Shown here: piece by piece, positions 1-64,000 of the stretch
Numbering within the stretch: the first letter of the stretch is position 1
How the letters are laid out: each line of letters opens with the position of its first letter
Source of the DNA: a virus
Taxonomy: Duplodnaviria; Heunggongvirae; Uroviricota; Caudoviricetes
IMG/VR virus record: IMGVR_UViG_3300042923_000186
Location: 1 to 64,000 of that record
Direction: 5' to 3' (one strand)
Length of the DNA stretch: 64,000 nt
The notes under the pieces: model-generated
Database searches by the model: none
What the model saw: the letters and a program-made list of their open reading frames with translations, nothing else
What the model was told of the DNA's origin: nothing
Program-made: the position numbers and the translations under genes

Positions 1-185
1 TTTCAGAATCTACGCTATCCGCGTGGACGTACATAAAGCGAACAGCAGCGGCCACGACCGACGGAACTCGCCCACCTGTGCCAAATACCATCTCTCCGCC
101 TGCATCGTTTGCGACTAGATCACAGGTTCCGCACGCGACGGTATCCGTTGCACGTTCCCACTCAAATTTTGCCAGTAACAGCATA
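1..185 (-). CDS. hypothetical protein (N-terminal fragment, ORF continues beyond window start)
   Basis: Open frame on the minus strand from an ATG at about 183-185 down to position 1 without a stop (MLLLAKFEWERATDTVACGT...). A GAGGTGA RBS sits 4 nt upstream. Absent from the ORF track because it is truncated. Confidence 0.3.
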
Positions 186-233
186 CATCACCTCGTCTAG
201 TAAGAGGGACCGAAGCGGCCCCCGATGAACACC

Positions 234-243
234 ACTATAGCAC
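234..243 (-). promoter_or_regulatory. extended -10 promoter (TGcTATAGT) for the leftward partial gene
   Basis: Minus strand reads gtgTGcTATAGTggtg with no clear -35. A TAG-rich tagctagttag segment lies upstream. Confidence 0.3.
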
Positions 244-469
244 ACCTTATCTAACTAGCTAGCGCAAATTTCTGCGCACAATTGAAAGAATTCTATTGCC
301 CTTTCGGTTTTATTCATATAGGGTGCATCAATGGCCGTAAATCGGCTGGAGGCTTGTCACGTCCATACAGTGACTCTTATCACTCTGACAACAGAAAGTG
401 AGGCTGCTGCATTACCTAAAAGAAACTTTGTCGCATTAATACAACGAAAACAGGGGATTTAGGCCAGAT

Positions 470-625
470 TGTTACTGCTGAGTAACATTGTCTGTAGGCA
501 TCTTTCACCCTAGCAATATTGCACACAAGAATGTTGCAGCCTAGTAACATTCCATCCGGGAAAGTTTCGCCCAAGCAACTACCGGGCGGCTCCGGGCGGG
601 ATTATCGGAGATGGGCGGCGTCGTC
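470..625. repeat. cluster of short repeats in the non-coding control region
   Basis: Inverted repeat TGTTACT-gctg-AGTAACA. Two direct copies of (A)GTAACATT plus an inverted AATGTTG. Palindrome CAATATTG. Three GGGCGG copies within about 40 bp. Confidence 0.35.
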
Positions 626-757
626 TCCTAAAAGGCTTCAAAATATTCGGGACAGATTCTAGAAATTGAAAATCCATTTCCGATTTTGAACTGACCGATT
701 CCGGCTAGTCTCCTGCCAAGCAAACCCGTTACAACAAACCAGAAAGTCTCATGACTT

Positions 758-778
758 CCCGCCCCGAGCGGGCTTTTT
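758..778 (+). terminator. rho-independent terminator-like hairpin
   Basis: cccgc-cccga-gcggg stem-loop followed by TTTTT. Confidence 0.4.
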
Positions 779-819
779 CACGTCTGAACGGTTCGCTACC
801 TAGCAGCCAATGAGACAAC

Positions 820-848
820 TTGACAGACCTAGCTAGCTATGGTACAAT
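820..848 (+). promoter_or_regulatory. sigma70-like promoter P1 (TTGACA-17-TACAAT)
   Basis: Consensus -35 and -10 hexamers with 17-nt spacer gacctagctagctatgg. First gene starts about 90 nt downstream. Confidence 0.6.
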
Positions 849-938
849 ACTGCTTACCGGCCTTGCCGGTTTCCTTGCGCAAGGATGTAGATAATTTAAC
901 CAGCCATCTCTTGATGGAGCACACAATAAGGATAAGAA

Positions 939-2522
939 ATGCCAGAAGACAAGATTCAAGAAATGACGGTAGTACCGGTAAATGAGCGTGGCGAGTGGGT
1001 GTTCGAGCCCGGCACAGGCACTAGCAACGTAGTTGGCTACTTGCCTAGCGGCTTCTATCCAGCCAGCACTGGGTCAGGTAGGATTCCTGCCGTGGGAGTG
1101 GGAGGCAATTTTCAGTTTGAATACCCTGTTAAGCTAGCTACGTGGGGCGACTCTCTGACGGATACGTCGGACGTAGCTGTGCAGGATTTGACTGTAGCCA
1201 CAAAAGCTGTTTTCGATGGTAAAGTGCTTCGCCGTGATCGCCTAGCATCGGCTCTGCTGTTCCACTCGGGCGGACGAGTCATTCCCGTTGCAAATTGCGG
1301 TTTGGGGGGAACAACCTCATCGGGAAGCGTCACTTCGGTTATTAACCGTGACCTAAATGCTGCTGACGTTAATCGACGTGGGGCGCAAGATGCTGCGAAC
1401 ACGGGAGCCGAAGTCTGTGTTATTTCGCTCGGACGTAACAACATTTTGCAGGGCGTCACTGCAAGTACCACTGCTGCGGCCCAACAGACAATTCTCAACA
1501 CAATTTATGCTGACGTTATCACAGCAGTAAAGCGCGCCCAAGCTCTGGGAATGTATCCGGTTCTCCGTGAGTTTGGCGGGTACGGCTATGAGGACAGCAA
1601 TGTCAACTATGCAAAAAACAGCGGGTTGACTCCCGCCGATGTGGCTGTGCAACAATCCGTCATCAATCGTGCAGCAGAACACATTATCAAAAATATCATT
1701 CCTACTCTGGGCGAAATGAAGGTGTTGTCCATTCGTGAGGGTATGGTTGATGCGAATGGTGCTTGGCTTCCTCAGTACACGACAGACGGCCTGCATGAGA
1801 ACTATAACGGTGTTCGTGTCATTGCAAAACGACTAATTGCTCTGATCGCATCCATGACACGCCCTCTACCTGATATGCTGTTCGCCCCTCTGCCAGCAGG
1901 CTCCGGTAAGACTAATGGCTTTGCCAACCCTGCTATGTTGCCTCCTTTGACAAACGGTGCAATTGCGGGAATGAACGCGTATGTAGATACTACTAACGGA
2001 AATAGTGCAACAGTCGTAGGGAATGGCGTAGTAATTGATGCTGATGGACGCTCGTGGCAAGAATTCATTGTTACACCTAGTGGATTTGTTGCAGGAGCAA
2101 AAAACCTTGCACCTAACGGATTGTCGAACGCAAACTTCTATGTCCGATCCGCTGTGGGCGGTGCTACCCCGGTCCTTCCTCTGGCTGTCGGAGATGTGTT
2201 CCGCCAAGAGTTTGATATCATCATTGACAACGGAGCAGGTGGTCCACCTCCTATCCTCTGCTGGGGTGCAAACGCTTATCTGGCATATAGCTCTGGGCAA
2301 ACCTTCCAGCACAAGCCTATCTCATATGGTACGACCAACAATGACCTTGTGGTGCCAGACGAAGTGATTAAGGGTAAAGTAATCACCCTGCCTATCGTGT
2401 CCCCCGCAGCTAGTGCAGACATTACAAACTGCTACATTTCCATCCTCGTGTACTCGGGTACTACAACGCCATATCGTATCCGTATTGGCGCACCGCGTAC
2501 TGTGAAGTACAATCCTCTGTAA
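939..2522 (+). CDS. SGNH/GDSL-family hydrolase domain protein with long C-terminal extension
   Basis: ATWGDSLTD block I (GDSL serine) and DGLHEN block V (DxxH) are visible in the translation. RBS aagga upstream. About 240-aa C-terminal Gly/Thr-rich extension. Confidence 0.55.
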   Translation: MPEDKIQEMTVVPVNERGEWVFEPGTGTSNVVGYLPSGFYPASTGSGRIPAVGVGGNFQFEYPVKLATWGDSLTDTSDVAVQDLTVATKAVFDGKVLRRDRLASALLFHSGGRVIPVANCGLGGTTSSGSVTSVINRDLNAADVNRRGAQDAANTGAEVCVISLGRNNILQGVTASTTAAAQQTILNTIYADVITAVKRAQALGMYPVLREFGGYGYEDSNVNYAKNSGLTPADVAVQQSVINRAAEHIIKNIIPTLGEMKVLSIREGMVDANGAWLPQYTTDGLHENYNGVRVIAKRLIALIASMTRPLPDMLFAPLPAGSGKTNGFANPAMLPPLTNGAIAGMNAYVDTTNGNSATVVGNGVVIDADGRSWQEFIVTPSGFVAGAKNLAPNGLSNANFYVRSAVGGATPVLPLAVGDVFRQEFDIIIDNGAGGPPPILCWGANAYLAYSSGQTFQHKPISYGTTNNDLVVPDEVIKGKVITLPIVSPAASADITNCYISILVYSGTTTPYRIRIGAPRTVKYNPL

Positions 2523-2540
2523 TAGAACGTCTGTGACCAA

Positions 2541-2571
2541 AGCCCCTACGCGAGAGCGTAGGGGCTTTTTC
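2541..2571 (+). terminator. rho-independent terminator
   Basis: 10-bp perfect stem gcccctacgc/gcgtaggggc with gaga loop followed by TTTTT. Confidence 0.8.
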
Positions 2572-2592
2572 TTTGCTTGTTACAAAAGTAGC

Positions 2593-2621
2593 TTGACAAG
2601 TAGGTAGTTAGCGGCTACTAT
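2593..2621 (+). promoter_or_regulatory. sigma70-like promoter P2 (TTGACA-17-TACTAT)
   Basis: Spacer agtaggtagttagcggc, a member of the TAG-rich spacer family. Confidence 0.55.
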
Positions 2622-2651
2622 GCTCCCTGTCACCAACGAAAAGGAGGAAAT

Positions 2652-2969
2652 ATGAACACTATCAAGGAAGCACTGGAAGGCGCTAAGAAGTACCTGTGGG
2701 ACGGCGTTGGCGAGGAGGAAGATAAGTCGGAGTATATCTGCCACGCAGCAGCGTTCTCGGTCGCCGCTAGCCAAGGACTGTCGGACCTGCATGAAGGGTT
2801 GCACCTTTCGCTATCGAGAAATGTGGAGCGACACGTAGAAGCTAAGTTAGAAGGGAATTGCACCGCTGTAGGGCTAGCGTCAGACAGGGGCGTCAACGTA
2901 GCTGATGACGAAGCACTCCAAGCATTCCGTCTGGCCTTCATTGACGAACTCATCGCGGGGCTGGAATGA
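2652..2969 (+). CDS. hypothetical protein
   Basis: Strong RBS aaaggaggaaat before the ATG. Packed into an operon with overlapping stop/start codons. Confidence 0.55.
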   Translation: MNTIKEALEGAKKYLWDGVGEEEDKSEYICHAAAFSVAASQGLSDLHEGLHLSLSRNVERHVEAKLEGNCTAVGLASDRGVNVADDEALQAFRLAFIDELIAGLE

Positions 2970-3316
2970 GTCTGGACGTTAAGGTAGGCGACAAGGTGTT
3001 TGTCGTCAAGAAGGTCTACCGTTCCGGTGCTAAACCTGAGACACGCTACGAAGAGGTAACGAAGGTTGGACGGAAATACTTCTTCACCGGCTCAGGTCAC
3101 TATCCGACTAAATTCTCACTGGAAGACGGACACGAGGCCGGAGAGGGTAACTACAAGGATCGTGCCTACCAAGATGAATCTGTCTATCATAGGCACTTGC
3201 GGCGTGATGTGCTTACACGAGAGATAAGCAGCCGGGTGCGAAATTGGACTTGGAATGAGTCCGTACCCACCGAAAAGCTTGAAATTATCTACCAAATTCT
3301 GAAGGAGCACGAATGA
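2966..3316 (+). CDS. hypothetical protein (N-terminal VKVGDKVFVV SH3/KOW-like motif)
   Basis: ATGA stop/start overlap with the upstream gene. Shares its N-terminal motif with the ORFs at 5040 and 26249. Confidence 0.55.
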   Translation: MSLDVKVGDKVFVVKKVYRSGAKPETRYEEVTKVGRKYFFTGSGHYPTKFSLEDGHEAGEGNYKDRAYQDESVYHRHLRRDVLTREISSRVRNWTWNESVPTEKLEIIYQILKEHE

Positions 3317-3609
3317 GCTACGAACGTCAATTCCATGTCGGAAAGACCTACCTGACGCAAGAGGGCAAGCGCGTCAAGATCATCGCGGAAAGCACGGTTC
3401 CGGGCATGCGGGGCGCTTGCGTTCAAGGCGACGACGGCGTAACCCGCGTAGAGGAACACTGGAAGCACAAAGGCATCTACGAGATTATCGAAGGTAGCAC
3501 GGCAGGATGGCGATACGACCGTGAAGGCGATGTGGGCCGGGTTACGGGCTCCCCGCATGATTTCTCTGATGTACGAAACCTAGTCGCAGGTAGCGAACAA
3601 CCTGAATAA
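3313..3609 (+). CDS. hypothetical protein
   Basis: Translationally coupled ATGA overlap with the upstream gene. Confidence 0.55.
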   Translation: MSYERQFHVGKTYLTQEGKRVKIIAESTVPGMRGACVQGDDGVTRVEEHWKHKGIYEIIEGSTAGWRYDREGDVGRVTGSPHDFSDVRNLVAGSEQPE

Positions 3610-3622
3610 TCAAGGAGAACCA

Positions 3623-4984
3623 ATGAACACTTTGTACGAAATCATCAAGAGCCTGCAATCGGCTCAGGGCAACATTGCCAAGCAAGCCATTCTCGACGCC
3701 AACAAGGACAACAAGCTGTTCAAGGCGTTTATGAGGGCTACCTACGACGTAGGTATTAACTATTACCAGAAAAAGGCTCCGAAGCCCACTAAGCAAGGCG
3801 ACGCCGAGTTTGGCGGGTTCCAATTGGCGATCCTACAGTGTGCGCTTGCTGAACGGGGGGCTACGGGTAAAGACGCCAAACTTAATCTTCAAGAGGTCAT
3901 GGACCAATCGACACCAGAAGCGCAAGAATTGGTTAGCCTCATCATCGACCGTTCCATCGGTGCGAATGTGGGTGACACTATGGTGCTGAAGACGTGGCCT
4001 GATCTGTATTTCCTGCCACCGTACCAGCGTTGCTCCCTGATGGACGAGAAGGCACAGGAGCGCTTCAGCAAGCTTCCCGAGTTCTACGTACAGACCAAGG
4101 CTGACGGTTCGTTCGCATACGTTGTGAAGCGTCTGGATGGCTCTGTGGACGTGATTACGCGGCAGGGATCGAAGTACCCGCAATGGTTCGCTGAACAGAT
4201 GGCTGATGGGCTGGAGCCGGGCAAGGTACTGGTGGGCGAACTGCTGGTATATGTGTCTGTGCCTCGCGGTGGAAGCAGTGGGCCTAAGTTGCTGGACCGT
4301 AAAACCGGCAACGGCCTGCTGAATTCCGTCTTGAAGAATGGAGAACTGGAAGAAGAGTACAACGTTGAGATGCAAGCATGGGACATGTTGACGCAAGAGG
4401 AATTCGAAGCCGGTTCGTCGGATCGCCCATACCGGCAGCGTTTGGAAGACTTCAAGATTTCCGGCTACACGTCGCTAGCACCTCACGTTTCGATTATCCC
4501 GACGTGGACCGTGAAGACTCTCAAGGAGGCTGACGCTATCTACCGCGAGCACTTAAAACGCGGGCTGGAAGGCTGCATTGCCAAGAACCCTGACGCTCTG
4601 TGGAAAGACGGCACGAGCAAGGACATGGTGAAGATGAAGCTGAAGTTCGAAGTGGAGATGCGTTGTACTGACGTCTACGAGGGCACTGGCAAGGCCAAGG
4701 GCATGTTGGGCGGGATCAACATGGAGTCGGAAGACGGCCTGCTGGAGAACGACTGCGGCTCCGGCTTCTCGGATGACCAGCGAAAGCATTTCTGGGCACA
4801 CCCGGAGGAAATCATCGGTCACGTCATCGCCACGGAGGCTAACGACATCACGCAGGACCGTGACACACGGAAGAAGCCTAGCCTAAGCCTGCCGATCTTC
4901 GTAGAAGTGCGGAACGACAAGACCAAGGCCGACACGTACGCTGAAATCGTGGCACAGCTTGAAGCAGCGAAATCTGGTGCTTGA
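3623..4984 (+). CDS. ATP-dependent DNA ligase
   Basis: Nucleotidyltransferase motif I TKADGSF (KxDG). Downstream EGCIAK (motif IV-like) and MVKMKLKF (motif V-like). RBS aaggagaacca. Confidence 0.7.
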   Translation: MNTLYEIIKSLQSAQGNIAKQAILDANKDNKLFKAFMRATYDVGINYYQKKAPKPTKQGDAEFGGFQLAILQCALAERGATGKDAKLNLQEVMDQSTPEAQELVSLIIDRSIGANVGDTMVLKTWPDLYFLPPYQRCSLMDEKAQERFSKLPEFYVQTKADGSFAYVVKRLDGSVDVITRQGSKYPQWFAEQMADGLEPGKVLVGELLVYVSVPRGGSSGPKLLDRKTGNGLLNSVLKNGELEEEYNVEMQAWDMLTQEEFEAGSSDRPYRQRLEDFKISGYTSLAPHVSIIPTWTVKTLKEADAIYREHLKRGLEGCIAKNPDALWKDGTSKDMVKMKLKFEVEMRCTDVYEGTGKAKGMLGGINMESEDGLLENDCGSGFSDDQRKHFWAHPEEIIGHVIATEANDITQDRDTRKKPSLSLPIFVEVRNDKTKADTYAEIVAQLEAAKSGA

Positions 4985-5009
4985 CAAGTAGCTAGATAGA
5001 TAGTAGACT
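4981..5009 (+). promoter_or_regulatory. sigma70-like promoter P3 (TTGACA-17-TAGACT)
   Basis: Spacer agtagctagatagatag. Confidence 0.45.
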
Positions 5010-5039
5010 GGCGTTTCATTAACTAAAGGAGAAAACAAC

Positions 5040-5897
5040 ATGGCAAATCAAACAAGCAACTTCCGCGTAGGAGATATGGTAAAGGTTGTAAATCAAGGTC
5101 AAAACTACACTACCTACCGGGCGTGGGCGTACAAGTACGGATTGAAGGACTATGCGTCTAGTAGCCTGCCAGACGGAGACACCGGTAGGGTTGTAGCAGT
5201 AGGTCCGCACGGAGATTCCTACTTCGATACGCTGGTTGGAGTCGAAGCCGAAGATGGTAAGCAATATATCATCGGACACCGTGGTGTTGAGCTGGTAAAG
5301 CCTCGTGGCTTGCAAGTGGGCGATGTCGTAATCGTGGTCGATTACGGTTGGGGTGTTCATATCGAAGATATGGGCAAAGTTACGGTTATCACTAAAGTAC
5401 TGGATGAAACCAGTGTAGCGTTTGCTACCGCAGGGTTCAGCGGAGACCGTTATCTTAGCCCAAGCGACACCGCCTACGTGAAATCGTTCGAACGCATCGA
5501 TGTCAAGCCGCTCGACTTCACGAAGCCTATGGAGACGTACGAAGGTACGCCGGTTAAGCTGCTGGCAACGGGCGGCGTCGATGCCAAGTTCCCGGTTCTG
5601 GTGTTGGAAGGCTCTGCTACGATTCCTACCAAGTACGACCTGAACGGCAAGGCCAAGAATGGCGTGGTTCGTCGCTTCATCCGTAACGTCGCAGAGAAAC
5701 CAAAGGCTAAGGCTGAGCCTCGGCAGAAGAAAGAGGTAAGCATGTACATGAACTTCTATTCTGACGGCACCTACGGCTTACTTCAAGAAAGCCGAGAGGA
5801 AGCAGACAGGGTTGCTGTACGCGGATCGCACGTATCCAAGCGCAAGCGGATCGGCGTAAGCAAGGTAGTGCTGCTAGCTGGTAAATTTGACGAATAA
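5040..5897 (+). CDS. hypothetical protein with two internal SH3/KOW-like repeats (RVGDMVKVV / QVGDVVIVV)
   Basis: RBS aaggagaaaacaac. Internal tandem motif repeat. Basic C-terminal tail. Confidence 0.55.
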   Translation: MANQTSNFRVGDMVKVVNQGQNYTTYRAWAYKYGLKDYASSSLPDGDTGRVVAVGPHGDSYFDTLVGVEAEDGKQYIIGHRGVELVKPRGLQVGDVVIVVDYGWGVHIEDMGKVTVITKVLDETSVAFATAGFSGDRYLSPSDTAYVKSFERIDVKPLDFTKPMETYEGTPVKLLATGGVDAKFPVLVLEGSATIPTKYDLNGKAKNGVVRRFIRNVAEKPKAKAEPRQKKEVSMYMNFYSDGTYGLLQESREEADRVAVRGSHVSKRKRIGVSKVVLLAGKFDE

Positions 5898-5903
5898 ACT
5901 AGC

Positions 5904-5933
5904 TTGACATGTAGCTAGGTAGTGTGCTATTAT
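5904..5933 (+). promoter_or_regulatory. sigma70-like promoter P4 (TTGACA-18-TATTAT)
   Basis: Spacer tgtagctaggtagtgtgc. Confidence 0.5.
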
Positions 5934-5974
5934 CGCTACCTAGCTGACAAACACCACTGAACAAGGAGAACAAA

Positions 5975-6346
5975 ATGAGCAACGATCTTATCCCACTACC
6001 TACACCGTTTACACGGTTCATGGACATGTGTAGTGGTGGAAGTTCCAAGACAGATTACGACTACATCTACATCCAAGCGCCGTACGATGAGGCACTGAAG
6101 ATTTTCGAAGAACGGTTTGATCACGACCCTATGAATACTACGTGTGGCTGCTGCGGGCCAGACTTCAGCATTGAAGAGTCTCCGACGTTAGAAGAGGCTA
6201 CCGGATATGAACGCGGCTGTACGTGGTCAAACGGTAGCTACATTGATGAGCCGGGAGGCCGTCATGGCAAGAAGTACCTTACGCTCGAAGAGTACGTAGC
6301 GAGTGACACCGTACTGGTGATCTACGCCAACGGCGTCGAACAGTAA
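5975..6346 (+). CDS. hypothetical protein
   Basis: RBS aaggagaacaaa. Contains CGCCGPDF. Confidence 0.5.
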   Translation: MSNDLIPLPTPFTRFMDMCSGGSSKTDYDYIYIQAPYDEALKIFEERFDHDPMNTTCGCCGPDFSIEESPTLEEATGYERGCTWSNGSYIDEPGGRHGKKYLTLEEYVASDTVLVIYANGVEQ

Positions 6347-6366
6347 CCAACCAACAAGGAGAACAA

Positions 6367-7509
6367 ATGGCACGCAAACTCGCATCCATCCAACGTATCA
6401 AAGCACTGACCCCGATTCCCGGTGCTGACCGTATCGAAACCGCCACCGTACAAGGCTGGCAAGTAGTAGTGAAGAAGGGCGAATACGCTGTAGGCGACCT
6501 CGTTATCTACGTGGAAATTGACGCGTGGGTACCTAACAAGGTAGCTCCGTTCCTTACTGGCGAAGGTAAGGAGCCGAAGGAATACAACGGCGTCAAGGGC
6601 GAGCGCCTGAAGACTATCAAGCTGCGCAAGCAAATTAGCCAAGGTCTGGTGTTGCCATGTAACGTGCTGGCACCTACGTACGACGAAGGCACTGACGTTA
6701 CCGAAGCTCTGGGCATCCAGAAGTGGGAAGCTGCGGAAGAGCGTCAGTCTAACAACGGTACGTACGCTCAAGCTGCAAAGACCCGTGCGTTCCCATTCTT
6801 CCTGCGGAAGACTGACCAAGAGCGCATCCAGAACTACGCTCATCTGATCGAAAAGGAACTGGACACGGAGTTCGAAGTGACGGTGAAGAAGGACGGTAGC
6901 TCCTGCACGGTGTTCCGTGTTGACCCGTCGTCCGAATACTACGCAGACGCCAAGAAGATGCTGGAAGGTAAGCCGTCGCTGTGGCAACGCCTGAAACAGT
7001 TCGTCCTGCGTGAGAAGGCCCAGCCAGTGTTCGGCATTTGCTCGCGGAACGTTCTGCTGAAGCTGGAGGGTGATAGCAACTTCCACAAGGCTACACGCGG
7101 CGTACTGGCAGCGCTGGACGATGAGCGTATCGACAACGGAAGCTGGGCTGTCCAAGGCGAGGTTGTTGCCCCGGATATTCAGGGCAATTACGAGAAGGTT
7201 AAAGACGTGGAGTTCCACATCTTTGACACTTTCAGTATCGACACTCAACGTTACTCAACGCCGCGTGCTCGTCAAGAATGGATCGCTGAGACTGGACTGA
7301 CCCACGCTACGGTAGTGGACAAAGGTACGCTTCGTAACATCATCCAGTACAAGGAAGGTGACGACATCGTAGCTAAGCTGCTTACGTACGCATCTGGCGA
7401 AGGCGACAACCCCGGCGTCCAACGTGAGGGCGTAGTGTTCAAGGCAATGGACAAAGACTTCAGCTTCAAAGCTGTGTCGAACGAATACCTGCTGGCTACC
7501 GGCAAGTAA
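6367..7509 (+). CDS. putative ATP-dependent RNA ligase (DraRnl/Rnl5-like: N-terminal OB tRNA-binding-like domain plus nucleotidyltransferase)
   Basis: N-terminus IKALTPIPGADRIETATVQGWQVVV resembles the Trbp111/OB fold. Motif I VKKDGSS (KxDG). REGVVFKAM is motif IV-like. Confidence 0.5.
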   Translation: MARKLASIQRIKALTPIPGADRIETATVQGWQVVVKKGEYAVGDLVIYVEIDAWVPNKVAPFLTGEGKEPKEYNGVKGERLKTIKLRKQISQGLVLPCNVLAPTYDEGTDVTEALGIQKWEAAEERQSNNGTYAQAAKTRAFPFFLRKTDQERIQNYAHLIEKELDTEFEVTVKKDGSSCTVFRVDPSSEYYADAKKMLEGKPSLWQRLKQFVLREKAQPVFGICSRNVLLKLEGDSNFHKATRGVLAALDDERIDNGSWAVQGEVVAPDIQGNYEKVKDVEFHIFDTFSIDTQRYSTPRARQEWIAETGLTHATVVDKGTLRNIIQYKEGDDIVAKLLTYASGEGDNPGVQREGVVFKAMDKDFSFKAVSNEYLLATGK

Positions 7510-7536
7510 TTAACTAACTAACAAGGAGAAACTAAC

Positions 7537-7815
7537 ATGGCAATCAAACCAAACGCACTGCTGGACACCATCCTGACCGAAAACGGCCTGAAGAACGACG
7601 CAGCACTGGGCCGAGTAATCGGCGTCCCGGCACCTGTACTGAGCAAGGTCCGTAATGGCATCCTGCCAGTAGGCGCAACGCTGATCATCCGTCTGCACGA
7701 GTCGTTCCCAATCGAAGTGAAGCGTATCAAGGAACTGGCCGGTATTCCAAGTTTGCAACGCTACGTAGCTCCAGAGCCAGAAGCTCAGCCAGAAGCCGAG
7801 GCTGCTACGGCTTGA
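7537..7815 (+). CDS. hypothetical protein (possible HTH)
   Basis: RBS aaggagaaactaac. Small basic protein. Confidence 0.45.
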   Translation: MAIKPNALLDTILTENGLKNDAALGRVIGVPAPVLSKVRNGILPVGATLIIRLHESFPIEVKRIKELAGIPSLQRYVAPEPEAQPEAEAATA

Positions 7816-8261
7816 TTAAAGGGCTCTCCAAGGCGTTGCTGGCTATCTTCCTAGCTGCCTACTGCCAAGCGCTCGCTGTGCCTTCTGAGGTCGTTTTAAA
7901 GCCTCTCAGGGCCACAGAGAAGCAGTGCAAGGCGTGGGTAGTGTGGGACGAGGCCAGAGGGGAGCCTAGCAAGGGAGCTAGGGCCGTACTAGATGCCGTC
8001 CTGACGAGGATGAAAAAACGTAACAAGACAGCGTGCGAGGTAGTGGCAGAGCCGAAGCAGTTTTCCGGCTACCGCCCCTTCATTACGTTCAAGATAGATG
8101 ACAAAATACTAGCTAACTACGAAGCTATCCGCAAACTACCGCCAGTTGTGGTAGGATGTGACTACTTCCACGCCGTGTACGTAAGTCCGAAGTGGGCACG
8201 AGGTATGCAGAAGTGTAAGCAAGTTGGTAATCACATATTTTTCAAGGAGAAAAGAAAATGA
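7812..8261 (+). CDS. secreted cell-wall hydrolase, SleB/Hydrolase_2-like
   Basis: N-terminal signal peptide. AVLDAVLTRMKKRNKTACEVVAEPKQFSGY matches the SleB-family core (NRV...CEVV..P.QFS). Confidence 0.5.
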   Translation: MIKGLSKALLAIFLAAYCQALAVPSEVVLKPLRATEKQCKAWVVWDEARGEPSKGARAVLDAVLTRMKKRNKTACEVVAEPKQFSGYRPFITFKIDDKILANYEAIRKLPPVVVGCDYFHAVYVSPKWARGMQKCKQVGNHIFFKEKRK

Positions 8262-8833
8262 CATTCAAAACGCCAGCAGAAGCAGCAGGACTGGTAGTGG
8301 GCCGTAAATACCGTATTAAAGAGTCAGCAATGCGGGGAAGTAAAAGTACACCTAATCTGGGTAAAATCGTGACGTTCGCCCGAGATGACGGTTCTACTCT
8401 TCCCTTTTTCACGCACATGCTCCCCGAAGATACGTGCTGCTGGGTAGACGGATTGGAGCCTGTCGAAGAGCCAGATGCTCGTCGTCCGTTCCTCAAGGGC
8501 GATGTCGTCAAGCTGAACGGTACTGGTGGAGCGACTGACGGTATTGATGCGGTCACAGCGTACACGCTAATAGAAGATGAATATAACGGCATTCTGCGTT
8601 TCATCGATAACACCGGCAACCGCCGTGCCCGTCAAGCCAAGCACTACGACCTCGTATCTCGCCCGGACGTAGCTAGCGTTACTACCCAGCCGATTACGCT
8701 GAAGGTGGACATCAGCATTCCAGCGGTGACCCTCTCCCGCGTAGGCGATACAGTCTCGCTGGAAATCGTCAGTAAGCTTACGAAGGCGCAGGTAGAAAGC
8801 ATTCTTAACATCGTATTCGATAACAAGGAGTAA
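8258..8833 (+). CDS. hypothetical protein
   Basis: ATGA stop/start overlap with upstream gene; no recognizable motif. Confidence 0.5.
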   Translation: MTFKTPAEAAGLVVGRKYRIKESAMRGSKSTPNLGKIVTFARDDGSTLPFFTHMLPEDTCCWVDGLEPVEEPDARRPFLKGDVVKLNGTGGATDGIDAVTAYTLIEDEYNGILRFIDNTGNRRARQAKHYDLVSRPDVASVTTQPITLKVDISIPAVTLSRVGDTVSLEIVSKLTKAQVESILNIVFDNKE

Positions 8834-8835
8834 AT

Positions 8836-9216
8836 ATGAAACCAGACCGGGAAGTGGCTAGGCAGTTTAGTGATATCGTTGGTAAAACTTTTGACCGGGT
8901 GTATCAGAGCGAGGTTTTCGGAAACGACGCAATCATTTTCGAGACGGAAGACTGTCGGAGATTCGGACTGTACCATCGGCAAGATTGCTGTGAAAATGTA
9001 AGTATCGAATCTATCGTAGGAGACTTGGAAGACCTCCAAGGTACGCCGATTCTACTGGCAGAAGAGGCATGTAACGAAGACCCGAATGCCAACGAGAGTG
9101 CTACTTGGACGTTTTACAAGCTAGCTACTATTCATGGCTACGTTGATATCCGATTCTACGGCGAGAGCAACGGCTACTACAGCGAAAGTGTTGACTTTTT
9201 CCAGATGTACAACTAA
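8836..9216 (+). CDS. hypothetical protein
   Basis: RBS aaggagtaaat before the ATG. Confidence 0.5.
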   Translation: MKPDREVARQFSDIVGKTFDRVYQSEVFGNDAIIFETEDCRRFGLYHRQDCCENVSIESIVGDLEDLQGTPILLAEEACNEDPNANESATWTFYKLATIHGYVDIRFYGESNGYYSESVDFFQMYN

Positions 9217-9225
9217 GGAGGGAAC

Positions 9226-9384
9226 ATGCCAATCTTTGAAGAAACAATCACTATTTCCAAGACGGAATACGACCGGCTGAACGACCGTGACCTGAAGCTT
9301 TCGTATCTCGAAGCCGGGGGCGTAGACAATTGGGAATGGTACAGCGAATCGCTCCGTGAATACTGGGCAGAGGAGGACGAATGA
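9226..9384 (+). CDS. small hypothetical protein (52 aa)
   Basis: Not in the ORF track. Strong RBS aactaaggagggaac before ATG. Stop overlaps the ThyX start (ATGA). Confidence 0.4.
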   Translation: MPIFEETITISKTEYDRLNDRDLKLSYLEAGGVDNWEWYSESLREYWAEEDE

Positions 9385-10385
9385 TCACGATTACCGGTAA
9401 GAACGGTATCAAGGCCACGATCCTTGCCGACAGCATCAACAAGCAGGGCAACCGATTTACGACGATGGAGATTGAGTATCCGCGTCTGGTGCTGGCCGAA
9501 CTGAACACGCACCGGATGATGTCGAAGAACAGCTTCAGCAGCCGTGCTGTGCCGTTTGCGAAGATGCTGGAGCAACTGACGGGAGAGCCTGTACGCTTCG
9601 GTGCGAACCAAGGTGGCATGCAGGACAAGGGCGAAGACTATGACGAGGTTATTGACATCGGGCCGTCTATGGGTCTGTCGCGTCCCTTCACAGCTCTGCC
9701 AAAAACAGCGTGGGCGCATGCCAAGGAAATTGCCATCTCCATCGCCAGTGCGTTTTTCAAGGCTGGCTACCACAAGCAAGTGTACAACCGCCTGCTGGAG
9801 CCGTATCAGATGATGAAGACTGTCATCTCAGCCACGGAGTGGGATAACTTCTTCTGGCTGCGAGACGACGATGCTGCGGACCCTACGTTGCGTGAACTGG
9901 CTCGTGTGATGCGAGAAGCACGCGAAGCAAGTAAGCCGGAGATGCTGAAGACGGGCGAGTGGCACTTGCCCTATATCGACGTGTGGCGGGACAAGGACGG
10001 GAATCGCTGTCATGGCATTGACGCTGAAGCGGAAATTCACGTAACGCTGGAGCAGGCCATCAAAGTGTCGTGCGCTCGCTGTGCAGCAGTGAGCTACCGG
10101 AACGAAGGCTACGGGCTGGAGAAGAGCATCGAAGTGTACGACCGTCTGGTGGGCAGCGATAAGAAGCATGCATCGGCATTCGAGCACTGCGCCACGCCTG
10201 TCCGCGAATACGGCTTCTATGATGGTGTATTTGGTAAGTATGAAAGCAACAAAGCGTTCGTCCCGTTCACATGGGAAGAGGGCATCACGCACGTTGACCG
10301 TCAAGGCAACCTGTGGTCGGGGAACCTGAAAGGGTTCATTCAATATCGAAAACTTATTCCGGGAGAGAACTGTGAAACTGAGTGA
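9381..10385 (+). CDS. thyX: flavin-dependent thymidylate synthase ThyX
   Basis: ThyX signature NTHRMMSKNSFSSRA (RHR-x7-S). Confidence 0.8.
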   Translation: MITITGKNGIKATILADSINKQGNRFTTMEIEYPRLVLAELNTHRMMSKNSFSSRAVPFAKMLEQLTGEPVRFGANQGGMQDKGEDYDEVIDIGPSMGLSRPFTALPKTAWAHAKEIAISIASAFFKAGYHKQVYNRLLEPYQMMKTVISATEWDNFFWLRDDDAADPTLRELARVMREAREASKPEMLKTGEWHLPYIDVWRDKDGNRCHGIDAEAEIHVTLEQAIKVSCARCAAVSYRNEGYGLEKSIEVYDRLVGSDKKHASAFEHCATPVREYGFYDGVFGKYESNKAFVPFTWEEGITHVDRQGNLWSGNLKGFIQYRKLIPGENCETE

Positions 10386-10569
10386 AAAGAAGAAAGCATG
10401 GCTACTAATGCTGGGACCGGCTACGGTGCTGTATCTGTCGTTGCTAGCCGTGGTGCCTAAGTTCGTCATCGGGCTTACGGTGATTATCTTGGCTATTGTT
10501 ACTGTGTTTGCAGTAGCTATCTGCTTTGCGGAAGGTATGGACCGACTCAAGCGTCTGAACAGGAAATGA
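10372..10569 (+). CDS. small membrane protein
   Basis: Two hydrophobic helices; overlaps upstream gene. Confidence 0.4.
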   Translation: MKLSEKKKAWLLMLGPATVLYLSLLAVVPKFVIGLTVIILAIVTVFAVAICFAEGMDRLKRLNRK

Positions 10570-10949
10570 AGACACTAGCTTACATGCTGCATCACGCGTT
10601 GGTGACAGCTACTCAGCCGGGAGCACAGGTGTGCTTCCTTGAGCACTCTCATTTTCTAACCGTTGAAGCGTTTCACAAGCTGGCTAACGCTGGATCGAAG
10701 ATGGGCTTCACAGTGGACAGCCAAAGGCGGCTGTTGCGGCATGAGAATGGTGGCTATCTGATGGTTCGATGGGCGACCGCAGATACGGTGTGGGAGATGG
10801 CAGGATGCCAATTCACCCATGTCTACACGCGGAACGAGTATGGCAAGGTGAACTCTTTTATCGAAAGCCGTATCCGCTCGCGTCTCAAGTTCGAGGTACC
10901 TATGGGACTGTACACGCCGTACTACGCACAACTGAAGCAAGACTACTAG
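10566..10949 (+). CDS. hypothetical protein
   Basis: Translationally coupled to upstream gene. Confidence 0.5.
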   Translation: MKTLAYMLHHALVTATQPGAQVCFLEHSHFLTVEAFHKLANAGSKMGFTVDSQRRLLRHENGGYLMVRWATADTVWEMAGCQFTHVYTRNEYGKVNSFIESRIRSRLKFEVPMGLYTPYYAQLKQDY

Positions 10950-10956
10950 GAGGTTT

Positions 10957-12750
10957 ATGACAGGGGAAGAGCTAGCCAATAAATACGGCATCGATCTAGG
11001 GCGGGAAGGCAAGTGCCCCTGTCCTCGGTGCCGACGTAAGGGAGGGGATAACTCAGGTAACAACCTCCACGTTTATGCAAACACACGGTCGGCTTATTGC
11101 CATGCCTGCCAATTTACCATCGCCAGCGCAGAGCACCGGGCGAAGATGGGATGGGACGATGAAGAGGAAGATGAGGATGAAGTGAGTACACGAGAGCCAA
11201 TTACTGATGAAGAGAACGCCCGGATTAAGTCATACACCGGGATTAAAAGCAAGGGATGGAGGGGCATCGCTGACGAGACAAATAAAGTCGCTGGTGTCCG
11301 CTACACGTACGACGATGAAACAGGCCAACCAGACGCCCAATACGTGCCCTGTACCATCAAGGGCAAGCTGTCCGGGTACAAGGTGCGGAAGTTCCCTAAA
11401 GACTTCAGCAGCCCTGTAGGCGTCACCGGTAAGGACTGTGATCTGATCGGCCAGTTCCGTCACAAGAACGGCGGCAAAGTCTGCCTGATCGTCGGTGGAG
11501 AGGTAGATTATCTGTCGGCAGATCAAATGCTGTGGGACTACCAGAAGAGCCGAGGACATGATGATTATCCACGGGTGGCTGTGGTGTCTCCGTCAACGGG
11601 TGAGAGTGGCTCTGTGAAGCAGATTCAGGCTCAGTACGAGTTCTTCAATTCGTTCGAGAAGATCATCATCGGTCTGGACAACGATGCTGCGGGTAAGAAG
11701 GCTACTGCGGCCTATGCTGCCGTGCTGCCGAAGGGCAAAGTGCACGTGGCGGCGTGGAGCAAGAAAGACCCGAACGAGATGCTTCAGGCTGGCTTGGAGA
11801 AATCCTTTATCAACGATTACTACCGGGCGAAGCCGTACACGCCAGACGGTATCGTAGGTAGCGGCGGTCTCCGTGAGAAGATCATTGAGCAAGCTATGAT
11901 TCCGAAGATTCCGCTGCCTCCGTTCATGCACCGGGTACAGAAGTTAATGGCTGGCGGTATTCCGCTTGGAGTTATTGTCAACCTAGCTTCCGCATCTGGT
12001 ACGGGCAAGTCAACGATCATTGACGAGTGTACGTATTACTGGATTTTCCATAGTCCGCACCGTATCGGCGTGATTACGATGGAAAGTGATTCCGGGCAGT
12101 ATGGCACGAAGCTGCTATCAAGGCACGTAGGACGCAAGATTGACCTGATCGAAGATGTAGGAGAGAAGGTAGCGTACCTAAATAGCCCTGAAGTGGTGGC
12201 CGCATCCGAAGAGCTATTCAAGATGCCGGATGGCTCGGATCGTTGGCACTTGATCGAAGACCGAGACGGCGGCTTGGAATCGTTGAAGGAACTCATCCTG
12301 CAACTGATTATCCAGTGCGATTGCAAGGTGATCATCATCGACCCTGTGCAGGACATGCTGGAGGGCTTGAACAACGAGGAACAGGCGAAGTTCTGTTCGT
12401 GGATGAAGGGCATCATCAAGCAGTATATGGTGACGTTCGTCAATGTCAGCCACGTTCGTAAGAGCGGCAGCGGCCAGAAGGCTAACTCCACTGGTGCAGA
12501 CATGCACGAAGAGGATATCCACGGCTCGTCTAGCCTGATCAAATCGGCAGCGTGCAATCTGCTGTTCAGCCGTAACAAGGAAGCCGAAGATGAGGTAGAG
12601 AAGAACACTACCTTTATGAAGGCTACCAAGATTCGTTGGACAGGTAACACGGGCGTGGCCGGGGAGTATTACTACTGCAAAGAGACGCACACCATGCATG
12701 ACAAGCAAGACTGGCTGTCGAAGGCTGGTACGAAGATGGGCGATTTCTAA
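10957..12750 (+). CDS. T7 gp4-like DNA primase-helicase
   Basis: N-terminal zinc ribbon CPCPRC...CHAC. TOPRIM-like LIVGGEVDY. Walker A SGTGKST and DnaB-like C-terminus. Confidence 0.85.
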   Translation: MTGEELANKYGIDLGREGKCPCPRCRRKGGDNSGNNLHVYANTRSAYCHACQFTIASAEHRAKMGWDDEEEDEDEVSTREPITDEENARIKSYTGIKSKGWRGIADETNKVAGVRYTYDDETGQPDAQYVPCTIKGKLSGYKVRKFPKDFSSPVGVTGKDCDLIGQFRHKNGGKVCLIVGGEVDYLSADQMLWDYQKSRGHDDYPRVAVVSPSTGESGSVKQIQAQYEFFNSFEKIIIGLDNDAAGKKATAAYAAVLPKGKVHVAAWSKKDPNEMLQAGLEKSFINDYYRAKPYTPDGIVGSGGLREKIIEQAMIPKIPLPPFMHRVQKLMAGGIPLGVIVNLASASGTGKSTIIDECTYYWIFHSPHRIGVITMESDSGQYGTKLLSRHVGRKIDLIEDVGEKVAYLNSPEVVAASEELFKMPDGSDRWHLIEDRDGGLESLKELILQLIIQCDCKVIIIDPVQDMLEGLNNEEQAKFCSWMKGIIKQYMVTFVNVSHVRKSGSGQKANSTGADMHEEDIHGSSSLIKSAACNLLFSRNKEAEDEVEKNTTFMKATKIRWTGNTGVAGEYYYCKETHTMHDKQDWLSKAGTKMGDF

Positions 12751-12752
12751 GT

Positions 12753-12781
12753 TTGACATAGGTAGCTAGTTAGTGTAAGCT
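12753..12781 (+). promoter_or_regulatory. sigma70-like promoter P5 (TTGACA-17-TAAGCT)
   Basis: Spacer taggtagctagttagtg. Confidence 0.45.
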
Positions 12782-12834
12782 GCTAGCTACGTAACTAACC
12801 AGAGGCCACGGCTTCAATCTAAAGGAGAAACTAA

Positions 12835-14067
12835 TTGGCAAAACTGACAGATACATTCAAGAATACCTACTTTCGCGTACATACCGAGTCTGAATCGCTT
12901 CGGGTTCAGCGGCTCCTGTTTTCGCTGGGGTACATGTGGTTCTTCAAGGTAGCAGGGGAGGAACGGACGCCTATTTTGTCTCTACGAGACGGAACGATTT
13001 ACGTAGATGAGAACTGCCGTATGAGGTGTACTGACGGCTTCGTTATCTGCGGCAACAACAGCCAAGGTTCGATTGTCAAGCTGCTAGAGGTAGCGGACCA
13101 GTGGAAGAAAGAGAAGACCAAGAAGCGTCGTGAGTCGCGTAGGCGTGCCAAGCTGCGTAAGCAAGGCTGGATTCTTAACACGGGAACGGAGCCGGGAGTG
13201 CACGGTAAGGTTGACATCCTGTTCTTTGACGGCACAACCTATACCGCCACTGATTATCACTGGGCGTGGAACATTAAAAGCCGCCGAGGCAAGGAAATTC
13301 AGGCATACCGCCCTGTCAAGGAAGAGGGCAAGGTAATCTCGCTGGAGGCCATGACGAAAGCTGTTGCTAACGACCTCGGCAAAGAGGTGATGCGCGTTCC
13401 TGAAGCTAATGGATGGATTGAACATCGTCCGGGTATCGATCCAGCGCCATCCGATGCATACGAAGTGAAGCTGCGAGACGGAGACATCAGGCTAGCAGAC
13501 CAAATACTCACGTTCGGCTCCGATCACAACAGCATTTCGATCCAATATGATCGTCAAGTTGTCGCCTACAGACGGGCAGTTGACCACAACGTTAAGGTGG
13601 AGCCTGCTGGTGGCTTCGTAGAGGTGCCGGAGCCACAGCCAGACACTAACCCTAAGAAGCAGTACGGGTTGGCGTCGATTCCGCTGCACATGTGGAGCCC
13701 TTTGGCGTCCGCTTACGGTGCTCTGGGCCTGTACAACGGTTCGCTGAAGTATGGTTCAGCCAACTTCGCAAATACGCCTGTGGAGGCATCTATCTACATC
13801 GCGGCTGCACAGCGTCACTTGGCTGCATGGGCATCGGGCGAAGAGTTTGATCCGGCAGACGGCGTTCCGAATCTGGGCGGTGTGCTAGCTAACGTAGCTA
13901 TCCTGTTGGAAGCACGAGCGGCAGGTACGTTGATTGATGACCGCCTTAGCATGGCTGGCTACCTGAAGGAGCGTGACACCCTGAAGGACATCGTGAAGAA
14001 GCTGCAAGAGGTTCACGCCGGTAAGAATCCGCGTCACTATACAATCGCAGATAAGAAGGAGGGCTAA
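12835..14067 (+). CDS. hypothetical protein (410 aa)
   Basis: RBS aaaggagaaactaa; no confident motif. Confidence 0.5.
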   Translation: MAKLTDTFKNTYFRVHTESESLRVQRLLFSLGYMWFFKVAGEERTPILSLRDGTIYVDENCRMRCTDGFVICGNNSQGSIVKLLEVADQWKKEKTKKRRESRRRAKLRKQGWILNTGTEPGVHGKVDILFFDGTTYTATDYHWAWNIKSRRGKEIQAYRPVKEEGKVISLEAMTKAVANDLGKEVMRVPEANGWIEHRPGIDPAPSDAYEVKLRDGDIRLADQILTFGSDHNSISIQYDRQVVAYRRAVDHNVKVEPAGGFVEVPEPQPDTNPKKQYGLASIPLHMWSPLASAYGALGLYNGSLKYGSANFANTPVEASIYIAAAQRHLAAWASGEEFDPADGVPNLGGVLANVAILLEARAAGTLIDDRLSMAGYLKERDTLKDIVKKLQEVHAGKNPRHYTIADKKEG

Positions 14068-14240
14068 TGCCGATTACTTTTGAAACGCAAGAAGACTTCA
14101 TGGATGCAGTTATGGACGTTCTCTACGCACGACTGTCCGTATCAGTGCGTGCAAGGAAGGTGTGTGATGACGACGTTAAAGTAGAGGTAAGCCTGAACGA
14201 CGGCATGCGAGAAATCTCATCAGAATCGGACTGCACATGA
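14067..14240 (+). CDS. small hypothetical protein (57 aa)
   Basis: Not in the ORF track. RBS aagaaggaggg. Overlaps the stop of the upstream gene (TAATG) and the start of the downstream gene (ATGA). Confidence 0.4.
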   Translation: MPITFETQEDFMDAVMDVLYARLSVSVRARKVCDDDVKVEVSLNDGMREISSESDCT

Positions 14241-14770
14241 AGGAAGGTATCCTTCTTCTATCAGGGAAGGTGTACAGCTACGACGATCCACTAAGCAATG
14301 TCATCACCATTGAAGACATTGCCATTGGACTGAGCAAGATTTGCCGCTATCTAGGGCAAGTTCCGTACATGTACACCGTAGCCCAGCACAGCGTCTACGT
14401 TAGCTATGCTATCGAACCGGAATACGCGTTGGAAGGCTTGCTACATGACGCAACTGAGGCGGTACTGGGCGACTGTCCAACGCCGTTGAAAGCGAAGCTA
14501 CCCGACTACAAACGGATGGAGCGACTTCACGAGTCGTACATGATGTCCCGCTTCGGGCTGGACTATCCTATGCGTCCCGAGGTGCATGTAGCTGACAAGG
14601 CTGTGTTCGCTGCGGAGATTCGTGACCTTCGCCCGGATGACTGGGATCACTACGACTTGAGCGGCATCGAGCCGTTTGAGATGGAAATTGAGCCGTGGCC
14701 TTGCTGGGTTGCACGGGAAATGTTTTTGCAACGATACCAAGACCTGATGGCCTTGCGTGTCATAAATTGA
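14237..14770 (+). CDS. HD-domain phosphohydrolase (YfbR-like 5'-deoxynucleotidase)
   Basis: Metal-binding residues H..H..LLHDATE. Confidence 0.6.
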   Translation: MKEGILLLSGKVYSYDDPLSNVITIEDIAIGLSKICRYLGQVPYMYTVAQHSVYVSYAIEPEYALEGLLHDATEAVLGDCPTPLKAKLPDYKRMERLHESYMMSRFGLDYPMRPEVHVADKAVFAAEIRDLRPDDWDHYDLSGIEPFEMEIEPWPCWVAREMFLQRYQDLMALRVIN

Positions 14771-14780
14771 AAGGGTAACT

Positions 14781-14891
14781 ATGCTTACTATCGCAGTAAT
14801 TTTCTTGGCAATCTCGCTCTTCTGCGACGACTACAAGGGCGCAGCATTATGGGCGTTCTGTGGTGGCGTGATAGCAGTACTAGCTAACTAA
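14781..14891 (+). CDS. small membrane protein (36 aa)
   Basis: Single hydrophobic helix; weak RBS aaggg. Confidence 0.25.
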   Translation: MLTIAVIFLAISLFCDDYKGAALWAFCGGVIAVLAN

Positions 14892-14896
14892 CTAGC

Positions 14897-14925
14897 TTGA
14901 CAGGCCCATCATGCTCCGGTATGAT
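14897..14925 (+). promoter_or_regulatory. sigma70-like promoter P6 (TTGACA-17-TATGAT) embedded in a terminator hairpin
   Basis: The -10 hexamer lies within the 3' arm of the hairpin. Confidence 0.5.
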
Positions 14926-14935
14926 GGGCTTTTTC
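14905..14935 (+). terminator. rho-independent terminator
   Basis: Hairpin cccatcat-gctccggt-atgatggg followed by cTTTTTc. Near-identical copy at 32040-32070 with compensatory changes. Confidence 0.7.
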
Positions 14936-14969
14936 GTTAGGGTGAAGCCTAACCACTACAAGGAGAAAT

Positions 14970-16565
14970 ATGAAGCCAACTAACCAACAAGAGTATTGCA
15001 TCGAACTCGCCAAGGCCGAAGCTATGTCGAAGATCGAGGCCGGAGCCGGTGCAGGCAAGACCTCCACCCTGAAGCTTATTTCGGAGAACATCCCGGCCCG
15101 TAGCCTGTATCTGGCCTTCAACAAAGTCACGGCTGTCGAAGCAGAGGAACGCTTCCCGGCCCACGTAATGTGCATGACAACGCACAGCTTGGCCTACCGT
15201 GCCTTCGGTATTGCCCTGCAATCGAAGCTGTCTCGGCCGAAGGGTGCGTACAAGAACGTAGCAGGCACGGGTAGCGAGATTGCCCGCTTCTACGGTATCA
15301 AGGATGTCTACGGATTCGCCCGTGACCGTGTAGCTACCGCAGCAGCTATTGGCCTGTTCGTCAAGCAAACTGTGGAGAACTTCCAGCAGTCGGCGGATAG
15401 CAAGGTAGCCATGAAGCACGTCCCGTTCAAAGGAACTGAGAAGCTGCGTGAAGAGGCTCCTAGCTCCATCTCCGCTATCCATCAGTACGCCGTTAAGCTG
15501 TGGGAGGATCGTATCAATCCGGGTAGTGAGGTACTGGCTACGCACGATACCTACCTGAAACTGTACCAACTTTCAAAGCCTCGCCTGAGCTACGAAGTGC
15601 TGTACGTAGATGAATTCCAAGACACGACGCCATGCGTGTTAGATATCGTTCTTAACCAGAAGGACACGGCCAAGATCATCATCGTTGGCGACCGCCGTCA
15701 GGCCATCTACGGCTGGCGTGGTGCTGTCAATGCGATGCAAATGGTGGACTGCAAAACGGCTCCGCTGAGCCAGAGCTTCCGCTATGGTCAAGGCATTGCT
15801 GACGTTGCTAGCGCTGTGCTGGATCACGACATGACTCTGACAGGCCGGAAGGATATCAACTGCACCGTCGGCTTTGACGTAGTGGACCGGACCAAGCCTC
15901 ACATGTACCTGTTCCGCACGAATACGCTTTTGTTGATCGAGGCTGTAGAAGCTTTAGGGCGAGGCGAGAAGATCAAGATCGAGATTGACGTTAAAGACTT
16001 CGTGAAGATGCTCCAATCGGCAGATGCCTTGTACCGAGGTGACATTAAGAATGTCAAGCACGAGGAAATCCTTCCGTACGCCACGTGGTATGACTTTATC
16101 GAAGAAATGGAGCAGTCGTCCGGTGGACCGTTAAAACGTGTAGTCGGGATCATCGAAGGCGGAACAGTAGACAAGTTCATCGCCACACTGGAAAGCTACG
16201 TAGCCCCTGCAAGTGCCATCGCCACGTACACCACAGCCCACAAGGCCAAGGGACGCGAGGAAGAGCAAGTGATGCTGGCTGACGACTTCGCTTCGCACTA
16301 TGACAAGGGCGAGTGGAAAGGGTTGTCCGAGGCAGAACAAAACCTGCTGTACGTGGCTGTGACCCGTGCTAAACGTGTGCTGGGCATCAACCGCTCCGTG
16401 TGGGAGGTGATGGACAAGTTCAAGATGCCGTTCGCCGGTCAATCTGGCTACATCTCTCCTGAGAAGGTGGCAGCCATGTACGACGACATTATTCGGCGTG
16501 AGATTAGGAGCATGGAGCGGGTAATCAGCCCTGACAATGAATACGCCCGGTACATAGATCAATAA
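14970..16565 (+). CDS. UvrD/PcrA-like SF1 DNA helicase
   Basis: Walker A GAGAGKTSTL. VDEFQDT (motif II DExx). VGDRRQAIYGWRG (motif III). Confidence 0.8.
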   Translation: MKPTNQQEYCIELAKAEAMSKIEAGAGAGKTSTLKLISENIPARSLYLAFNKVTAVEAEERFPAHVMCMTTHSLAYRAFGIALQSKLSRPKGAYKNVAGTGSEIARFYGIKDVYGFARDRVATAAAIGLFVKQTVENFQQSADSKVAMKHVPFKGTEKLREEAPSSISAIHQYAVKLWEDRINPGSEVLATHDTYLKLYQLSKPRLSYEVLYVDEFQDTTPCVLDIVLNQKDTAKIIIVGDRRQAIYGWRGAVNAMQMVDCKTAPLSQSFRYGQGIADVASAVLDHDMTLTGRKDINCTVGFDVVDRTKPHMYLFRTNTLLLIEAVEALGRGEKIKIEIDVKDFVKMLQSADALYRGDIKNVKHEEILPYATWYDFIEEMEQSSGGPLKRVVGIIEGGTVDKFIATLESYVAPASAIATYTTAHKAKGREEEQVMLADDFASHYDKGEWKGLSEAEQNLLYVAVTRAKRVLGINRSVWEVMDKFKMPFAGQSGYISPEKVAAMYDDIIRREIRSMERVISPDNEYARYIDQ

Positions 16566-16574
16566 GGAGACGAG

Positions 16575-19067
16575 ATGGGATTGAGACTAGTATTTGATAC
16601 TGAAACAAAAAACCTTATCAACTCTGACACAGTTGACTACAACGCCTCGCCCTACTGCCTCAAAGACCCTCAGTTCATGCACTGTGCCGGTTTCAAGGAG
16701 TATGGCACTGACCGGCGTTGGTTCTTCGGACCAGAGGATGTCTACAACGGCAAGCTGAAGAAGTTCCTGCTGGAAGAGGACATTGACGAGCTTATCGGCC
16801 ACAACATCATCTCGTTTGACTTGCTGGCGTTGAAGCTGACGCTGGGCATCGACTACAGCATCGGCTGCTCGAAACTGGGCATCCCTGACATGGTAGGCGG
16901 AAGGCCGATCAAGATCACGGATACGCTGGTGCTGTCGAAGACGCTGAACCCTGACCGGCCACAGCACAGCATCGAGTACCACGGTCGCATTCTGGGCCTT
17001 GAGAAGATCGACTGGCGAGGCAAGGCTATCGAGATTGGGCTGATTGCGGCTGACGCACCGAAGGGTGCGGAGTTCCGGCAATACCATGAAGAGATGGGCG
17101 TGTACATGGTGCGAGACATTGACGTGAATGAACGTGTCTACACGATGTTGATGCGGGAGTGGGGAGACTGGGACTGGACTAGCGCGTTTGAACTGGAACA
17201 GGCCGTAGCCGAAATTATCACTCGGCAGGAGCATCGAGGGTTCAAGTTCGACCGGGAGAAGGCTGTAGAGAACGTCAAGTTCTTGGATGCGAAGATGGAA
17301 GAACTACGGCAGCTTGTTGAGCCGTTGATTCCGCCCAAGCCACTGACGAAGACGGCCCTGAACGACTACACGCCAGTGGAAAAGCAGTTCAAGAAGAACG
17401 GCGAGCCGACGACGCACATCCTCAACTTTGCCAAGAAGCACGGCGGAGAATTCGTAGAGGTGAACGGGGTATGGCAAGCTGTTCTGCATGGAAAGCACTA
17501 CACACTACCTATGCCAGCAGAGCCGATCTTCACGCACATGCCTGCAAAGCTGGACGACACGCTCCACATTAAGGAGTGGCTTGTCACGCTAGGATGGCAG
17601 CCTACGCAGTACAAGGAACGTGACCTGACCGTGGACAGCAAGAAGAAGAAGCTGACGCGAGAGAAGTTCGAAGTAGCGGTGGAAAAGTGGGTTGAACAGA
17701 CCTTCGCTAGCCCGTTCAAGTACGACCGGCTGGACGAACTGCCAGAGGACATGCGTGTCACTCGCTTGACGAACAAAGAGCGTGTGATGTCGAAGATTCT
17801 GGGCATCGATCACATGAAGCGGGCAATCAAGGTGTACACGAACCCAACCCTGACAGTCGGCATGGAAAAGGAGATTGATCCTAAGCTTGTGGAGATGGAA
17901 GATAAGTTCAAGTACGCCCGTGAAATCTCGGACTACCTGACGTACAAGCATCGACGCAACAGCATCTTGGGTGGTGGCATTGACCCAGATGATGACGAGG
18001 ACATGCAGAAGGGCTGGATGGCCGTAGATCGTATTAACGAGGACGGGCGGATACCTACCCCTGCCGATACGTGCGGAGCCGCTACAAGCCGGTTTAAACA
18101 CCGTCTGGTGGCTAATATCCCACGGGTCACGTCCAAGTACGGGAAAGAGATGCGAGCACTGTTCGGTGTGGACGACGGCTTCGTGCAGCTTGGCTACGAC
18201 TTCGACTCTCTGGAGGCGAAAATCGAGTCGCACTACGTCTACCGCTATCCGGGTGGACCTGAGTATGGTGTGTCGCTGACGGCTGAGAAGCCAAACGACT
18301 GCCACTCTGTGCTTGCAAAGCAGATTACGGAGTTGCTGGGGCGTCCGTTCCCTCGTGGTACGGCTAAGAACGTCAAGTACGGCTGTTCGTACAATGCCCA
18401 GATTGCTAGGGTAGCTAAGACAGTCGGCTGTAGCATCGAAGAGGCTACCATCATTTTCAATGCGTTCTGGGACCAAGCCTATCCGCTGAAGCAGTTGAAG
18501 GAGAAGATGCAGGAATACTGGGAGTCCGTAGGCGGTAAGCGGTTCCTGAAAGGCATCGACGGTCGTAAGCTGCCTATCCGAAGCAAGGGTAACGTCATCA
18601 ACACGGCGTTCCAGAGCGCAGGTGTTATCTGTGCCAAGCGGGCTATGGTGCTGCATGACCGTATGCTTCGAGAGGAAGGGCTGTTGATTGACTTCTTCAA
18701 GGACGATTGGAAAGCGAAGGTAGCTGACCGGGAGAAATTCTGTCAGCAGCTTATTGCCTACCACGACGAAGCCCAGCTTGAGGTTACACGGGCTAGCGTG
18801 CAGTGGAAGGTGTTCAAGATCGAGGATGGCGAGGACAGGGAAGCAGCCGAGAAAGCTGCGGAGAAGGCCGCTAAAGCCTTTAAAGCGGAGCAAACGGACA
18901 AGGTGTGGAGTGATGTTGGTCACACGGACAAGGTGTACTACGTCGGCTACTGCCGCGCCGGGGAACTGGCTACTATGGCTGTCAAGCAGGCTGGCGAGTA
19001 CTACAAGTTGAACGTGGAGCTGACGGCTGGCTACATGCTTGGAACTAACTGGGCAACTTGCCACTAA
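16575..19067 (+). CDS. family A DNA polymerase with 3'-5' exonuclease domain
   Basis: Exo I FDTET. Polymerase motif A-like YDFDSLEAKI. Motif C YHDEAQLE. Confidence 0.9.
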   Translation: MGLRLVFDTETKNLINSDTVDYNASPYCLKDPQFMHCAGFKEYGTDRRWFFGPEDVYNGKLKKFLLEEDIDELIGHNIISFDLLALKLTLGIDYSIGCSKLGIPDMVGGRPIKITDTLVLSKTLNPDRPQHSIEYHGRILGLEKIDWRGKAIEIGLIAADAPKGAEFRQYHEEMGVYMVRDIDVNERVYTMLMREWGDWDWTSAFELEQAVAEIITRQEHRGFKFDREKAVENVKFLDAKMEELRQLVEPLIPPKPLTKTALNDYTPVEKQFKKNGEPTTHILNFAKKHGGEFVEVNGVWQAVLHGKHYTLPMPAEPIFTHMPAKLDDTLHIKEWLVTLGWQPTQYKERDLTVDSKKKKLTREKFEVAVEKWVEQTFASPFKYDRLDELPEDMRVTRLTNKERVMSKILGIDHMKRAIKVYTNPTLTVGMEKEIDPKLVEMEDKFKYAREISDYLTYKHRRNSILGGGIDPDDDEDMQKGWMAVDRINEDGRIPTPADTCGAATSRFKHRLVANIPRVTSKYGKEMRALFGVDDGFVQLGYDFDSLEAKIESHYVYRYPGGPEYGVSLTAEKPNDCHSVLAKQITELLGRPFPRGTAKNVKYGCSYNAQIARVAKTVGCSIEEATIIFNAFWDQAYPLKQLKEKMQEYWESVGGKRFLKGIDGRKLPIRSKGNVINTAFQSAGVICAKRAMVLHDRMLREEGLLIDFFKDDWKAKVADREKFCQQLIAYHDEAQLEVTRASVQWKVFKIEDGEDREAAEKAAEKAAKAFKAEQTDKVWSDVGHTDKVYYVGYCRAGELATMAVKQAGEYYKLNVELTAGYMLGTNWATCH

Positions 19068-19123
19068 TGTAACAATAGTTACGCTATCTATTTAGGTGGC
19101 GTTAGCTAACTAAAGGAGGTATA

Positions 19124-19279
19124 ATGGACTACTATGATCGGGGCTACGAAGCCTACCAACAAGGCTTGCCAACGTCGGCCTGCCCGTTTGAACCGGGCGG
19201 AGAAGCCTGCCAAGACTGGCTAATGGGCTGGTGGCATGCCGAAATTGACGACAAAGAAAAAGATTCAAAAGAAGCTTGA
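19124..19279 (+). CDS. ribosome modulation factor (Rmf)-like small protein
   Basis: Not in the ORF track. Strong RBS taaaggaggtata. DRGYEAYQQGLPTSACPFEPGGEACQDWLMGWWHA parallels E. coli Rmf RGYQAGIAGRSKEMCPY...WLGGWREA. Confidence 0.5.
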   Translation: MDYYDRGYEAYQQGLPTSACPFEPGGEACQDWLMGWWHAEIDDKEKDSKEA

Positions 19280-19304
19280 CAGGTAGTTAGGTAGTAGGTA
19301 AGAT
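19276..19304 (+). promoter_or_regulatory. sigma70-like promoter P7 (TTGACA-17-TAAGAT)
   Basis: Spacer ggtagttaggtagtagg; overlaps the 3' end of the Rmf-like gene. Confidence 0.5.
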
Positions 19305-19370
19305 GCTCTTACTCGCTGACGAAAACAGCAAACAACCCGCCCTTCAGGGCCTAACCAAGGAGAAAATAAC

Positions 19371-19592
19371 ATGGCGTTTTTCGGAACCACCCCAGCAAAA
19401 ACCGTTGACAGCGTAGTCGCTGCCTTCCAGTCCACCATCGCTGACCTGAACGCTGTAGCAGCGGAACAGACGGCAGAAGCATCGCGTAAATTTGATCTTG
19501 CGGCTCAGAGCCTCACCGACGCCAAGAAGGCTGAAGCCGAGGCAACCCGTGCAACCAAGATCGCAGCCCAGATGGCCGCTGTGTTCGAGTAA
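19371..19592 (+). CDS. hypothetical protein
   Basis: RBS accaaggagaaaataac; Ala-rich. Confidence 0.5.
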   Translation: MAFFGTTPAKTVDSVVAAFQSTIADLNAVAAEQTAEASRKFDLAAQSLTDAKKAEAEATRATKIAAQMAAVFE

Positions 19593-19602
19593 AGGAGACG
19601 AT

Positions 19603-19779
19603 ATGTTCGGAGCACTCAAGAACCTGACCAAAGCCACCGTTGGCGTCCTCATCGAAACGCCTGTAGCCGTCGTAGCAGACGTTGTTACGCTGGGCGGTGC
19701 CCTGACTGATACTAAGCAACCGTACACAGCAGAAGCGCTGAGCAAGGTTGTCAAGAACGTTAAGAAATCCACTAAGTAA
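19603..19779 (+). CDS. hypothetical protein (58 aa)
   Basis: Track ORF 19492 trimmed to the internal ATG preceded by RBS aaggagacgat. Confidence 0.45.
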   Translation: MFGALKNLTKATVGVLIETPVAVVADVVTLGGALTDTKQPYTAEALSKVVKNVKKSTK

Positions 19780-19788
19780 GGGGGCAAC

Positions 19789-20190
19789 ATGAAAGTTAAA
19801 ATCCTGCGTGCGGCCAACAACCGCGTCTGGTATGTTAATCGGGTCGGTGAGACGTTCGAGGTGCAAGACAGGGTGAGGTCTGATGACACGCCAATGGCTG
19901 TATACATGCTCGTAGACGGCTCAAAAGGCATCTGGAAGTCAGATGTTGAACTCGTGACGGAGCCCCGTCTGTACAACCACGAAGGCGTCGATTACGAATT
20001 GCCAGAGTGGGCCAAGTACGTGACGAAGGATAGCAAGGAAGCCACGAAATTGTATGCGTGGGAGGGGAAACCTACCTATGAGCATGGCAAGCATGCTTCT
20101 GGCTATATCAACAGTTCGGGTAAGCGTCTGGACGTTCTGCGGCCATACGTCAAGCCACTGCCGGAAGGCGCTTTCATCGCAGAAGTATAA
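19789..20190 (+). CDS. hypothetical protein
   Basis: Spacing and coding potential consistent with a real gene. Confidence 0.5.
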   Translation: MKVKILRAANNRVWYVNRVGETFEVQDRVRSDDTPMAVYMLVDGSKGIWKSDVELVTEPRLYNHEGVDYELPEWAKYVTKDSKEATKLYAWEGKPTYEHGKHASGYINSSGKRLDVLRPYVKPLPEGAFIAEV

Positions 20191-20200
20191 GGAGAACAAG

Positions 20201-20509
20201 ATGGGTCAAGCAAAGAAGAAGGGTACGTTCGAACAACGCCAACAGGCAGCATACGACCGTAAGGACGCTCTGGTGTCGCAGCAGGCCGAGAACCTGAAAC
20301 GTCTCGAAGAGGCCGACAAGCAGTCCGAGGAACGCGTCAATGCGATGCTTCAGCATTTCGTCGGCAAGAGCCTGAAAGACTTGGAACGCCAACTGCCGTA
20401 CATGTCCGTGGACTACACGCAAGTGGAAGCCTTCGGCAGCGTACGTGAGTCGGAAACGATCCGTGCTGAGCGTAAGAAAATCATCGAAGCCGATCTGGCC
20501 GCGATGTAA
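20201..20509 (+). CDS. hypothetical coiled-coil protein
   Basis: Track ORF 20054 trimmed to the ATG after RBS aaggagaacaag. Confidence 0.5.
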   Translation: MGQAKKKGTFEQRQQAAYDRKDALVSQQAENLKRLEEADKQSEERVNAMLQHFVGKSLKDLERQLPYMSVDYTQVEAFGSVRESETIRAERKKIIEADLAAM

Positions 20510-20522
20510 CAAGGAGAGAAAA

Positions 20523-20723
20523 TTGGAATTTAAGGCAACCCACGTAGTGGTAGGCAACGACGGTATGACCTCTACAGGTGTTCTGCGTCACTGCTTCAAA
20601 AATGGTACAGAAGTGATGGAAGTAGAAGACCGTTACTCTGATGAGTATGCAGGCTACTACGTAGCCGAGAAGGGAGTCTACCAGTACATTACCCGCACCA
20701 ACGTTCAACAAATCCCCAACTAA
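20523..20723 (+). CDS. hypothetical protein (probable TTG start)
   Basis: RBS aaggagagaaaa followed by TTG in frame with track ORF 20445. Confidence 0.35.
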   Translation: MEFKATHVVVGNDGMTSTGVLRHCFKNGTEVMEVEDRYSDEYAGYYVAEKGVYQYITRTNVQQIPN

Positions 20724-20736
20724 GGAGAAATTACTA

Positions 20737-21531
20737 ATGAAAAAACTGTTCGCAATTCTGGCCGTAGCAATGTCCCTGTCCGCATGCCACATCGTTGATA
20801 CGGGCAAGGTTGGCCTTCGTGTCAACTTCGACAAAACCGTGGAGCAATCGGAACGCCTTCCGGGCAGCTTCAATCAGGTGGTGGTGGGCAGCGTGATCGA
20901 CATCCCTGTCAAGGAAATCTCGGTGGATGTCACCAACCTGACGCCGCTGGCCTCAGACAACTCCACGATGTCCGACTTCGATGTCACCGCCGTCTACAGC
21001 ATCAATCCGGCCAGCGTTAGCGACATGTACGTCAACAAGAACCGCAGCTTCCACAGCCTGAACGCTGAAGGAGAAGTTCTGCTGATGCATTCGTACCTGC
21101 AAACGACGATTCGTAACGCCGTCTACAAGGTGGCCCGTAAGTACGAAGCCATGAAGATGAATGATGAGCGTCAGAACATCGAAGCTGAGATTCTGGCTCA
21201 GGTGAAGTCCACGCTAGAGGCTGAGAAGCTGGGTTCGTCGGTTCTGGTGACGCAGATTCAGGTAAAGAGCATTGCTCCGTCCGCTGCGATTACGAAGGCT
21301 GCTAACGATCTGGTCAAGGCCAAGTCCGAACTGCTGGCTAAGGAAGTCGAAGTAAAAACTGCCGAACGTGAAGCTCAGCGTATGGCCTCGCTGGCTAACA
21401 ACGCCGGTCAAAGCATCGCCTACATGAATGCCCAAGCAGGCATGATGATCGCTGAAGGCATTCGTGACGGCAAGGTGCACGCCATTGTCGTACCGTCTGA
21501 TTTCCGTGGCATGGTGAATGTAGGTAAGTAA
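20737..21531 (+). CDS. lipoprotein, possibly SPFH/band-7-like
   Basis: Lipobox LSAC at residues 14-17; RBS aaggagaaattact. Confidence 0.45.
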   Translation: MKKLFAILAVAMSLSACHIVDTGKVGLRVNFDKTVEQSERLPGSFNQVVVGSVIDIPVKEISVDVTNLTPLASDNSTMSDFDVTAVYSINPASVSDMYVNKNRSFHSLNAEGEVLLMHSYLQTTIRNAVYKVARKYEAMKMNDERQNIEAEILAQVKSTLEAEKLGSSVLVTQIQVKSIAPSAAITKAANDLVKAKSELLAKEVEVKTAEREAQRMASLANNAGQSIAYMNAQAGMMIAEGIRDGKVHAIVVPSDFRGMVNVGK

Positions 21532-21532
21532 T

Positions 21533-21739
21533 ATGGGACTGCTTGCCAAAATCGGTATTACGCTAATGGTGCTAGGATTCCCGCTGTGGGTAGCACTGCT
21601 GAACTACGCCGGGTCCACTCCGTATCATCGCCGGGCACTCACAGTGCACAAGTATGCAGACCGCTGCCTAGCTACTGCCTTCACTGGATTCGGCCTGATC
21701 TGGGTAGCGATTCTGATTGATGTCTGGGCGCATGGCTAG
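21533..21739 (+). CDS. small membrane protein
   Basis: Two hydrophobic helices. Confidence 0.4.
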   Translation: MGLLAKIGITLMVLGFPLWVALLNYAGSTPYHRRALTVHKYADRCLATAFTGFGLIWVAILIDVWAHG

Positions 21740-22121
21740 ACGTACGAAGGCTACCAAGGCCCAGAAGCGAGGCAAACGCCGAGCTAGGGCCAAGGACTAC
21801 GCCCTGATGCTCACAGCAGCTACGGCTGTCGTAGTGGACAACAGAGGCGTAGACGGTCAGCACCGGGCAGGAAACATAGCGTACGTACTTATGACCTTCC
21901 CTCACTGGGTGAAGTTCGCAGAGGACTTCCCTAAAGGGCACATCACGGTACGTACGCTACTTACAAACACCTACAAGGTGAACGCTGTAAAATTGCTCGA
22001 TTGGCTGTACAAGCACGGGCACAGTAGCTACAACGCTAGCATGCTAGTTCGAGGTACAAAGGACTTCGAATTGCTTGACGATAGCGTAGACAAGTTGCTG
22101 AGCCTTGACATAGTTAGCTAG
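21717..22121 (+). CDS. hypothetical protein
   Basis: Basic N-terminus; the true start may be an internal Met. Confidence 0.4.
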   Translation: MMSGRMARRTKATKAQKRGKRRARAKDYALMLTAATAVVVDNRGVDGQHRAGNIAYVLMTFPHWVKFAEDFPKGHITVRTLLTNTYKVNAVKLLDWLYKHGHSSYNASMLVRGTKDFELLDDSVDKLLSLDIVS

Positions 22122-22133
22122 CTAGTGTAGAAT
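22105..22133 (+). promoter_or_regulatory. sigma70-like promoter P8 (TTGACA-17-TAGAAT)
   Basis: Spacer tagttagctagctagtg; immediately upstream of the tRNA. Confidence 0.5.
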
Positions 22134-22147
22134 GCTGACTACAAACA

Positions 22148-22220
22148 CTCCCGGTAGCTCAAAGGATAGAGCACTGATCTTCTAAGTCAGGTGTTCCTTG
22201 TTCGAATCAAGGTCGGGAGG
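22148..22220 (+). tRNA. tRNA-Arg (anticodon TCT)
   Basis: Manually folded cloverleaf. 7-bp acceptor ctcccgg/tcgggag. D-arm GCTC-AAAGGATA-GAGC. Anticodon stem ctgat/gtcag with loop cTTCTaa. T-arm ccttg-TTCGAAT-caagg. Discriminator G then encoded CCA (22221-22223). Confidence 0.75.
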
Positions 22221-22243
22221 CCACTAAATTAAAGGAGGACTGA

Positions 22244-22384
22244 ATGAAACAAAATATCTTCGGAGCCATCGGCGGTCTTACGTTAGGCGTAGGAATCTCG
22301 GCAGGTAATGCCTTCACCATCGCAGCAGGGGCCGCAGTGATCATCTGGAGTGCCTACGAACTGTACAAAGCTTGCAAGGGGTAA
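22244..22384 (+). CDS. small membrane protein (46 aa)
   Basis: Not in the ORF track. Strong RBS aaaggaggactga. Gly/Ala-rich hydrophobic. Confidence 0.4.
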   Translation: MKQNIFGAIGGLTLGVGISAGNAFTIAAGAAVIIWSAYELYKACKG

Positions 22385-22387
22385 GCG

Positions 22388-22651
22388 ATGAGCCTAAGTA
22401 AATCTGCCACCGTGGCCGAATGGAAGTTCCCGAAAGCCTCAGACTTCCCGGCCAAGCCTGTAGTCCGCTACAGCAAGCAACTGATGCTAATGGATGTCGG
22501 ATACAACGCAATCGTAGTGCCGATTGACCATCCGAATCACGACCTGAACGGTGAAGTTGTTACGACATCTCGTGTCGTCAGCATCGACGCTAACGGGAAG
22601 GACTTCGAGACACGGAATACGAAGTACGTCTACGACGATCAAGGAGAGTAA
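22388..22651 (+). CDS. hypothetical protein
   Basis: No recognizable motif. Confidence 0.45.
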   Translation: MSLSKSATVAEWKFPKASDFPAKPVVRYSKQLMLMDVGYNAIVVPIDHPNHDLNGEVVTTSRVVSIDANGKDFETRNTKYVYDDQGE

Positions 22652-22736
22652 AGATTGTCTCTCGAACCGCCGTAATCGAGGCTAAACAAAACGGTGAACC
22701 CCGCGTCTAATACGCATCTCAATAAAGGAAATATCA

Positions 22737-23681
22737 ATGGCATTCAAACCAAAAAACGCAAACCGTACCGAGAACTCCGGCGACTTCGAACCACGCAATT
22801 TCCCGGTTCCAAAGAGCGGTGCTCGCCGTGCTCGTGTCTCTCTGATCGTTGATCTGGGCGAACAGAACCGTGAATCCATCTGGAAGAAGGGCGATACCAT
22901 CGTCACGGAAGACACCGAAGGTGCAGTGGAACAGAAGCAGAAGCCGTGTCAGCAAGTCGCAGTGTTTGCCGATCTGGTCAATGATCTGGTGGACTACGGC
23001 GGTGATGTCGGCAAAGCCCACTACCGCCTGCTGCTGAACAACTCGTTCGCTGGCAAGCTGAAGGGCATCAACTTTGCTGCATCCCCTCCAAAGGACGCCA
23101 AAGGCAAGACCATCGAAGGCAAGAAGTGGGGCTTCCATCCTCAAAACCTGTTGACCAAACTGGCAAACGCTGTAGGCAAGCCGGAAGTCGTAGAGTCGAT
23201 GGACATCGAAGAACTGCTGGGCGAACAGTTCATCGCTGAAGTGGAAGTGAAAGAAACGAAGTCCGGCAAGAATGACAAGGACGGCGTGGAAATCGTCTAC
23301 AAGAACGTCAACTTCAAAAAGGCATCGCAAGTGCCAGCCGAAGTGAAAGAAGACGACGAAGGCAACGAGGAAGAAGTCGTACCTACGTTCGCTGCCCTGA
23401 AGATGGAACCGAAGGCCATCACCTTTACGAACGCTACCAAGGATGACATCAAATTCATCCGTGCCAACATCATCAAGCAAATCAAGCTGGCTAACGACTA
23501 TGCCGGTTCGCAGATGCAAAAGGCAATCGAGGCGTTCGAGGCAGAGCAAGGCAACAAGACGCAGGACGACGTAGCAGATGACGACGTGGCTCCATCTAAG
23601 CCAGCAGCTAAGCCTGCTGCCAAGAAGGCCGAGAAGAAGCTTGTCCCACAAGAGGATATGGACGAGGACGTGCCTTTCTGA
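22737..23681 (+). CDS. single-stranded DNA-binding protein (acidic C-terminal tail)
   Basis: C-terminus ...EDMDEDVPF resembles the SSB tip DDDIPF. Sits in the replication module. Confidence 0.5.
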   Translation: MAFKPKNANRTENSGDFEPRNFPVPKSGARRARVSLIVDLGEQNRESIWKKGDTIVTEDTEGAVEQKQKPCQQVAVFADLVNDLVDYGGDVGKAHYRLLLNNSFAGKLKGINFAASPPKDAKGKTIEGKKWGFHPQNLLTKLANAVGKPEVVESMDIEELLGEQFIAEVEVKETKSGKNDKDGVEIVYKNVNFKKASQVPAEVKEDDEGNEEEVVPTFAALKMEPKAITFTNATKDDIKFIRANIIKQIKLANDYAGSQMQKAIEAFEAEQGNKTQDDVADDDVAPSKPAAKPAAKKAEKKLVPQEDMDEDVPF

Positions 23682-23713
23682 TTTGTCAACATTCTAGGTA
23701 AGTAGCCTAGCTA

Positions 23714-23746
23714 GCCCCGCATTCCGAAAGGGTGCGGGGCTTTTTC
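23714..23746 (+). terminator. rho-independent terminator
   Basis: Hairpin ccccgca...tgcgggg followed by cTTTTTc. Confidence 0.75.
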
Positions 23747-23759
23747 ATTAGGAGAGAGG

Positions 23760-24362
23760 ATGAAAACAAAAGAAAGTTTGGACTGGCACGAGATGTTTTA
23801 CTACGATGCTGAGTCTCCTAGTGGCCTAAGGAGGAAGACGGACTGGAGGACTGGAAAGGACTACCAGATACTCAGGGCTAAGGCTGGAAGCCCAGTAGGT
23901 AGCATAGCTGGCATCGGTTACTACGTTACATACGTGGATGGCCGACTGTTCTACTGTCACAGGATTGTCATGGAGTTGCACGGTGAAGACATTAAGGACA
24001 TGTCTGTAGACCACGTAGATGGCAACTCGCTCAACAACAAGTATGAGAACCTGAGAGCGGTTCGGCACAACGTAAATCACAGGAACAGAAAGAAGCCTAC
24101 TACAAACAAATCAGGGGTGGTAGGCGTGTCACTGAATACCGAGATGATAGGCGGGAAGGAGAAGCGGAGATGGGTTGCAGGGTGGCGGGATATGGAAGGG
24201 AAGTCCCGTTACAAGTATTTTTCTGTGACAAAGCTAGGGGAAGAAGGGGCGTTCAAGGCGGCTTGTGAGCACAGGTCGGACGTTATTAACAAGCTAAACG
24301 CTGAAGGTGCGGGCTACACACAAAGACATGGAGGTGCAGATGAGGGCAGTATGGGACATTGA
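23760..24362 (+). CDS. HNH homing endonuclease with C-terminal AP2 domain
   Basis: VDHVDGNSLNNKYENLR HNH core. AP2-like SGVVGVS...WVAGWRD. Confidence 0.65.
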   Translation: MKTKESLDWHEMFYYDAESPSGLRRKTDWRTGKDYQILRAKAGSPVGSIAGIGYYVTYVDGRLFYCHRIVMELHGEDIKDMSVDHVDGNSLNNKYENLRAVRHNVNHRNRKKPTTNKSGVVGVSLNTEMIGGKEKRRWVAGWRDMEGKSRYKYFSVTKLGEEGAFKAACEHRSDVINKLNAEGAGYTQRHGGADEGSMGH

Positions 24363-25434
24363 TTTTTGTATATTCGACGCGGTTTCCGTTGCGGAGGAAA
24401 AATTCATCACAGCTACTCACATGCCTACTGGCAAGGTAATCGAACTAGATAACCAGAGTGCCCTGTGGGGCGACTGGCGGAAGAAGGACGGAGGCTGGAT
24501 CGGTATTCAGAACAAGCTAGCTGGCAACGACTTTTACAAGGCCGAGGACTTCACCGTAGTGCCCGGCCACCGGCCACGCCCGTTCAAGACGCGGCTAGAA
24601 GACGAGGAAGGTAACATCGTAGTGGGCGAGATGAGCCCGTTCGAGGGAGCACGGAAGATTCTGGACGATAAGATTAAGTCGGTACATAAGCAGCTAGGTA
24701 TCACTAGCTACGTGTGTTATACTGGCCGAGGTGAAGTGTTCAGGCACGACAAGGCTACCCTGCTTCCGTACAAAGGCCAACGAGAGGACATGCTTCGCCC
24801 ATTACTGCTGGATCGGATGAAGGACTACGTTGTCGAGCACCACAACGGCATTCTGGTCACTGGCCCTGCTGAGACGAACATCGAGGCAGATGACGCCGTT
24901 AGCATGGCTACCGTGGCTGGATACGACGCGTGGAAGAAGGGCGGCAAGAAGGACGAGGACCGTGTTATCGCTATCGCGGTGGATAAAGATGGCAAGCAGA
25001 CGAACGGCTGGCACTTCAATCCGACCAAGGACACTGAGCCACGGCTTATAGAAGGCTTCGGTAGCCTCTGGCTAGACGAGAAGGGTAACGTTGACGGTGC
25101 TGGGCGGATGTGGCTGTACTATCAAATCACTGCCGGAGATAGTGCGGATAACTACAAGAGCAATTGCTTCAGTGACGTTAGCTACGCTAGCAAGGGTGCC
25201 TACAAGGACTTGAAGGACTGCAAGAACGACAAGGAAGCCTTCGAAGCGATGGTAAGGGTATTCAAGAAGCTGTATCCGAAAGAGAAGGTCGTAGAAGGCT
25301 GCAAAGGGCCGGTGAAGATCGACTGGCTGTACGTAATGCAGGAGATGGCAACGATGGCTTTGATGCTACGTAAGCCGGGCGATAAACTGGATGTCAAGGC
25401 CACACTAGATAAATTGGAGATTAAATATGACTAA
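24340..25434 (+). CDS. T7 gp6-like 5'-3' exonuclease
   Basis: Start trimmed to the ATG after RBS ggaggtgcag. Blocks VWDIDFCIFDAVSVAEE, GPAETNIEADDAVS, VDKDGKQ and QITAGDSADNY parallel the T7 gene 6 exonuclease acidic motifs. Confidence 0.6.
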   Translation: MRAVWDIDFCIFDAVSVAEEKFITATHMPTGKVIELDNQSALWGDWRKKDGGWIGIQNKLAGNDFYKAEDFTVVPGHRPRPFKTRLEDEEGNIVVGEMSPFEGARKILDDKIKSVHKQLGITSYVCYTGRGEVFRHDKATLLPYKGQREDMLRPLLLDRMKDYVVEHHNGILVTGPAETNIEADDAVSMATVAGYDAWKKGGKKDEDRVIAIAVDKDGKQTNGWHFNPTKDTEPRLIEGFGSLWLDEKGNVDGAGRMWLYYQITAGDSADNYKSNCFSDVSYASKGAYKDLKDCKNDKEAFEAMVRVFKKLYPKEKVVEGCKGPVKIDWLYVMQEMATMALMLRKPGDKLDVKATLDKLEIKYD

Positions 25435-25720
25435 GAAGACCGTAAAGGTGCATGACTACGATATCAGCCACTATTGTTTCGATACTGTAACGCTCGAATC
25501 GGTAAAGACGTTCGTAGACGCTCTTATCCAAAAGCACGGAGGGAATACCGTTCTCCACCTCGACGGCGATGGGATCGACATGTACTTGACGGTTGACCGA
25601 GAAGAGACGGACGAGGAATACGCTGCCCGATTGGAACAAGAGCGCAAATACGCTGTGCTGCAAGAGAAAAGGGAACGCAGCGAACTGGCAATCCTGTTGG
25701 CGAAGTATGGCAAAGACTAA
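25427..25720 (+). CDS. hypothetical protein
   Basis: Overlaps upstream gene; acidic. Confidence 0.45.
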   Translation: MTKKTVKVHDYDISHYCFDTVTLESVKTFVDALIQKHGGNTVLHLDGDGIDMYLTVDREETDEEYAARLEQERKYAVLQEKRERSELAILLAKYGKD

Positions 25721-26252
25721 GGGCGAACTGACCCGCTGCGGCGGGACAATGACGGAGGCTCAATGGCTCGCTTGGGTGCGTTCTGCGCTGCGTTCGAAGT
25801 GGTTAAGGTGGCCTCCACGGGCAGAGGCTTTGAAGGCCGCTAGACGCTCCTATCGCGGTCCTAAGACGCAGCAGAAGTGGGAGTACAAGTGTGCCATGTG
25901 TACGGAGTGGTTCATGCAGAAGGAAGTCGAGGTTGACCACTACCCAGAGGATGCCGGTAGCATTCTGTCGTCGGATGACATCGGCCCCTTCGTGAATCGG
26001 TTGTACTGTGAGACGGACAACCTCCGCATCCTGTGCAAGCCCTGTCACAAGGTATATACGCTAGCTAGCTCGAAGGGCATCAGCTTGGACGAAGCCCGGC
26101 TGGAGAAATCTGTCACAGAGAAGATGAAGGATGAAAATATCCTTGACTACCTAGCTAGCTACGGGTACACTGGTGCCTCAGTTAGTAACGCTACCAAGCG
26201 TAAAGCGCTTGTAACAAGCATCCTCCGGGATGCATTACCAAAGGAGAAATGA
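25707..26252 (+). CDS. HNH endonuclease (Cys/His box)
   Basis: CAMC...VDHYPE...CKPCHK. Start uncertain (track 25593; internal ATG 25707 preferred). Confidence 0.45.
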   Translation: MAKTKGELTRCGGTMTEAQWLAWVRSALRSKWLRWPPRAEALKAARRSYRGPKTQQKWEYKCAMCTEWFMQKEVEVDHYPEDAGSILSSDDIGPFVNRLYCETDNLRILCKPCHKVYTLASSKGISLDEARLEKSVTEKMKDENILDYLASYGYTGASVSNATKRKALVTSILRDALPKEK

Positions 26253-26788
26253 ATATGGCAAATAAATTCAAGGTAGGCGACAAGGTTAAATGTACAACCG
26301 CCGAGTACGTTTACATCTCGAAAGGCAGCACTTACGAGGTAACGAGTACTAGCAACGACAGAGTCCCGGAGATTCAGATTCGGGACAACGACGGCGATCC
26401 GGGCTGGTATCCAGAGGAAGCCTTCGAACCGGAGATTAAAGGCTACGAAGAGTTCCTGAAGCCGTTCCGCCGTGTGCGTATTGCCAGTGGCAAACTCTAC
26501 ATCGTTGCGCTAGACGCAGCCGGGGACACGTTCATCATCCGAGAAGATAGTAACTGGTTAATCCCTTCTGAAGGGGACAAAACAGGATGGGAGGTTGTGG
26601 AAGTGTACGAAATTCCTAGCGCAACCGGGCAAGCTCTCGATCCTTCCAAGGTGGGGAAGAGCCTGTGGAAGAAAGAAGACCCGGCCAAGGTTGCAGCACA
26701 AGCGGCGTTGGCTGCGGCAGCAGATGAATTGAAGGCGGCTCAGGAGCGCTTCGACGCGGCTAAGGCCAGCCTGCAAGCGATTAACTAA
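26249..26788 (+). CDS. hypothetical protein (N-terminal FKVGDKVKC SH3/KOW-like motif)
   Basis: Paralogous N-terminus with the ORFs at 2966 and 5040. Confidence 0.5.
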   Translation: MNMANKFKVGDKVKCTTAEYVYISKGSTYEVTSTSNDRVPEIQIRDNDGDPGWYPEEAFEPEIKGYEEFLKPFRRVRIASGKLYIVALDAAGDTFIIREDSNWLIPSEGDKTGWEVVEVYEIPSATGQALDPSKVGKSLWKKEDPAKVAAQAALAAAADELKAAQERFDAAKASLQAIN

Positions 26789-26797
26789 GGAGGAAAT

Positions 26798-27628
26798 TTG
26801 ACTACCTACAACACTGACTGGCAATTGCAGGCTGTATCTCTTAGCAATAAAGGGTACAGCGGCGGTGAGATTGCTAGCATGGTAGGGAAGGGCAAGACGA
26901 CGGTGAACGACTATCTGCGAGAGTACAAGCGAGCGTTGGCAATCCCAACTGGCAAGCATGATAACTCTCGTATCCTGTTCATCTCGGATATGCACATTCC
27001 GTATCACCATGCAGGCTTGCTACCGTTCCTAGATGGACTGGTGCTGAAATACAAACCAACGCGAATTATCTGCCTTGGTGATGAACTGGACAAACATGCC
27101 TTGTCATTCCACGACAGTGATCCTGACCTGTGGAGTGCCGGGCACGAACTGAGCCAATCGCTTCCTGTCATTGCAGAACTGTACAAACGGTTCCCGAACA
27201 TGGACATAATCGAGTCGAATCACGGCTCCATGATCCACAGGAAAGCGAAGCATCACGGATTGCCGCGTGCATACATCCGCAGCTACAACGAGGTGCTGGG
27301 CGTCGGTCCGGGCTGGGTGTGGCACGAGGATATGACGATTGAACTGCCTGACGGCCAGAAGGTGTATATCCACCACGGCAAGAGCGCAGACGCGATCAAG
27401 ACGAGCCAAGCAATGGGCATGTCGCATATCTGTGGTCACTACCACGAGTCGTTCGCTATCAAGTGGTGGGCGAACCCGAATGGTCGCTACTTCGCTGTTA
27501 ATGCAGGTTGCCTGATTGACGATAAGAGTTACGCGTTTAGCTACAACAACGTGAACCTGAAGCGTCCATTTATCGGCACTGCGTTGATCATCGACGGCGT
27601 TCCTGTGCTGGAAGCTATGCCGCTATGA
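26798..27628 (+). CDS. calcineurin-like metallophosphoesterase
   Basis: LFISDMHIPYHH, GDELD, NHG and GHYH motif set. TTG start after RBS aaggagga. Confidence 0.65.
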   Translation: MTTYNTDWQLQAVSLSNKGYSGGEIASMVGKGKTTVNDYLREYKRALAIPTGKHDNSRILFISDMHIPYHHAGLLPFLDGLVLKYKPTRIICLGDELDKHALSFHDSDPDLWSAGHELSQSLPVIAELYKRFPNMDIIESNHGSMIHRKAKHHGLPRAYIRSYNEVLGVGPGWVWHEDMTIELPDGQKVYIHHGKSADAIKTSQAMGMSHICGHYHESFAIKWWANPNGRYFAVNAGCLIDDKSYAFSYNNVNLKRPFIGTALIIDGVPVLEAMPL

Positions 27629-27900
27629 TCCAGACAGCGGTAGAGGTGCCGGGCGATGTTCGTATCAACCTGTACTTGCTATCGACAGGGGAGGCTGTGT
27701 TGTCGCCTCGCCCTAACTGGCAAGCTACGTACGAGCATGTACCAGAAGGCGTGTCATCCTTTATGGATGGCGATGGGTTGATTCTGTGGGAGAAGGGTAG
27801 CAAGGAGTACGAATACGACTTCAACACTGCCTACCTCGTTGCACAGGAACCGTTACTACGTGGATATCTGCGCCAGCAAGGCTTGCAGAGTCCCGACTGA
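27625..27900 (+). CDS. hypothetical protein
   Basis: ATGA stop/start overlap. Confidence 0.4.
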   Translation: MIQTAVEVPGDVRINLYLLSTGEAVLSPRPNWQATYEHVPEGVSSFMDGDGLILWEKGSKEYEYDFNTAYLVAQEPLLRGYLRQQGLQSPD

Positions 27901-27913
27901 GAAAGGAAATACA

Positions 27914-28375
27914 ATGAAATCGAATTACATTCAAGAAGCCTACGATAGCGTCAAGGTGTTTAATCAACTGGCGGGCAACCTCAACGCTGTGACGCTGGCG
28001 AAGGTTGACAATCAAGTGTCGCTGTGCTTCGAGGAACTGACCGAGACAATCGACGGCGTAGAGGCCAAAGACATGACGGAACTGCTGGACGGTGCATGTG
28101 ACATGTTCGTCGTCGGTGCCGGTCTGCTTCAACAACTGGAAGCTGCTGGTTTCGACGTCGCCCGTGCCCTGAAGCGCGTCACGGATAACAACCTGACCAA
28201 GTTCCCGCTGGAGATGTCAACGGAGGACATGGCGACTGCTAAAGCTGCTGGCTACTCCATCAACTTCGACTCGAACAACTACCGCTACGTGCTGAAGAAC
28301 TCGGCAGGGAAGGTGATGAAGCCTGCCGGATACAAGAGTGTCAAGTTGAATGACCTGACCGGAAAGCTGGTGTAA
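27914..28375 (+). CDS. MazG-like nucleotide pyrophosphohydrolase (putative)
   Basis: Track ORF 27839 trimmed to the ATG after RBS aaagga. All-alpha EEL.E..DG.E..D..E..D acidic pattern. Confidence 0.4.
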   Translation: MKSNYIQEAYDSVKVFNQLAGNLNAVTLAKVDNQVSLCFEELTETIDGVEAKDMTELLDGACDMFVVGAGLLQQLEAAGFDVARALKRVTDNNLTKFPLEMSTEDMATAKAAGYSINFDSNNYRYVLKNSAGKVMKPAGYKSVKLNDLTGKLV

Positions 28376-28378
28376 TAC

Positions 28379-28891
28379 ATGAAAGTCATTAGCGTAACCG
28401 ATCTGCAACTGGTCCCAGAACTGTCGCATCTGCGTCAGATGGATTTCATCGACCCGGCGAACACTGAACTGCTTCGCCCTGTGCTGAAGACTCTCGGCTT
28501 TGACCTTGAGTACCCAGTACAGTTTATTCCTAGTCAGCATCGCAACCTTCAAGGCAAGGTGGTGATTAGCTACCAGATCGTAGGCGACGTGGAAATCAAC
28601 GAATCCTTCCTATCGAGCGAATGGGCTACGGCAGAGGACCGAATGATTGCTGCTGGCTACCGTGATGTCGGCTTGGCAGCGGACCTAGCTGCCTCCATGA
28701 CTATCGGCCGTGACTACGAAGGTGAGAGCAAAGGAGAGGCGCTGGCACCGGACCAACTCAACCCTGACGCAGATATCATCTCTGCCCAGATTAAAGTTCT
28801 GGAAGATGCTCTGCTGCTGGTGCGTGGTGATCCATTTAAGGAAGATGGTAGCCGGTCAACATTGTGCGAACATAAAAAGCTTGCTAAGTAG
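28379..28891 (+). CDS. hypothetical protein
   Basis: No recognizable motif. Confidence 0.45.
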   Translation: MKVISVTDLQLVPELSHLRQMDFIDPANTELLRPVLKTLGFDLEYPVQFIPSQHRNLQGKVVISYQIVGDVEINESFLSSEWATAEDRMIAAGYRDVGLAADLAASMTIGRDYEGESKGEALAPDQLNPDADIISAQIKVLEDALLLVRGDPFKEDGSRSTLCEHKKLAK

Positions 28892-28896
28892 TTAGC

Positions 28897-28925
28897 TTGC
28901 AAAGTAGCTGGGTGTATGGTACAAT
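28897..28925 (+). promoter_or_regulatory. sigma70-like promoter P9 (TTGCAA-17-TACAAT) upstream of the RNR operon
   Basis: Spacer agtagctgggtgtatgg. Confidence 0.5.
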
Positions 28926-28942
28926 AGCTGCCTAACACTGAA

Positions 28943-28966
28943 CGGGGGCTACGGCCCCCATTTTTA
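28943..28966 (+). terminator. terminator-like hairpin in the RNR leader
   Basis: gggggc-tacg-gccccc followed by aTTTTTa, located downstream of the P9 -10 and upstream of the nrdB RBS. Confidence 0.5.
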
Positions 28967-28982
28967 TTCCTATAGGAGGGTT

Positions 28983-30026
28983 ATGTCGATTCCAAAACCA
29001 CAAATTATGACTCCTACTGATAGCTACGTAACTGTCTACCCCGAATTTATCAAATTGGCTAATACCCAGTTCGAAGATTGCCGTTGGACTGCAAACGAGA
29101 TTGAAGTAGAAAAAGATAAGCAAGACATGCTGGTAAATATGTCGCCAGCAGCACGGCACGCAATTACTACTGGGTTGAAGCTGTTCACCAAGTACGAGAT
29201 GTTCGCCGGAACAGAATATTGGATGGGACGTATTGTCCGGGCGTTCCCACGGCCAGAGGTACAAAGGCTAGCTAGCGTTAATGGCATGATGGAACTGCAT
29301 GTACATGCTCCGTTCTACAACAAACTGAACGAGACGCTGGGACTGGACACTGATGAATTCTATACGTCGTACGTCGATGACCCTGTGTTGAATTCTCGCG
29401 TGAAGTTCTTGGACAAGTATGTGGACAGCAAGGATGATTTGCTGAGCGTTGCTGTGTTCTCGATGATGGAGGGTGGCGTTCTGTTTGCTAACTTCGCCGT
29501 CTTCAAAAGCTGCCAGAGCAAAGGTAACAACATGATCGGCAACACCGTTCGTGGCATTGACCAGAGCGTTGTCGATGAAGGTCTTCACCAGATTGGCGGA
29601 GCTATGCTGTTCCGTAAAGCGATTGAAGAATTGAAATTCATGATGTCGCCCGAAGACTTCGCCAAGATGTGGAAGAGCCTGTGCAACAAGATTCGCCGGG
29701 CTGCTAAGAAGCTGGCAGAGCATGAATTCCGCATCTCGGAAATGCTGATGTCGGAAGGCGATATCGGTACTGGCATCACGGCTGAAAGCCTGAAGCAGTT
29801 CGTTATGAGCCGTATCAACATTTGCTTGCAAGACTTGGGTGTGCCTGTACTGTTCTCTAAGAAGCAGATCGGTGCGAACCCTATTGCTGGATGGTTCTAC
29901 AACGGCGTGCAGAAAATGCAACTTAATGACTTTTTCGTAGGTCAAGGCCGGGAATACACATCCCACTGGAAGGAAGAAGACTTTGAATGGCTAGACGAAG
30001 AAGAGGATACGAATGAGCAAGTATGA
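28983..30026 (+). CDS. nrdB: ribonucleotide reductase class I beta (small) subunit
   Basis: Ferritin-like E..H pairs (MMELHVH, VDEGLHQ). SMMEGGVLFANF. Confidence 0.85.
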   Translation: MSIPKPQIMTPTDSYVTVYPEFIKLANTQFEDCRWTANEIEVEKDKQDMLVNMSPAARHAITTGLKLFTKYEMFAGTEYWMGRIVRAFPRPEVQRLASVNGMMELHVHAPFYNKLNETLGLDTDEFYTSYVDDPVLNSRVKFLDKYVDSKDDLLSVAVFSMMEGGVLFANFAVFKSCQSKGNNMIGNTVRGIDQSVVDEGLHQIGGAMLFRKAIEELKFMMSPEDFAKMWKSLCNKIRRAAKKLAEHEFRISEMLMSEGDIGTGITAESLKQFVMSRINICLQDLGVPVLFSKKQIGANPIAGWFYNGVQKMQLNDFFVGQGREYTSHWKEEDFEWLDEEEDTNEQV

Positions 30027-31749
30027 AGCACTAAGTGAAGAGCGCAAGCTGGGGCAGGCTAACGGAACAATCCCTGAATGGATGCCGACAGCGGGCCTAC
30101 AAATGTTCAAGGAAAAGTATTTGTACGAAGCAGAGAGCCCGCGTGAACAGTTTATGCGGATTGCTGAGACGGCTGCTAAGCATGCACCAAAGGTAATGAT
30201 CCCTACTAGTAACGAAGGTCTTATGATCTACGCCAACATCGAGGATTACTGGACCGACAAATTCTTTACCGTGCTATGGAACGGCTGGGTGGCCTGTAGC
30301 ACGCCTGTACTCGCTAACATGGGTACTAACCGTGGATGCCCTGTATCGTGTGCTGGTAGCGCTGTGGAGGACTCTATCGAGGGCTTCTACAATAACTACC
30401 GTGAAGTGGCTCTGCTGACCAAGCAAGGCTTCGGTACTGCGTCTGACCTATCGTATATTCGTCCTCGTGGATCGGACATCAGTGTCGGCGGTAAAGCCTC
30501 TGGTGTGCTGCCGGTGATCAAGCATCACATTCAGGACATGCGTGATGTGGCTCAGGGTACGGCTCGCCGTGGGGCATGGGCAGCTTATCTGGATGTAGAG
30601 CATGGCGACTTCTGGGAAGTGATTGCGCATCTGGAGAAAGAGCCGGATGACTTCAACATCGGATGGATCGTGTATGACTCGTTCATTGCCAAGCTGAAGA
30701 AGAAAGACAAGGAAGCACGTAAGCGATTCAAGCGGCTGATGCGCGTGAAGATGGTTACTGGCAAAGGCTATCACTTCTTCATCGACAAGGTGAATCGTGC
30801 TCGTCCACAAGTCTACAAAGACCTCGGCCTGATGGTTCGTTGCTCTCAGCTTTGCACGGAAATCTTCCTGCACAGCGACCCAGACAACTACACCTACACT
30901 TGCGTGCTGGCGTGGATGAATCTGTCGAAGTGGGACGAATGGAAAAACACTGATGCTGCGTTTGTTGCAACTGTGTTCCTTGACTGCGTGGTATCTGAGT
31001 TTGTCGAGATTGCATCGAAGATTAGCGGGCTTGAGAAAGCCGTAGCGTCAACGAAGAAGGGCCGTGCTATTGGCCTTGGTGCTGGCGGATTCCACACGTA
31101 CCTGCAAATGAACGACATGGAGTTTGGCGGACTGCCTGCACACATGTGGAACATCACTGTGTTCAAGCATATTAACAATCAATCACTGGAGGCATCGAAA
31201 TGGCTAGCGAAGGAATTGGGGGAGCCTGAATGGCTCAAAGGGTATGGACTGCGATTCACTCACCGTATGGCTGTGGCTCCGACAAAGAGCACTGCACTGA
31301 TCTACGGCGGTATCTCGGAGGGCATCAACCCTGACTTGGCATTCAGCTTCACGCAGAAGACCTCTGCCGGTGACGTGGACCGTGTGAACCCTACGCTGCT
31401 GGCGAAGATCAAAGCTAAGGGCTTGGACGTTGATGCTTGCATTGCGGATGTCGTTAAGGGCTACGGATCGGTACAACACGTAACGTGGCTTACTGATGAT
31501 GAGAAGAAGGTATTCAAGACCGGCTTCGAACTGAACATGTACGACCATCTGCGTATGTGTGCAGCACGCCAGAAGGAAATTGACCAAGGCCAGAGTATCA
31601 ACTTGGCATTTGCTAAGAATGCTACTGGACAGCACATTACAGAGGTTCACATGTCCGCGTGGGAGAACGAATTGGTACACAGCTTGTACTATGTACAAGG
31701 TAGCCGTGCTATCGTTAGCTCGTCATCCGAATGCGTTGCTTGCCAATAA
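30013..31749 (+). CDS. nrdA: ribonucleotide reductase class I alpha (large) subunit
   Basis: Active-site CSQLCTEI (N-x-C-x-E). C-terminal redox pair ECVAC. Confidence 0.85.
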   Translation: MSKYEALSEERKLGQANGTIPEWMPTAGLQMFKEKYLYEAESPREQFMRIAETAAKHAPKVMIPTSNEGLMIYANIEDYWTDKFFTVLWNGWVACSTPVLANMGTNRGCPVSCAGSAVEDSIEGFYNNYREVALLTKQGFGTASDLSYIRPRGSDISVGGKASGVLPVIKHHIQDMRDVAQGTARRGAWAAYLDVEHGDFWEVIAHLEKEPDDFNIGWIVYDSFIAKLKKKDKEARKRFKRLMRVKMVTGKGYHFFIDKVNRARPQVYKDLGLMVRCSQLCTEIFLHSDPDNYTYTCVLAWMNLSKWDEWKNTDAAFVATVFLDCVVSEFVEIASKISGLEKAVASTKKGRAIGLGAGGFHTYLQMNDMEFGGLPAHMWNITVFKHINNQSLEASKWLAKELGEPEWLKGYGLRFTHRMAVAPTKSTALIYGGISEGINPDLAFSFTQKTSAGDVDRVNPTLLAKIKAKGLDVDACIADVVKGYGSVQHVTWLTDDEKKVFKTGFELNMYDHLRMCAARQKEIDQGQSINLAFAKNATGQHITEVHMSAWENELVHSLYYVQGSRAIVSSSSECVACQ

Positions 31750-31764
31750 TGAAGGGAATAGACC

Positions 31765-32013
31765 ATGAAACAACTAACTATCTACAGCATCGAGTCGTGC
31801 CCTAAGTGCGAGCAAGCAGCTAAGTTGCTAGCTAGCAAGGGAGTGAAGTTTGAAGTGATTAAGGCGGACGAAGACCCGTACGCGTACAACTTCATCACTG
31901 ACGAGGGCCACCGTAGCTTCCCGCAAATCTACGACGGAAAACGCCTGTTCGTAGTGGGAGGCTTCGCAGGACTCCAGAAGCTCGGCCCGGAGGCTTTCCG
32001 GGAATTTTATTGA
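31765..32013 (+). CDS. glutaredoxin/NrdH-like redoxin
   Basis: CPKC active site at residues 12-15; thioredoxin-fold length. Confidence 0.75.
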   Translation: MKQLTIYSIESCPKCEQAAKLLASKGVKFEVIKADEDPYAYNFITDEGHRSFPQIYDGKRLFVVGGFAGLQKLGPEAFREFY

Positions 32014-32031
32014 AATAGCTAGCTAACTAGC

Positions 32032-32060
32032 TTGACAGGCCCACTATGCTTCGGTATAGT
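32032..32060 (+). promoter_or_regulatory. sigma70-like promoter P10 (TTGACA-17-TATAGT) embedded in a terminator hairpin
   Basis: Twin of the P6 element. Confidence 0.5.
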
Positions 32061-32070
32061 GGGCTTTTTC
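32040..32070 (+). terminator. rho-independent terminator
   Basis: cccactat-gcttcggt-atagtggg followed by cTTTTTc. Confidence 0.7.
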
Positions 32071-32089
32071 GTTACTACAGGAGGAAATA

Positions 32090-32272
32090 ATGAATTCAGC
32101 AGACAAAATTGCCGCGTTCGTGATCGGAGCTTTGGTCATCACCTTTTCTGGCATTGTCTACCATGCCGAAACTCACAGGATCACGGACGAGGATATCCAA
32201 GCCGCTCGTACCAAATACGGCTGCGTTGCTACCAACAACTTCGTCGGCAAGTATGCTGTACTTGTGTGCTGA
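32090..32272 (+). CDS. small hypothetical membrane-associated protein
   Basis: RBS caggaggaaata before the ATG. Confidence 0.45.
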   Translation: MNSADKIAAFVIGALVITFSGIVYHAETHRITDEDIQAARTKYGCVATNNFVGKYAVLVC

Positions 32273-32332
32273 TGGCCTGATGTACAAGGGCAGCGTGTTC
32301 CATAGCGTTGCATATGAAGAAAAGTACGGCAA

Positions 32333-32632
32333 ATGAACATCGGACTCGACTGGGACGACACTGTAACCCGTGACGAAATCGGCTGGGCCTGTCTCGTCAA
32401 TTTCATGCGAGCGAGGGGCCACAAGGTCTACATCGTGACTTGGCGAGATGAAGGCGAGGCCGAGGACATCAAGCGGAGCGAGTTCGCTAACATCGTGGAC
32501 GGTATCTACGCTACCAACCGGCAAGCCAAGGAGAAGTTCATGTATGCCCAAGGCATCCGCATCGACGTGATGATTGACGACAACCCGCGTAGCTGGACAA
32601 CTGACATGGAGGTATTGACAAATGCTAATTAA
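32333..32632 (+). CDS. HAD-superfamily phosphatase (5'(3')-deoxyribonucleotidase-like)
   Basis: DWDDT (DxDxT) motif I and C-terminal MIDDNP. Confidence 0.5.
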   Translation: MNIGLDWDDTVTRDEIGWACLVNFMRARGHKVYIVTWRDEGEAEDIKRSEFANIVDGIYATNRQAKEKFMYAQGIRIDVMIDDNPRSWTTDMEVLTNAN

Positions 32633-32798
32633 AATTCTGATGTTTTTCCTGATGGTTGGAGGTGCTGTGGGGATCGTCTTAGTCGGCATCCTGTCGGCGT
32701 TCTGGCCGATCAACGATCAAGCTACGTCTGCGGTATGCAGGGCTGCATGGCTGGGCATCACAGTGGTGCTGCTGTCCCTGTGGCTTCAACTTTTCTAA
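32622..32798 (+). CDS. small membrane protein (58 aa)
   Basis: Not in the ORF track; two hydrophobic helices; RBS ggaggt. Confidence 0.3.
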   Translation: MLIKILMFFLMVGGAVGIVLVGILSAFWPINDQATSAVCRAAWLGITVVLLSLWLQLF

Positions 32799-32807
32799 GG
32801 AGGTACT

Positions 32808-33155
32808 ATGAAAGCCACTTTTGACATCGAGAGCACGCCGGGCGTTACCGTTATTGACGACAATACCCATAGCTGGGTAACTGGTACGGAGAAGCCATTG
32901 AGACACGTATTTCTTACTGCTGTGAAGCCTGATTACTCGGTGTCCCTAGACTCATCCGGTACGTGCGACAGCGTAGCACCTGACCGCAACTCTACAATGA
33001 TGAGGATACTGAAGCCTCGCCCTGTCGGCGCGGTATTCGAGGGTTACTTGGATTTCGCCAAGGCAGAAGAACGGGTCACTGCGCACATGACGCAAGAACA
33101 ACACGAGCGTGCCCGGCGTGAACTGGGCTGGCCGATGCGAGGGACAGGACGATGA
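32808..33155 (+). CDS. hypothetical protein
   Basis: RBS aaggaggtact before the ATG. Confidence 0.5.
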   Translation: MKATFDIESTPGVTVIDDNTHSWVTGTEKPLRHVFLTAVKPDYSVSLDSSGTCDSVAPDRNSTMMRILKPRPVGAVFEGYLDFAKAEERVTAHMTQEQHERARRELGWPMRGTGR

Positions 33156-33313
33156 CCAAGAAACGCAAACCATCACTGCTAGGTGCTAGGAAGTTGGTCA
33201 AAGATGGCGAGGCTTTAGGGCGGAGGCTCATGGTGACTACAGAGTTAAAGCTGAGTTTGTCGCCTCTACAAGCAGCCTTATTGCGCCTGCCTGTGGCAAA
33301 GGATTCGAAATGA
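33152..33313 (+). CDS. small basic hypothetical protein (53 aa)
   Basis: ATGA stop/start overlap with upstream gene. Confidence 0.25.
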   Translation: MTKKRKPSLLGARKLVKDGEALGRRLMVTTELKLSLSPLQAALLRLPVAKDSK

Positions 33314-33445
33314 AACCGTTGATCTGGAAATACGGCCCTTACTGGTGGTGTGGAGACAGACGTGACATTCATCTTCCTGCTTGTTGGCCGGGGCAAACGC
33401 CCTTGGTAGCGTACCAACGTTGGAAAGCATATAAGGAGGCTGTAA

Positions 33446-33559
33446 ATGAACAAACTTGAAATGATTGCCAGCCTGACAGGGCCGGAGCGCATTGGCGTAT
33501 TTGCGTTCGTCATCGTGGGACTGATCGTTGTATGGTACTTGGGGGAGCACAAGAAATGA
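33446..33559 (+). CDS. small membrane protein (37 aa)
   Basis: Strong RBS taaggaggctgtaa; stop overlaps the downstream start. Confidence 0.3.
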   Translation: MNKLEMIASLTGPERIGVFAFVIVGLIVVWYLGEHKK

Positions 33560-34038
33560 AGCTCATCATCGCTGGAAGTCGCTCCATCAAGAGCTACAGC
33601 ACCGTCCGTGCAGCTATCCTAGAATCGGGCCTCTGGGAGCGCCATAAACGGGCCATAGAGGTTGTCTCGGGCAAGGCTAAGGGGGTAGATACCCTTGGAG
33701 AGATTTTCGCCTCTAAGGCCGATTTAAAGCTTCACGAGAAGCCTGCCGACTGGGACGACATCGACGTGCCGGGCGCTGTCATCCGTTACAACTGGGAAGG
33801 CAAGCCTTACAACGCTCTGGCCGGTCACTGGCGAAACGAAGAGATGGCCCAGTTCGCTGATGAAGCCCTCATCGTATGGGATGGCAAGTCCACAGGCAGC
33901 TTGGACATGCTTCATCGGATGATTGCACTGGAGAAGCCTGTCTACCTCTTCCCTCTCCGTATCGGAACGGACACACTGGACGGACTGGAGAACAAGGGCG
34001 TGCAAATTATTTTTCCCAATAGCTTGACAAGTAGCTAG
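33556..34038 (+). CDS. SLOG/DprA-like Rossmann-fold protein (DUF2493-like)
   Basis: Trimmed to MKLIIAGSRS. The GSR motif is typical of the DprA/YpsA/SLOG clade. Confidence 0.4.
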   Translation: MKLIIAGSRSIKSYSTVRAAILESGLWERHKRAIEVVSGKAKGVDTLGEIFASKADLKLHEKPADWDDIDVPGAVIRYNWEGKPYNALAGHWRNEEMAQFADEALIVWDGKSTGSLDMLHRMIALEKPVYLFPLRIGTDTLDGLENKGVQIIFPNSLTSS

Positions 34039-34042
34039 ATAA
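34014..34042 (+). promoter_or_regulatory. sigma70-like promoter P11 (TTGACA-17-TAGGAT)
   Basis: Spacer agtagctagataagtaa. Confidence 0.45.
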
Positions 34043-34083
34043 GTAATAGGATACGTACATACCAACTTACAAGGAGAAGGAAA

Positions 34084-34404
34084 ATGAAGCCAAGCGAAAT
34101 CCTGAAGGCTGCCAAGGCCAAGATCGCAACGCCGGATGCGTGGACTCAGGGAGAATTAGCCCGTGACTCCGCAGGCGAGTGGTGCGGGTACTACGATCCT
34201 GACGCAAAGTGTTTTTGCTCGTTGGGCGCGCTGCTCATCAGTGCCCGTTCGCCAGCCCTCACGGAGGCAATAAAGTACCTTGAGAAAGTAATCCCCGCTT
34301 ACACGGTCCTAGAGTTCAACGACACCCATACCCACGCCGAAGTGATGGCGAAATGGGACGAAGCTATCGCCTTGGCCGAGAAGGATGAAGCGAATGCATC
34401 CTGA
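34084..34404 (+). CDS. hypothetical protein, paralog family member 1 (KCFCSLGALL motif)
   Basis: RBS acaaggagaaggaaa. Shares its Cys motif with the next two genes. Confidence 0.5.
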   Translation: MKPSEILKAAKAKIATPDAWTQGELARDSAGEWCGYYDPDAKCFCSLGALLISARSPALTEAIKYLEKVIPAYTVLEFNDTHTHAEVMAKWDEAIALAEKDEANAS

Positions 34405-34466
34405 CTGGGTTACGTACGCTAACTGGCGTCAGCAATACTACCAATCAATTACCAAGGAGATACAAA

Positions 34467-34895
34467 ATGGAAGACACTAAACTGATCATCAGTAATCTGG
34501 AGACTCTGCTGGAAGCAGTCAAGGCATTCCCGGAATCCAACCTTGACCTAGGCCAGTACAAACATTACAGAGAGGACTGCGGCACGCTGTTTTGCACAGC
34601 GGGCTTGGCCGCTAGCATGCACGAATTCAACGCACAAGGTGTAACGTTCAGTGGAGATTTCGTCAGGGTCAACGGTGAGTGGCCGGATGAAACCAGCGAC
34701 ACGAACGACATCTTCGGACATGGTGCGTGGAAGGTGTTGTTTGCACCTCACGGGTGTGGGTCAGCGGACAAGGAGCTAGGAGCCGTTGAGGTGATGTATA
34801 AAAGCTCGACAAAGGCAATGTCCGATAAGGCTCTGGCTATCGCCCGTCTGGAATACCAACTGGACATCTACAAGGAGAAAAACAATGGCAACTAA
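34467..34895 (+). CDS. hypothetical protein, paralog family member 2 (DCGTLFCTAGL motif)
   Basis: RBS accaaggagatacaaa before the ATG. Confidence 0.5.
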   Translation: MEDTKLIISNLETLLEAVKAFPESNLDLGQYKHYREDCGTLFCTAGLAASMHEFNAQGVTFSGDFVRVNGEWPDETSDTNDIFGHGAWKVLFAPHGCGSADKELGAVEVMYKSSTKAMSDKALAIARLEYQLDIYKEKNNGN

Positions 34896-35283
34896 AAAAC
34901 AAATCATCAAGAACCTGAACGTGCTACTGGAAGCCGTCGAAGCTCAGAAGGAACTCAATCTGGATTCGTACTGCACGGAAGAGCATGGCTGCGGTACGCT
35001 GTTCTGCAACGCTGGGCTGGCTACTACCCTTCCGCATTTCAAACGTCGTGGCTGGAAGTTTGACCGCTACGGTGATGTCGCGGTGAAAGGAGAGAGTGTC
35101 TGGAGCGGCGGGGATAAGGATTTCGGTCCTGACGCGTTTGAACGACTGTTCGAAAAATTCGGTGAGGGCGAATATGACCACATGTACCCTCGCCGAAAGC
35201 ACGGTGAACCAGACTGCTCTCACAAGAAGCTCGCTGTGTGGCGTCTGAAGCTGGCTATCGCAATGCTGGAGGTGCCAGCGTGA
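34885..35283 (+). CDS. hypothetical protein, paralog family member 3 (GCGTLFCNAGL motif)
   Basis: N-terminus IKNLNVLLEAVEA parallels ISNLETLLEAVKA of member 2. Confidence 0.5.
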   Translation: MATKKQIIKNLNVLLEAVEAQKELNLDSYCTEEHGCGTLFCNAGLATTLPHFKRRGWKFDRYGDVAVKGESVWSGGDKDFGPDAFERLFEKFGEGEYDHMYPRRKHGEPDCSHKKLAVWRLKLAIAMLEVPA

Positions 35284-36116
35284 GCCTCTACCTGTCCGTG
35301 GGCCGGAAGCCCGTACCACTGGTGTTCAGCACCTTCCCTGCCGGGGAAACTTGCATTCGCCTTCAGGAGCCTGTTCAATACCATTCCGACAAGGTGGATG
35401 CAGAAATCTACTACGAGTTCGATGGCAACGGATCGTTGTTCGATCTGGCCCTGCTGGTGGATGCCATCCGTCGTGAGTACTCCAATGGTGCGACGATCCA
35501 CCTCACCATGCCATACCTGCCGTATGCTCGTCAGGACCGCGTGTGCAACCGTGGCGAGAGCCTGTCGGTAGCAGTGGTAGCTAGGTTCCTCAACGACCTG
35601 AAGTTCGCCAGCGTCACTTGCTACGACATCCACTCGGAAGTCGGCGTAGCGTTGCTGGACAACCTGCACCATATCAAGCAAGCTAACGCTGCCTACCTGC
35701 TGCCGGTCCACTGTGATCCAGCTATGACAGTGTTGGTTAGCCCGGATGCCGGAGCAGAGAAGAAAGTGTTTGACGTAGCTAAGCAGCTTGGTTATAATTC
35801 AGTCATCCGAGCTAGCAAGGTACGTAACGTAGCTACTGGCAAGATCGAGAAAACTACGCTGATGGACCCTGTACATGCTGGCTACTACGACTTCCTCATC
35901 GTAGACGACATCTGTGACGGTGGCCGAACGTTCATCGAGCTTGCCAAAGTACTTAAGGCGGAAGACACTACCGGCCTCCGTAAGATTGGCCTGTACGTTA
36001 CGCACGGCATCTTCTCGGCTGGCATGGAAGTGTTCAGCGGCTTCATTGACAAGATTTACGTCAAGAACCTGATGAATGTGAAAGTTAAGGATCATCCACT
36101 AATTCAAATTGTGTAA
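35280..36116 (+). CDS. ribose-phosphate pyrophosphokinase (PRPP synthetase)-like enzyme; candidate ADPR-PP synthetase
   Basis: GTG start overlapping the upstream stop (GTGA). LFDLALLVDAIRR and DDICDGGRT PRPP-binding motifs. Confidence 0.7.
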   Translation: MSLYLSVGRKPVPLVFSTFPAGETCIRLQEPVQYHSDKVDAEIYYEFDGNGSLFDLALLVDAIRREYSNGATIHLTMPYLPYARQDRVCNRGESLSVAVVARFLNDLKFASVTCYDIHSEVGVALLDNLHHIKQANAAYLLPVHCDPAMTVLVSPDAGAEKKVFDVAKQLGYNSVIRASKVRNVATGKIEKTTLMDPVHAGYYDFLIVDDICDGGRTFIELAKVLKAEDTTGLRKIGLYVTHGIFSAGMEVFSGFIDKIYVKNLMNVKVKDHPLIQIV

Positions 36117-36127
36117 GGAGAAAGAAA

Positions 36128-36352
36128 ATGGCAATTACGAAGGAAATTAACGGGAAGAAAATTACGTTTGACTTATCTGAATGGGGGGATGGCATTGCTG
36201 TTATTGCCACCAATATCAACGGTGAACGTGAGTATGGTGGGCACCTAATCCATATCCAAAAGGACGGTACGTATAGCCGGGTGGAGGGTGTCAACGGGGA
36301 GTTCGGTTTCAGTACCAACGCCAAAGGCCAGATCAAGCAAAATAAACAGTAA
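36128..36352 (+). CDS. hypothetical protein
   Basis: RBS aaggagaaagaaa before the ATG. Confidence 0.45.
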   Translation: MAITKEINGKKITFDLSEWGDGIAVIATNINGEREYGGHLIHIQKDGTYSRVEGVNGEFGFSTNAKGQIKQNKQ

Positions 36353-36362
36353 AGGAGAAAAC

Positions 36363-36722
36363 ATGAAAAAGATCATCGCAATTATCGCCATCGCCCTGTC
36401 TCTCGCTGCCTGCGGTCAACAGCAGGCTCCCCTGCCCTCCTACGACGGCGTACAAGGTGCTCCGGCCCCTGTCGCACAGCATGACGGCTTCGACACGGGC
36501 GATGCTGCTGTAGGCGCTCTGGCGGGTGCTGCTGCGGGTTATATGATGGGCAAGGGCTCGTCCAACAACCGGACCATCGTTGTTGACAATCGTCGCCCAA
36601 CCAACTACGGCTACAACGACTACCGCCGCAGCCGGAACACCGTCACCACTACCACGGTTACGAAGCGTAGCGCATTCGGCGGTAGCAAAACCGTAACCCG
36701 TACCACACGGAGCCGCCGTTAA
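36363..36722 (+). CDS. lipoprotein with glycine-zipper and basic C-terminus
   Basis: Trimmed to ATG after RBS aaggagaaaac; lipobox LAAC. Confidence 0.5.
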   Translation: MKKIIAIIAIALSLAACGQQQAPLPSYDGVQGAPAPVAQHDGFDTGDAAVGALAGAAAGYMMGKGSSNNRTIVVDNRRPTNYGYNDYRRSRNTVTTTTVTKRSAFGGSKTVTRTTRSRR

Positions 36723-36724
36723 TC

Positions 36725-37255
36725 ATGCTCTCTGACTACCTCACGTATGACGAGACTAGCCCTACTTGTCTACGTTGGAAGGTAGCTAGGAAGGGCGGTG
36801 GTAAAGGTAGCTCCAAGAAACCCGGGGATGTTGCGGGAGTGTTTTCTGGAAGGTATGCGCAGTTCTGGCTAGACGGAGTTAAGTGGTATGTCCACCGGGC
36901 CGTCTGGGAGCTTCACAACGGTGATGCCGGAGAGGACGATGTTGATCACAAGGATACCGATCCAACTAATAACAAGATCGGGAATTTGCGACTCGTACCT
37001 CACGCTATTAATCAGCGTAACTGCAAGAGAGGCAAGAACAACACATCGGGCATAAACGGAGTAAGCTACGATAAATCTAAGGATCGATGGGTAGCCAAAT
37101 GGAGGGACTTAGCAGGGGCCGATAAGAGTAAGAGCTACACAGTCCGTAAGTACGGCGAAGCTGCAAAAGGTATGGCTATACAGGCCAGACAAGCTGCGAT
37201 AGACGAATTAAACAGGTCCGGGGCTGGGTACACAGATAGTCACGGAAAACACTAA
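36725..37255 (+). CDS. HNH homing endonuclease with C-terminal AP2 domain (paralog of 23760)
   Basis: VDHKDTDPTNN HNH core. AP2-like SGINGVS...WVAKWRD. Confidence 0.65.
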   Translation: MLSDYLTYDETSPTCLRWKVARKGGGKGSSKKPGDVAGVFSGRYAQFWLDGVKWYVHRAVWELHNGDAGEDDVDHKDTDPTNNKIGNLRLVPHAINQRNCKRGKNNTSGINGVSYDKSKDRWVAKWRDLAGADKSKSYTVRKYGEAAKGMAIQARQAAIDELNRSGAGYTDSHGKH

Positions 37256-37267
37256 GGAGAAAATTAA

Positions 37268-38902
37268 ATGCAAAACAAACCTCACTTAGCTTTAGATGGT
37301 TATAAAGCTAGTCATAAATTCCAGTACCCGGAAGGTACGCAGTACGTCTACTCGAACCTGACGGCCCGCTCCGCTGGTCACGCCAAAGTGTCCCGCTTCT
37401 TCGACAACAAGGCTGTCTTCGTGGGCCTGCAAGGCTTCATTCAGGAATTCCTGATCGAAGACTGGAACGCTGGCTTCTTCAAACGTCCGAAGGATGAAGT
37501 GGTGGCCGAATACAAACGCCGCATGGACACGTACCTCGGCCCTGACAGCGTGCCTGTAGATCACATCGCTGACCTGCATGACCTCGGCTACCTGCCGCTG
37601 GAAATCAAGGCGCTGCCTGAAGGCTCCCGCGTGGACATCCGTGTACCGTTCCTGACGATCATCAACACTGATCCTCGGTTCTTCTGGCTGACCAACTACA
37701 TCGAGACGATTCTGTCGGCAGAACTGTGGCAGCCAATCACGAACGCCACGGTAGCCTACGAGTTCCGCCGCCTGCTGAACCACTACGTGGAACTGACTGG
37801 CTCGGACAAGGACTTCGCTGACTGGCAACTGCACGACTTCTCCATGCGTGGCATGCCCGGCCTGCACGCTGCCGCTCGCTCCGGTATGGCTCACTTGATG
37901 GTGGCCGGTCACGGCACGGACACGTTGCCTGCAATCGACTACATCGAAGAGTACTACTTCGCTGATGCGACGAAGGAACTGATCGGCGGCAGCGTCCCTG
38001 CGACGGAACACAGCGTCATGTGCATGGGCGGTAAAGATGATGGCGAACTGGCTACGTTCAAGCGTCTGATCACGGAAACCTACCCCTCCGGTATCGTGTC
38101 CATCGTATCGGATACGTGGGACTTCTGGAACGTCATCACGAACACTGCCCTGCTGCTGAAGGATGACATTCTGGCTCGCAAAGAGAACGCACTGGGCCAA
38201 GCCAAAGTGGTGTTCCGTCCTGACTCGGGCGATCCTGTGAAGATCGTTGCTGGCCTTCGTGTTCTGGAAGTAGGCCCGCGACTTCCTGACGGAATGTCTG
38301 GTTACGATGCTGAAGATAAGTATGACGTTGTTAATTACGAAGGTAGGTACTATGAATTCAAAGGTGACAATACGGATGTCTTGACGCTCACACGAGAAGT
38401 TCCCGCACACGTCGTAGCCGGTGCTGTCGAATGCCTGTGGAACATCTTCGGTGGCACGATCACCGGAGCGCCATCTGGCAAGGGCTACAAGACCCTGAAC
38501 CAACGTGTCGGCCTGATCTACGGCGACAGCATTACGCTGGAACGCATGGAAGAAATCCTGAAGCGGCTTGCTGCTAAAGGCTTCAGTGCTGGCAACGTGG
38601 TGTTCGGTATCGGTTCGTACGCTTACCAGTACAACACCCGCGATACGCTGGGTATGGCTGTCAAGGCAACCTACGGCGTCGTCAACGGTGAAGGCCGGGA
38701 ACTGTTCAAAGACCCAGTGACGGACAGCGGCACTAAGAAGTCTGCTAAAGGCTTGCTGCGTGTGGAACAGATGGGCGACCGCTTTGCCCTGTACGACGGT
38801 GTTAACTGGTATCTGGAAGGCGGAGAACTGTGTCGCGTGTTCCGTAACGGCTTAGCTTTCAACCTGCAATCCTACGCTGAAATCGTGGCGAGGCTGAAGT
38901 GA
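37268..38902 (+). CDS. nicotinamide phosphoribosyltransferase (NAMPT/NadV)-like enzyme
   Basis: N-terminus LALDGYKASHKFQYPEGTQYVYSNLTARS resembles the NAMPT hallmark. Length 544 aa. RBS aaggagaaaattaa. Confidence 0.75.
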   Translation: MQNKPHLALDGYKASHKFQYPEGTQYVYSNLTARSAGHAKVSRFFDNKAVFVGLQGFIQEFLIEDWNAGFFKRPKDEVVAEYKRRMDTYLGPDSVPVDHIADLHDLGYLPLEIKALPEGSRVDIRVPFLTIINTDPRFFWLTNYIETILSAELWQPITNATVAYEFRRLLNHYVELTGSDKDFADWQLHDFSMRGMPGLHAAARSGMAHLMVAGHGTDTLPAIDYIEEYYFADATKELIGGSVPATEHSVMCMGGKDDGELATFKRLITETYPSGIVSIVSDTWDFWNVITNTALLLKDDILARKENALGQAKVVFRPDSGDPVKIVAGLRVLEVGPRLPDGMSGYDAEDKYDVVNYEGRYYEFKGDNTDVLTLTREVPAHVVAGAVECLWNIFGGTITGAPSGKGYKTLNQRVGLIYGDSITLERMEEILKRLAAKGFSAGNVVFGIGSYAYQYNTRDTLGMAVKATYGVVNGEGRELFKDPVTDSGTKKSAKGLLRVEQMGDRFALYDGVNWYLEGGELCRVFRNGLAFNLQSYAEIVARLK

Positions 38903-39108
38903 AGCTGTGCACAGACTGTAAGCACTTCCGTAACAGCATTGCTGGTGCAGAGTTTGGGAAGTGTGCAGCCTTCCGCTCTAACGTAGATGGAACTCCGGCG
39001 TACTATTGCTACGAGGCACGTTCGAGTAGGTGTGGAGATAGTGCTGTAAGGTTCGAGCCTAAGCCGCCGTCACTGCTTGCTAGGCTGGTAGATAAAATCT
39101 GTAAATAA
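38899..39108 (+). CDS. small Cys-rich hypothetical protein (zinc-ribbon-like CTDC...CYE...C)
   Basis: Overlaps the upstream stop. Confidence 0.45.
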   Translation: MKLCTDCKHFRNSIAGAEFGKCAAFRSNVDGTPAYYCYEARSSRCGDSAVRFEPKPPSLLARLVDKICK

Positions 39109-39112
39109 ACGC

Positions 39113-39141
39113 TTGACCCCGCTAGGTAGTTATGTAATAAT
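39113..39141 (+). promoter_or_regulatory. sigma70-like promoter P12 (TTGACC-17-AATAAT)
   Basis: Spacer ccgctaggtagttatgt. Confidence 0.4.
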
Positions 39142-39173
39142 AGCTACCTTACTAACTAAAGGAGAAATAAAAT

Positions 39174-40517
39174 ATGAAGAACTATATCGGCTTTGCTAAC
39201 GATCACTCGTCCTCGATGTCCGGCCTTCGCACTACGGCTATTGAGGACTACAACACTAACGTTAAAGCCGTAACCGGCGCTGCATCGGCTAATATGCTGG
39301 ATACCATTGTATCCATGACACGGTTTGCCACGTCTGTCGAGCGTGTCATTGTCAACTCCAATCCTCACGTACTGAAGCCGTTAGCTCAGTGGCCTGCCTC
39401 TGGCATGACCTCACTTTATGACGGGATTGGTGATCTGATCGAACAATTTGAAAACGTACCTGACGCAGCGAATACAAACGTGTCATTCCTAATTATGGCG
39501 ACTACGGACGGTGGTGAAAATTGCTCTGTCCGCTACTCGGCTAGCACGCTTGCTGCGAAAATTCGTAAGCTGCAACAGACTGACCGTTGGACGTTTGTTC
39601 TGCGAGTACCGAAAGGCCACAAAGATTCCTCCGCTATCGGTAACTTGGGAATCCCTCCCGGTAATATCATCGAATGGGAAACGTCTTCTTCCGGCATGGA
39701 AAAGGCCACCGCTGCAACCACCGCTGCCGTGAACCAGTTCTACGCTTCTCGTGCATCCGGTCAGAAGTCATCCACCGTGTTCTACGCTCAAGCTACGGCT
39801 GTCGATACTTCGGCTCTGGTGGACATCACCAAGGACGTTTCGCTGTACGTCGTTCCGGCAGAAGATAGCGGCATCGAAATCCGCGACTTCATCCTGCGTC
39901 ACCGCATGGAATACCTGAAAGGTTCGGCGTTCTACCAACTGACGAAGACGGAAGCCCGAGTGCAGCCTGAGAAGATCATCGCTGTCCGTGACCGTACGAC
40001 TGGCAAGATTTACGCTGGCAAGGAAGCTCGCCAAATGCTGGGCCTGCCAACTGACAAGAACGTGCGTCTGCACCCCGGCGACCACGGCAACTTCGACCTG
40101 TTCATTCAGTCGTCGTCCGTGAATCGTAAGCTGGTGGGCGGTACTGGTGTCGTCTACTGGAAGGCAATCGGCAAGCCGTTCACTGAAGCTGATCTGGCAT
40201 ACCTGCAACCTAAGCCAGTAGCTCCGGCTGTCGTGCAACTGCCTGCTGTGACGCCAACTAGCAAGCCTACGCCTAGCCCGCTGAAGCCTACGCCGAAGAC
40301 GCCTGCCGGTACGTTCACTATGTCCGCTACGGCTCCTGCTGCTCCGGTAGCAATCGTTCCTAACGATGGTGGCCGTGTACGTTACCACATGCCGACTGCG
40401 AAGGCTCGATTCTTTGCTACCCGTGACGGTGCTCGTGCTCTCGCTGCCCTGTCCGGTGGCAAGCAATACGACGCTGGCCCAACGGCAGCTAAAGGTAAGC
40501 GCTTCTTCGTAGAATAA
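39174..40517 (+). CDS. von Willebrand factor A (vWA) domain protein
   Basis: MIDAS-like NDHSSSM (DxSxS), T..YDG and ATTDGGEN. Pro/Thr-rich linker and C-terminal domain of unknown function. Confidence 0.5.
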   Translation: MKNYIGFANDHSSSMSGLRTTAIEDYNTNVKAVTGAASANMLDTIVSMTRFATSVERVIVNSNPHVLKPLAQWPASGMTSLYDGIGDLIEQFENVPDAANTNVSFLIMATTDGGENCSVRYSASTLAAKIRKLQQTDRWTFVLRVPKGHKDSSAIGNLGIPPGNIIEWETSSSGMEKATAATTAAVNQFYASRASGQKSSTVFYAQATAVDTSALVDITKDVSLYVVPAEDSGIEIRDFILRHRMEYLKGSAFYQLTKTEARVQPEKIIAVRDRTTGKIYAGKEARQMLGLPTDKNVRLHPGDHGNFDLFIQSSSVNRKLVGGTGVVYWKAIGKPFTEADLAYLQPKPVAPAVVQLPAVTPTSKPTPSPLKPTPKTPAGTFTMSATAPAAPVAIVPNDGGRVRYHMPTAKARFFATRDGARALAALSGGKQYDAGPTAAKGKRFFVE

Positions 40518-40521
40518 CAGC

Positions 40522-40550
40522 TTGACGGATGGGTAGGTAGCTAGTAAGAT
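40522..40550 (+). promoter_or_regulatory. sigma70-like promoter P13 (TTGACG-17-TAAGAT)
   Basis: Spacer gatgggtaggtagctag. Confidence 0.45.
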
Positions 40551-40576
40551 GGCTACTTACCTAACAAGGAGGATAC

Positions 40577-40696
40577 ATGGCTAAGAAATGTACATGCAAA
40601 TGCAGCCACTGCGTAGCGATGGGTAACATTAAACGAAGCGTAGCGAACACACCAAAGAAACAAGTTAAGGAGAAGACTAATGGCACTGGCAACTGA
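40577..40696 (+). CDS. small Cys-rich protein (39 aa, CTCKCSHC)
   Basis: Not in the ORF track; strong RBS acaaggaggatac; overlaps the next gene by 17 nt. Confidence 0.3.
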   Translation: MAKKCTCKCSHCVAMGNIKRSVANTPKKQVKEKTNGTGN

Positions 40697-41150
40697 AGTA
40701 GGCGACGTATTTAACGCACTAGTAGCAAGCAAGCAACGTCCGATGTTCGTACATGGCTGCAATGCTTCCGGTGGCTTTGGTAGCGGCGTAGCTGGCATCG
40801 TAAAGAAGCTCTACCCTCTGGCTGAGCTAGCTTACAAGCAAGCCTACCGTCGTGGTGGCCTGAAGCTCGGAGATGTCATCGTGTATGACGACATTCTCGG
40901 TAAGGAGCCTATCATCTGCAACGCGATCACTCAGCAATACTACGGACGTGATGGCAAGCTCTACGTAGACTACGATGCGGTTGTCGTAGCGATGCAGGCG
41001 GTAGCTACGCTAGCTAAAAAGAAGGGCATGCATGTGCATCTGCCGATGATCGGCGGTGGCCTTGGTGGTGGCGACATCAAACGACTGACGGCCATTTTCG
41101 AAGCGTGTTTCTGGGACGTAGAGGCCACGCTGTGGTTGAAGGAGGATTGA
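40680..41150 (+). CDS. macro domain protein (ADP-ribose binding/processing)
   Basis: HGCNASGGFGSGVAGIV and LPMIGGGLGGGD resemble the macro-domain glycine-rich phosphate-binding loops. Confidence 0.45.
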   Translation: MALATEVGDVFNALVASKQRPMFVHGCNASGGFGSGVAGIVKKLYPLAELAYKQAYRRGGLKLGDVIVYDDILGKEPIICNAITQQYYGRDGKLYVDYDAVVVAMQAVATLAKKKGMHVHLPMIGGGLGGGDIKRLTAIFEACFWDVEATLWLKED

Positions 41151-41151
41151 T

Positions 41152-41610
41152 ATGGGCTGGTTCACCAAGCTACGTTTGAAATGTTCGAACTGTGGTAGCC
41201 GCTTCTTCTTCGACGGGTGGTGCGAAGAGTGCGGAAAGCCGGAGAAAACTTCCTGTCACTTAAAGGACGCAGCAGATACCGTTATTAGCATCAAATTCGA
41301 GCCAGAGCCGGAAATATCCGAGCCCGTAATCAGCTTAGGCAAGTCGTTGCTGGTTCTCGAAGACTGGGAAATGCACTCCGACCACAACGCCCTTGGAGTC
41401 ACCATATGGACACTTGAACATGTAAAGAAAGACCTTACGTTGACTTTCCATGACTACCGCTCTATTACCTGCTATTCAAATTGGATGACTAAAGACGAGC
41501 GGGCGTACATCGGAGAGAAGATGAGAGAACGGCTGGCTCTCAAGGCACAAGTAGAGAATGCTATTGAGCGTCAAAAATTTATGGTGCTAGTCACCTCAAC
41601 GGAAGCGTAA
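41152..41610 (+). CDS. hypothetical protein with N-terminal zinc ribbon (CSNC...CEEC)
   Basis: ATGA stop/start overlap with upstream gene. Confidence 0.45.
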   Translation: MGWFTKLRLKCSNCGSRFFFDGWCEECGKPEKTSCHLKDAADTVISIKFEPEPEISEPVISLGKSLLVLEDWEMHSDHNALGVTIWTLEHVKKDLTLTFHDYRSITCYSNWMTKDERAYIGEKMRERLALKAQVENAIERQKFMVLVTSTEA

Positions 41611-41635
41611 GCTTCTATTAACTGAAGGAGAAATA

Positions 41636-41809
41636 ATGAACTTTGCAATTCTGCTTATCTATCTGGGTATCCTCGCGGCTACCGTGTACGGCTGGATTCA
41701 CAACATCTACCTGCTGGCTATCTCTGCCAGCTTCGGTGTTCTGGAACTGATTCGCGCCCTTGGCGTGATCGCATTCCCTCTCGGCGCTGTTATGGGCTAC
41801 GTAGGCTAA
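41636..41809 (+). CDS. small membrane protein (57 aa)
   Basis: Not in the ORF track; RBS ctgaaggagaaata; two hydrophobic helices. Confidence 0.4.
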   Translation: MNFAILLIYLGILAATVYGWIHNIYLLAISASFGVLELIRALGVIAFPLGAVMGYVG

Positions 41810-41824
41810 CTAGAAAGGAAATAA

Positions 41825-42157
41825 ATGACTGAAGATACCACCAACGTAGTAGTGTTCGGTAACGCTACGATCAACGCCGATCTGTTCAAGGAGTATTCCA
41901 AGAAGGCTATGGAAGAACTGACCGAACAGGCGGAACACGCCAAGAAGGCTAAGAGTTCCGGCATCGACTTCAAGGAAACCGTGGAAGCCCTGCACACCAC
42001 TACGAAGGTTCCGAAGAAGGAACTGACAGCGTTCTTCAAGGCTCGCTTTGCTGAGAAGCAGGCGGCTGACGAGAAGGAAGCTCAAGCTAAGGGAACGGGG
42101 GCCACAATCGAACGCGGCCATCTGTTCGAAGTACTTAAATCTACTCTGGATGATTAA
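41825..42157 (+). CDS. hypothetical protein
   Basis: RBS gaaaggaaataa before the ATG. Confidence 0.45.
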   Translation: MTEDTTNVVVFGNATINADLFKEYSKKAMEELTEQAEHAKKAKSSGIDFKETVEALHTTTKVPKKELTAFFKARFAEKQAADEKEAQAKGTGATIERGHLFEVLKSTLDD

Positions 42158-42160
42158 AAC

Positions 42161-42373
42161 ATGAAGAAAGACTATATCAAGCAAATGCAGGCACATCTGA
42201 ATGCCTTCGGTGACATCTCGGCCTTCCCTCCTGAACAGGTTGGCAAGGTTCTCGATCTGGCCCTGAAATCGGCTGAAGATGATGAGCCTCTTAAGGTTGC
42301 CGAGGTAGAGAGCGTTCCTACGCCAGCCCCGGCTAAGAAGGCTACCAAGGCCAAAGCTGCTTCGGCAGACTAA
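42161..42373 (+). CDS. hypothetical protein
   Basis: Last gene of the plus-strand arm. Confidence 0.45.
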   Translation: MKKDYIKQMQAHLNAFGDISAFPPEQVGKVLDLALKSAEDDEPLKVAEVESVPTPAPAKKATKAKAASAD

Positions 42374-42375
42374 AT

Positions 42376-42412
42376 GAAAAAGCCCCGACAACCTTTCGGC
42401 TGTCGGGGCAAA
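42376..42412. terminator. bidirectional rho-independent terminator between convergent arms
   Basis: A-run, 9-bp stem gccccgaca/tgtcggggc, then aaa. Gives a hairpin plus U-run on either strand. Confidence 0.7.
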
Positions 42413-42430
42413 CGCTCTACCAAAGCGACG

Positions 42431-42958
42431 TTAATCTTTAACCGGTTGGGCTCGTGCCAGCAACTCGGATTTGGCCTTGCTTCCATTCGTGCTACCGAAG
42501 TAGTATGAAATGCAAGCTGTCCAGCTAGTACCTAGCGTACCTAGCATAATATACAAAACATCCTTGCTCTTATCTGGCAAGTCTGCAAACATGAGGAACA
42601 TCAGCACACTGAAGAACCCAACCGTGATAGCGTATGCTAGGTTGCGGGGTGTGTGATCCTTAACTTCCATCTCTCGCTTACGAGCGCTGTCCCTGTCCCC
42701 TGCGGCAATACTCTCCAAGTCCTTCACCTGTGCAAAGCCTAGCTCTTGCATCTTGACGGCGAAGTCCTGATCTGCCTTCTTCAAAGCTAGCATGTGTTCG
42801 GGTGTTGCTCCGGCAAGCGCCTGCTTAATTGCGCCCTCCGTCTTTTCGGAAAGGCCCAGTGCGTCAGCTACGACGCCTACAGCGGCGCTCCCCATCGGTC
42901 CACCTAATGCGGCTCCAACCCAAGGAGCTACCGTCCCTACCAAGCCTTTCCAGTCCAT
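42431..42958 (-). CDS. lysis-associated membrane protein (two C-terminal TM helices; holin candidate)
   Basis: Gly-zipper N-terminus, charged middle, two TM segments near the C-terminus. Adjacent to the endolysin. Confidence 0.35.
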   Translation of the reverse strand: MDWKGLVGTVAPWVGAALGGPMGSAAVGVVADALGLSEKTEGAIKQALAGATPEHMLALKKADQDFAVKMQELGFAQVKDLESIAAGDRDSARKREMEVKDHTPRNLAYAITVGFFSVLMFLMFADLPDKSKDVLYIMLGTLGTSWTACISYYFGSTNGSKAKSELLARAQPVKD

Positions 42959-42959
42959 A

Positions 42960-43514
42960 TTATCCTCTTACTGATTTGTAAAGGTCGCTCTCGACCTGTC
43001 TACGTTTAACGAGCCCCGGCATAACAGCCAGTGGCTTCCCTGCTTTGTTCCACAGAAGGAAGGCTGCTGCCGCTCCTGCGTGATCTCCTGCGGCGATGCA
43101 TCGTGCCACTGTCGAAGAAGCGTAGTTAGCTGTCCCGATGTTGTAGACCAAGCTAACCACCGCAGCAATGCGCTCAGGAGCCGCTGTAGCGAGTTTTGGG
43201 CTCGTTTTCAGCACTTCCTGTAGGAATCCCTCAACGCGCTTCTGAAGGGCGCTGTCGGCCTCCTGCTGCGTCCAGATCATCCCCTGCTTAACTCCCTTCG
43301 TTTCTCCGTATCCGATTGTCCACGGAGCCCCTGACAGCTTCTCCAGATCGTCAGGGATTTCAATCTGTCCCGCCATGAACTGAGCTAGCAAGTGACGCTT
43401 AGATAGCGCTTTGTATAGCTCGCTAGCTGGGTCCGGGTAAGCCCGTAGATGGCAACCTTCAGCCGGTTTAATTACCTTCGTGGCAATCCGTACCACTGCG
43501 TCCTTGTCTAGCAT
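42960..43514 (-). CDS. endolysin, GH24 lysozyme
   Basis: EGCHLRAYPDP and WTIGYGET catalytic E/D/T signature of T4/lambda-type lysozymes. Confidence 0.8.
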   Translation of the reverse strand: MLDKDAVVRIATKVIKPAEGCHLRAYPDPASELYKALSKRHLLAQFMAGQIEIPDDLEKLSGAPWTIGYGETKGVKQGMIWTQQEADSALQKRVEGFLQEVLKTSPKLATAAPERIAAVVSLVYNIGTANYASSTVARCIAAGDHAGAAAAFLLWNKAGKPLAVMPGLVKRRQVESDLYKSVRG

Positions 43515-43515
43515 A

Positions 43516-43869
43516 TTAGTCCTTTCGTTTATTCTCGATTACATCCAGCGTCAGGCGAAGCTGCGACAAGATGTTAATTTCCATGTTGCGCATCTGATCC
43601 GTGATTCGGTTGTATAGCTGCTCCAGATCGCGCTCGTGTCGTGCTTCCAGTTTAGCTACCAGCTTTTCGCTGCCGTCTCGTACAGAATGCAGTTCGGATT
43701 GCCAGCGGGATTCCAGACGAAGCAAGTCTCCCTCACTAGCTTTATCCTTAATCTGCTCCGCGTGGTTAGATGCTTCTGCTCGCAACATCGTGTAGAGTGC
43801 TCCGCCCAGTGTACTAATCAGGGCCATAGCCCCTCCCAAAATCCAAACGAGTGTATCTACGCCGGGCAT
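43516..43869 (-). CDS. holin or i-spanin-like protein (N-terminal TM plus charged coiled coil)
   Basis: Single N-terminal TM LVWILGGAMALISTLGGALYTML; highly charged helical remainder; just upstream of the endolysin. Confidence 0.4.
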   Translation of the reverse strand: MPGVDTLVWILGGAMALISTLGGALYTMLRAEASNHAEQIKDKASEGDLLRLESRWQSELHSVRDGSEKLVAKLEARHERDLEQLYNRITDQMRNMEINILSQLRLTLDVIENKRKD

Positions 43870-43884
43870 AGTTTATTTCCTTTA

Positions 43885-44337
43885 TCAAGGCTTAATAGCC
43901 AGTAGTTGATTTTCTGAGATGTGTCCGTAGTGCTTGAACACGTCTCGTCCAGCAGCTTTTAGTGTTGCGGCTGCCAGTTCGTAACAGAACCATGAATCCT
44001 GTTCTGTCCAGTCCCGGTCGGGTGATAGGGCCAGACCTACAGCCCCTTTGAAGTCATACGGAAGGCCGACTTGGGCTCTCGCCCACGCCAGCCCTGCTTC
44101 CGCGTCTGGAACTGAGTAGTGGACATCAGCCACCACCACAGCCCCTTTTAGTGCCTCCGCTTTCAGTACTCGGCGTGTACCGTGCAACATCGTAGCTTCG
44201 ATAACATAGTCACCGTCTACAATCATCGCGTGCGAAGACTGAGATGAATGGAAACGGCTACGAGGTAGACACCAGCGAATAATCCAAGATGTCGGGTTAA
44301 ACTTGCGTTTTGTGAATACGACGTTTACTGTTTCCAT
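43885..44337 (-). CDS. hypothetical protein, possible permuted papain-like peptidase (His then Cys order)
   Basis: Conserved-looking SHAMIV and WFCYELAA blocks. Assignment tentative. Confidence 0.3.
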   Translation of the reverse strand: METVNVVFTKRKFNPTSWIIRWCLPRSRFHSSQSSHAMIVDGDYVIEATMLHGTRRVLKAEALKGAVVVADVHYSVPDAEAGLAWARAQVGLPYDFKGAVGLALSPDRDWTEQDSWFCYELAAATLKAAGRDVFKHYGHISENQLLAIKP

Positions 44338-44341
44338 TTAA

Positions 44342-44905
44342 TCACCATTTAATAGTTTCGATATCTTCCAGAGTTTCAGCTTTTGCAAGCTCAGCTTTTA
44401 GCATTTGCGACTTATTGAAATTGGCTGTGCCTTGAGCAACCATCGACCTGTGCAGCGATTTGAACGCGTCTGCGTTAGGAATGGGGCAGATGGTATTGTC
44501 TACATACTTCCACCCGCCCGGAAAGCCTACTGGCAATTGCCCGGTCAGGCCGATGTGAGCCGCCACCGCGTCAATATCGGAACGGGACAAAACATCGCAC
44601 GCCACATCTTTACCTAGATGTTTGAATGTCGTGTAAGTGGCCCGCTCCCTTGCGGCGTTGATTTCCAAGTTCTTACTTAGCTTAGCCCGTACAAGAGCCT
44701 CCTTATCAACCGGCACTACAACAAGGTCAAAACTCTGGCCGTTCCATCTGTACGCTCCGGGGTCATTTCTAGGAGGAACCGCGTCCACTAGGAGGAAAGG
44801 CGGAAACTGGAAAAACACTCCAGCGACTACCAGTCCCCCACTTAGCGGAGTGGGCTCCCCTACAGCTACCACAGTGCCGTCCGGGGCAATTACGGTTTTA
44901 ATCAT
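44342..44905 (-). CDS. tail fiber assembly protein (chaperone)
   Basis: About 190 aa; immediately downstream of the tail fiber gene. Confidence 0.45.
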   Translation of the reverse strand: MIKTVIAPDGTVVAVGEPTPLSGGLVVAGVFFQFPPFLLVDAVPPRNDPGAYRWNGQSFDLVVVPVDKEALVRAKLSKNLEINAARERATYTTFKHLGKDVACDVLSRSDIDAVAAHIGLTGQLPVGFPGGWKYVDNTICPIPNADAFKSLHRSMVAQGTANFNKSQMLKAELAKAETLEDIETIKW

Positions 44906-47154
44906 GCAACCTCCATGGCACTCATGTACAGACCTTGTGCCAGTCCAAACAGGGAAGCATAACTGGAAGCCATCGTGTCAACTGTGATAACAAGGCTACC
45001 GATAAGCTCAGTGCGGCGGGATAGCGTGCTTCCGATTGAACGCCTTACGTTCTTTCGCTCGATAATGTCCCATCTTACTGTATCCAGAACAACAACCTCA
45101 GTAGACGTGAAGTCCTCGGTTGAAGGGTTAGATACAGAGATATACAGCTTATTGTTTTTGAAAGTGACGCTGGCATATACTGCGCCGGATGCTTGTGCCC
45201 CACATTGGAATCTGGCTTTGAATTCTGACCCTGTATCTGTAAGAGCAAACACTGTCAAGTAGCCAGCATAAGGTACTACCATGTAAGGCATGCCACCTTG
45301 ATACGAAATCTTCGATCCCACCTCCCAAAGTCGAGCCAGTAGAGGTGTCACGGAAAAGGCACTACCGTTGAAAACAACCTTACTAGCAGTAACTCTTTGA
45401 GAGTTATCAAGTGAAAACACCTGTGCTGCGTTGTTACTGTACTTGATAATAGAAGGCATCTTATTATCATATGAGTAGTAAGTACTGCCAGAGGGACTAG
45501 TCAATGCTCCAGAGACGGATGTCAGAGTTCCGTCTGGAGCTAGGAGGACTCGCCTTATAGTGTCAGGAGAAGTATTACCAGAGCTTGATGTAAGAATCCA
45601 CCATTCCCATTTATTGATTTCCAGAACTCCGTTGCAATACATACCTCCCCCGTTGGCAGGCGAGGTTAGAGTTGACAAGAATGTACTAGTTACAAAATTA
45701 AATACGTTACAGTGCATTCCAGAGCTAGACGCAGTTACAATAATAGCCCTGCTTGAGTCCACCGACAAGATAGCTACCTTGGTAGTTGGATTGCTCACTG
45801 TCTGAGATGTTTTTCCAACAACAGGGCCGATAGTAACAGTATCCCCGGATACGGTAATAACTGATGCAGCATTGTACCTCATTTGCGTGCTTGCGTTATA
45901 GGCAACTCCACCTGTAACGAATGTTTCGGCAGAAACCTGCAAAAAATTCAATCCATCGAAGCCTAGCGAGTTATTGAAGCTCTCAAGGCTTGCGGCCTGC
46001 GTATAGACTGTCCCTACTGTTACGGTAGTCCCTGAAACATTGAATACCGCACCTGAAGGAGTGCCGAACACACTCCACAAGATGACGCCTTTAGAAGGTG
46101 AGATAACGAAGGATTCGACTTGTGCTGATGTATTTACAGGTAGAACAGCCGGGGAGCCAACTGCACCCGTGGAAAGGTTGTGGGCTGTAAGATATACGAA
46201 GCCACCATTTACCGTAACGTAGACGATCAAGGTATCGCTCATCTTAGCGATAGGAGAAGGTCCGGGAATGAAAGTAGCTGCTGATGCACTCGATCCATCT
46301 ACTGTCGCTTTTACCAGTTCATACACGGGAAGGATATATCCAGCCGTAATTCCGGTAGTGATCCAGCTACCTCTCACTGTCGAAGTATTGTCACAAACAA
46401 CTCTCAGAGATTCCGAGGGGTACACGACCCGAAGGATTGAGCCGTCCGCTGCTCTAACTGCGAATGGGTGCACGCCGGAATTCCTGAACGCATATTCCTT
46501 TCCTGTCCGTAGGGTATTAGCGACTGGAAGGGTGACGCTAAGTCCGATCTTAGTTGCTGACAGTACAAACATATCGGCGGTATTCACGGAGAGTACTAGG
46601 GAAGTTGCCAAAGATTGGCTCATCACCCTTCCTAGTCCGCTCGTTAGTAGCTCCCAGTTCGCAGCATCTTGCGACGGATCAATTGTCCCGGCCCCTGACA
46701 TGGAACGGCGGTAGGTTTGGAAAGTTACCAGACTCCATACGGCCTCTCCTGCTGCGTACGCTTGCCCGCTTACCCATCCAGTAACACCTGCCACCGATGC
46801 TGTCGCATTGTAAATAGCCTGAGTAGCTGCCTGTGTTGCAGCAGCGGCAGCGGCTTGGCTTGAAATTTTTCCGTCGATGTCTGCCGACTGATCAGCAATC
46901 GCTTGGTTGATAGCCAACTGGCCTGCCGTCACGATAGCCTGTGCATCTTGGACCTTCTGCGCAGCCTGAGAAGCGCTCGTAGACGCTGCTGTTGCAGCAG
47001 TAGAAGCAGTTACCTGCTTCGTATTTACGTCGATTGCCAAGGCATTCGCCTGATCTGCAAAAGGCTGAAGTGCAGCTACAAAGGTGTCAGCCCGTGCAGA
47101 GAAATTAGCTGGGTCGCTACGCTGTGGCGGAGTTGGTAGAGTATTGATTGGCAT
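44902..47154 (-). CDS. tail fiber protein
   Basis: 750 aa. Ala/Gln-rich coiled-coil N-terminus, Ser/Thr/Gly-rich beta-rich remainder. Position in tail module. Confidence 0.6.
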   Translation of the reverse strand: MPINTLPTPPQRSDPANFSARADTFVAALQPFADQANALAIDVNTKQVTASTAATAASTSASQAAQKVQDAQAIVTAGQLAINQAIADQSADIDGKISSQAAAAAATQAATQAIYNATASVAGVTGWVSGQAYAAGEAVWSLVTFQTYRRSMSGAGTIDPSQDAANWELLTSGLGRVMSQSLATSLVLSVNTADMFVLSATKIGLSVTLPVANTLRTGKEYAFRNSGVHPFAVRAADGSILRVVYPSESLRVVCDNTSTVRGSWITTGITAGYILPVYELVKATVDGSSASAATFIPGPSPIAKMSDTLIVYVTVNGGFVYLTAHNLSTGAVGSPAVLPVNTSAQVESFVISPSKGVILWSVFGTPSGAVFNVSGTTVTVGTVYTQAASLESFNNSLGFDGLNFLQVSAETFVTGGVAYNASTQMRYNAASVITVSGDTVTIGPVVGKTSQTVSNPTTKVAILSVDSSRAIIVTASSSGMHCNVFNFVTSTFLSTLTSPANGGGMYCNGVLEINKWEWWILTSSSGNTSPDTIRRVLLAPDGTLTSVSGALTSPSGSTYYSYDNKMPSIIKYSNNAAQVFSLDNSQRVTASKVVFNGSAFSVTPLLARLWEVGSKISYQGGMPYMVVPYAGYLTVFALTDTGSEFKARFQCGAQASGAVYASVTFKNNKLYISVSNPSTEDFTSTEVVVLDTVRWDIIERKNVRRSIGSTLSRRTELIGSLVITVDTMASSYASLFGLAQGLYMSAMEVA

Positions 47155-47166
47155 TTAAGCTCCTTA

Positions 47167-48786
47167 TTAAATTAGTCCTTCGATTTGAAGGCTGCAATAC
47201 GATTTTGTTGTGTAAGCAATTTCAATCTCCCAGTCCTTGTAGTATCCGTAGACGATTAGAGATTGATACACGTTGTCTGCTGCGATCCATACGCACGGCG
47301 TGGCTCGGATAGCCGCTAGGGTAGACGCTGCTTTATCTACGCTCTCGCTATCTAGCATAAGCTTCACGTTCATTCGTTTGGCGTACCCTCGCGGTACTAC
47401 TTTGATATTTCCAAACGCATCCACTACCTTGACACTGTAGTCGATAATCCCGATTGTCGGAGACGACGCCGTAGCCTTGCATCCTGTATTAACAAACGAG
47501 TAAATATTACCTAGCACTAGATTTCCGATGCTTACCGGGCTACCTGCTTTTAGTACGATAGTGAATACTGAGCTAGGAGACGGGAAGATGTCGGTAATAA
47601 CGTAGTCGGTTACGCGTGTGATTTGAGATGTAAAGTAATCGAACCAATTAAGTACGACCCCTGAGCTTAGATTCAAAGTACTTGAATACTGAACTACGCC
47701 GTCGATGACAGAAGAGATTTGAGCTTGGTCAGCTTGCATCTGCATAAAGCTGATACCTGCGATGTTAGGTAGCTTCAATACGACGATCAACTCGCTGGAT
47801 GTGCTAGTAGATGTCGTGCCGATCACGCTATCAAACATGGCATACTGATTCGTCGGCCCTTGGTCAACCCATACAGGCGGCGTGCTGACATCTGTGGCTG
47901 GATTCTTTCCTGTGCTAGCTCCAACTGCGACGTAGCGCCTGTGGTTGTAGCTGACTTTGGCATTAACTGCGTAAGGCGTAGCGGCGTTCCAAGCAGGCCA
48001 TGTAGCCTCTGGTTCAGCTAGGCTGCTGTACAACAGTCCATCTCCGGCTACGTCGGATGGACGCGTTACTTCTGACCCGCTAGTAGGAACTACGCTTGAA
48101 GGTTTGCTACCTACTTCAAGCTGCGGCATTCCGATGCGAAGCGTAAAGCTAACTACCTCACCCTGTAACACGTTCACTTCCAAGCTGTGTCGAATATTCA
48201 CTGTATCGACTGACAGGCTTGTAGCTGTCAGAGACTTTCGCTGTCCAGCTAGCCCGGAGTTAGTCGGTGTGATAATTTTATTAAATACCTCGTTATCGCT
48301 TGCATCCGCCTTCAGGGAGGTTGTACGAAGCTTCACGGAGGTAGGAAGCGTTCCTAGCATAAGCCGGGTGAACATGCTCCCTGTATATGGCTGACCGGGC
48401 GAGTTTGCCACGGCCACGTCCGGGAATACGTAGAATGTCTTTGCGGCAGTGGCTGTCCCTGTGAACGCCAAGTCTACGTAGTTGATTCCTGATTCGACTC
48501 CGACACCGCTGACGGCGATTGATACGCCCGATCCATCGGCTGTCTTCGTCCAGTTGGTAGGAAGCGTTCCTGCTGCTCCGCCTACCATAGTGTTATTTCT
48601 GATCTTGTTAGTTACTGCTGATTCCACCAATGCGTAAGGTGGGGCACTCAAGTTTGCCGGGTCATACCCGATTCGCAGCACATTCGCTGACTCAGTTACC
48701 AGATTACCGGAAGCGTTAAACCTCGTGGCCGTACCGGCTCTTGAGAAACTTCCATCTGAAACAGAGGAAGGGATTATTACTTGCAT
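47167..48786 (-). CDS. tail tip/central fiber protein with CBM5/12-like carbohydrate-binding motif
   Basis: Immediately after the tape measure. WPAWNAATPYAVNAKVSYNHRRYVA resembles chitin-binding CBM5/12. Confidence 0.5.
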   Translation of the reverse strand: MQVIIPSSVSDGSFSRAGTATRFNASGNLVTESANVLRIGYDPANLSAPPYALVESAVTNKIRNNTMVGGAAGTLPTNWTKTADGSGVSIAVSGVGVESGINYVDLAFTGTATAAKTFYVFPDVAVANSPGQPYTGSMFTRLMLGTLPTSVKLRTTSLKADASDNEVFNKIITPTNSGLAGQRKSLTATSLSVDTVNIRHSLEVNVLQGEVVSFTLRIGMPQLEVGSKPSSVVPTSGSEVTRPSDVAGDGLLYSSLAEPEATWPAWNAATPYAVNAKVSYNHRRYVAVGASTGKNPATDVSTPPVWVDQGPTNQYAMFDSVIGTTSTSTSSELIVVLKLPNIAGISFMQMQADQAQISSVIDGVVQYSSTLNLSSGVVLNWFDYFTSQITRVTDYVITDIFPSPSSVFTIVLKAGSPVSIGNLVLGNIYSFVNTGCKATASSPTIGIIDYSVKVVDAFGNIKVVPRGYAKRMNVKLMLDSESVDKAASTLAAIRATPCVWIAADNVYQSLIVYGYYKDWEIEIAYTTKSYCSLQIEGLI

Positions 48787-48832
48787 CTCTTTCTCCTAAT
48801 TTACGGAAAGGAGGGACCGAAGTCCCTCCCTA

Positions 48833-51800
48833 TTACGTTGCGTCTGGAACGACCACAACCTGAATACGCGTACCGTCAGGCGACGCGTTCTGGAACAGCT
48901 TGCGAAGGATACGCAAGTCACCTACTGCTGCTTGGTTCTCTACGCTGTTGTCAGCACGCAGTCTTTCGATTGCCTCAACAACTTCAGCGTTGCTCACGTC
49001 TTCACGCACAGCTTTTGCAGATGCCGCAGGAAGGACCATTTCGCCTTTGTGCAGCTTTGCTACGTACCCATCCGTAGGAACATCATCCAGACCTCCGGCG
49101 TGACTTCCGCCTTGCATCTGTTTGTATTCCGGTGAGTTGTAGAAGCCCTGCAAAATGTCCGTACGGCTAGCACCCTTCTCCAGCATGTCCTGCCAGTAAG
49201 CCATTCCGCTTGCCTCCCCTTCGCGGCCCAGAACACCTTTGTACAGTTCTGCAACGTAGTCTTTGTTGCTAGACCCCGTTAGTGCAGTTCCGCCGTTAGC
49301 GATCTGTGCGTTGTTAATGCCGGAGATTGCTGCTGAAACAGCGGATGTGAAAGCTACAAGAGCACCCGTCAAACCTGTAATAGCGATAACGTTGTTGTTC
49401 ATTACATCCAGTTGCCCTTGGGCGAACTCAATGATTTTGTCCAAACGTTCCGTCTCGCTATCCAGTGCAATTCTCGCTGCCTCTTTCAAGTCATCGAAAC
49501 CTTGCAACGTTGCTTTGTACTGCTTTTCTGCTGTATCGAGAGCCGCGTTAAGCGCTTCCAATTGCATATCACTAGCTGTCTTAGCCTTACCAGTTAGCTG
49601 CTCCAATTCCGACACAGTTACGGCTGTCATTCCTGCGTCTTTCTTGTAGTCGTTGTAACTGCTGAACAGCGATGTACTGTCGGCTGTAACAGCCTTCAGG
49701 GCATCTGCTAGGTCTTCTGCTTTGCCAAACTTACCGGCTTTTGCATTGACCAGAGCGTCGTTCAGGGTTGACTGTCCTTGAGCACGAGAAACGGCTTGAG
49801 AGACAACCGTAGGCAGCAAGGTTTGTAGAGCCGACTTCAAAGACGACTGAAGTCCGGTCAGGTCAGAGTTACGATCCTTCTCGGCATTCAACGCAGCCGT
49901 TAACGCTTCCTTCTGTGCTGCGTACGCTGCTTCGGCTTGATCCTTCAGAGAGTCGATACGCTTCACTTCCGCGTCGTACTTCTTCTCTGCTGCATCCTGC
50001 TCTCTTTCTACAGCTTTTTGCAGAACGTCGAACGCGTTGTTCGCAGTAGCTTTCAGCTTGTCGATTGCACGTTGTTGAACGGCAGTCAAGTCGCCAAGGC
50101 CGTCTGCCAGCTTATCGGTGTACTCCGCCGCTTTGAAGAACGTAGGAGCCAGATTGATAAGCGCTGCGTACATCTCCTGTCCAGCTTTAGTATTCAGGTC
50201 TTGAGCCATGACAAGGGCTTTGAACTGATCCGCTGTCCTGATGTTGCTTTGGCCCAGACGCGCTAGTTCTGCGTCCACAGACTTGATTACCGGAGCCATA
50301 CGTTCAGCTTCAGTCAGGAAGTTCTCGATGAAGAACTGAGTACCTTCCGTCAGCTTTTCCAGCCCGCCAGCAGAATCAATCAGGCTTTCGCTCAGTTCGA
50401 TTGCAGCCATGCCGGTGACGTTGAAGCTCTTTCCAAGGACAGCTAGAACATCGCTGACTTGGATGAAATCGTTAGAGATTCGAGCCAGTGTTTCTAGTGC
50501 TCCCTCTCCGACTTGCTGGTACTTCGACAGTCCTTCAACTGCGAAGCTTGCCATGTCGTCTCCGAGCTTTGAGAACACACTTTCCAGTGCTTTCTCAATC
50601 TCGTCTGCCTTCATGTCTTTGAACGAAATCTTGCCGATGTCAACAACGAAGCTGTTCAACTTCTGCGTGAACGCGTCGCCGCCAATACCGATAGCGTCTG
50701 CTGCGTTCGAGATGACGTTTGCCATGTTGGAGATGACCAAGCCGAACTGCGTAGTGATGTCGCCATCTAGCTCAGTGATCGTATCCTTCGTCTTGTTACT
50801 GTACGTGACGCCGAAGGCTTTCTTCTTGGTGTTGACTGTCGCGTAAGCTTCAGCGTCTACACCCGCCTTCGAGATGTGCTCCAGTGATGCCTGAGCAATC
50901 GAGATACCCTGATCTACCAGAGTAGTTGTCGTACCGAACAGCTTGCTAACCAGCTTACCAACACCGGGAAGCACTGACAGAACGTTACTCAGCCCGCCTA
51001 CCAGTCCATTGACCTGTGTACCCTCTTGAACGCCTGATGCAGACGATCCAGTTAGGCCAGTCGTACGGACGATCAACGATGCCAAGTTACCGATGTTCGC
51101 TGAGATGTTCTTCAGGTGCTTTTCGGAGTTAGCAGAGTGTGCCAGACCCAGACCAGAGTTCTTTGCCAGAATGTCCATCGACTTTGAAATCGATTCGCTT
51201 TTAGCAGTAGAGTCTCCTAGAACGCTTCCTGTGCCTTGCTTCTCTTGGCGTTGCGCCGAAGACATGTACGATCCGCCAGACGATCCAGAGTAGCCCAGAG
51301 CGGCCATTAGGCCAATCATCGCAGCTACACCAGCAAACCCACCCCATCCTGACTGTGCAAACATTGTTGCTGCACCAGCAGCGATCTTAGGAGCGATAGA
51401 TGCAAGCGCCATCGCAGTTTCAGCGACGTAGAAAGCCTTGCTAACTCCAGACATCACTTTGTAGCCAGTACTCTGCTTATCGAAGAATCCGGCTGCTTGT
51501 CCTGCCAAGTTGCCGTACAGGCCAGCTTTAGCTTGCATGCTTTGGTTGTCTTGGTTGTTGTAGTCAACGATGGTCTTCACCATTTCGCCAGCCACTTTTC
51601 CCGACTTGCCAAACGCATTGTCCAGAGCGTTACCGATGTTGCGTGCTGTATCTGTCCACATCTTGCGATATTGGTCCGCAAGCTTCTTCTGCTTGCCTAC
51701 AGCTTCTTCGTACCGCTTCGAGTCGTCCGGTGTTCCAGACTTCTCAGCCGCCAAACGCAGCTTCTCAAGTTCTTGCTGAAGCATCGGCAGCTTTTGTTTG

Positions 51801-54727
51801 TAGCGTTCCGCAGCATCAGATGCCGTGTTGAACATCTCCACGAATCCCATACCGGCTGTTTCAGTGTTGATGCCAGAGACGATGTTGCTCATGGACTGGG
51901 CCAGAGCATCGAACGCTTTGGCTTGCTCACGCACAGCCGCCGAGTCCATCATTTCTCTTTGAACTTTGTTCAGGTTCTCAACGTAGGTGATCAACTGAGG
52001 GAACTTGCTGCCGTACTTCTCTGCGTCTTTCGACATCGATTCGTACATCGCCTTGTATTCAGCGTCCCAGCGCTTTGTTGCCGCTGCTACGTATTGGCCT
52101 TTATCTTCAAGGTTTTTGATTTCTGTACGGACGTTCTCACGGGCCAGTTCGTTTAGGTACACCGCCGTCTCTTCAGCTTGCTTACGCTTAGCCTGTTCGA
52201 TAGCTTCTGTGTTACCTTCCTTCTCTCCGGTGAACCGTTCTACGTCTGCTGACTTGTTCTTGCTACGTTGTGCGATAGCGATCTGAGCATCTAGCGCCTT
52301 AGCAATCTTGTCGTAGTTTTCTAGCTGAGAAGCAGTCGATTTGTTGATAGCTTCCATGCGTCCAATCTCGCCAGCTTTTACTTGGTTCGAGAACATACGG
52401 TCGTCATCTACGATAGCTTGCTTTGCAGCTTTGATCTTGTTTTGGTAGTCAGCGACCTGTCTTGCGTAAGCATCACTGATACCTGACTTATCAGGTTTGT
52501 TGAGTAGCGTATCTTCGCCGGTTGGGCGTGCATTGCGTGCAGCCAAAGCTGCTGCGTCTGCTGCCGCTGCGTTAGCGTTTCGGGCGTCTGTCAGTTCTTT
52601 GGTTTGGGTTGCTACCTTCTTCACCAAATCGTTGTGTGTGCCCAGTGCCTTATCGAAGCTTACAAGACTGTTGACGTAATCCACAGTTGCCTTCGAACCG
52701 AACGTAGTCTGCCCGCTCTGCATCATCTTCACACGGGTCTTCTCGTTTTCAGAGAGTGCTGCGAATTGACCATTCAACTGCGCTCGCCATTCGTTCATCT
52801 TCTTAGCAGAAGCATCTACTGCTGCTGCTGAAGCGTCACGGTCTGCGTTAAGCTGAGCCTTGCGGGCGATGTCCATTTCGGTGTACCCGGCTTGGCGCAT
52901 CTTCAAGGCTTCGTTTTCCTTCGTCACAGCTTTGGTCAAGTTGTCCGCGTACTCTTGCAGATTCCCGCCTTCAGCATCGTTGTTCAGGGCTTCAGTCTTC
53001 TTGGACTTGTACAGTACCCATGCAGCCGTTAGGAGGCCGATTGCGATACCGATTGGACCCAGCGACACCAAGAACGCACGAGACGCTACAGAGGCCACTT
53101 GGAAGCCTTGGGCTACCTTCACCAGACCTACTGCGAACTCGGCTACCTTGAATGCTGCATATGCCTTTACCAGATCACCGATGACTCCGATGTGCTCGAT
53201 TAGGAACTTGGTCAGTTCTACCACGCCTGTGATGATCGTACGCAGTCCGTCAGTGAACTCTTTCGAGGTGAACGCTTCTTTCAAAGCACGGGACACCTGT
53301 CCGATCTGAGGTTGCATATTCTTGAACGCCTCTGCAAACACTGTCTGAAGAGTGTTCGCTACAGACTTCATCTGATTCGACGCAGTTTGAGACATTGCGA
53401 TAGCAGCGGTAGTGCTGAATCCGGCTGCCTTCTTGATGTCGTCCGCCAGCTCTACCAGACGGTTCTTGTACTTGTTGCCCATTTCGTCAAACTGATCTGA
53501 CGCCGTGTTGACCATCTTCAGCAGGGCTGCTGCTTCTTTAATACCTCGTTCACCAAACAGCTTGCCAATCGCGTCATTACGTGCGCTACCTGTCAGGTTG
53601 CCCAGTCCGTCGTTGAGCTTTGTGATGATGTCTACCAAAGGCAGAACATACCCTTCAGAGTCGCGGAAATCGGATACTGCCAGTTTCATGCTCTTCAGCG
53701 TAACCGTTGCCTTCTCTGATCCAGAGGTTAGGTCTTTGTAAAAGTTCTTCAGTGCTGTACCTGCTGCCGTACCTTGGATACCCAAGTTCGCAATCGCGGC
53801 CAGACCAACTGCCAAGTCTTGCAACGTGGCTCCGTACACTTCGCCTACAGATGACGCGGACTTGAAAGCACCAGAGATGCTATCAACGCTCGACATCGAC
53901 GCTGCGGCGGCTTTTGCAATAACGTCTGCTACGTGGTCAAATCCGTCAGCCGTATAACCCAGCGACGTAGAAACCTGCACAAGCGTTTCAGCGGACTTCT
54001 CGATGCTTACCGAACCGGCCACGGCCAAGTTCAGGGCGGCACCAACGCCTCTCATTGCTTCTGTTGCATTCAAGCCAGCCAGCGTCAATACTTGCAACGC
54101 TTCGGCTACGTCACGCGGACCTTGTGAGCCTTGGCCCAGATCGCGGATGACTTGGCTCATCTGTGAAATTTCTTGTGTGCTTGCTCCGCCTAGTACTCGG
54201 ATTTCTTCTAGCGTATGCTGTACATCCTTACCAACGCTCACTACAGCCTTCAGGGACGCTCCAATTGCGATACCTGCGGCCATCCCTGCAAAGTTCCCGT
54301 AAGTGACCCAGAGAGCCCCTAGAGAGCCTGCCAGACCCCTTGCCAGTCCTCGACCTTCTTCCATCGCCTGATTGCTTGCGCGTTGGCGTGTAGTGTTAGC
54401 TGATAGCTGGGCGTTAAGGATGACGAGGGAGGCAGACAGGTTAGCCATTGCTGCGGCCAAGCCTGCTGCTCCGGCTCGTGCTCCTGTCAGGCTGGCATCC
54501 AGCCCTGTGATTAGCGTAGCTTGCTGACGCAGCCGCCCGATGAAAGCATCAGACGACTGTGCTGCTGCCAAGTTGACAGTGTTCAAAGCCTTCATGGCTG
54601 CTACTAGCGTGTCAACGCGCTTGGTAGCGTTGCTAGCGGACGTAGACAGACCACCGAGGGCTTGCGAGGCGTCCCGGATACCGACCGACTCAACCTTAAT
54701 TGCGAGTGCTGTCACGTCTACTGTCAT
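48833..54727 (-). CDS. tail tape measure protein (1964 aa)
   Basis: Very long, mostly alpha-helical Ala/Gln/Lys-rich protein with hydrophobic segments, after the G/GT chaperone pair. Confidence 0.85.
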   Translation of the reverse strand: MTVDVTALAIKVESVGIRDASQALGGLSTSASNATKRVDTLVAAMKALNTVNLAAAQSSDAFIGRLRQQATLITGLDASLTGARAGAAGLAAAMANLSASLVILNAQLSANTTRQRASNQAMEEGRGLARGLAGSLGALWVTYGNFAGMAAGIAIGASLKAVVSVGKDVQHTLEEIRVLGGASTQEISQMSQVIRDLGQGSQGPRDVAEALQVLTLAGLNATEAMRGVGAALNLAVAGSVSIEKSAETLVQVSTSLGYTADGFDHVADVIAKAAAASMSSVDSISGAFKSASSVGEVYGATLQDLAVGLAAIANLGIQGTAAGTALKNFYKDLTSGSEKATVTLKSMKLAVSDFRDSEGYVLPLVDIITKLNDGLGNLTGSARNDAIGKLFGERGIKEAAALLKMVNTASDQFDEMGNKYKNRLVELADDIKKAAGFSTTAAIAMSQTASNQMKSVANTLQTVFAEAFKNMQPQIGQVSRALKEAFTSKEFTDGLRTIITGVVELTKFLIEHIGVIGDLVKAYAAFKVAEFAVGLVKVAQGFQVASVASRAFLVSLGPIGIAIGLLTAAWVLYKSKKTEALNNDAEGGNLQEYADNLTKAVTKENEALKMRQAGYTEMDIARKAQLNADRDASAAAVDASAKKMNEWRAQLNGQFAALSENEKTRVKMMQSGQTTFGSKATVDYVNSLVSFDKALGTHNDLVKKVATQTKELTDARNANAAAADAAALAARNARPTGEDTLLNKPDKSGISDAYARQVADYQNKIKAAKQAIVDDDRMFSNQVKAGEIGRMEAINKSTASQLENYDKIAKALDAQIAIAQRSKNKSADVERFTGEKEGNTEAIEQAKRKQAEETAVYLNELARENVRTEIKNLEDKGQYVAAATKRWDAEYKAMYESMSKDAEKYGSKFPQLITYVENLNKVQREMMDSAAVREQAKAFDALAQSMSNIVSGINTETAGMGFVEMFNTASDAAERYKQKLPMLQQELEKLRLAAEKSGTPDDSKRYEEAVGKQKKLADQYRKMWTDTARNIGNALDNAFGKSGKVAGEMVKTIVDYNNQDNQSMQAKAGLYGNLAGQAAGFFDKQSTGYKVMSGVSKAFYVAETAMALASIAPKIAAGAATMFAQSGWGGFAGVAAMIGLMAALGYSGSSGGSYMSSAQRQEKQGTGSVLGDSTAKSESISKSMDILAKNSGLGLAHSANSEKHLKNISANIGNLASLIVRTTGLTGSSASGVQEGTQVNGLVGGLSNVLSVLPGVGKLVSKLFGTTTTLVDQGISIAQASLEHISKAGVDAEAYATVNTKKKAFGVTYSNKTKDTITELDGDITTQFGLVISNMANVISNAADAIGIGGDAFTQKLNSFVVDIGKISFKDMKADEIEKALESVFSKLGDDMASFAVEGLSKYQQVGEGALETLARISNDFIQVSDVLAVLGKSFNVTGMAAIELSESLIDSAGGLEKLTEGTQFFIENFLTEAERMAPVIKSVDAELARLGQSNIRTADQFKALVMAQDLNTKAGQEMYAALINLAPTFFKAAEYTDKLADGLGDLTAVQQRAIDKLKATANNAFDVLQKAVEREQDAAEKKYDAEVKRIDSLKDQAEAAYAAQKEALTAALNAEKDRNSDLTGLQSSLKSALQTLLPTVVSQAVSRAQGQSTLNDALVNAKAGKFGKAEDLADALKAVTADSTSLFSSYNDYKKDAGMTAVTVSELEQLTGKAKTASDMQLEALNAALDTAEKQYKATLQGFDDLKEAARIALDSETERLDKIIEFAQGQLDVMNNNVIAITGLTGALVAFTSAVSAAISGINNAQIANGGTALTGSSNKDYVAELYKGVLGREGEASGMAYWQDMLEKGASRTDILQGFYNSPEYKQMQGGSHAGGLDDVPTDGYVAKLHKGEMVLPAASAKAVREDVSNAEVVEAIERLRADNSVENQAAVGDLRILRKLFQNASPDGTRIQVVVVPDAT

Positions 54728-54728
54728 A

Positions 54729-55073
54729 CTATTCCTCTATGTATTTAGGTTCATCCTTCTTCATAAACGACAGAAGAACATTTTCAATCTTGTTACTCAC
54801 TGCTGTACGGTCAAACTCTTCTTCCAGCATTTCTTGGTACGGAGGTTCGCGGTCTTTGCTAGACGCTTCGTGGTACTCGGAACAGTATTCCGTGCTAAGC
54901 ATGCGGATAGCGTTAACTTCCCACAGGCTCAAACTCAGTTCGTTCTCAAGTCGCCATGCTCGAATCTCTTGCCAAGACAGCGGTGTGATTCCCATCCCGC
55001 CTTGTCCTACTGTTCCGGCCTCGTGCCACCACCTGATGACATACTCGGCTTCTTCTACATCCGGCAAAAGCAA
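54729..55073 (-). CDS. tail assembly chaperone T-like segment (expressed as G-T fusion by -1 frameshift)
   Basis: Frame is -1 relative to the upstream G-like ORF and is open from the slippery site to 54729. No ATG start; track shows TTG. Confidence 0.5.
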   Translation of the reverse strand: MLLPDVEEAEYVIRWWHEAGTVGQGGMGITPLSWQEIRAWRLENELSLSLWEVNAIRMLSTEYCSEYHEASSKDREPPYQEMLEEEFDRTAVSNKIENVLLSFMKKDEPKYIEE

Positions 55074-55186
55074 AAAAGGGGAGCCTTCGCCCCCCTCCGA
55101 ATACTGCTCTCGTCTACTTTTCTTGTCCCCTTCAGGCGTGGCATTCAGCCATGCAATGTGTCGGGCGTAGACGGAGAGCTTGTCAC

Positions 55187-55582
55187 TTATCGCTGCAAAA
55201 AAGCAGCCGTGTCCTCAAGGGTATCTTGGACTTGATCCTTGATCCAGAACAGTCCCGGCTCGCTGTACAACGACTTGAAGGCTGCCGGGGTCGTAACTGG
55301 CGTACCATCGGCCAGCGTCAGATTCGAGGTCTTCGAGATAGCCACCAGAATCTCTACGTTGTCTTCCACGTTAGTTTCAAACGACTGAGCTTTGTTCTTA
55401 CGGATTTGTGTTTTACGGGCCAGATTAGCTAGCGCGTCACGGTACTGCTTCGATGCCTTGCCGTACAGTTCGATGTTTGCCACTTCGCCTTTGTCATCGA
55501 CAAGCTTTCCGCCGGTTTCTGGATCGGTCAGGGTCAGGATAGTGGTTGGGCTTACGATTTTAGTTGCAATGTTGAACGACAT
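55187..55582 (-). CDS. tail assembly chaperone (lambda gpG-like)
   Basis: 131 aa between the major tail protein and tape measure. Slippery heptamer TTTTTTG lies 10 nt before its stop. Confidence 0.55.
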   Translation of the reverse strand: MSFNIATKIVSPTTILTLTDPETGGKLVDDKGEVANIELYGKASKQYRDALANLARKTQIRKNKAQSFETNVEDNVEILVAISKTSNLTLADGTPVTTPAAFKSLYSEPGLFWIKDQVQDTLEDTAAFLQR

Positions 55583-55643
55583 AATATTTAGTCCTTTAGG
55601 TAGATAGGTTGGTGATTTGCTTCTTTTGAAGTCTTGTTAGAAA

Positions 55644-55668
55644 ACGGGGGCCGGAGCCCCCGGTTATT
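55644..55668 (-). terminator. rho-independent terminator after the major tail protein gene
   Basis: Minus strand: cgggggc-uccg-gcccccg followed by UUUUCU. Confidence 0.6.
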
Positions 55669-55670
55669 AC

Positions 55671-56117
55671 TTAGACAGTCTGAACGATATCGCTGTCGAT
55701 TTCGACTTTGACATCAGCGCCCAGAATGTTATTAACCGTACCGATGTTGGTAATGAAGCTCATCGTCATACCGGTGAAATACATTTTCTTACCGTCTTGC
55801 AGAGTGATGCAGAACGAGTACGAGGTGTCGCTTTCCGACGCAGCTAGCAGCATTGCTTGACCGGCGTCAGACAGGGCTTTAGCTAGCTTCAGTGCCAGAG
55901 CACCGTTGTTGTACGAACCACGGAACTTATAGGTCTTGCGGTCGCCAACTGGGTTGTGAGTTACCAGCGTGTATTCTTTACCTAGCGAGCCGATGTCGGT
56001 AACTTCACCAACTGTCGTAAAGGCCAGCGCCCCGAATCCTGCTGCATCGTACGTGGCAGGCTTAGCTGCCGAAATTTTCAGGCTTGAACCTGCTACTGTT
56101 TGTGCTTGAGTTGCCAT
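55671..56117 (-). CDS. major tail (tube) protein
   Basis: 148 aa; strong terminator after it; followed by G/GT and TMP (siphovirus-type order). Confidence 0.55.
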   Translation of the reverse strand: MATQAQTVAGSSLKISAAKPATYDAAGFGALAFTTVGEVTDIGSLGKEYTLVTHNPVGDRKTYKFRGSYNNGALALKLAKALSDAGQAMLLAASESDTSYSFCITLQDGKKMYFTGMTMSFITNIGTVNNILGADVKVEIDSDIVQTV

Positions 56118-56136
56118 TTATTAGCTTCCTTAGTAA

Positions 56137-56484
56137 TTACTGAATGATGATTGCTACTACGCCGGTTCCGCCCGTAACTGATACGGTGCCTTTAAGGAAA
56201 GCCGCGATGGTATCTAGCCGAACGATGGTAAAATCGTTAGCTGGCACAGGTACTACCAAACCTGCTGCCACGGAGAAGGTTGCCCCGCCCGTATCTGGAA
56301 CTGGAACTGTCGTCCCGCCCGAACCGTCGATGGTGACATTCACTGGAGCGCCAGTTGTGTTGTATAGGATTAGCTCTGCACCGATGTTAGGTACGTATGT
56401 AAGCGTATCTGCGGCGGTGAGTGCTGTTTTTGGAGCATTGAACGGGCCTAGCACGTTCTTGCTTGTGTTTGTAATTACTGCCAT
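56137..56484 (-). CDS. tail/neck structural protein
   Basis: Position in the late operon between head and tail genes. Confidence 0.4.
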   Translation of the reverse strand: MAVITNTSKNVLGPFNAPKTALTAADTLTYVPNIGAELILYNTTGAPVNVTIDGSGGTTVPVPDTGGATFSVAAGLVVPVPANDFTIVRLDTIAAFLKGTVSVTGGTGVVAIIIQ

Positions 56485-56509
56485 TGAGTCCTCTATAAAG
56501 TGGTATTCG

Positions 56510-56914
56510 TTAATGTTCGTAACGATACGAAATGGTCACGGGACGGATTAGCCACCCCGGTACATCGGTTATCAGCCCTCCAATCGAGGGCGTGCTTTCG
56601 ATGCTTACCTCTCCTGTCTTTGGGACAATTGGAAATGCACTCACGACGCTCTGTGCGATGTCGTCTACATCTCCTGTTCCAGACCCGGACGGACCCCAGA
56701 CATTCACCTTGAACACTCCGGTGTCTCGGACACGCAGGCCGTCAACAGTTACGTTTTTCGTTCCTGATGGGCGAATGAAGCACTCGATGAATGGAAGGTC
56801 TTGACCGTCGATGGAAGGCTTTGTGAAGGACACTCCCTCGTATGCCACTGGCACAGACAGGGAGGCTCCCAGAGCCTTAATTCTTGCGTGGAGTTCGTTG
56901 CGTTCTACATTCAT
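56510..56914 (-). CDS. tail terminator/neck protein
   Basis: Position; overlapping start/stop with neighbour. Confidence 0.4.
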   Translation of the reverse strand: MNVERNELHARIKALGASLSVPVAYEGVSFTKPSIDGQDLPFIECFIRPSGTKNVTVDGLRVRDTGVFKVNVWGPSGSGTGDVDDIAQSVVSAFPIVPKTGEVSIESTPSIGGLITDVPGWLIRPVTISYRYEH

Positions 56915-57360
56915 ACTTTGTACTTCCCTTGGACGTATGCCATTGATTTAGAAACCATTGCATACGGGCCTTGACGGCCTGACCAATGCCACCCGTTATC
57001 TCCCTCTCCAGCAGGCCAGCCGAGATGTTCTGCCCGGTAAGCGTAACTGACGTTGTTAGTTAGCGTAACTACGCCGTCTTGTCGGAGGAATGGTTGAGAT
57101 GAAAGGGCTACCTTGATGCGGGAGAGGCTGGAACTTCCGTTGACGTTGGCATCGCTAGATACCATGCCGCTGAAGTCTTCGCCCAAAGATGGATACCACT
57201 GATTTGCTAGTAAGCCACTAGCGAATGGACCGGGATTAGACGGGGATGGTGTGTTGACCACAACAGCCGTCATCAGGTCTTCCGCTACGTTACTTACGCT
57301 GCTAGAGGCTTTCAAGATTGCCTTCTCTACGAAGGCTTCGATGTCAGTTAGAAACGACAT
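56911..57360 (-). CDS. head-tail joining/tail completion protein
   Basis: Position; first gene after the internal consensus promoter. Confidence 0.4.
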   Translation of the reverse strand: MSFLTDIEAFVEKAILKASSSVSNVAEDLMTAVVVNTPSPSNPGPFASGLLANQWYPSLGEDFSGMVSSDANVNGSSSLSRIKVALSSQPFLRQDGVVTLTNNVSYAYRAEHLGWPAGEGDNGWHWSGRQGPYAMVSKSMAYVQGKYKV

Positions 57361-57386
57361 GTCTTGCGGCCTTTCTATGTATGTGA

Positions 57387-57415
57387 ATTATAGCCGAAGG
57401 TCGGCCATTTGTCAA
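57387..57415 (-). promoter_or_regulatory. consensus sigma70 promoter inside the late module (TTGACA-17-TATAAT)
   Basis: Minus strand TTGACAaatggccgaccttcggcTATAAT; RBS gaaagg then ATG at 57360. Confidence 0.6.
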
Positions 57416-57430
57416 TAGCTAGCTAGCTTG

Positions 57431-57814
57431 TTACTGCCGAATGAACAGTTCGTAAAGGATTGCTTTCGTCCCTGTCGGATTCAACTCTTTAAATGACACG
57501 ATGGAATGTGGAACGCCCTTGTAGATAATCTTGTCAATCTCCGGGCGTGGTGTCGGGACATCCGCAGACGGCTGCATAAACGCTTGCTTGTCGCCGTCTT
57601 GGATCATGGTTCCTGTCTTGTTCCCGACGCCTTCGATCTTTTGCATGTAGTCGAGTACGATTACCCTCGCCGGAATCTTCTGCGTAACCTTCGGCGTTTT
57701 ACCGCTGGCGGGGTCATACTCTCCGGTGGAGGTTACGACAAGCTGGCCGTCCCCTCCGAACTGCCTCATCATGTTCATTACTACCCGAATGAACGGGTCT
57801 AGTGTAGAGGCCAT
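57431..57814 (-). CDS. head-tail connector protein
   Basis: Position. Confidence 0.4.
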   Translation of the reverse strand: MASTLDPFIRVVMNMMRQFGGDGQLVVTSTGEYDPASGKTPKVTQKIPARVIVLDYMQKIEGVGNKTGTMIQDGDKQAFMQPSADVPTPRPEIDKIIYKGVPHSIVSFKELNPTGTKAILYELFIRQ

Positions 57815-57824
57815 CTAAACCTCT

Positions 57825-58268
57825 TCAGAAGTAAGACACAGGAATAAAGGATGTAAGCCTCATCTCCTGAGATTGCGTGCCATAGGCGTAGTTTGCGTTC
57901 CAATCCTTCTGAAACTGTACAAGTGGTACTTCCACTTGTCGTCCACATTCGTCCAGCGTAACCGGCGTATAAGGCATCGGTGCCAGACTCCATACGTTTG
58001 GGTTCAAGATCGTAGCCTTTACGAACGCCAAGTAGTTGTCAAACCACTGATTCCCGTACACTTCGATCTGAGCCATCTTCTGGTGCGTCTGTCCCGTCAG
58101 CGAGGCCAAGATGTACTGTGCTACCAGAGTGCATGCCCGAGGCAAATTGCCCTGACAATCTTCTAGCGCGTGTGTGTACACCTCGTCTCCGAAAATAGGA
58201 AGGTCGCTGTAATCACCAACTCGCAAACGCATCTTGCCAATAGGTGTTGTCGGATCAAGAATTGCCAT
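57825..58268 (-). CDS. head completion/connector protein
   Basis: Track ORF trimmed to the internal ATG (MAILDPTT) preceded by RBS gaaaggaacact. The upstream 33 codons overlap a stable hairpin. Confidence 0.4.
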   Translation of the reverse strand: MAILDPTTPIGKMRLRVGDYSDLPIFGDEVYTHALEDCQGNLPRACTLVAQYILASLTGQTHQKMAQIEVYGNQWFDNYLAFVKATILNPNVWSLAPMPYTPVTLDECGRQVEVPLVQFQKDWNANYAYGTQSQEMRLTSFIPVSYF

Positions 58269-58345
58269 AGTGTTCCTTTCAAATTGTTTTCTGCACCTTG
58301 CTAGGGTAACTACCTCAGTCCTACGCCCAAGGCACAGAAAACAAC

Positions 58346-58365
58346 GGCCTCCCCGAAGGGAAGCC
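58346..58365 (-). other. stable UUCG-tetraloop hairpin downstream of the major capsid gene
   Basis: Minus strand ggcuuccc-UUCG-gggaggcc (8-bp stem incl. one G-U) with no U-run. Confidence 0.45.
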
Positions 58366-58382
58366 ATCGTAGTGTCTAACTA

Positions 58383-59420
58383 TTAGTTAGAAGTCGTTGC
58401 TTTGATGACCATCAGCGGCTTCAACAGCGCGTTAACGAAGTTGGATTCCGTTTCGATGGTGTACGCCGTACCATTGGCGTTCATGTTTTCGAAGTAGTAC
58501 ACTTCTTCACCCAGCGTGTTCACCAGACCGAAACGGTTAGCTGGCGAGAAGTACGTCTTGAAGTAGTCCGTACCAGTTGGAACGAAGTAGGCTTCGTTAG
58601 CTGGAATCAGACGTTGACCGGCGTACGAGTCACGCAGTTCGATGAAGCGGATACCACCGTGGAAGAACTCGCGGTGCATCGAGGTGATGCTTCCGCCAGC
58701 AGCCAGACGTTGACGCAGAGGTTCTTGCGTAGACGTGTAGTACTGGTAAGCCTGCTTGATCGTTGCGTGCGAAATCAGCTTCGAGAAGAACTCAGTGCTG
58801 CACAGTGCTACGATGCCAGTGTAGGTGACAGCGCCGGATGCGTCTTGCATCTGAGCGATGGCTTGTTCGATCTTCGCCAGAATGTCGGTCGTGCCGGTTC
58901 CTAGCAGGAAGTCGATAGCTGCTGGGCGTGCTGCACCCGTCATCTCTTGATACCAGTCTTGCGACACGGTGCCGTTAGGTGCGTACACTAGACCTGTCGT
59001 CAGTGCGTAGGCACGGGCGAATTCCAGCGTCCATGCGTGGTTCTGACGGACACGTTGCATCTTGCGAGCACGCACGGCGTCGAACGTCTCGGCTGCATCA
59101 GGGGAGCCATAGGCACGCTTACCTTGGATGTCTTGTGGATAGATCGCATCTTCCAGTGGGAAGTGCGGCACTTGGAACGCGTGCAACTTGCGTTGTGAAC
59201 CTTGGTTCAGGCTCGAACGGTCGCCACGAACGCGGTCAACCAGAATCGCACCATCCTTGATGATTTCTTCGAACGTTACAACGTGCTCTGCTACGCTCTC
59301 TTGGGAGAAGATGCCCAGTTGACCGATGGTGCCCCACTGGTTAGGGATCGTATTTACTTCTTGGGTCCAGTCAACAACGTTAAATTGACCGTTGTTAGCG
59401 AAGTCGCGGGTAATTGCCAT
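58383..59420 (-). CDS. major capsid protein
   Basis: 345 aa following the decoration and scaffold genes in a lambda-like head module. RBS present. Confidence 0.6.
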   Translation of the reverse strand: MAITRDFANNGQFNVVDWTQEVNTIPNQWGTIGQLGIFSQESVAEHVVTFEEIIKDGAILVDRVRGDRSSLNQGSQRKLHAFQVPHFPLEDAIYPQDIQGKRAYGSPDAAETFDAVRARKMQRVRQNHAWTLEFARAYALTTGLVYAPNGTVSQDWYQEMTGAARPAAIDFLLGTGTTDILAKIEQAIAQMQDASGAVTYTGIVALCSTEFFSKLISHATIKQAYQYYTSTQEPLRQRLAAGGSITSMHREFFHGGIRFIELRDSYAGQRLIPANEAYFVPTGTDYFKTYFSPANRFGLVNTLGEEVYYFENMNANGTAYTIETESNFVNALLKPLMVIKATTSN

Positions 59421-59445
59421 GTTATTTATTTCCTTTTATTTCAGA

Positions 59446-59877
59446 TTAGAAGCTGGCTTCGACTAGCAGGCCAATTGCTTTCAGTGCGTCGTATGCTGCT
59501 TGCTTCTGTGGAGCGGTAGCGAACGATGCGTCCAGTTTCAGGGCTTCGCGGGACACGATAACCTTGCCACGGCTAAGAACCAGAACAGGCGTATCGGTAG
59601 CGGCGACAACAGCGGTAGGGACATCAGCGCCCATCTTTCCGTCACCCAGATAGATAGCTGCTGGAACTTGCGAGCCGTCAGCAGCAGCTTGTTTCGACAC
59701 TACGTATTTACCAGTTGCCGTAACCTTGCCTAGAACGGTGCCTAGCGAGTAGGTTACTGGTGCAGCCTCGTTAGCCGTCACAACGTCGGTGTGGAATTCG
59801 AAACGCTCTGGCGTGTCGTTCATTTTTACAAGATCGCTCCAACGAGAGAACTTACCTTCGGTAGCAAAAACTGCCAT
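59446..59877 (-). CDS. head decoration protein (lambda gpD-like)
   Basis: 143 aa, Ala/Thr/Val-rich, between scaffold and capsid genes. Confidence 0.5.
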   Translation of the reverse strand: MAVFATEGKFSRWSDLVKMNDTPERFEFHTDVVTANEAAPVTYSLGTVLGKVTATGKYVVSKQAAADGSQVPAAIYLGDGKMGADVPTAVVAATDTPVLVLSRGKVIVSREALKLDASFATAPQKQAAYDALKAIGLLVEASF

Positions 59878-59906
59878 GTGTATTTCCTTTGTAGTTAAGA
59901 ATTAGC

Positions 59907-60437
59907 TTATTCAGCTTTATTTGTTTTCAGGTAAGCCAAGACGTTCTTCGAGGCCGTTGCCAGCACATCTAGTCCTTCCTTGGATGCTTCCCCTTCAACG
60001 CCGACTTCACGGAAGGTTGGCTGTGCTGCTTCTACGGTGAGCGTAGTCGTCATTGCGGCAACCAGTGTTCCAAAAGCGGTGTCGTCCATCGAAGCTGTAG
60101 CAGCCATCAGGGCATCGGCTTTTTCCGTACCTACTGCTGCGACAAGTTTCTCTTTACGTGCGGTTGCTTTAAGTTCAGCAGCCTCGCGTTCTGCTGCGGC
60201 TTTAAATGCCGTAGCAGCGTCTACCAGAGCGGTAAGCTCCGCGATCTTTGCATTGGCCGAGGCCAGTTCAGTAGTAACGGCTTCTAGCGAAGCTGTCAGG
60301 GTTGCTACTGTATTAGCGCTTGCGTCAACCGTAGCGTCTGGCTTAACATCTTCAATTGTCATCGTTACGTCTTCTTTCTTTGATTCTGCTTCCGCAGGGG
60401 TTGGGCCTCCAAAGAGGCGTTTAAGGGTGTCCTTCAC
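59907..60437 (-). CDS. scaffolding protein
   Basis: Ala/Glu-rich coiled coil immediately after the prohead protease. Confidence 0.55.
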   Translation of the reverse strand: MKDTLKRLFGGPTPAEAESKKEDVTMTIEDVKPDATVDASANTVATLTASLEAVTTELASANAKIAELTALVDAATAFKAAAEREAAELKATARKEKLVAAVGTEKADALMAATASMDDTAFGTLVAAMTTTLTVEAAQPTFREVGVEGEASKEGLDVLATASKNVLAYLKTNKAE

Positions 60438-60445
60438 GAATGCTC

Positions 60446-61276
60446 CTATTTGAATTTTTGAAGGTAATCTGCGAATTCTTCATTCGTCATCACAGAATTA
60501 ATCAGTCCAAGCTCAAGAGCCTTCGGTGCCCGGTAAACAGACGCCTCCGTAGCCTTAATCTCGTCTGTGGACAGTCCAGTGTATTTACTGACGTGAGCAC
60601 AGAATTGACCATATAGTTCGTCCACATTCGCCTGAATGTCAGCTAGGAACCCTTCTCGGAACTCCCCGTCTGCATCGAATGGAATCTTGTTGTCTCCAGC
60701 GGTGATGAACGTACGCGACAGGCCAGCCTTCTCAAGCGCCTTGGAATTGTTCATCAGAGCCACCAGAACGCCGATAGAGCCGATTGTTCCTTGTGGGTGA
60801 GCTACCACCTCATCTGCCATCACGGTAAGGGCGTAGGCCGCTGATGCGGCACAGTCCTGAACGTAGGCAATTACGTACACGTTGTTCTTGTCGGCCATGG
60901 AGCGCATTGCGTCGGCGGTTTGGAAGCAATTGAATGCTTCACCTCCACCTGAGCTAACGTCAAGAACGATTGTCTTGCATCCAGCGTCGATAAGTGCATC
61001 GCACTGATTTAGCAACCCGGCGTAACTTGTACCTGTAGCTCCGCAAAGAGATTCAACAGGTTTATTAGTCAAGCTGCCGTGGATATTAATCAGTCCAATC
61101 TTGCCAGCCTTGCTAGGCTGGTCAAGGTTTTCACTCACTGTATCGACCTGAGCCATCATCCCTGCATTACGCACCGCGAGGTACGATGCAATCTCGTCAA
61201 ATGCATGTGGCGAGATTAGATGTGGCTTGTTGTACAACTCGCTTGTTAGGCGACGTACAGGTCGTTGTGTCTTCAT
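60446..61276 (-). CDS. prohead protease, S49 (SppA/ClpP-fold) family
   Basis: ClpP/crotonase-fold blocks (VLDVSSGGGEAF, GTIGSIGVLVA); directly after portal. Confidence 0.65.
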   Translation of the reverse strand: MKTQRPVRRLTSELYNKPHLISPHAFDEIASYLAVRNAGMMAQVDTVSENLDQPSKAGKIGLINIHGSLTNKPVESLCGATGTSYAGLLNQCDALIDAGCKTIVLDVSSGGGEAFNCFQTADAMRSMADKNNVYVIAYVQDCAASAAYALTVMADEVVAHPQGTIGSIGVLVALMNNSKALEKAGLSRTFITAGDNKIPFDADGEFREGFLADIQANVDELYGQFCAHVSKYTGLSTDEIKATEASVYRAPKALELGLINSVMTNEEFADYLQKFK

Positions 61277-61284
61277 TTATTACC

Positions 61285-62793
61285 TCATGCTGCGTTGTCT
61301 GCGTTGGATGCTGACTTGTCGGTTTTCTTCGACTTGCCCCCGATCTTGGCAGTACCTTCCCCGGTGGTTCCCGGTTCCATTCCTGCACCAGATTTACTTG
61401 ATGCTCCAGTCAGATTCTCTTTGTCTACTTCCTCGTCTTCCGGCTTTAGATCAATTCCCATAACGTCCCGAATCTTGTTCAGAACAGCACGGTCAATCTC
61501 CACTAGGCCTACAGAAGCAACACGTTGAACCAGCTTAGAGAATGCTTCGCTATCCACGTCGGCAATGTCGCCATACTCGAACGTAGGCAGACGATCCTGC
61601 TCCCATCCATTCAGGGCATATACCTGTGCAACCAAGTCTTTATTCAGAACGTTACGAATTTCACTCAGGCGGTGTTCAACAGCCATCGCACAAAGGTTTG
61701 TCTTCGTGTCTTTGATGCTGAACGATCCGGCATCACTTCCGTCTTTCGTAATAACGTCTACAGACAGAGCGACAAAGATGTCATTCTGAAGCTGCTTGAT
61801 AATATCTTGGAGGTCAAACTTGCTACCGCCCTTGGCTTCAAGCAAACTGAATTCGAACAGCTTGCCTTTAGTCTCTGGATCAAACACAGTTGGCATAACG
61901 ATGCCTCGCTGCGTCCCTGCCGCTACGTTGTTCACCAAGTCTTGATAGGCTTTATATACAGCCTTGTTCTCGGGTGAAGCGTCTGGGTCCATGTACTGAG
62001 GTGGAAGCGACACGATAGGGATTGCCGACAAGTCCTTGGCGATACCAAGTAGTTGCTGATCCCGGAGCATGGTTAGTTGTTTGTAAGGCAGATAAACCGA
62101 CTTTAGAATCGATTTCCCTTCCGGGTTGCCTTTCACGCTGTCTACCGAGAAGAGTAGGAACTTATCGCGGGAGATGGTGATTAGACCGTTTTCGTCTTTG
62201 AGGTTGGAGTATCTAGCTCCGTTTTCCATGTTAGCTAGACTCTGGCCTACGCTTTCCAACTGTCTCCCGTCTTGCGAGAAATTCCAGTGGCGAATGGTAT
62301 CTTGACCTCGTGGAGCTAGCTTTCTAATTCCTACTAGCCCGTCATTGAATTTACTGCCGTTTCGCTTTAGCCTGCGACGATATACTTTCTCGTGAATTGC
62401 GAATCCGTACTCAAGGTACGTAGACACTTCCGAGATAAAATCTGACCAATCTCCGTCTTCCAAATCGTACATCATGCTCTCAAGAGCCTTGGCACGTTTC
62501 TTCTCTGTCTCTGTGGCCTTCTCTGGGGGTTTAACGCTCCATTTAGGACGCTTCAGAAGCATTCGGTAGACATTCAACGCTGCACCGATTGTTGGATCGG
62601 TACGCATCTCGCTAACTACCTTGAGGAACTGAGGGAATCTGAACGCACGGTTAGCTTCTTCGATGATGGCTCCGTTGGTCGTTCTCAACCCTACGAAGCC
62701 TTGCTCTTGGAGGCTAATCCTCGGCATTGCTACTCCGGGATCGGCTGCTAGGCCAGCGCCGGTATCAGCCGTAGCTGTCTTCTTAGCTGCCAT
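61285..62793 (-). CDS. portal protein
   Basis: Position after the terminase. Start revised from the track GTG (62829) to ATG at 62793 with RBS AAGGAG at 6-nt spacing. The GTG extension overlaps the promoter -10. Confidence 0.7.
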   Translation of the reverse strand: MAAKKTATADTGAGLAADPGVAMPRISLQEQGFVGLRTTNGAIIEEANRAFRFPQFLKVVSEMRTDPTIGAALNVYRMLLKRPKWSVKPPEKATETEKKRAKALESMMYDLEDGDWSDFISEVSTYLEYGFAIHEKVYRRRLKRNGSKFNDGLVGIRKLAPRGQDTIRHWNFSQDGRQLESVGQSLANMENGARYSNLKDENGLITISRDKFLLFSVDSVKGNPEGKSILKSVYLPYKQLTMLRDQQLLGIAKDLSAIPIVSLPPQYMDPDASPENKAVYKAYQDLVNNVAAGTQRGIVMPTVFDPETKGKLFEFSLLEAKGGSKFDLQDIIKQLQNDIFVALSVDVITKDGSDAGSFSIKDTKTNLCAMAVEHRLSEIRNVLNKDLVAQVYALNGWEQDRLPTFEYGDIADVDSEAFSKLVQRVASVGLVEIDRAVLNKIRDVMGIDLKPEDEEVDKENLTGASSKSGAGMEPGTTGEGTAKIGGKSKKTDKSASNADNAA

Positions 62794-62819
62794 TTGTGCT
62801 CCTTTTTGAATATGTGAGA

Positions 62820-62848
62820 ATAATACCACAGCGCTTGACGTTTGTCAA
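62820..62848 (-). promoter_or_regulatory. sigma70 promoter between terminase and portal (TTGACA-17-TATTAT)
   Basis: Minus strand TTGACAaacgtcaagcgctgtggTATTAT. The -35 lies in the perfect palindrome cttgac-gttt-gtcaag. Confidence 0.55.
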
Positions 62849-62868
62849 GTAGTATGGTAGTAAGCTAG

Positions 62869-64000
62869 TTAGATACGAGGAACCGGATTGGGATTCGTCA
62901 TATCAGGTACGCGGATAGTAGGCATAGTTGTTTGCTTAGCAAGCGTGTTGAACGCATCGCTAGTAGCATCGACCTGATCATCCTTGACATTCCGTGTACC
63001 GTCGAAGTATTCCAGTTCTGTCAAGAAGTCTTCATTCCACGGAGCACGGACCATTGTTACCAGCCCGGCTTCGGCCAGCGTACAGAACGGCAGGAACCTT
63101 TGCATTTTGCTGCTCTGGTTCGTGATAGGAATGCCTCGTACGTGCATGCCAGCCTCCGCAAAGGCCCGGAGGAAGAACTGTGTGGCAGCTTTACCGCCTC
63201 CGTTGTCTCGTGGGATCGTCACTAGCTGCTCAAGTCCGTCTTCGTGCGTAGCGGTGTCGATAATCATCCTCACCACGCCGTCCGTAAGCTTTCTGTCGCG
63301 CTCTACGTGCTCGATGCAGTACATACCCTCACGGGTGCGGCTCATGCGAACTCCGGCTGTCCAGTCAGGGTTAGGGTACGTCTCGCTAGGCACGGAGTGT
63401 GCCAAGTCCCAGCTACGGACACGCTGTGCGGGGTTTGTTGGCGGGAACTCTACGATCTTGATCCATTCACGATTGAAGACGCTGCTGCCTTCTGGAACGG
63501 CTGTCCACGATCCATACAGGAATCGAAGTTGAGATACGCGTGTACCAGACTGAAGGTTGGCGAGGTAGCCCGGATTGTTCTTCAGCAGGACAGGGTTCGA
63601 GTAGACATCCATCGGAATGAACCGGAACGATGTCGGCATGAACGTCAGGCGACCCTTCTTAGGGTCACGGTTCAGACCTTCGCCGTGAAGCTCGAATAGC
63701 TCGTCCTCGGTATCTCCCCAGAGCACCTTACCATTGCGTACGATGAAGTAGCGAACACGGTCCTCTGTGCCCGGCAGCGGAACGCCGTCCTCTGGGTTCA
63801 GGCAATACTCCACGAATGGATACAGCCAGCTATTACGGTTCGGGTTGCATGTGATAGTCATACCCAGCTTGCCTTTGTATCGGGCACCACGGATACGCTC
63901 TTTCAGGGCTAGGATGTCTTCCAGTTGGAATTCAGCCCCTTCGTCAACGATGATATTGGTTGCCTGCCAGCCCTGAACCTCTTGACGATTCGCTGGCATC
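62869..64000 (-). CDS. terminase large subunit (C-terminal nuclease part; N-terminus beyond window)
   Basis: IIVDEGAEF Walker-B-like segment then RNase-H-like nuclease domain. ORF open to the window edge. Confidence 0.75.
   Translation of the reverse strand, partial: MPANRQEVQGWQATNIIVDEGAEFQLEDILALKERIRGARYKGKLGMTITCNPNRNSWLYPFVEYCLNPEDGVPLPGTEDRVRYFIVRNGKVLWGDTEDELFELHGEGLNRDPKKGRLTFMPTSFRFIPMDVYSNPVLLKNNPGYLANLQSGTRVSQLRFLYGSWTAVPEGSSVFNREWIKIVEFPPTNPAQRVRSWDLAHSVPSETYPNPDWTAGVRMSRTREGMYCIEHVERDRKLTDGVVRMIIDTATHEDGLEQLVTIPRDNGGGKAATQFFLRAFAEAGMHVRGIPITNQSSKMQRFLPFCTLAEAGLVTMVRAPWNEDFLTELEYFDGTRNVKDDQVDATSDAFNTLAKQTTMPTIRVPDMTNPNPVPRI

What the first reader, a model, noticed from the sequence alone, without database searches (positions are those of the whole stretch)
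820..40550. At least 13 early/middle promoters share an unusual TAG-repeat spacer (TTGACA-(a)GTAGCTAGnTAG...-TAnnnT)
Beyond near-consensus -35 and -10 hexamers, the 17-nt spacers are conserved and built from (G)TAG units. Examples: agtaggtagttagcggc, gtagctaggtagtg, ggtagctagttagtg, tagttagctagctagtg, ggtagttaggtagtagg, agtagctagatag, gggtaggtagctag, gctaggtagttatg. Host sigma70 normally does not read spacer sequence. Conservation here suggests a phage factor or operator overlay, since CTAGCTAG is palindromic. An unusual spacer DNA shape requirement is another possibility. CTAG is also commonly counter-selected in proteobacteria, so its enrichment is notable.
Basis: seen in the sequence. Interest (0 to 1): 0.65.

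Follow-up and report, generated by a model that had tools for sequence, protein, structure and literature searches.

The report
Phage promoters with TAG-repeat spacers
An uncultivated lytic phage starts its early and middle operons from about a dozen host-type promoters whose normally free 17-base spacers are tiled with four-base NTAG units, a real and conserved oddity that more likely tunes the promoter, and sometimes doubles as a hairpin arm, than serves as a palindromic repressor site.

Summary
The core observation is real. Eleven + strand sigma70-type promoters (TTGACA-17/18-TAnnnT), each at the head of an operon, have spacers built from 2-5 in-phase NTAG units. TAGNTAGNTAG occurs 12 times against 0.2 expected. 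TAG is 11 times denser in these spacers than in other intergenic DNA.

Two claims do not hold. The strict count is 11 plus one weak site, not at least 13. CTAG is not enriched genome-wide.

The unit is mostly non-palindromic GTAG, always on the sense strand. It sits in two tilings that abut either the -35 or the -10.

GTAG-rich spacers recur in about 10 related metagenomic phages, so the feature is inherited and maintained. Four promoters mirror the units after the -10 and form a hairpin around it. Two further modules place the promoter inside a true terminator.

Best reading (about 0.4): an extended, lineage-specific promoter cassette in which the spacer acts in cis on RNA polymerase, and in a subset doubles as a boundary hairpin. 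A trans factor, RNA or translation-level punctuation, and neutral slippage remain open.

Side finding: CCWGG is completely absent from the window, and most palindromic hexamers are purged.

The parts
820..848 (+). Class-1 promoter: TTGACA gacCTAGCTAGCTAtgg TACAAT. TGn extended -10.
2593..2621 (+). Class-1 promoter: TTGACA agTAGgTAGtTAGcggc TACTAT. Follows the terminator at 2539-2568.
4981..5009 (+). Class-1 promoter: TTGACA agTAGcTAGaTAGaTAG TAGACT. The stop of the upstream ligase gene is the TGA inside the -35. No hairpin.
5904..5949 (+). Class-1 promoter (18-nt spacer, TATTAT) inside a hairpin. Arms 5910-5924 and 5934-5949, with the -10 in the loop.
   Evidence: -21.1 kcal/mol, z -4.5
12753..12793 (+). 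Class-1 promoter: TTGACA TAGgTAGcTAGtTAGtg TAAGCT. Mirrored by CTAGCTACGTA after the -10; hairpin 12759-12793.
   Evidence: -17.1 kcal/mol, z -1.3. Orthologues in relatives keep a hairpin with different arms.
19276..19304 (+). Class-1 promoter downstream of the DNA polymerase gene: TTGACA ggTAGtTAGgTAGTAGg TAAGAT.
22105..22133 (+). Class-1 promoter: TTGACA TAGtTAGcTAGcTAGtg TAGAAT. Drives tRNA-Arg(TCT) at 22148-22223.
26143..26171 (+). Class-1 promoter inside the 3' end of a gene: TTGACT acCTAGCTAGCTAcggg TACACT.
28897..28925 (+). Weak family member: TTGCAA agTAGctgggtgtatgg TACAAT. Preceded by TAGTTAGC and followed by a terminator at 28949-28973.
34024..34052 (+). Class-1 promoter: TTGACA agTAGcTAGaTAAgTAA TAGGAT. 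The upstream gene stops at the second TAG. Identical to the 4981 promoter over 20 nt. No hairpin.
39113..39149 (+). Class-1 promoter: TTGACC ccgCTAGgTAGtTAtgt AATAAT. Hairpin 39124-39149 around the -10.
   Evidence: z -2.2
40522..40563 (+). Class-1 promoter: TTGACG gatgggTAGgTAGcTAG TAAGAT. Arms GGGTAGGTAGCTAG and GGCTACTTACCTAA form a hairpin (40530-40563) with the -10 in the loop.
   Evidence: -20.8 kcal/mol, z -5.6
14880..14941 (+). Class-2 module: a period-4 stop run CTAGCTAACTAACTAGC, then TTGACA-N17-TATGAT. The spacer and -10 form an intrinsic terminator (stem 14902-14931 plus a T run).
   Evidence: z -5.5; family D8
32016..32076 (+). Second copy of the class-2 promoter-in-terminator module. 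90% identical to the first over 59 nt.
   Evidence: (z -4.8)
57387..57429 (-). Late-block promoter TTGACA-N17-TATAAT with a non-TAG spacer. GCTAGCTAGCTA lies directly upstream of the -35.
62820..62872 (-). Late-block promoter TTGACA-N17-TATTAT with a non-TAG spacer. CTAACTAGCTTACTACCATACTAC lies upstream of the -35.
23695..23746 (+). TAG/TAA run (TAGgTAAgTAGccTAGcTAG) abutting an intrinsic terminator, with no usable -10. Shows that the run also occurs without a promoter.
7507..7521 (+). Four period-4 TAA (TAAtTAAcTAAcTAA) between two genes, with no promoter or terminator.
19103..19113 (+). TAGcTAAcTAA run in a leader, with no promoter.
251..277 (.). CTAACTAGCTAG run abutting the small hairpin GCGCAaatttcTGCGC near the left end. 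On the - strand it precedes TGTGCTATAGT, an extended -10-like sequence.

Best explanation
These are genuine host-RNA-polymerase (sigma70-type) promoters that head the early and middle operons of an uncultivated lytic phage of about 89 kb. The phage is distantly related to Pakpuna/Nankoku-like and Aeromonas Plateaulake-like phages.

The spacer is not free sequence. It is part of an extended, lineage-specific promoter cassette: A-rich upstream, GC, TTGACA, (RG)TAG(NTAG)n(TG), TA(A/C/G)nnT, GC.

The NTAG tiling spans the whole 17 bp. It is anchored so that a TAG abuts either the -35 (TAG starts at spacer positions 1, 5, 9, 13) or the -10 (positions 3, 7, 11, 15).

Inferred mechanism: the array acts in cis on RNA polymerase. 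Easily deformed TA steps every 4 bp on a C-poor non-template strand would set spacer twist and flexibility. They could also favour core or sigma contacts of the beta'-zipper 'Z-element' or sigma region 3 kind. This would give strong promoters on the phage's own DNA without a dedicated factor.

The cassettes spread and stay alike through copying and unit slippage under a fixed 17-bp length.

In about a third of the promoters the spacer has a second job. CTAC/TTAC units after the -10 mirror it, so read-through RNA from the upstream operon folds into a hairpin with the -10 in the loop. In the two class-2 modules this hairpin is a full intrinsic terminator. The elements are therefore composite promoter/terminator punctuation squeezed into 55-85 nt gaps.

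Shown: the motif, its statistics, its position and strand, its conservation in relatives, and the hairpins.

Inferred: use by sigma70 polymerase, the cis effect on promoter function, and the role of the hairpins.
For: Promoter identity:
- The hexamers are near-consensus with 17/18-bp spacing. There are 14 matches against 2 expected.
- Each site sits at an operon start.
- The relative PAK_P3 has no phage polymerase. Most of its 75 mapped start sites (78.7%) resemble sigma70 promoters, and the sigma70-like ones tested drove reporter expression in E. coli (PMC10914365).
- No sigma or anti-sigma domain was found among the window proteins scanned.

Spacer-specific constraint:
- TAG is 10.8 times denser in the spacers than in other intergenic DNA.
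- All non-palindromic arrays are on the sense strand.

Positional constraint relative to the hexamers:
- In 42 clade promoters with 17-nt spacers, TAG starts at odd spacer positions 59 times and at even positions 8 times. Peaks are at positions 3, 7, 13 and 15.
- G at -13 occurs in 26 of 36 promoters, and RGTAG follows the -35.

Conservation:
- In 33 promoters of relatives (about 70-85% protein identity), TAG (49, 6.3-fold) and GTA (42) are the top spacer trinucleotides. CTA scores 17 and TAC 15.
- Orthologous promoters keep GTAG units while the exact sequence changes.

Copying and slippage:
- Near-identical promoter pairs exist: 4981/34024, 12753/22105, 820/26143 and 14897/32032.
- The L169 orthologue carries the same TAGGTAGCTA string shifted by exactly one 4-nt unit.

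Precedent for polymerase reading the spacer: PMC3173786 and PMC3130263.

Hairpin layer:
- z scores are -5.6, -4.5 and -2.2 for 40522, 5904 and 39113, and -5.5 and -4.8 for the class-2 terminators.
- Orthologues of the 12753 promoter have hairpins built from unrelated arms: L168 z -6.0, L012 z -4.2, L170 z -3.4.
- Complementarity within a promoter exceeds that between promoters: pooled difference -2.05 kcal/mol, p = 0.004.
Against: - There is no transcription data for this phage, and its host is unknown.
- No test shows that TAG spacers change promoter strength.
- TAG count does not correlate with -10 quality, so there is no sign of compensation.
- Two registers 2 bp apart argue against one specific polymerase-base contact.
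- Clade promoters are related by descent, so the positional statistics overstate independence.
- Period-4 TAA/TAG runs also occur where there is no promoter: 7507, 19103, 23695, and upstream of the -35 in the class-2 and late promoters. A purely promoter-internal role does not explain these.
- Hairpins are absent or not significant at 7 of 11 promoters.
- TAGCTA is also over-represented threefold inside genes. Part of the signal may therefore be a genome-wide word bias.
Confidence: 0.4

Rival explanations
1. The TAG array is a binding site on DNA for a trans-acting protein, phage-encoded or host. The protein would switch the early/middle promoters off or on during infection, as an operator or activator site laid over the spacer.
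For: - TAG-array spacers are confined to the + strand early/middle block. The two late-block promoters have ordinary spacers.
- The array is placed in fixed tilings relative to the hexamers.
- TAGCTA-type words are over-represented in this lineage and in L168 but not in all relatives, as expected if a factor co-evolves with its site.
- A weakly HTH-like early protein exists at 7537-7815.
- From general knowledge: Arc at P22 Pant and the lambda Q binding element lie between the -35 and -10.
Against: - There is no fixed site sequence, and the N positions are variable.
- The units are mostly non-palindromic, and there are two registers.
- TAG triplets 4 bp apart lie on different helix faces, unlike known duplex-DNA sites.
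- The HTH candidate is detectable in only 3 relatives.
- No other regulator domain was found.
- Runs also occur away from promoters.
Confidence: 0.2
2. The array works at the RNA or translation level in read-through transcripts, as gene-boundary punctuation. Period-4 UAG/UAA closes all three reading frames just after the upstream gene and before a hairpin or terminator. It may also be bound by a multimeric RNA-binding protein, in the manner of TRAP or HutP triplet repeats. The spacer is used simply because it is the only unconstrained stretch in a 55-85 nt gap.
For: - Period 4 is the most compact way to place a stop in all three frames.
- At the orthologous class-2 modules TAA and TAG are interchangeable: CTAGCTAACTAACTAG (window), GTAAGTAGGTAAGTAG (L168) and TAAGTAGCTAACTAAC (L170).
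- Runs sit next to terminators at 14880, 32016 and 23695, and at promoter-less junctions at 7507 and 19103.
- Period-4 stop pairs are twice as common on the sense strand: 39 against 20 in the window and 70 against 36 in relatives.
- Upstream genes end within 10 nt of the array or inside it.
- In four promoters the array is the 5' arm of a hairpin.
- TRAP binds (G/U)AG repeats and HutP binds XAG-rich sites (PMC3064811, PMC2425495).
Against: - Only one frame needs a stop after a gene.
- TGA almost never joins the runs, and TAG is the least used real stop codon (9 of 91).
- All-frame closure of intergenic regions is no commoner on the sense strand (24/49) than on the antisense strand (21/49).
- Off-frame TAA is depleted in genes, while TAG and CTA are enriched on both strands. 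This is not a general 'hidden stop' selection.
- The preference for odd spacer positions relative to the hexamers is not expected for an RNA-level role.
- The 1-nt spacers do not fit TRAP (2-3 nt) or HutP (4 nt).
- No TRAP or HutP domain was found.
Confidence: 0.2
3. There is no function in the spacer sequence itself. The arrays are the neutral product of tetranucleotide slippage and gene conversion among promoter copies. They arose in a genome that carries a lineage-specific bias towards TAGCTA/GTAG words, and only spacer length is selected.
For: - Promoters occur in near-identical pairs.
- The array is shifted by one unit in the L169 orthologue while the 17-nt length is kept.
- TAGCTA is enriched threefold even inside genes against synonymous shuffles: 36 against 12.3. 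TANNTA scores 184 against 118.
- The intensity of the TAG flavour differs between lineages.
- PeSL cassettes of T4-like phages are a precedent for homogenised promoter/terminator repeats (PMC2839356, PMC4122927).
Against: - TAG is 11 times denser in spacers than in other intergenic DNA, which is equally free to drift.
- The similarity between paralogous promoters stops at the promoter edges.
- The sense-strand GTAG bias persists across relatives whose spacer sequences have otherwise diverged.
- Even registers, which would fit equally many units, are avoided.
Confidence: 0.15

Closest known systems
PeSL composite promoter-terminator cassettes of T4-like phages (Arbiol 2010, PMC2839356; Comeau 2014, PMC4122927)
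   Same: Both are short, repeated regulatory cassettes. Each combines a near-consensus sigma70 early promoter with a stem-loop. Each is present in many copies per genome and has a lineage-specific consensus. The class-2 modules at 14880 and 32016 are 90% identical over 59 nt.
   Different: - Here the promoter lies inside the hairpin (-10 in the loop or 3' arm) rather than beside it.
- The conserved part includes a tetranucleotide-tiled spacer, which the passages of the PeSL paper that I searched do not mention (0 hits for 'spacer').
- The phage is not T4-like.
- A link with indel hot spots was not tested.
Spacer-reading by RNA polymerase itself: the beta'-zipper 'Z-element' of T7 A1 (PMC3173786) and sigma70 sensing of the spacer (PMC3130263)
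   Same: Spacer sequence between -24 and -13 changes promoter use by E. coli polymerase 2-6 fold without any extra factor. The defining example is a phage early promoter whose spacer contains CTAA and CCTATAG (spacer sequence from memory).
   Different: No repeat or period-4 structure is known for the Z-element. The orientation and sequence differ. The effect on the present promoters is untested.
Strong early promoters of T7 (A2: TTGACA-17-TAAGAT; A3: TTGACA-17-TACGAT) and the extended early-promoter consensus of T4 (from memory, not checked here)
   Same: They share a perfect -35, the -10 variants TAAGAT and TACGAT, an A-rich upstream region, and sequence similarity between paralogous promoters that extends into the spacer.
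   Different: Those spacers are not tandem tetranucleotide arrays and are not built from TAG.
TRAP and HutP triplet-repeat RNA sites (PMC3064811, PMC2425495)
   Same: Both involve repeated UAG/GAG triplets on the sense RNA, next to or overlapping a terminator hairpin.
   Different: The spacers between triplets are 1 nt here, against 2-3 nt for TRAP and 4 nt for HutP. No cognate protein was found. The arrays here lie inside promoters of a phage that presumably infects a Gram-negative host.
Phase-variable promoters with repeats in the spacer (e.g. TA repeats at Haemophilus hif; from memory)
   Same: Tandem short repeats sit between the -35 and the -10.
   Different: Spacer length is fixed at 17 (18 once) in the window and in relatives. 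The repeats therefore do not vary the spacing.

Membership tests
sigma70-type (-35/-10) bacterial promoter | A TTGACA-like -35 and a TAnnnT -10, separated by 17 +/- 1 bp | tested here: met
   All 11 class-1 and 4 class-2/late sites meet this. There are 14 exact matches against 1.96 expected.
sigma70-type (-35/-10) bacterial promoter | Correct orientation and position upstream of a gene or operon start | tested here: met
   Each site lies in a gap or at a gene end, 20-60 nt before a Shine-Dalgarno sequence and start codon or a tRNA.
sigma70-type (-35/-10) bacterial promoter | Transcription start 6-8 nt after the -10, and binding by host E-sigma70 | not testable with these tools
   Support is indirect only. 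In PAK_P3, promoter P033 starts 7 nt after the -10, and the sigma70-like phage promoters tested drove reporter expression in E. coli.
Extended -10 (TGn) promoter | TG at -15/-14 | tested here: not met
   Only 820, 5904 and 39113 have TGn in the canonical place. In the 'TAGTG|TA' type the TG is at -14/-13.
Palindromic repressor operator overlapping a promoter | A dyad-symmetric site of defined sequence and length | tested here: not met
   CTAGCTAG is present in 3 of 11 spacers. The others are direct repeats of GTAG, TTAG or ATAG. Arm spacing in the larger dyads varies from 16 to 24 bp.
Palindromic repressor operator overlapping a promoter | A cognate DNA-binding protein is encoded | tested here: inconclusive
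   The 92-aa protein gives a weak HTH PHROG hit (E = 7.7e-4) and no Pfam hit. Homologues are found in 3 relatives only.
PeSL-type composite promoter/terminator cassette | A near-consensus early promoter joined to a stem-loop, repeated in the genome | tested here: met
   Met by the class-2 modules (family D8, 59 nt, 90% identity) and by hairpins at 4 class-1 promoters.
PeSL-type composite promoter/terminator cassette | Flanks variable genes or indels between close relatives, in a T4-like genome | not tested
   No relative closer than about 85% protein identity was found. The phage is not T4-like.
TRAP/HutP-type triplet-repeat RNA regulatory site | At least 3 (G/U)AG triplets with 2-4 nt spacers | tested here: not met
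   The triplets are present, but the spacer is 1 nt.
TRAP/HutP-type triplet-repeat RNA regulatory site | A cognate ring-shaped RNA-binding protein | tested here: inconclusive
   No TRAP or HutP Pfam domain was found among the proteins scanned or precomputed. The host is unknown, and the - strand late-block proteins were not scanned.
Phase-variable repeat-in-spacer promoter | Repeat-number changes alter the -35/-10 spacing | tested here: not met
   The spacer is 17 nt in 10 of 11 promoters and in orthologues. The one-unit shift in L169 keeps the length at 17.
Three-frame stop module | Stops in all three frames on the sense strand, with any stop codon usable and a bias towards the sense strand | tested here: inconclusive
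   Runs of at least 3 units close all frames, and TAA and TAG interchange. However, TGA is nearly absent, all-frame closure is 24/49 on the sense strand against 21/49 on the antisense, and period-4 stop pairs are 2:1 sense to antisense.

The most novel reading that the evidence does not exclude
The (N)TAG tetranucleotide arrays are recognition sites for an as yet unknown multimeric protein of the phage or host. The protein would read the array either as RNA in read-through transcripts or as melted or duplex DNA in the promoter. The RNA mode would resemble TRAP or HutP but with 1-nt spacers, and would control termination, hairpin formation or RNA stability at every operon boundary. Either way, one factor would coordinate about a dozen early/middle promoters. 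This would be a new class of spacer-embedded regulatory repeat.
Probability: 0.15. Interest if true: 0.8.

Novelty: new variant of a known kind. Interest (0 to 1): 0.5.

Why it matters
Promoter spacers are normally treated as length-only elements. Here a dozen natural promoters, plus their orthologues in about ten related phages, keep a simple, strand-specific, position-locked tetranucleotide tiling in the spacer.

That makes a clean natural test set for how spacer sequence, twist and flexibility feed into sigma70 promoter function. It can also test whether phages pack a second signal into the only free bases of very short intergenic gaps. That signal could be a hairpin arm, a stop array or a factor site.

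The elements are 60 nt long and can be synthesised. They can therefore be tested without isolating the phage.

Practically, the consensus should improve promoter and operon annotation in this uncultivated phage group. It could also supply compact, strong promoter/terminator parts.

Tried and rejected
- **Close relatives or a named phage.** Megablast of 20 kb against 50,697 phage records found nothing. Metagenome and IMG/VR scans gave relatives with at most 73% polymerase identity. The protein database gave primase relatives of 74-85% identity. A Logan contig is identical to the window, so it adds no variation.
- **The motif elsewhere.** TTGACANNTAGNTAGNTAG gave 33 single, mostly unrelated hits in IMG/VR. 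GCTTGACARGTAGNTAGNTAG gave no hit in 185,579 bacterial and archaeal genomes.
- **Genome-wide CTAG enrichment.** Rejected.
- **Hidden-stop ('ambush') selection in genes.** Rejected. Off-frame TAA is depleted, and only TAG/CTA is enriched, on both strands.
- **A hairpin as the universal reason for the TAG array.** Rejected. Only 3-4 of 11 promoters fold significantly.
- **Compensation for weak -10 hexamers.** No correlation.
- **Decay of CCWGG into CTAGG as the source of the TAG bias.** Rejected. CTAGG and CCTAG are not enriched.
- **Sigma, anti-sigma, TRAP, HutP or HU/IHF-like proteins.** None found by Pfam or PHROGs in the proteins scanned.
- **Rfam.** Only the tRNA was found.
- **PAK_P3 terminator coordinates.** I fetched the supplement but did not go through the terminator coordinates. 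The listed transcription units run through promoter P033, so its hairpin is not an efficient terminator there.

Full report
**What the window is.** The 64-kb window is part of an uncultivated lytic phage.
- It has no near match among 50,697 phage records.
- Its family-A DNA polymerase is 49-53% identical to those of Aeromonas and Pseudomonas phages, including Plateaulakevirus and Nankokuvirus members.
- A Logan assembly contig is identical to it over 22.5 kb.
- A JGI contig of 88.9 kb carries an identical primase.
- Genes run on the + strand to about 41.8 kb. These cover replication, nucleotide and NAD metabolism. Beyond that point genes run on the - strand, which I take to be the late (structural) block; its proteins were not scanned.

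**The observation.**
- TTGACA-N15-19-TAnnnT occurs 14 times against 2 expected.
- Eleven + strand sites have spacers made of in-phase NTAG units. Their -35 starts are 820, 2593, 4981, 5904, 12753, 19276, 22105, 26143, 34024, 39113 and 40522.
- Each heads an operon. One heads a tRNA.
- The period is exactly 4. TAGNTAG occurs 47 times against 12, and TAGNTAGNTAG 12 times against 0.2. Other spacings sit at background.
- All runs of three or more units are intergenic.
- TAG is 11 times denser in the 11 spacers than in the rest of the intergenic DNA, and 20 times denser than in genes.
- The promoters form the largest repeat family in the window.

The strict count is 11, plus a weak site at 28897. 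CTAG is not enriched overall. The palindrome CTAGCTAG is in only three spacers, and the usual unit is GTAG.

**A second promoter class.** At 14897 and 32032 the spacer is GC-rich. Together with the -10 it forms a canonical intrinsic terminator (z -5.5 and -4.8). A period-4 TAG/TAA run (CTAGCTAACTAACTAGC) lies just upstream of the -35. The two copies are 90% identical over 59 nt. The two clear promoters of the - strand late block (57415 and 62848) also have ordinary spacers with CTA/TAG runs upstream of the -35.

**Anatomy of the array.**
- Non-palindromic arrays are on the sense strand in 9 of 9 cases.
- They tile the whole spacer in two ways. Either NG-(TAGN)3-TAG abuts the -10, or (TAGN)4-G abuts the -35.
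- Over 42 clade promoters with 17-nt spacers, TAG starts at odd positions 59 times and at even positions 8 times. These promoters are related by descent, so this is not 42 independent trials.
- The extended consensus is: A-rich upstream, GC, TTGACA, RGTAG..., G at -13, TA(A/C/G)nnT, then G/A-C.

**Relatives.**
- Ten related metagenomic phages were retrieved.
- Their promoters are less regular but share the bias. In 33 promoters TAG (49) and GTA (42) are the top spacer trinucleotides, against CTA 17 and TAC 15. Spacers are C-poor and leaders are G-poor.
- Orthologous promoters keep GTAG units while the sequence changes.
- In L169 the same TAGGTAGCTA string sits one unit further from the -35, at unchanged spacer length.
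- More distant phages, including Pseudomonas phage CHA_P1, lack TAG spacers.

**Hairpins.**
- In four class-1 promoters CTAC/TTAC units after the -10 mirror the spacer. This gives a hairpin with the -10 in the loop: 40522 z -5.6, 5904 z -4.5, 39113 z -2.2, and 12753 -17 kcal/mol.
- Most orthologues of the 12753 promoter have a hairpin there too, but built from unrelated arms (L168 z -6.0, L012 z -4.2, L170 z -3.4; weaker in L169 and L019, none in L167). This argues for a conserved structure.
- Across 104 promoter-like sites, the spacer pairs better with its own downstream region than with those of other promoters in the same genome (-2.05 kcal/mol, p = 0.004).
- CHA_P1/PAK_P3 promoters show the same architecture with GC-rich arms. 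For PAK_P3 P033 the mapped start lies just after the right arm, so the hairpin exists only in read-through RNA or in DNA.
- Seven of the 11 window promoters have no significant hairpin. The hairpin therefore cannot be the general reason for the TAG array.

**Runs outside promoters.**
- Period-4 TAA/TAG runs also occur at 7507 (four TAA), at 19103, at 23695 (abutting a terminator) and near 251.
- Period-4 stop pairs are twice as frequent on the sense strand, and TAA and TAG interchange at orthologous class-2 modules. This fits a three-frame stop role.
- Other results do not fit that role. TGA hardly takes part. TAG is the rarest real stop codon (9 of 91). All-frame closure is no commoner on the sense strand than on the antisense strand. 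In genes, off-frame TAA is depleted while TAG and CTA are enriched on both strands.

**Genome-wide context.**
- TANNTA is enriched inside genes against synonymous-codon shuffles (184 against 118 +/- 8.5). TAGCTA scores 36 against 12.3.
- The genome is otherwise purged of palindromes. Sixteen of the 64 palindromic hexamers are absent, and the total is 537 against 1040 expected.
- TAGCTA and GCTAGC are the only clearly over-represented palindromic hexamers.
- CCWGG is absent altogether: 0 against 117 expected. It is nearly absent from the whole clade.
- The TAGCTA excess is clearest in the window and in L168, weaker in a few other relatives, and absent from the rest.

**Interpretation.**
- I rank first a cis-acting, extended promoter cassette (0.4). 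The array is spacer-specific, strand-specific and position-locked to the hexamers. It is conserved in relatives and occurs in paralogous copies. Sequence-dependent spacer effects through sigma70 and the beta' zipper are documented. In a subset it also forms a boundary hairpin or terminator, which makes the elements resemble PeSL cassettes of T4-like phages.
- A trans-acting DNA-binding factor (0.2) is not excluded. The lack of a fixed site, the non-palindromic units, the 4-bp period and the patchy HTH candidate all count against it.
- RNA or translation-level punctuation (0.2) explains the period and the runs outside promoters, but not the register preference or the stop-codon usage.
- Neutral slippage and conversion (0.15) explains the pairs and the unit shift, but not the 11-fold excess over other intergenic DNA.
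- None of these can be settled without start-site mapping and spacer-swap experiments. Both are feasible with synthetic 60-nt elements.

Noticed in passing
whole window; loci L001, L002, L012, L019, L057, L058, L167-L170: CCWGG (the Dcm/EcoRII site) is completely absent: 0 against about 117 expected. It is almost absent from every clade relative, whereas the Pseudomonas phage CHA_P1 locus has 305. Sixteen of 64 palindromic hexamers are absent, and palindromic hexamers total 537 against 1040 expected. This is strong restriction-site avoidance and hints at hosts with EcoRII-like systems.
   Followed up: partly
whole window, including coding regions: TAGCTA (54 against 17.8) and GCTAGC (50 against 27.8) are the only clearly over-represented palindromic hexamers. 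TAGCTA is 36 against 12.3 inside genes against synonymous-codon shuffles, mostly as NTA-GCT-A. The excess is about three times denser in the + strand block, and is clearest in this lineage and in L168.
   Followed up: partly
window 28897-28982: The promoter TTGCAA-N17-TACAAT is followed about 25 nt later by a strong terminator (GGGGGCTACGGCCCCC-ATTTTTATT). This lies immediately before the ribonucleotide reductase small-subunit gene. It could be a small RNA of about 40 nt or an attenuator.
   Followed up: no
window 19305-19349: The leader of the 19276 promoter contains GCTCTTAC, which resembles lambda boxA (from memory). A small hairpin, GCCCTTCAGGGC, lies about 27 nt downstream. This is possibly a nut-like site or coincidence.
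   Followed up: no
window 19124-19279; 2966-3313: A 51-aa ORF gives a weak ribosome-modulation-factor (RMF) Pfam hit and ends at the TGA inside the -35 of the 19276 promoter. An early 116-aa protein carries a phage ProQ C-terminal-like domain (E = 3e-18) and may bind RNA.
   Followed up: no
window 9381-10382; 12835-14064: A divergent Thy1/ThyX-like protein and a protein with a dATP/dGTP diphosphohydrolase N-terminal domain suggest unusual nucleotide metabolism, perhaps modified bases. No PurZ-like domain was seen.
   Followed up: no
window 23760-24362; 36725-37255: There are two HNH plus AP2-domain homing-endonuclease-like genes in the early/middle block.
   Followed up: no
loci L027, L042, L045, L049 (IMG/VR contigs unrelated to the window): Another phage lineage (GC about 46%) carries TAGNTAG words, almost all TAGCTAG, at 26-36 per 10 kb (both strands). 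Most of them appear to lie inside genes. This is a separate case of an iterated CTAG-based palindrome.
   Followed up: no
locus L056 (Pseudomonas phage CHA_P1) and the PAK_P3 promoter table: Many experimentally mapped sigma70 promoters of PAK_P3-type phages have GC-rich inverted repeats joining the spacer and the discriminator, with the -10 in the loop (e.g. GGGCCgggTAAACTGGCCC). Some have the -35 in the loop of a terminator-like hairpin (P061). The parts of the paper I read do not mention this.
   Followed up: partly
window 5899-5918, - strand: The sequence CTAGCT-ACATGTCA-AGCTAG followed by TTTATT looks like an intrinsic terminator for antisense transcripts. It places the -35 of the 5904 promoter in its loop. 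A similar TAGCT/AGCTA dyad lies around the -35 at 34024.
   Followed up: no

Follow-up and report, generated by a model that had tools for sequence, protein, structure and literature searches.

Two near-identical elements in which a promoter and a terminator share bases were identified in the window, the whole stretch of 64,000 nucleotides that was analyzed, which belongs to an 88.9-kb metagenomic contig of an uncultured phage clade with genomes of ~89 kb. Each element is probably a compact promoter-terminator cassette of the promoter-early stem-loop (PeSL) type, and a probability of about 0.72 is given to this reading. The fused design as such is already described, under the name of PeSLs, in T4-type phages (PMC2839356, PMC4122927).

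Anatomy and setting of the two elements

A 48-nt degenerate pattern, CTAGCTTGACAGGCCCAYYATGCTYCGGTATRRTGGGCTTTTTCGTTA, was searched over the whole window and gave exactly two matches (14892-14939 and 32027-32074, both on the + strand), with none in 100 dinucleotide-preserving shuffles, which confirms the twin promoter-in-terminator elements put forward in the sequence-only reading. Nowhere else in the window does a promoter call overlap a terminator call. A covariance model based on the element recovered just the two copies in the window, and none in a further 11.6 kb of flanking sequence from a second assembly of this phage. The promoters are TTGACA-17-TATGAT in copy 1 and TTGACA-17-TATAGT in copy 2, each agreeing with the consensus at 11 of 12 positions; direct reading, together with promoter and terminator scans, placed the -10 inside the 3' arm of the terminator hairpin, as had been proposed (Table 1). 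Each hairpin has 13 pairs, six of them G-C (in copy 1, two are G.U), a C(UCCG)G or C(UUCG)G tetraloop, and TTTTT directly 3'. This is the layout of an intrinsic terminator, with a G+C-rich hairpin and an adjoining U tract on the same strand as the upstream genes. Based on standard sigma-70 geometry, the embedded promoter of copy 1 is predicted to start at about 14932, 7 nt past the -10 and within the T5 run. Folded as + strand RNA, copies 1 and 2 gave -28.3 kcal/mol (z = -4.8) and -28.4 kcal/mol (z = -5.1), respectively, while the opposite strand reached only -19.4 and -21.9 kcal/mol, with the tetraloop and the G.U pairs lost.

The two copies differ at five positions, which comprise two adjacent stem pairs and the variable base of the UNCG loop (C14916 in copy 1, T32051 in copy 2); the remaining 43 positions, flanks included, are the same. 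In the stem, T14909/C14910 of copy 1 correspond to C32044/T32045 of copy 2, and their partners A14924/G14923 to G32059/A32058. The pairs read U-A/C-G in copy 1 and C-G/U-A in copy 2, exactly the paired, pairing-preserving changes that had been claimed.

Table 1. Coordinates of the fused elements, their neighbouring signals and related features. Positions are those of the window unless a relative is named.
Feature	Position	Strand	Basis or remark
Stop-rich motif CTAGCTAACTAACTAGC	14880-14896	+	directly 5' of copy 1 -35; read directly
Copy 1 -35 hexamer, TTGACA	14897-14902	+	read directly, promoter scan
Copy 1 hairpin	14902-14931	+	terminator scan, RNA fold, covariation
Copy 1 hairpin, 5' arm	14902-14914	+	
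Copy 1 hairpin, UCCG loop	14915-14918	+	
Copy 1 hairpin, 3' arm	14919-14931	+	
Copy 1 -10 hexamer, TATGAT	14920-14925	+	entirely within hairpin 3' arm
Copy 1 T5 run	14930-14934	+	terminator scan; predicted RNA release site for upstream transcripts
Shine-Dalgarno AAGGAGA and helicase ATG	14959-14972	+	
Stop-rich motif ATAGCTAGCTAACTAGC	32015-32031	+	5' of copy 2 -35, just past glutaredoxin stop
Copy 2 -35 hexamer, TTGACA	32032-32037	+	
Copy 2 hairpin	32037-32066	+	terminator scan, RNA fold
Copy 2 hairpin, 5' arm	32037-32049	+	
Copy 2 hairpin, UUCG loop	32050-32053	+	
Copy 2 hairpin, 3' arm	32054-32066	+	
Copy 2 -10 hexamer, TATAGT	32055-32060	+	within 3' arm
Copy 2 T5 run	32065-32069	+	predicted termination/start zone; putative start site
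Shine-Dalgarno AGGAGG and 60-aa ORF	32079-32272	+	ORF 32090-32272
Site 1 fused element, L003			TTGACAagcccgttctgcttcggTAGAATgggctttcc
Site 1 fused element, L004			TTGACAaagccactatgcttaggTATAGTggctttttt
Site 1 fused element, L091			TTGACAggcccgttgtacttcggTACAATgggtctttctt
Hydrophobic peptide gene, window	14781-14891	+	
Hydrophobic peptide gene, L003	9814-9924		
Hydrophobic peptide gene, L004	3338-3445		
Hydrophobic peptide gene, L090	9598-9705		
Hydrophobic peptide gene, L331	2615-2722		
Promoters	820, 2593, 4981, 5904, 12753, 14897, 19276, 22105, 26143, 32032, 34024, 35770, 39113, 40522	+	
Promoters	57415, 62848	-	
TAG-word promoters	2593, 4981, 5904, 12753, 19276, 22105, 26143, 34024, 40522	+	
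TAG-word promoter	57415	-	
TTGACA-18-TATTAT	5904-5949	+	~13-bp stem 5910-5949, -10 in loop, no U tract
TTGACA-17-TAAGCT	12753-12793	+	stem GTAGCTAG/CTAGCTAC around -10, no U tract; -17.1 kcal/mol
TTGACG-17-TAAGAT	40522-40565	+	14-bp stem, -10 in loop and 3' arm, no U tract

All genes from about 0.9 to 41 kb are on the + strand. The first element (site 1) lies within a conserved replication module, between a 36-aa hydrophobic ORF (14781-14891) and the gene for a UvrD-like helicase (14970-16565), both +, the latter being followed by the gene for DNA polymerase A (family A; 16575-19067, +). The second element (site 2) lies between the glutaredoxin gene (31765-32013; stop 32011-32013), which comes after two ribonucleotide reductase (RNR) subunits, and a 60-aa ORF (32090-32272, +). 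This ORF is an ORFan with no homologue among the ORFs at the same slot in relatives, and the gene content after site 2 differs among them. The temporal label 'late-early block', which the sequence-only reading had given to the site 2 genes, was without support. The motif CTAGCTAACTAACTAGC upstream of copy 1 has stops in all three frames and holds the TAA stop (14889-14891) of the 36-aa ORF. It is a stop-rich CTAG motif, with 10 of 17 nt A/T, and no plain AT tract; it is also found 5' of the orthologous elements in the relatives L003 and L004.

Other features were noted around the two sites. The gene for a 35-36-aa hydrophobic peptide directly 5' of site 1 is conserved across relatives, and L090 and L331 have an additional 60-aa ORF between this gene and the terminator. 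Within the last glutaredoxin codons (31986-32002, +) there is a second terminator-like hairpin, CCCGGAGGCTTTCCGGG then AATTTTATTG, which is 35 nt 5' of the second fused element and may constitute a tandem terminator with it. In some clade members (P0148, P0160, P0192, P0193, P0208 and P0216) the RNR large subunit is ~900 aa long and contains intein/homing-endonuclease domains (PF14528, PF14890), which are not present in the product of the 578-aa gene of the window. An Rfam search over the window revealed no family at the fused elements; the sole match was a tRNA gene (22148-22220, +; RF00005, 56 bits), located ~15 nt 3' of a strong promoter at 22105-22133.

About 16 sites of the TTGACA-17-TAnnnT type precede genes in the window. 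The spacers of most of these promoters are rich in TAGCTAG or GTAGGTAG, and only in the twin elements is the spacer swapped for a G+C-rich stem. At the promoters at 5904, 12753, 39113 and 40522 a strong stem encloses the -10 without a U tract (-21.1 kcal/mol for the stem at 5904-5949 and -22.5 kcal/mol for that at 40522-40565, z = -3.9 in both cases). The genome has a wider range of stem-loops embedded in promoters, of which the twin elements form one class, the terminator-bearing one. An ordinary tandem arrangement is also present, with a terminator at 2539-2568 and then a separate promoter at 2593.

TAG words (TAGCTAG, GTAGGTAG and TAGATAG) build the promoter spacers and the bases just 5' of the -35, and promoters of this kind are also present in L003, L004, L085, L095, L096 and L107. 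Since TAG often recurs every 4 nt, stop codons result in all three frames. TAGCTAG was seen 23 times against 3.8 expected, and clusters of TAG on the + strand fall at promoters; the two fused elements have their stop-rich motif 5' of the -35 instead of in the spacer. At 28897-28959 (+), just 5' of the gene for the RNR small subunit (28983), a promoter-like site (TTGCAA-17-TACAAT) is combined with a perfect GGGGGC-UACG-GCCCCC hairpin and ATTTTT that begin no more than 20 nt after it, the stem being 3' of the -10. The promoter at 57387-57415 (-), TTGACA-17-TATAAT, agrees with the consensus at 12 of 12 positions and carries a small GCCGA-CCU-UCGGC hairpin in the spacer, with CTAGCTAGCTA as its upstream flank.

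Related genomes and covariation of the stem

Metagenomic relatives, with helicases of 55-74% amino acid identity, were gathered by exact protein look-up and IMG/VR scans, in which the clade was represented by more than 100 contigs of 85-93 kb. The fused design was found in them at the same two slots, 5' of the UvrD-like helicase and 3' of glutaredoxin, in stems of different sequence which keep the pairing and the TAnnnT of the -10. Site 1 is split in L092, L095, L096, L097/L103, L107 and L331, where a UNCG-loop terminator is followed 15-25 nt later by a separate promoter. In L090 the site 1 hairpin is retained with a vestigial TAAGAT, the -35 is deleted and a new promoter lies ~25 nt downstream. 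Taken together, the fused, split and L090 states suggest that both functions were maintained at site 1, and both terminator and promoter appear to be needed at this slot. At site 2, fused UNCG elements with U tracts were identified in L085, L087, L330, L174 and L176/L180, and stems around the -10 with no U tract in L086, L169/L170, L172, L175, L178 and L240. In the L003 orthologue the stem is followed by just UUUCC.

Exact and half-degenerate patterns of the element had no match in IMG/VR, and the sole match of a transition-tolerant pattern was the L091 contig, with one copy. Scanning of metagenomes with generic peptide patterns from the helicase alignment returned mostly distant helicases, none closer than 50%. 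The L091 contig was not among the matches of scans with the two RNR subunits, large and small, and L091 is covered at site 1 only. The 6 kb around site 1 had no megablast match among 50,697 phage records. The best protein matches in cultured phages, ~52% for PolA and at most 50% for the helicase, are in unrelated genera; Aeromonas phage PAc and Pseudomonas phage CHA_P1, which gave the best PolA matches, are without the UvrD-helicase synteny and have no comparable slot. An ONT-cappable-seq paper on the distant relative PAK_P3 contains no description of fused promoter-terminators.

The same phage was observed at 100% identity in a second sample (L249 and L250, Logan SRR35179801), where the two contigs break and overlap at about window positions 37,680-37,707. 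The 7.3 kb that follow the window end contain genes for a serine recombinase (Resolvase and Recombinase domains) and an ANT-domain protein, which hints at a temperate or integrative capacity.

Covariation was scored on a plain (unfitted) MAFFT alignment of 10 fused elements, with the helix taken from copy 1 of the window. Every one of the 10 retains TAnnnT at the -10, and both sides have changed in 6 of the 13 pairs. The covariation score was 0.381, compared with 0.253 +/- 0.025 in shuffles, none of 500 reaching the observed value, and the pairing collapses when the 3' partner is slid by one to three columns. This estimate is conservative, since three sequences with a one-base register shift were scored as unpaired. 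A covariance model built from six elements recovered more fused or half-decayed copies in relatives (L171, L178); in the alignment fitted to it, 98% of the cells are paired and 11 of the 13 pairs show compensatory changes, figures that are biased towards the model by construction, with a few ordinary terminators included. Between the orthologues L330 and L087 there are two transversion double changes, G-C to C-G and A-U to U-A, for which no path via a wobble intermediate exists. Recurrent G.U pairs are confined to the + strand. Along with the UNCG loops and the asymmetry between the strands, they argue that the selected structure is the + strand RNA and not the DNA.

Comparison between the genomes shows selection on the stem and, on the very bases that the two share, on the -10 signature. 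The -10 keeps T1, A2 and T6 fixed, and its positions 3-5 change in concert with the 5' arm bases that they pair with. Both a promoter and an element resembling a terminator are retained at these slots. The proposal that the structure itself is selected is supported by the fused orthologues at both slots, with their pairing stems and invariant TAnnnT.

With respect to the relationship between the two window copies, their cores are 88% identical to each other, and copy 1 is 70-76% identical to the site 1 orthologues. The stem core of copy 2, CACTATGC/GTATAGTG, is common to the site 1 element of L004. On contig Ga0618282 (L090, L087) the site 1 hairpin is a near-exact copy of the site 2 hairpin of the same genome; in the L331 genome the site 2 element (L330) is closely related to L087, and site 1 is an unrelated split terminator. 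The comparison of these two genomes suggests that the module was copied or gene-converted between slots. By analogy to this one clear case among the relatives, the window copies, which are paralogues, most likely arose through copying or gene conversion from one conserved intergenic slot to the other.

Proposed function and alternative explanations

Judging from the anatomy, transcripts from the upstream + strand genes would fold the 13-bp UNCG-capped hairpin and be released at the T5 run. The same DNA would function as a near-consensus sigma-70 promoter, with its -35 next to the 5' arm and its -10 within the 3' arm. The new transcript would start in or just past the T run, would not contain the hairpin and would thereby escape termination. 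Restart at site 1 would lead to transcription of the helicase and DNA polymerase genes, and restart at site 2 to that of the small genes that follow glutaredoxin. The anatomy and the analogy with the PeSLs that have been tested predict both termination at the T run and restart from the embedded promoter, and the split terminator and promoter in the slots of relatives fit a stop-and-restart role. Several points count against the cassette. It has a short U tract, with CG after only 5 U, and the tail of the L003 orthologue is weaker still (UUUCC); several site 2 relatives have stems without a U tract, so termination cannot be the conserved role there; and the predicted start nucleotide is a T in the T run, which is not a preferred initiating base.

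In a second explanation, the main role of the conserved RNA hairpin would be in processing or stability (as a 3'-end protector or an RNase III target on read-through transcripts), the hairpin would terminate inefficiently, and its overlap with the promoter would be an incidental compaction. Several orthologous slots with a stem around the -10 and no U tract, the weak UUUCC tail in L003, and the other window promoters with strong stems but no U tract are in its favour. Nevertheless, the window copies and most fused relatives combine a G+C-rich stem, a UNCG loop and an adjacent T4-T6 run, and the split relatives carry canonical UNCG terminators in the same slot, so that this explanation is considered unlikely.

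A more specific version of the stop-and-restart cassette would make the overlap itself functional: release would occur at the start site, and host RNA polymerase in a recycling mode would be passed straight to the embedded promoter. This is a speculative and rather improbable step beyond the cassette as proposed. If true, the element would reset the 5' end of the transcript, insulate the transcription units and conserve polymerase flux, and would represent the extreme, zero-distance case of facilitated reinitiation. A related and likewise speculative possibility is that a phage factor recognizes the genome-specific hairpin and switches read-through during infection, which would explain why the copies are alike within a genome and the genomes differ.

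It is very unlikely that the inverted repeat acts as DNA, whether as an operator, bound by a dimeric regulator of phage or host origin, or as a supercoil-driven cruciform that hides the -10 and shuts the promoter off. The repeat does overlap the core promoter, and copies that are near-identical within a genome and different between genomes are what would be expected for a genome-specific protein. However, the recurrent G.T/T.G oppositions of the + strand are A.C mismatches on the other strand, which folds 6-9 kcal/mol worse; the UNCG loops and the T run are features of RNA; and the stem sequence varies freely if pairing holds, with neither perfect DNA dyad symmetry nor a conserved arm sequence being found. 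An operator or cruciform was rejected on the G.U pairs, the UNCG loops and the freely varying, compensated arms.

Compensatory changes in quasi-palindromes can also arise via template switching instead of selection. The least probable explanation, that the window holds a recent duplicate without a selected structure whose paired differences stem from a single template switch, draws on the closeness of the two cores (nearer to each other than to most orthologues) and on the copying between slots in one relative, but it is contradicted by pairing held in many independent, strongly diverged stems (in relatives of 55-75% protein identity), by the transversion double changes, by persistent G.U pairs, which argue against homogenization by templated repair, and by the fact that unpaired or decayed stems were not seen at these slots in relatives. 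A hairpin promoter of the N4 type for a virion RNA polymerase was also set aside, the elements having full sigma-70 boxes like the other promoters of the genome.

Read as PeSL-type cassettes, the elements would show that such fused designs are not confined to T4-type phages but occur also in an unrelated clade of uncultured phages of ~89 kb, and would suggest that the design is a recurrent solution for phages relying on the host sigma-70 polymerase. The comparative series is an unusually clean natural case of one DNA stretch with two readable constraints, and in it a single orthologous slot is seen fused, split or half-decayed. As insulator parts of about 40 nt the elements may be of use in synthetic biology, and they offer a natural substrate for tests of termination-coupled reinitiation.

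Comparison with known systems

PeSLs were described in the T4-type phages RB49/phi1, PST/T4 and nt-1/KVP40 (Arbiol et al. 2010, PMC2839356; Comeau et al. 2014, PMC4122927). Their layout consists of an upstream stop codon, a sigma-70-like promoter, a stem-loop, a Shine-Dalgarno sequence and an ATG, with the stem-loop most often between the -35 and -10 or overlapping the -10 and read as a terminator or attenuator (PMC2839356, PMC4122927). For RB49/phi1 PeSLs both promoter and terminator activities were demonstrated in lacZ assays (PMC2839356). Positional subclasses, degraded 'half' elements, association with ORFans, and recombination between copies or shuffling have also been reported (PMC2839356, PMC4122927). 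In the searchable literature the term is confined to three papers, each of them on T4-type phages.

Both window elements share with PeSLs the intergenic order, from the stop codon (14889-14891 and 32011-32013) to the Shine-Dalgarno sequence and ATG (14970 and 32090), the near-consensus sigma-70-type promoter between ORFs, and a stable stem-loop, here a 13-bp stem across the spacer and the -10. When 40 kb of RB49 was analyzed with the same script as the window, the same three classes were recovered: stems lying in the spacer, stems whose loop holds the -10, and a single element in which the 3' arm overlaps the -10 and a T run follows. In contrast to PeSLs, the window elements have no sequence relationship to the T4-type elements and reside in a genome which is not T4-type (Straboviridae). 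PeSLs occur in dozens of copies, preferentially in hyperplastic regions next to ORFans; here only two terminator-type copies are present in about 75 kb, along with several other promoters that carry embedded stems, and site 1 lies in a conserved replication module, while site 2 precedes an ORFan and variable gene content. The stems are of 12-14 bp with UNCG tetraloops rather than of the Gn-loop-Cn form, and the sequence upstream of the -35 reads as a CTAG/TAA all-frame stop motif more than as simply AT-rich. By analogy, the window elements would work like PeSLs but are not homologous to the T4-type ones.

An ordinary tandem terminator-promoter has the same order of functions, and relatives use the tandem form at the same slot; in the window elements, however, the signals share bases: the terminator stem includes the -10, and the predicted points of release and initiation coincide. 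In recycling termination or facilitated reinitiation, as Kang 2020 and Harden 2020 are presented in PMC11347151, RNA polymerase stays on the DNA and reinitiates at the nearest promoter. The window elements likewise have a hairpin terminator close to a promoter using host RNA polymerase, but in them terminator and promoter overlap. Finally, the morons of lambdoid phages resemble the window elements in having self-contained transcription signals which insulate inserted genes, although the promoter and terminator of a moron flank the gene and are unfused (PMC2839356).

Follow-up and report, generated by a model that had tools for sequence, protein, structure and literature searches.

A probable NARP1-type NAD+ reconstitution locus with mobile genes between its two enzymes

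Do the Prs-like and NAMPT-like genes of an uncultivated ~89-kb (88.9 kb) phage serve classical NAD+ salvage, or do they rebuild NAD+ from ADP-ribose (ADPR)? We examined a 64,000-nt stretch of this genome (the window, meaning the whole stretch analysed). The phage capsid is nearest to those of Limnohabitans/Curvibacter phages and Pakpunavirus. NARP1 is by now well described and occurs in ~4% of phages. Known NARP1 systems include those of Bacillus phages SPbetaL1 and FADO, E. coli phage Bas63 and Vibrio phage ICP1 (Osterman et al. 2024, 10.1101/2024.02.11.579819). We consider it probable (roughly 0.87) that these genes specify the phage counter-defence system known as NAD+ reconstitution pathway 1 (NARP1).

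In the proposed pathway, bacterial defence of the SIR2, TIR or SEFIR type would split NAD+ into ADPR and nicotinamide. Adps would then transfer a pyrophosphate from ATP to the terminal ribose of ADPR, yielding ADPR-PP and AMP. Namat would let nicotinamide displace the pyrophosphate of ADPR-PP, restoring NAD+ without an NMN intermediate or an NMNAT. RES defences of the aRES type produce ADPR-1''-phosphate; a downstream Macro protein, probably Adpp, would dephosphorylate this compound to ADPR and thereby supply NARP1 (the NARP1-AP extension). We infer each of these enzymatic activities, as well as the anti-defence phenotype, by transfer from experimentally characterised homologues that share 26-49% identity.

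Layout of the locus and the genes between Adps and Namat

An ORF check of the window recovered all the described ORFs on the + strand. The first-pass annotation had placed the Prs-like and 544-aa NAMPT-like genes about 1.1 kb apart, with two small genes and an HNH-AP2 endonuclease between them; this is correct, the gap being 1,151 bp. Although the Prs-like reading frame extends back to GTG 35238, the start chosen earlier, GTG 35280, is the better one: a GGAGG Shine-Dalgarno sequence (SD) lies at 35268-35272, 7 nt ahead of it, and the start codon overlaps the stop codon of the preceding gene in the sequence GTGA.

Features of the locus
Feature	Coordinates	Strand	Evidence
SLOG/YspA-like protein, upstream neighbour of Adps	33532..34038	+	PF10686 30.5 bits, phrog_289
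Adps, predicted ADP-ribose pyrophosphate synthetase, Prs family, 278 aa	35280..36116	+	phrog_619, profile and identity comparisons
p74, small ORF in variable Adps/Namat slot, 74 aa	36128..36352	+	own SD TAAGGAGAAAGAAAATG
Lipoprotein-like ORF, moron-like insertion, 119 aa	36363..36722	+	signal peptide, lipobox LSLAAC, glycine zipper
HNH_3-AP2 homing-type endonuclease	36725..37255	+	PF13392, PF00847, phrog_99
Namat, predicted nicotinamide ADP-ribose transferase, NAMPT family, 544 aa	37268..38902	+	PDB matches, SCH motif, profiles
p69, doubtful Cys-rich ORF, 69 aa	38899..39108	+	ORF only
p447, vWA-domain protein	39174..40517	+	phrog_26613, predicted structure
Macro-domain protein, Adpp-like, putative ADPR-1''-phosphate phosphatase of NARP1-AP	40680..41150	+	PF01661, phrog_335, Adpp profile

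The three intervening ORFs differ in kind. The product of p74 (GC 0.458) has no family match, and a 45% identical homologue occupies the same slot in one relative only (L006). The lipoprotein-like ORF gives weak Pfam matches to a Gly-zipper and to the LptM lipobox, has no homologue in any fetched related locus, and has a GC content of 0.603 versus ~0.53-0.55 in flanking genes. The endonuclease matches PF13392 (HNH_3, E=2e-13), PF00847 (AP2, E=3e-10) and phrog_99 (E=2e-40); it has a 40% identical paralogue in the window at 23760-24362 and homologues at other positions in relatives L005, L006 and L007.

The HNH and lipoprotein genes are absent from the Adps/Namat slot of all seven relatives examined. 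Given this, and the HNH paralogues sited elsewhere in those genomes, sequence comparison identifies both genes as lineage-specific insertions. The slot itself is filled by small variable ORFs in six of the seven (L005, L006, L007, L111-L113). Only L014 has nothing in it, and PaP1, a published NARP1-AP phage, likewise carries a small ORF at this site. Thus the earlier suggestion of a recent insertion into a formerly contiguous cassette is right in part: the HNH and lipoprotein genes are insertions, recent or not, but former contiguity would hold only at a deeper level, since the slot is nearly always occupied in this lineage.

Strong SD sequences precede p74, the lipoprotein ORF and Namat, and no + strand terminator was found between 32.5 and 42.5 kb. 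The NARP1 genes form a single co-directional block without terminators, each with its own ribosome-binding site, which suggests that the ORFs between Adps and Namat are passengers that leave the pathway undisturbed. One might instead propose that mobile insertions uncoupled or silenced Adps and Namat and that the pathway is decaying, as three foreign-looking ORFs of heterogeneous GC (0.46, 0.60 and 0.50) put 1.15 kb between the genes. We regard this as very improbable: both enzyme ORFs are full length and keep every catalytic and signature residue, each gene has a strong SD with no + strand terminator in the block, and interruptions of this kind are a normal feature of functional relatives and of PaP1.

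At the margins of the block, the p69 ORF has no family matches and no homologues in relatives, and it is missing from the gene calls on Logan contig L108, which is identical in sequence. For the SLOG/YspA-like protein a PDB sequence search returned no match; L005 and L006 encode homologues of it (54-66% identity) on the upstream side of Adps. Its gene is a conserved upstream neighbour, with a putative link to the pathway.

Family membership of the two enzymes

The family assignments of both proteins are far beyond chance. The Prs-like product, which contains the peptides LFDLALLVDAIRR and DDICDGGRT, matches phrog_619 (E=1e-78). It scores 111.1 bits on TIGR01251 against a cut-off of 113, and falls far under the cut-offs of all Prs equivalog models. 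Its identity is 38.6% to ICP1 Adps (135 bits) and 26.5% to E. coli Prs (63 bits). On a leave-clade-out Adps profile it scores 243.5 bits, whereas E. coli Prs reaches 133.3, so that the HMM and BLAST comparisons both favour Adps. Likewise, its weak Pfam score pattern is like that of the ICP1 and SPbetaL1 Adps and unlike that of E. coli Prs.

Residue comparisons based on the ICP1 Adps structure (PMC13586617) point the same way. The PP loop DDICDGGRTF, whose DDICDG core is identical in ICP1, fits the Adps consensus at C215 (72/85), G217 (52/85) and F221 (85/85), positions held by I, T and L in E. coli Prs. Equivalents of R87, H121, D161, K185 (the catalytic Lys), D212 and D213, acceptor-site residues included, are conserved, and the Prs C-terminal alpha11-alpha12 module is lost. 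One difference is a Cys at the equivalent of F92, the adenine contact of ICP1 Adps, a position variable across the family.

The NAMPT-like protein matches NCBIfam PRK09198 (E=1e-160) and phrog_448 (E=9e-187). Its best PDB matches are 9W5X/9W5W, the crystallised SPbetaL1 Namat (PMC12774641), at E=6e-151 and 507 bits, versus ~215 bits for human and rodent NAMPT and 192 for Xcc Nampt. Identities are bimodal, at 47-49% to the validated FADO and SPbetaL1 Namats and 27-30% to the KVP40-like/T4-like Nampts of NARP2. Leave-clade-out HMMs gave 692.8 and 630.7 bits on Namat profiles, compared with 249.2 on the NARP2 Nampt profile. In a neighbour-joining tree the protein lies inside the Adps-linked clade; 99% of bootstraps group it with L005-L007, and 100% separate the NARP2 outgroup.

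The SCH clamp motif, GSYAYQYNTRD, conforms to the published Namat pattern GSX-phi-X-phi-X-phi-TRD (PMC12774641); NARP2 Nampts and human NAMPT have GGGLLQxxxRD, which in NARP2 lacks the aromatic clamp. The SCH aromatics are common to 89/89 clade members at position 3 and to 74/89 at position 7. The catalytic residues D13, Y15, F189, R192, D215, R306 and D308 and the phospho-His are all conserved. Unlike known NARP1 enzymes, this Namat has Ala at SCH phi-1 (the sole case among 89 sequences) and a longer loop in the second clamp element (SCL), with Gly-His at the SPbetaL1 R40 position, which is K or R in 75/89 clade members; the SCL departs from the published rule of R/K/Y. A hotspot of variable length between SPbetaL1 positions 316-332 is also expanded, holding 60 residues versus a median of 18, by an additional insertion of ~42 residues.

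NMNAT search, linkage and classical salvage

As the first-pass annotation had stated, no NMNAT was found in the window: a Pfam scan of 66 further ORFs gave no CTP_transf_like, NUDIX, NadR-kinase or PnuC match. The search for NMNAT, Nudix, NadR and PnuC was equally negative in 4.3 kb upstream and 7.3 kb downstream of the same genome, on flanking Logan contigs 100% identical to the window over their overlaps, and in ~10 kb of a close relative. In all, 75.6 of the 88.9 kb of phage genome (85%) was covered, and none of these genes was found. NMNATs of NARP2 phages, used as positive controls, were detected by the same scans.

An Adps homologue adjoins the Namat homologue in 79 of 80 related viral loci. 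The closest annotated Namat homologue (59% identity) lies in L002, an Acinetobacter contig deposited as 'phage MD-2021a' and an example of the bacterial prs-nadV-nrtR operons. There the Prs-like partner shows the PP loop of Adps, DDICDGGATF, and NadV shows the SCH motif of Namat, GSFTYNYLTRD. Unlike our locus, it is chromosomal, continues with an NrtR-type Nudix-family regulator, and is without phage context, HNH or Macro genes. The apparent 'NMNAT' beside this homologue is that NrtR, and no homologue of it was found when it was used as probe on the 80 viral loci. NrtR-type regulators are ADPR-responsive.

Under classical salvage, the Prs-like enzyme would boost PRPP, the NAMPT-like enzyme would make NMN from nicotinamide and PRPP, and the host NadR/NadD/PncC route or an unseen phage NMNAT would complete NAD+. 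In its favour, Pfam and NCBIfam label the proteins as Prs and NAPRTase/NAMPT-family, an NMNAT could lie in the remaining ~13 kb (15%) of the genome, and the SCL loop lacks its usual R/K/Y residue. Some classical salvage activity may also persist, because Namat enzymes form NMN from PRPP in vitro (10.1101/2024.02.11.579819; PMC12774641). We nonetheless hold classical salvage improbable as the main function. The NAMPT-like protein, its aromatic SCH clamp intact, sits in the Adps-linked clade, distant from the PRPP-preferring KVP40-type Nampts. The Prs-like protein scores under curated Prs cut-offs and carries the PP loop of Adps, and both the C-terminal and the regulatory elements of Prs are missing from it. 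No NMNAT turned up in 75.6 of the 88.9 kb. Osterman et al. saw no phage with both pathways, and found Bas63 NARP1 functional without host pncC/nadR. NARP2 (KVP40-type Nampt with the NMNAT/Nudix protein NatV) also has a NAMPT-family fold, with a common catalytic core that attaches nicotinamide. NARP2 genomes, however, encode an NMNAT-Nudix protein, whose gene we detected in L087 and L088; none was found in the sequence covered here, and Adps is present instead. Together, Namat clade, SCH clamp, Adps PP loop, loss of the C-terminal module, sub-threshold Prs scores, linkage and the lack of an NMNAT in 85% of the genome support the earlier preference for NARP1 over Prs, NadV and NMNAT salvage, and at sequence level the Adps-Namat reading passes every discriminator published since 2024.

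The Macro gene and the NARP1-AP extension

A Macro gene downstream of Namat had gone unremarked in the first-pass annotation. Its product matches PF01661 (24.8 bits, cut-off 22) and phrog_335 'phosphatase' (E=1e-30). Poa1p (6LFU/6LFQ, E=4e-5) is among its few PDB relatives. Identity to the Adpp of Vibrio phage Gary, the sole biochemically tested one, is 26% (E=2e-6). On a profile built from 11 published NARP1-associated Adpp proteins it scores 88.2 bits over its full length and keeps every invariant column, so that the locus resembles NARP1-AP, and the protein probably acts as Adpp.

In the published NARP1-AP (Adps-Adpp-Namat in Gary; Pakpunavirus layout in PaP1 and JG004; Osterman et al. 2026 preprint, 10.64898/2026.01.28.702374), PaP1 has single small ORFs at both the Adps/Namat and Namat/Macro junctions. 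In Gary the Adpp gene sits between those of the two enzymes; our Macro gene comes after Namat. It is the second or third gene past Namat, depending on the doubtful p69, and so at or just outside the operational criterion of 'within two genes'. The intervening p447 follows Namat directly in 7/7 lineage genomes. It matches phrog_26613 (unknown function) and no Pfam family; its AF2 model (pLDDT 85.5) resembles integrin I/vWA domains over the N-terminal ~195 aa (Foldseek E~1e-7, target TM 0.63-0.67), and the MIDAS residues D10, S12, S14, T111 and D112 are invariant.

The core NARP1 pair could also function with Macro outside the pathway, as a general phage macrodomain that removes, for example, ADP-ribose marks of DarT-like or other ADP-ribosylating defences. 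The 1.3-kb vWA gene between Namat and Macro, the low identity to Gary Adpp, and the single NCBIfam match (DarG macro domain, weak at 27 bits) fit such a role. Poa1p-like macro proteins are very common in phages (2,132 phrog_335 records, many apparently unrelated to NARP1), and some relatives carry NADAR genes in the same module. NADAR proteins act as ADP-ribosyl hydrolases. We think this role possible but rather unlikely, given the full-length Adpp-profile match, the Poa1p relationship and the genomic company: Macro homologues lie in or adjoining NARP1 in L008, L009, L016, L026, L054, L055 and L057 (in L008/L009 a 36% identical one between Adps and Namat), and the position after Namat is kept in L005-L007 and L113, and probably in L111 by a 157-aa ORF without a Pfam record.

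Compared with SPbetaL1, FADO, Bas63 and ICP1, the locus pairs the same enzyme families, with gene order and strand unchanged, and differs in its non-adjacent genes and in host and phage lineage. We therefore read it as a clear but ordinary probable member of the already-described NARP1 system, with mobile genes between the enzymes.

Gene order of the locus

We examined a gene pair that the first-pass annotation had described as a Prs-family gene and a NAMPT-like gene with two small genes and an HNH-AP2 endonuclease gene between them. All of these open reading frames are present on the + strand (table), the NAMPT-like gene being the fourth gene 3' of the Prs-like gene, 1,151 bp away. The family assignments of the Prs-like, NAMPT-like and HNH_3-AP2 ORFs are unambiguous. 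The GTG at 35280, which had been proposed as the start of the Prs-like gene, is likelier than the one at 35238, given a GGAGG upstream with a 7-nt spacer and a GTGA overlap with the stop of the preceding gene. Translation from 35280 gives 278 aa, a family-typical length. The earlier list of genes missed the Macro-domain gene further downstream.

Features of the NAD locus and associated genes
Feature	Position	Strand	Remarks
Second HNH_3-AP2 gene	23760-24362	+	nucleotide-metabolism block
SLOG/YspA-like (DprA-like) protein	33532-34038	+	conserved 5' of Adps in the metagenomic relatives L005 and L006
Two adjoining paralogous ORFs (142, 132 aa)	34467-35283	+	motif CGTLFC.AGLA
Prs-family ORF (Adps)	35280-36116	+	open from GTG 35238, likely start 35280; phrog_619 E=1e-78
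74-aa ORF (p74)	36128-36352	+	lies between Adps and Namat
Lipoprotein-like ORF, 119 aa	36363-36722	+	lipobox (MKKIIAIIAIALSLAAC), glycine zipper
HNH_3-AP2 endonuclease	36725-37255	+	HNH_3 E=2e-13, AP2 E=3e-10
NAMPT-family ORF (Namat), 544 aa	37268-38902	+	NCBIfam PRK09198 E=1e-160
69-aa ORF (p69)	38899-39108	+	Cys-rich, overlaps the Namat stop
447-aa protein (p447)	39174-40517	+
Macro-domain protein, 156 aa	40680-41150	+	PF01661 24.8 bits (cut-off 22)

NAD+ reconstitution or nicotinamide salvage

Phage NAMPT homologues form two clades, the Adps-linked Namat, which converts ADPR-PP and nicotinamide to NAD+, and the NMNAT-linked Nampt of NARP2 phages such as KVP40 (10.1101/2024.02.11.579819). 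Profile comparison, the check that had been suggested for the NAMPT-like protein, favoured Namat. A profile of all distant Namats, built without the window's own 19-member clade, gave 693 bits and one of SPbetaL1, FADO and the Adps-linked ICP1, JLBYU28 and JoeDirt proteins gave 631 bits, against 249 bits with a NARP2 Nampt profile. Likewise, the best PDB matches were the SPbetaL1 Namat entries 9W5X/9W5W (E=6e-151, 507 bits), whereas human and rodent NAMPTs reached ~215 bits and Xanthomonas Nampt 192 bits. Matches in the phage collection were bimodal, with the validated FADO and SPbetaL1 Namats 47-49% identical to the window protein and KVP40-like/T4-like Nampts (R11Z, KP27, DLP_6, BcepSaruman) 27-30% identical. 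Distances were 0.70-0.75 to validated Namats and 1.4-1.5 to NARP2 Nampts, and a bootstrapped NJ tree grouped the window protein with three metagenomic relatives (99%) within the Adps-linked proteins.

The SPbetaL1 Namat structures (9W5X/9W5W) define an adenine 'selectivity clamp' with two elements, the helix motif SCH, which is conserved, and the loop SCL, which varies (Lan et al., PMC12774641). SCH reads GSX-phi1-X-phi2-X-phi3-TRD with aromatic X residues at positions 3 and 7, and SCL gives a stacking residue, its third residue usually being R, K or Y (PMC12774641). Among 93 aligned homologues, the window SCH is GSYAYQYNTRD, with Y at 3, 5 and 7, and all 89 Adps-linked proteins share the GS[YF] start. 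The equivalent in four NARP2 proteins is GGGLLQ..RD, but GGALLQ in BcepSaruman, and in human NAMPT it is GGGLLQKLTRD. The window phi-1 residue, Ala, is atypical (T 68, S 20, A 1 of 89). Catalytic D13, Y15, F189, R192, D215, R306 and D308 of SPbetaL1 are all identical in the window protein, and the autophosphorylated His is kept in 93/93 aligned sequences. The SCL, TARSAGHAKVS, exceeds that of Nampts in length, as it does in other Namats, and has Gly at the SPbetaL1 R40 position, where 75 of 89 relatives carry K or R, followed by His. This Gly-His is common to the closest relatives of the protein and might, though improbably, reflect an altered donor specificity of the subclade. The 544-aa length is due to an insertion at a length-variable hotspot between SPbetaL1 positions 316 and 332, where the window protein has 60 residues (median 18, maximum 96) and a Felixounavirus protein, a close proxy of the validated Bas63 Namat, has 93. 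We assign the protein, by clade and motif, to the Adps-associated Namats and not to the Nmnat-associated Nampts. PDB 9KE8/9KEO, entitled 'nicotinamide phosphoribosyltransferase', score 399 bits against it, between Namat and NAMPT; their SCH-equivalent, GAQTYQRNTRD, has Q and R in place of the aromatics at positions 3 and 7.

For the partner enzyme the alternative is canonical Prs. Canonical class I Prs proteins pass the curated models and have an R5P-phosphate loop DTxGT, a basic RF loop and the C-terminal alpha11-alpha12 module. In the structure of ICP1 Adps solved by Liu et al. (PMC13586617), the conserved acceptor groove comprises R87, H121, D161, D212 and D213 and the catalytic Lys185 sits on a beta-hairpin; across the family the PP and RF loops are remodelled, the PP loop to the signature DD[IL]CD[GA]GxTF, and alpha11-alpha12 is lost (PMC13586617). 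The window protein keeps the equivalents of F18, R87, H121, D161, K185, D212 and D213. Its PP loop is DDICDGGRTF, compared with DDICDGAASF in ICP1 and DDMIDTGGTL in E. coli Prs. F221, the residue that caps the ATP adenine, is found throughout the Namat-linked homologues (85/85), where E. coli Prs has Leu. The tail past ICP1 residue 268 counts 11 aa, against 40 in E. coli Prs. The F92 equivalent is Cys, at a variable position (C 28/85, M 25/85). The window protein shares 38.6% identity with ICP1 Adps and 26.5% with E. coli Prs, the one outgroup sequence that represents canonical Prs in these comparisons.

Curated models point the same way. The window protein scored 111.1 bits with TIGR01251, the NCBIfam Prs subfamily model, below its cut-off of 113, and 43-93 bits with Prs equivalog models whose cut-offs are 296-536. 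With the Pfam N-terminal and Pribosyl_synth domains it reached 39 and 20 bits, weak scores akin to those of ICP1 and SPbetaL1 Adps, unlike E. coli Prs with 179.5 and 110. A leave-clade-out Adps HMM gave 243.5 bits for the window protein and 133.3 bits for E. coli Prs, so that the profile check suggested earlier came down on the side of Adps. Across curated models, alignment and Pfam scores the marks of a canonical class I Prs are lacking, and we place the protein, from its sequence, in the Adps clade.

Salvage of the NARP2 kind would pair a KVP40-clade Nampt with a phage NMNAT. The window enzyme falls in the other clade and has the other motif, and no NMNAT was detected in the window ORFs, as had been noted before: Pfam scans of 66 further ORFs, with complete family lists, yielded no CTP_transf_like, NUDIX, NadR-kinase, PnuC or RyR match, and NARP2 NMNAT-Nudix proteins from DLP_6 and BcepSaruman, used as controls, were readily detected. 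Phmmer with two NARP2 NMNATs found no match among all six-frame ORFs. A phage search for NMNAT references that took the Acinetobacter NrtR (annotated as NMNAT, see below) as query returned mostly Nudix proteins. NMNAT was also absent from the annotations of 11.6 kb of extra sequence of the same genome and from ~10 kb past the window end in a close relative. In all, the search covers 75.6 of the 88.9 kb of genome. The RyR scan likewise leaves the scanned window ORFs free of RyDEP/RyR-domain partners. NARP3, a PnuC-like transporter with a NadR-like bifunctional enzyme (PMC13464706), left no such signature among the window ORFs by Pfam.

A 'bifunctional NMNAT/ADPR pyrophosphatase' gene next to the closest annotated Namat homologue (CAKLQF020000015.1, 'Acinetobacter phage MD-2021a', 59% identity) was considered as evidence of salvage and rejected. 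By Pfam it is NrtR, with NUDIX and NrtR winged-helix (NrtR_WHD) domains and no cytidylyltransferase domain. This INPHARED record looks like a bacterial (Acinetobacter) chromosome, with iron ABC transporter, AraC regulator and efflux genes. Its Prs and NadV bear the Adps and Namat signature motifs and therefore form a bacterial NARP1-like pair, which differs from the phage locus in adjoining a Nudix-family NAD regulator (prs-nadV-nrtR). Bacterial NARP1-like pairs have been reported by Lan et al. (PMC12774641).

NARP1 linkage has been defined as a Namat homologue no more than 10 genes from Adps (10.1101/2024.02.11.579819). An Adps homologue adjoins the Namat homologue in 79 of 80 viral contigs that carry relatives of the window Namat, and the remaining contig ends at its edge there (truncated). 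Together the Namat clade and motifs, the Adps PP loop and this linkage support the route from ADPR through ADPR-PP to NAD+ that had been proposed over classical salvage. We infer all activities at the locus from homologues, and we put the probability that it is a functional NARP1 at about 0.87. Adps would convert ADPR and ATP to ADPR-PP and AMP, Namat would join ADPR-PP and nicotinamide into NAD+ and PPi, and the two would counter NAD+ depletion of the SIR2, TIR and SEFIR types.

Insertions and neighbouring genes

The interruption of the pair had been explained as a recent insertion into a formerly contiguous cassette. HNH-AP2 homologues occur at other sites in the closest relatives: between p447 and Macro in L005, as two copies flanking p447 in L007 and as one upstream copy in L006, with an HNH_3 gene after p447 in the related locus L112. 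The second window copy shares 40% identity with the copy at the Adps-Namat junction. None of the fetched loci has a homologue of the lipoprotein-like ORF, whose GC content is 0.60, compared with ~0.53-0.55 in the flanking genes. The two genes are thus lineage-specific insertions, which bears out the insertion itself but not its recency. The junction itself is empty in L014 and otherwise holds a p74 homologue (L006), an unrelated ~70-aa ORF (L005), a small membrane ORF (L007), one or two small ORFs (L111-L113) or one small ORF (PaP1, a published NARP1-AP phage). It is seldom empty in the lineage, so contiguity holds only for deeper ancestry. This Adps-Namat slot is a hotspot at which morons, homing endonucleases and other small accessory genes settle. 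The lipoprotein-like ORF, with a lipobox LSLAAC and a glycine zipper followed by a basic C-terminal tail, is a candidate moron, perhaps a lipoprotein of superinfection exclusion.

The insertions are unlikely to have disabled the pathway, since a strong Shine-Dalgarno is kept before each gene and there is no + strand terminator from 32.5 to 42.5 kb. A promoter scan gave 6 sites against 6.1 expected in shuffled sequence, no excess. One site resembling a promoter (TTGACC-17-AATAAT, preceded by a TG) is found just 5' of p447 (39113-39141), in a scan no better than shuffled sequence.

The Macro gene is the second gene after Namat if p69 and a 39-aa ORF are ignored, and otherwise the third. Adpp, a Poa1p-like Macro protein in 15% of NARP1 operons, converts ADPR-1''-phosphate, the product of aRES defence, to ADPR and extends the pathway as NARP1-AP (Osterman et al., 10.64898/2026.01.28.702374), which is recognised by a Macro protein (PF01661, PF14519 or PF20016) within two genes of NARP1 genes. 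The window protein matches Poa1p in the PDB (6LFU, E=4e-5) and the validated Gary Adpp (26% identity, E=2e-6). On a profile of 11 Table-S1 NARP1-associated Adpp proteins it scores 88.2 bits full-length and keeps every invariant column. In L008 and L009 a homologue separates Adps from Namat, and five other loci have one beside NARP1. We assign it by sequence to the homologues of Adpp and yeast Poa1p. It probably, though less surely than the core pair works, supplies the Adpp step, in which ADPR-1''-phosphate would be returned to ADPR against aRES-type depletion.

Between Namat and Macro lie the doubtful p69, which has no homologues and is uncalled on an identical Logan contig, and p447. In an AlphaFold2 model (pLDDT 85.5) the N-terminal part of p447 adopts a vWA/integrin-I fold, whose MIDAS motif is invariant, and is followed by C-terminal domains; the protein matched no Pfam family, nor any PDB sequence. 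It directly follows Namat in 7/7 genomes examined of this ~90-kb phage lineage. The related loci L048, L052 and L070 have weaker homologues at 3-5 kb from Namat.

SLOG domains, one of which occurs in the Thoeris effector ThsA, bind nucleotide signals, so that a role of the upstream SLOG protein in signal binding is conceivable. Its PDB sequence search gave no match. A test for a link between SLOG and NARP modules found little for it: PaP1 has a 'DprA-like' gene close to its NARP1-AP, and KP27 one close to its NARP2 Nampt, but neither has BLAST similarity to the window SLOG, whose homologues occur in 3/80 loci only. The paralogous ORFs directly 5' of Adps have homologues in L006. One ORF of the scanned batch matched DUF6197, and a DUF6197 gene also lies 5' of Adps in L111. 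NADAR genes (PF08719, an NAD/ADP-ribose-linked family) sit inside the Adps-Namat-p447 module in L111 (1290-1754) and L112 (6125-6544), with none found in the window. We consider it improbable that p447, SLOG and, in relatives, NADAR proteins are working parts of a larger NAD/ADPR counter-defence module. If they were, such components might capture or convert other NAD-derived products or immune signals into ADPR.

Lineage and meaning

The window comprises a + strand block for replication and nucleotide metabolism (family A DNA polymerase, helicases, primase, DNA and RNA ligases, ThyX, ribonucleotide reductase and glutaredoxin), the NAD genes and a convergent - strand block of structural genes (large terminase, Mu-type portal, S49 protease, decoration protein, E-type capsid, tail genes, tape measure and lysozyme). 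The last ORF (376 aa) belongs to a large terminase of 497 aa that the window end truncates. An 88,929-bp JGI contig encodes a protein with 100% identity to one of the window, and two Logan contigs (run SRR35179801), 100% identical to the window in their overlaps, extend it 4.3 kb upstream and 7.3 kb downstream. Identical copies of Namat, of the 376-aa ORF and of a 514-aa ORF were sought and not found; other window genes led to the Logan contigs. The downstream part (L109, 1-7276) carries seven tRNA genes (Thr, Glu, Val, Ala, Arg, Ser, Ile), an ANT-domain protein and a serine recombinase, a possible sign of a temperate or integrative lifestyle.

Against INPHARED phages, megablast with the region gave only 36-69-bp fragments and no close relative, and a related-locus search with the first window gene gave no match. 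The capsid is 51% identical to that of Limnohabitans phage DC31, 49% to Curvibacter phage P26059A and ~45% to Pseudomonas Pakpunavirus/KPP10-like myoviruses. By these comparisons no cultured phage is close to the window phage. A 91.9-kb lineage relative, IMGVR_UViG_3300038443_000233, with 69% identity on the terminase fragment, is missing from the best Namat matches and may be without NARP1, in which case the module would be accessory.

NARP1 is already known: it was described in 2024, occurs in ~4% of sequenced phages and has structures for both enzymes, and NARP1-AP followed in 2026. What is new here is minor, a known system in an uncultivated phage lineage, whose small oddities are a gene order broken by insertions, a variant SCL and a vWA gene linked to the pair, and the locus adds little new biology. 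Nevertheless, a divergent environmental phage is classified cleanly by the published rules of Namat SCH, Adps PP loop and C-terminal truncation, and the SCL rule (R/K/Y) appears not to be universal. Because the junction is a hotspot and the pair need not be adjacent, adjacency-based searches miss cases. The analysis also brings out a vWA protein that accompanies Namat consistently in one lineage, and an NrtR wrongly labelled 'NMNAT' next to a bacterial NARP1-like pair. Phages have in NARP1 a general answer to immunity that depletes NAD+ (Thoeris I, DSR1/2, SIR2-HerA, SEFIR, Kongming), and spotting it foretells which defences can be evaded, to the benefit of phage-host prediction and therapy design.
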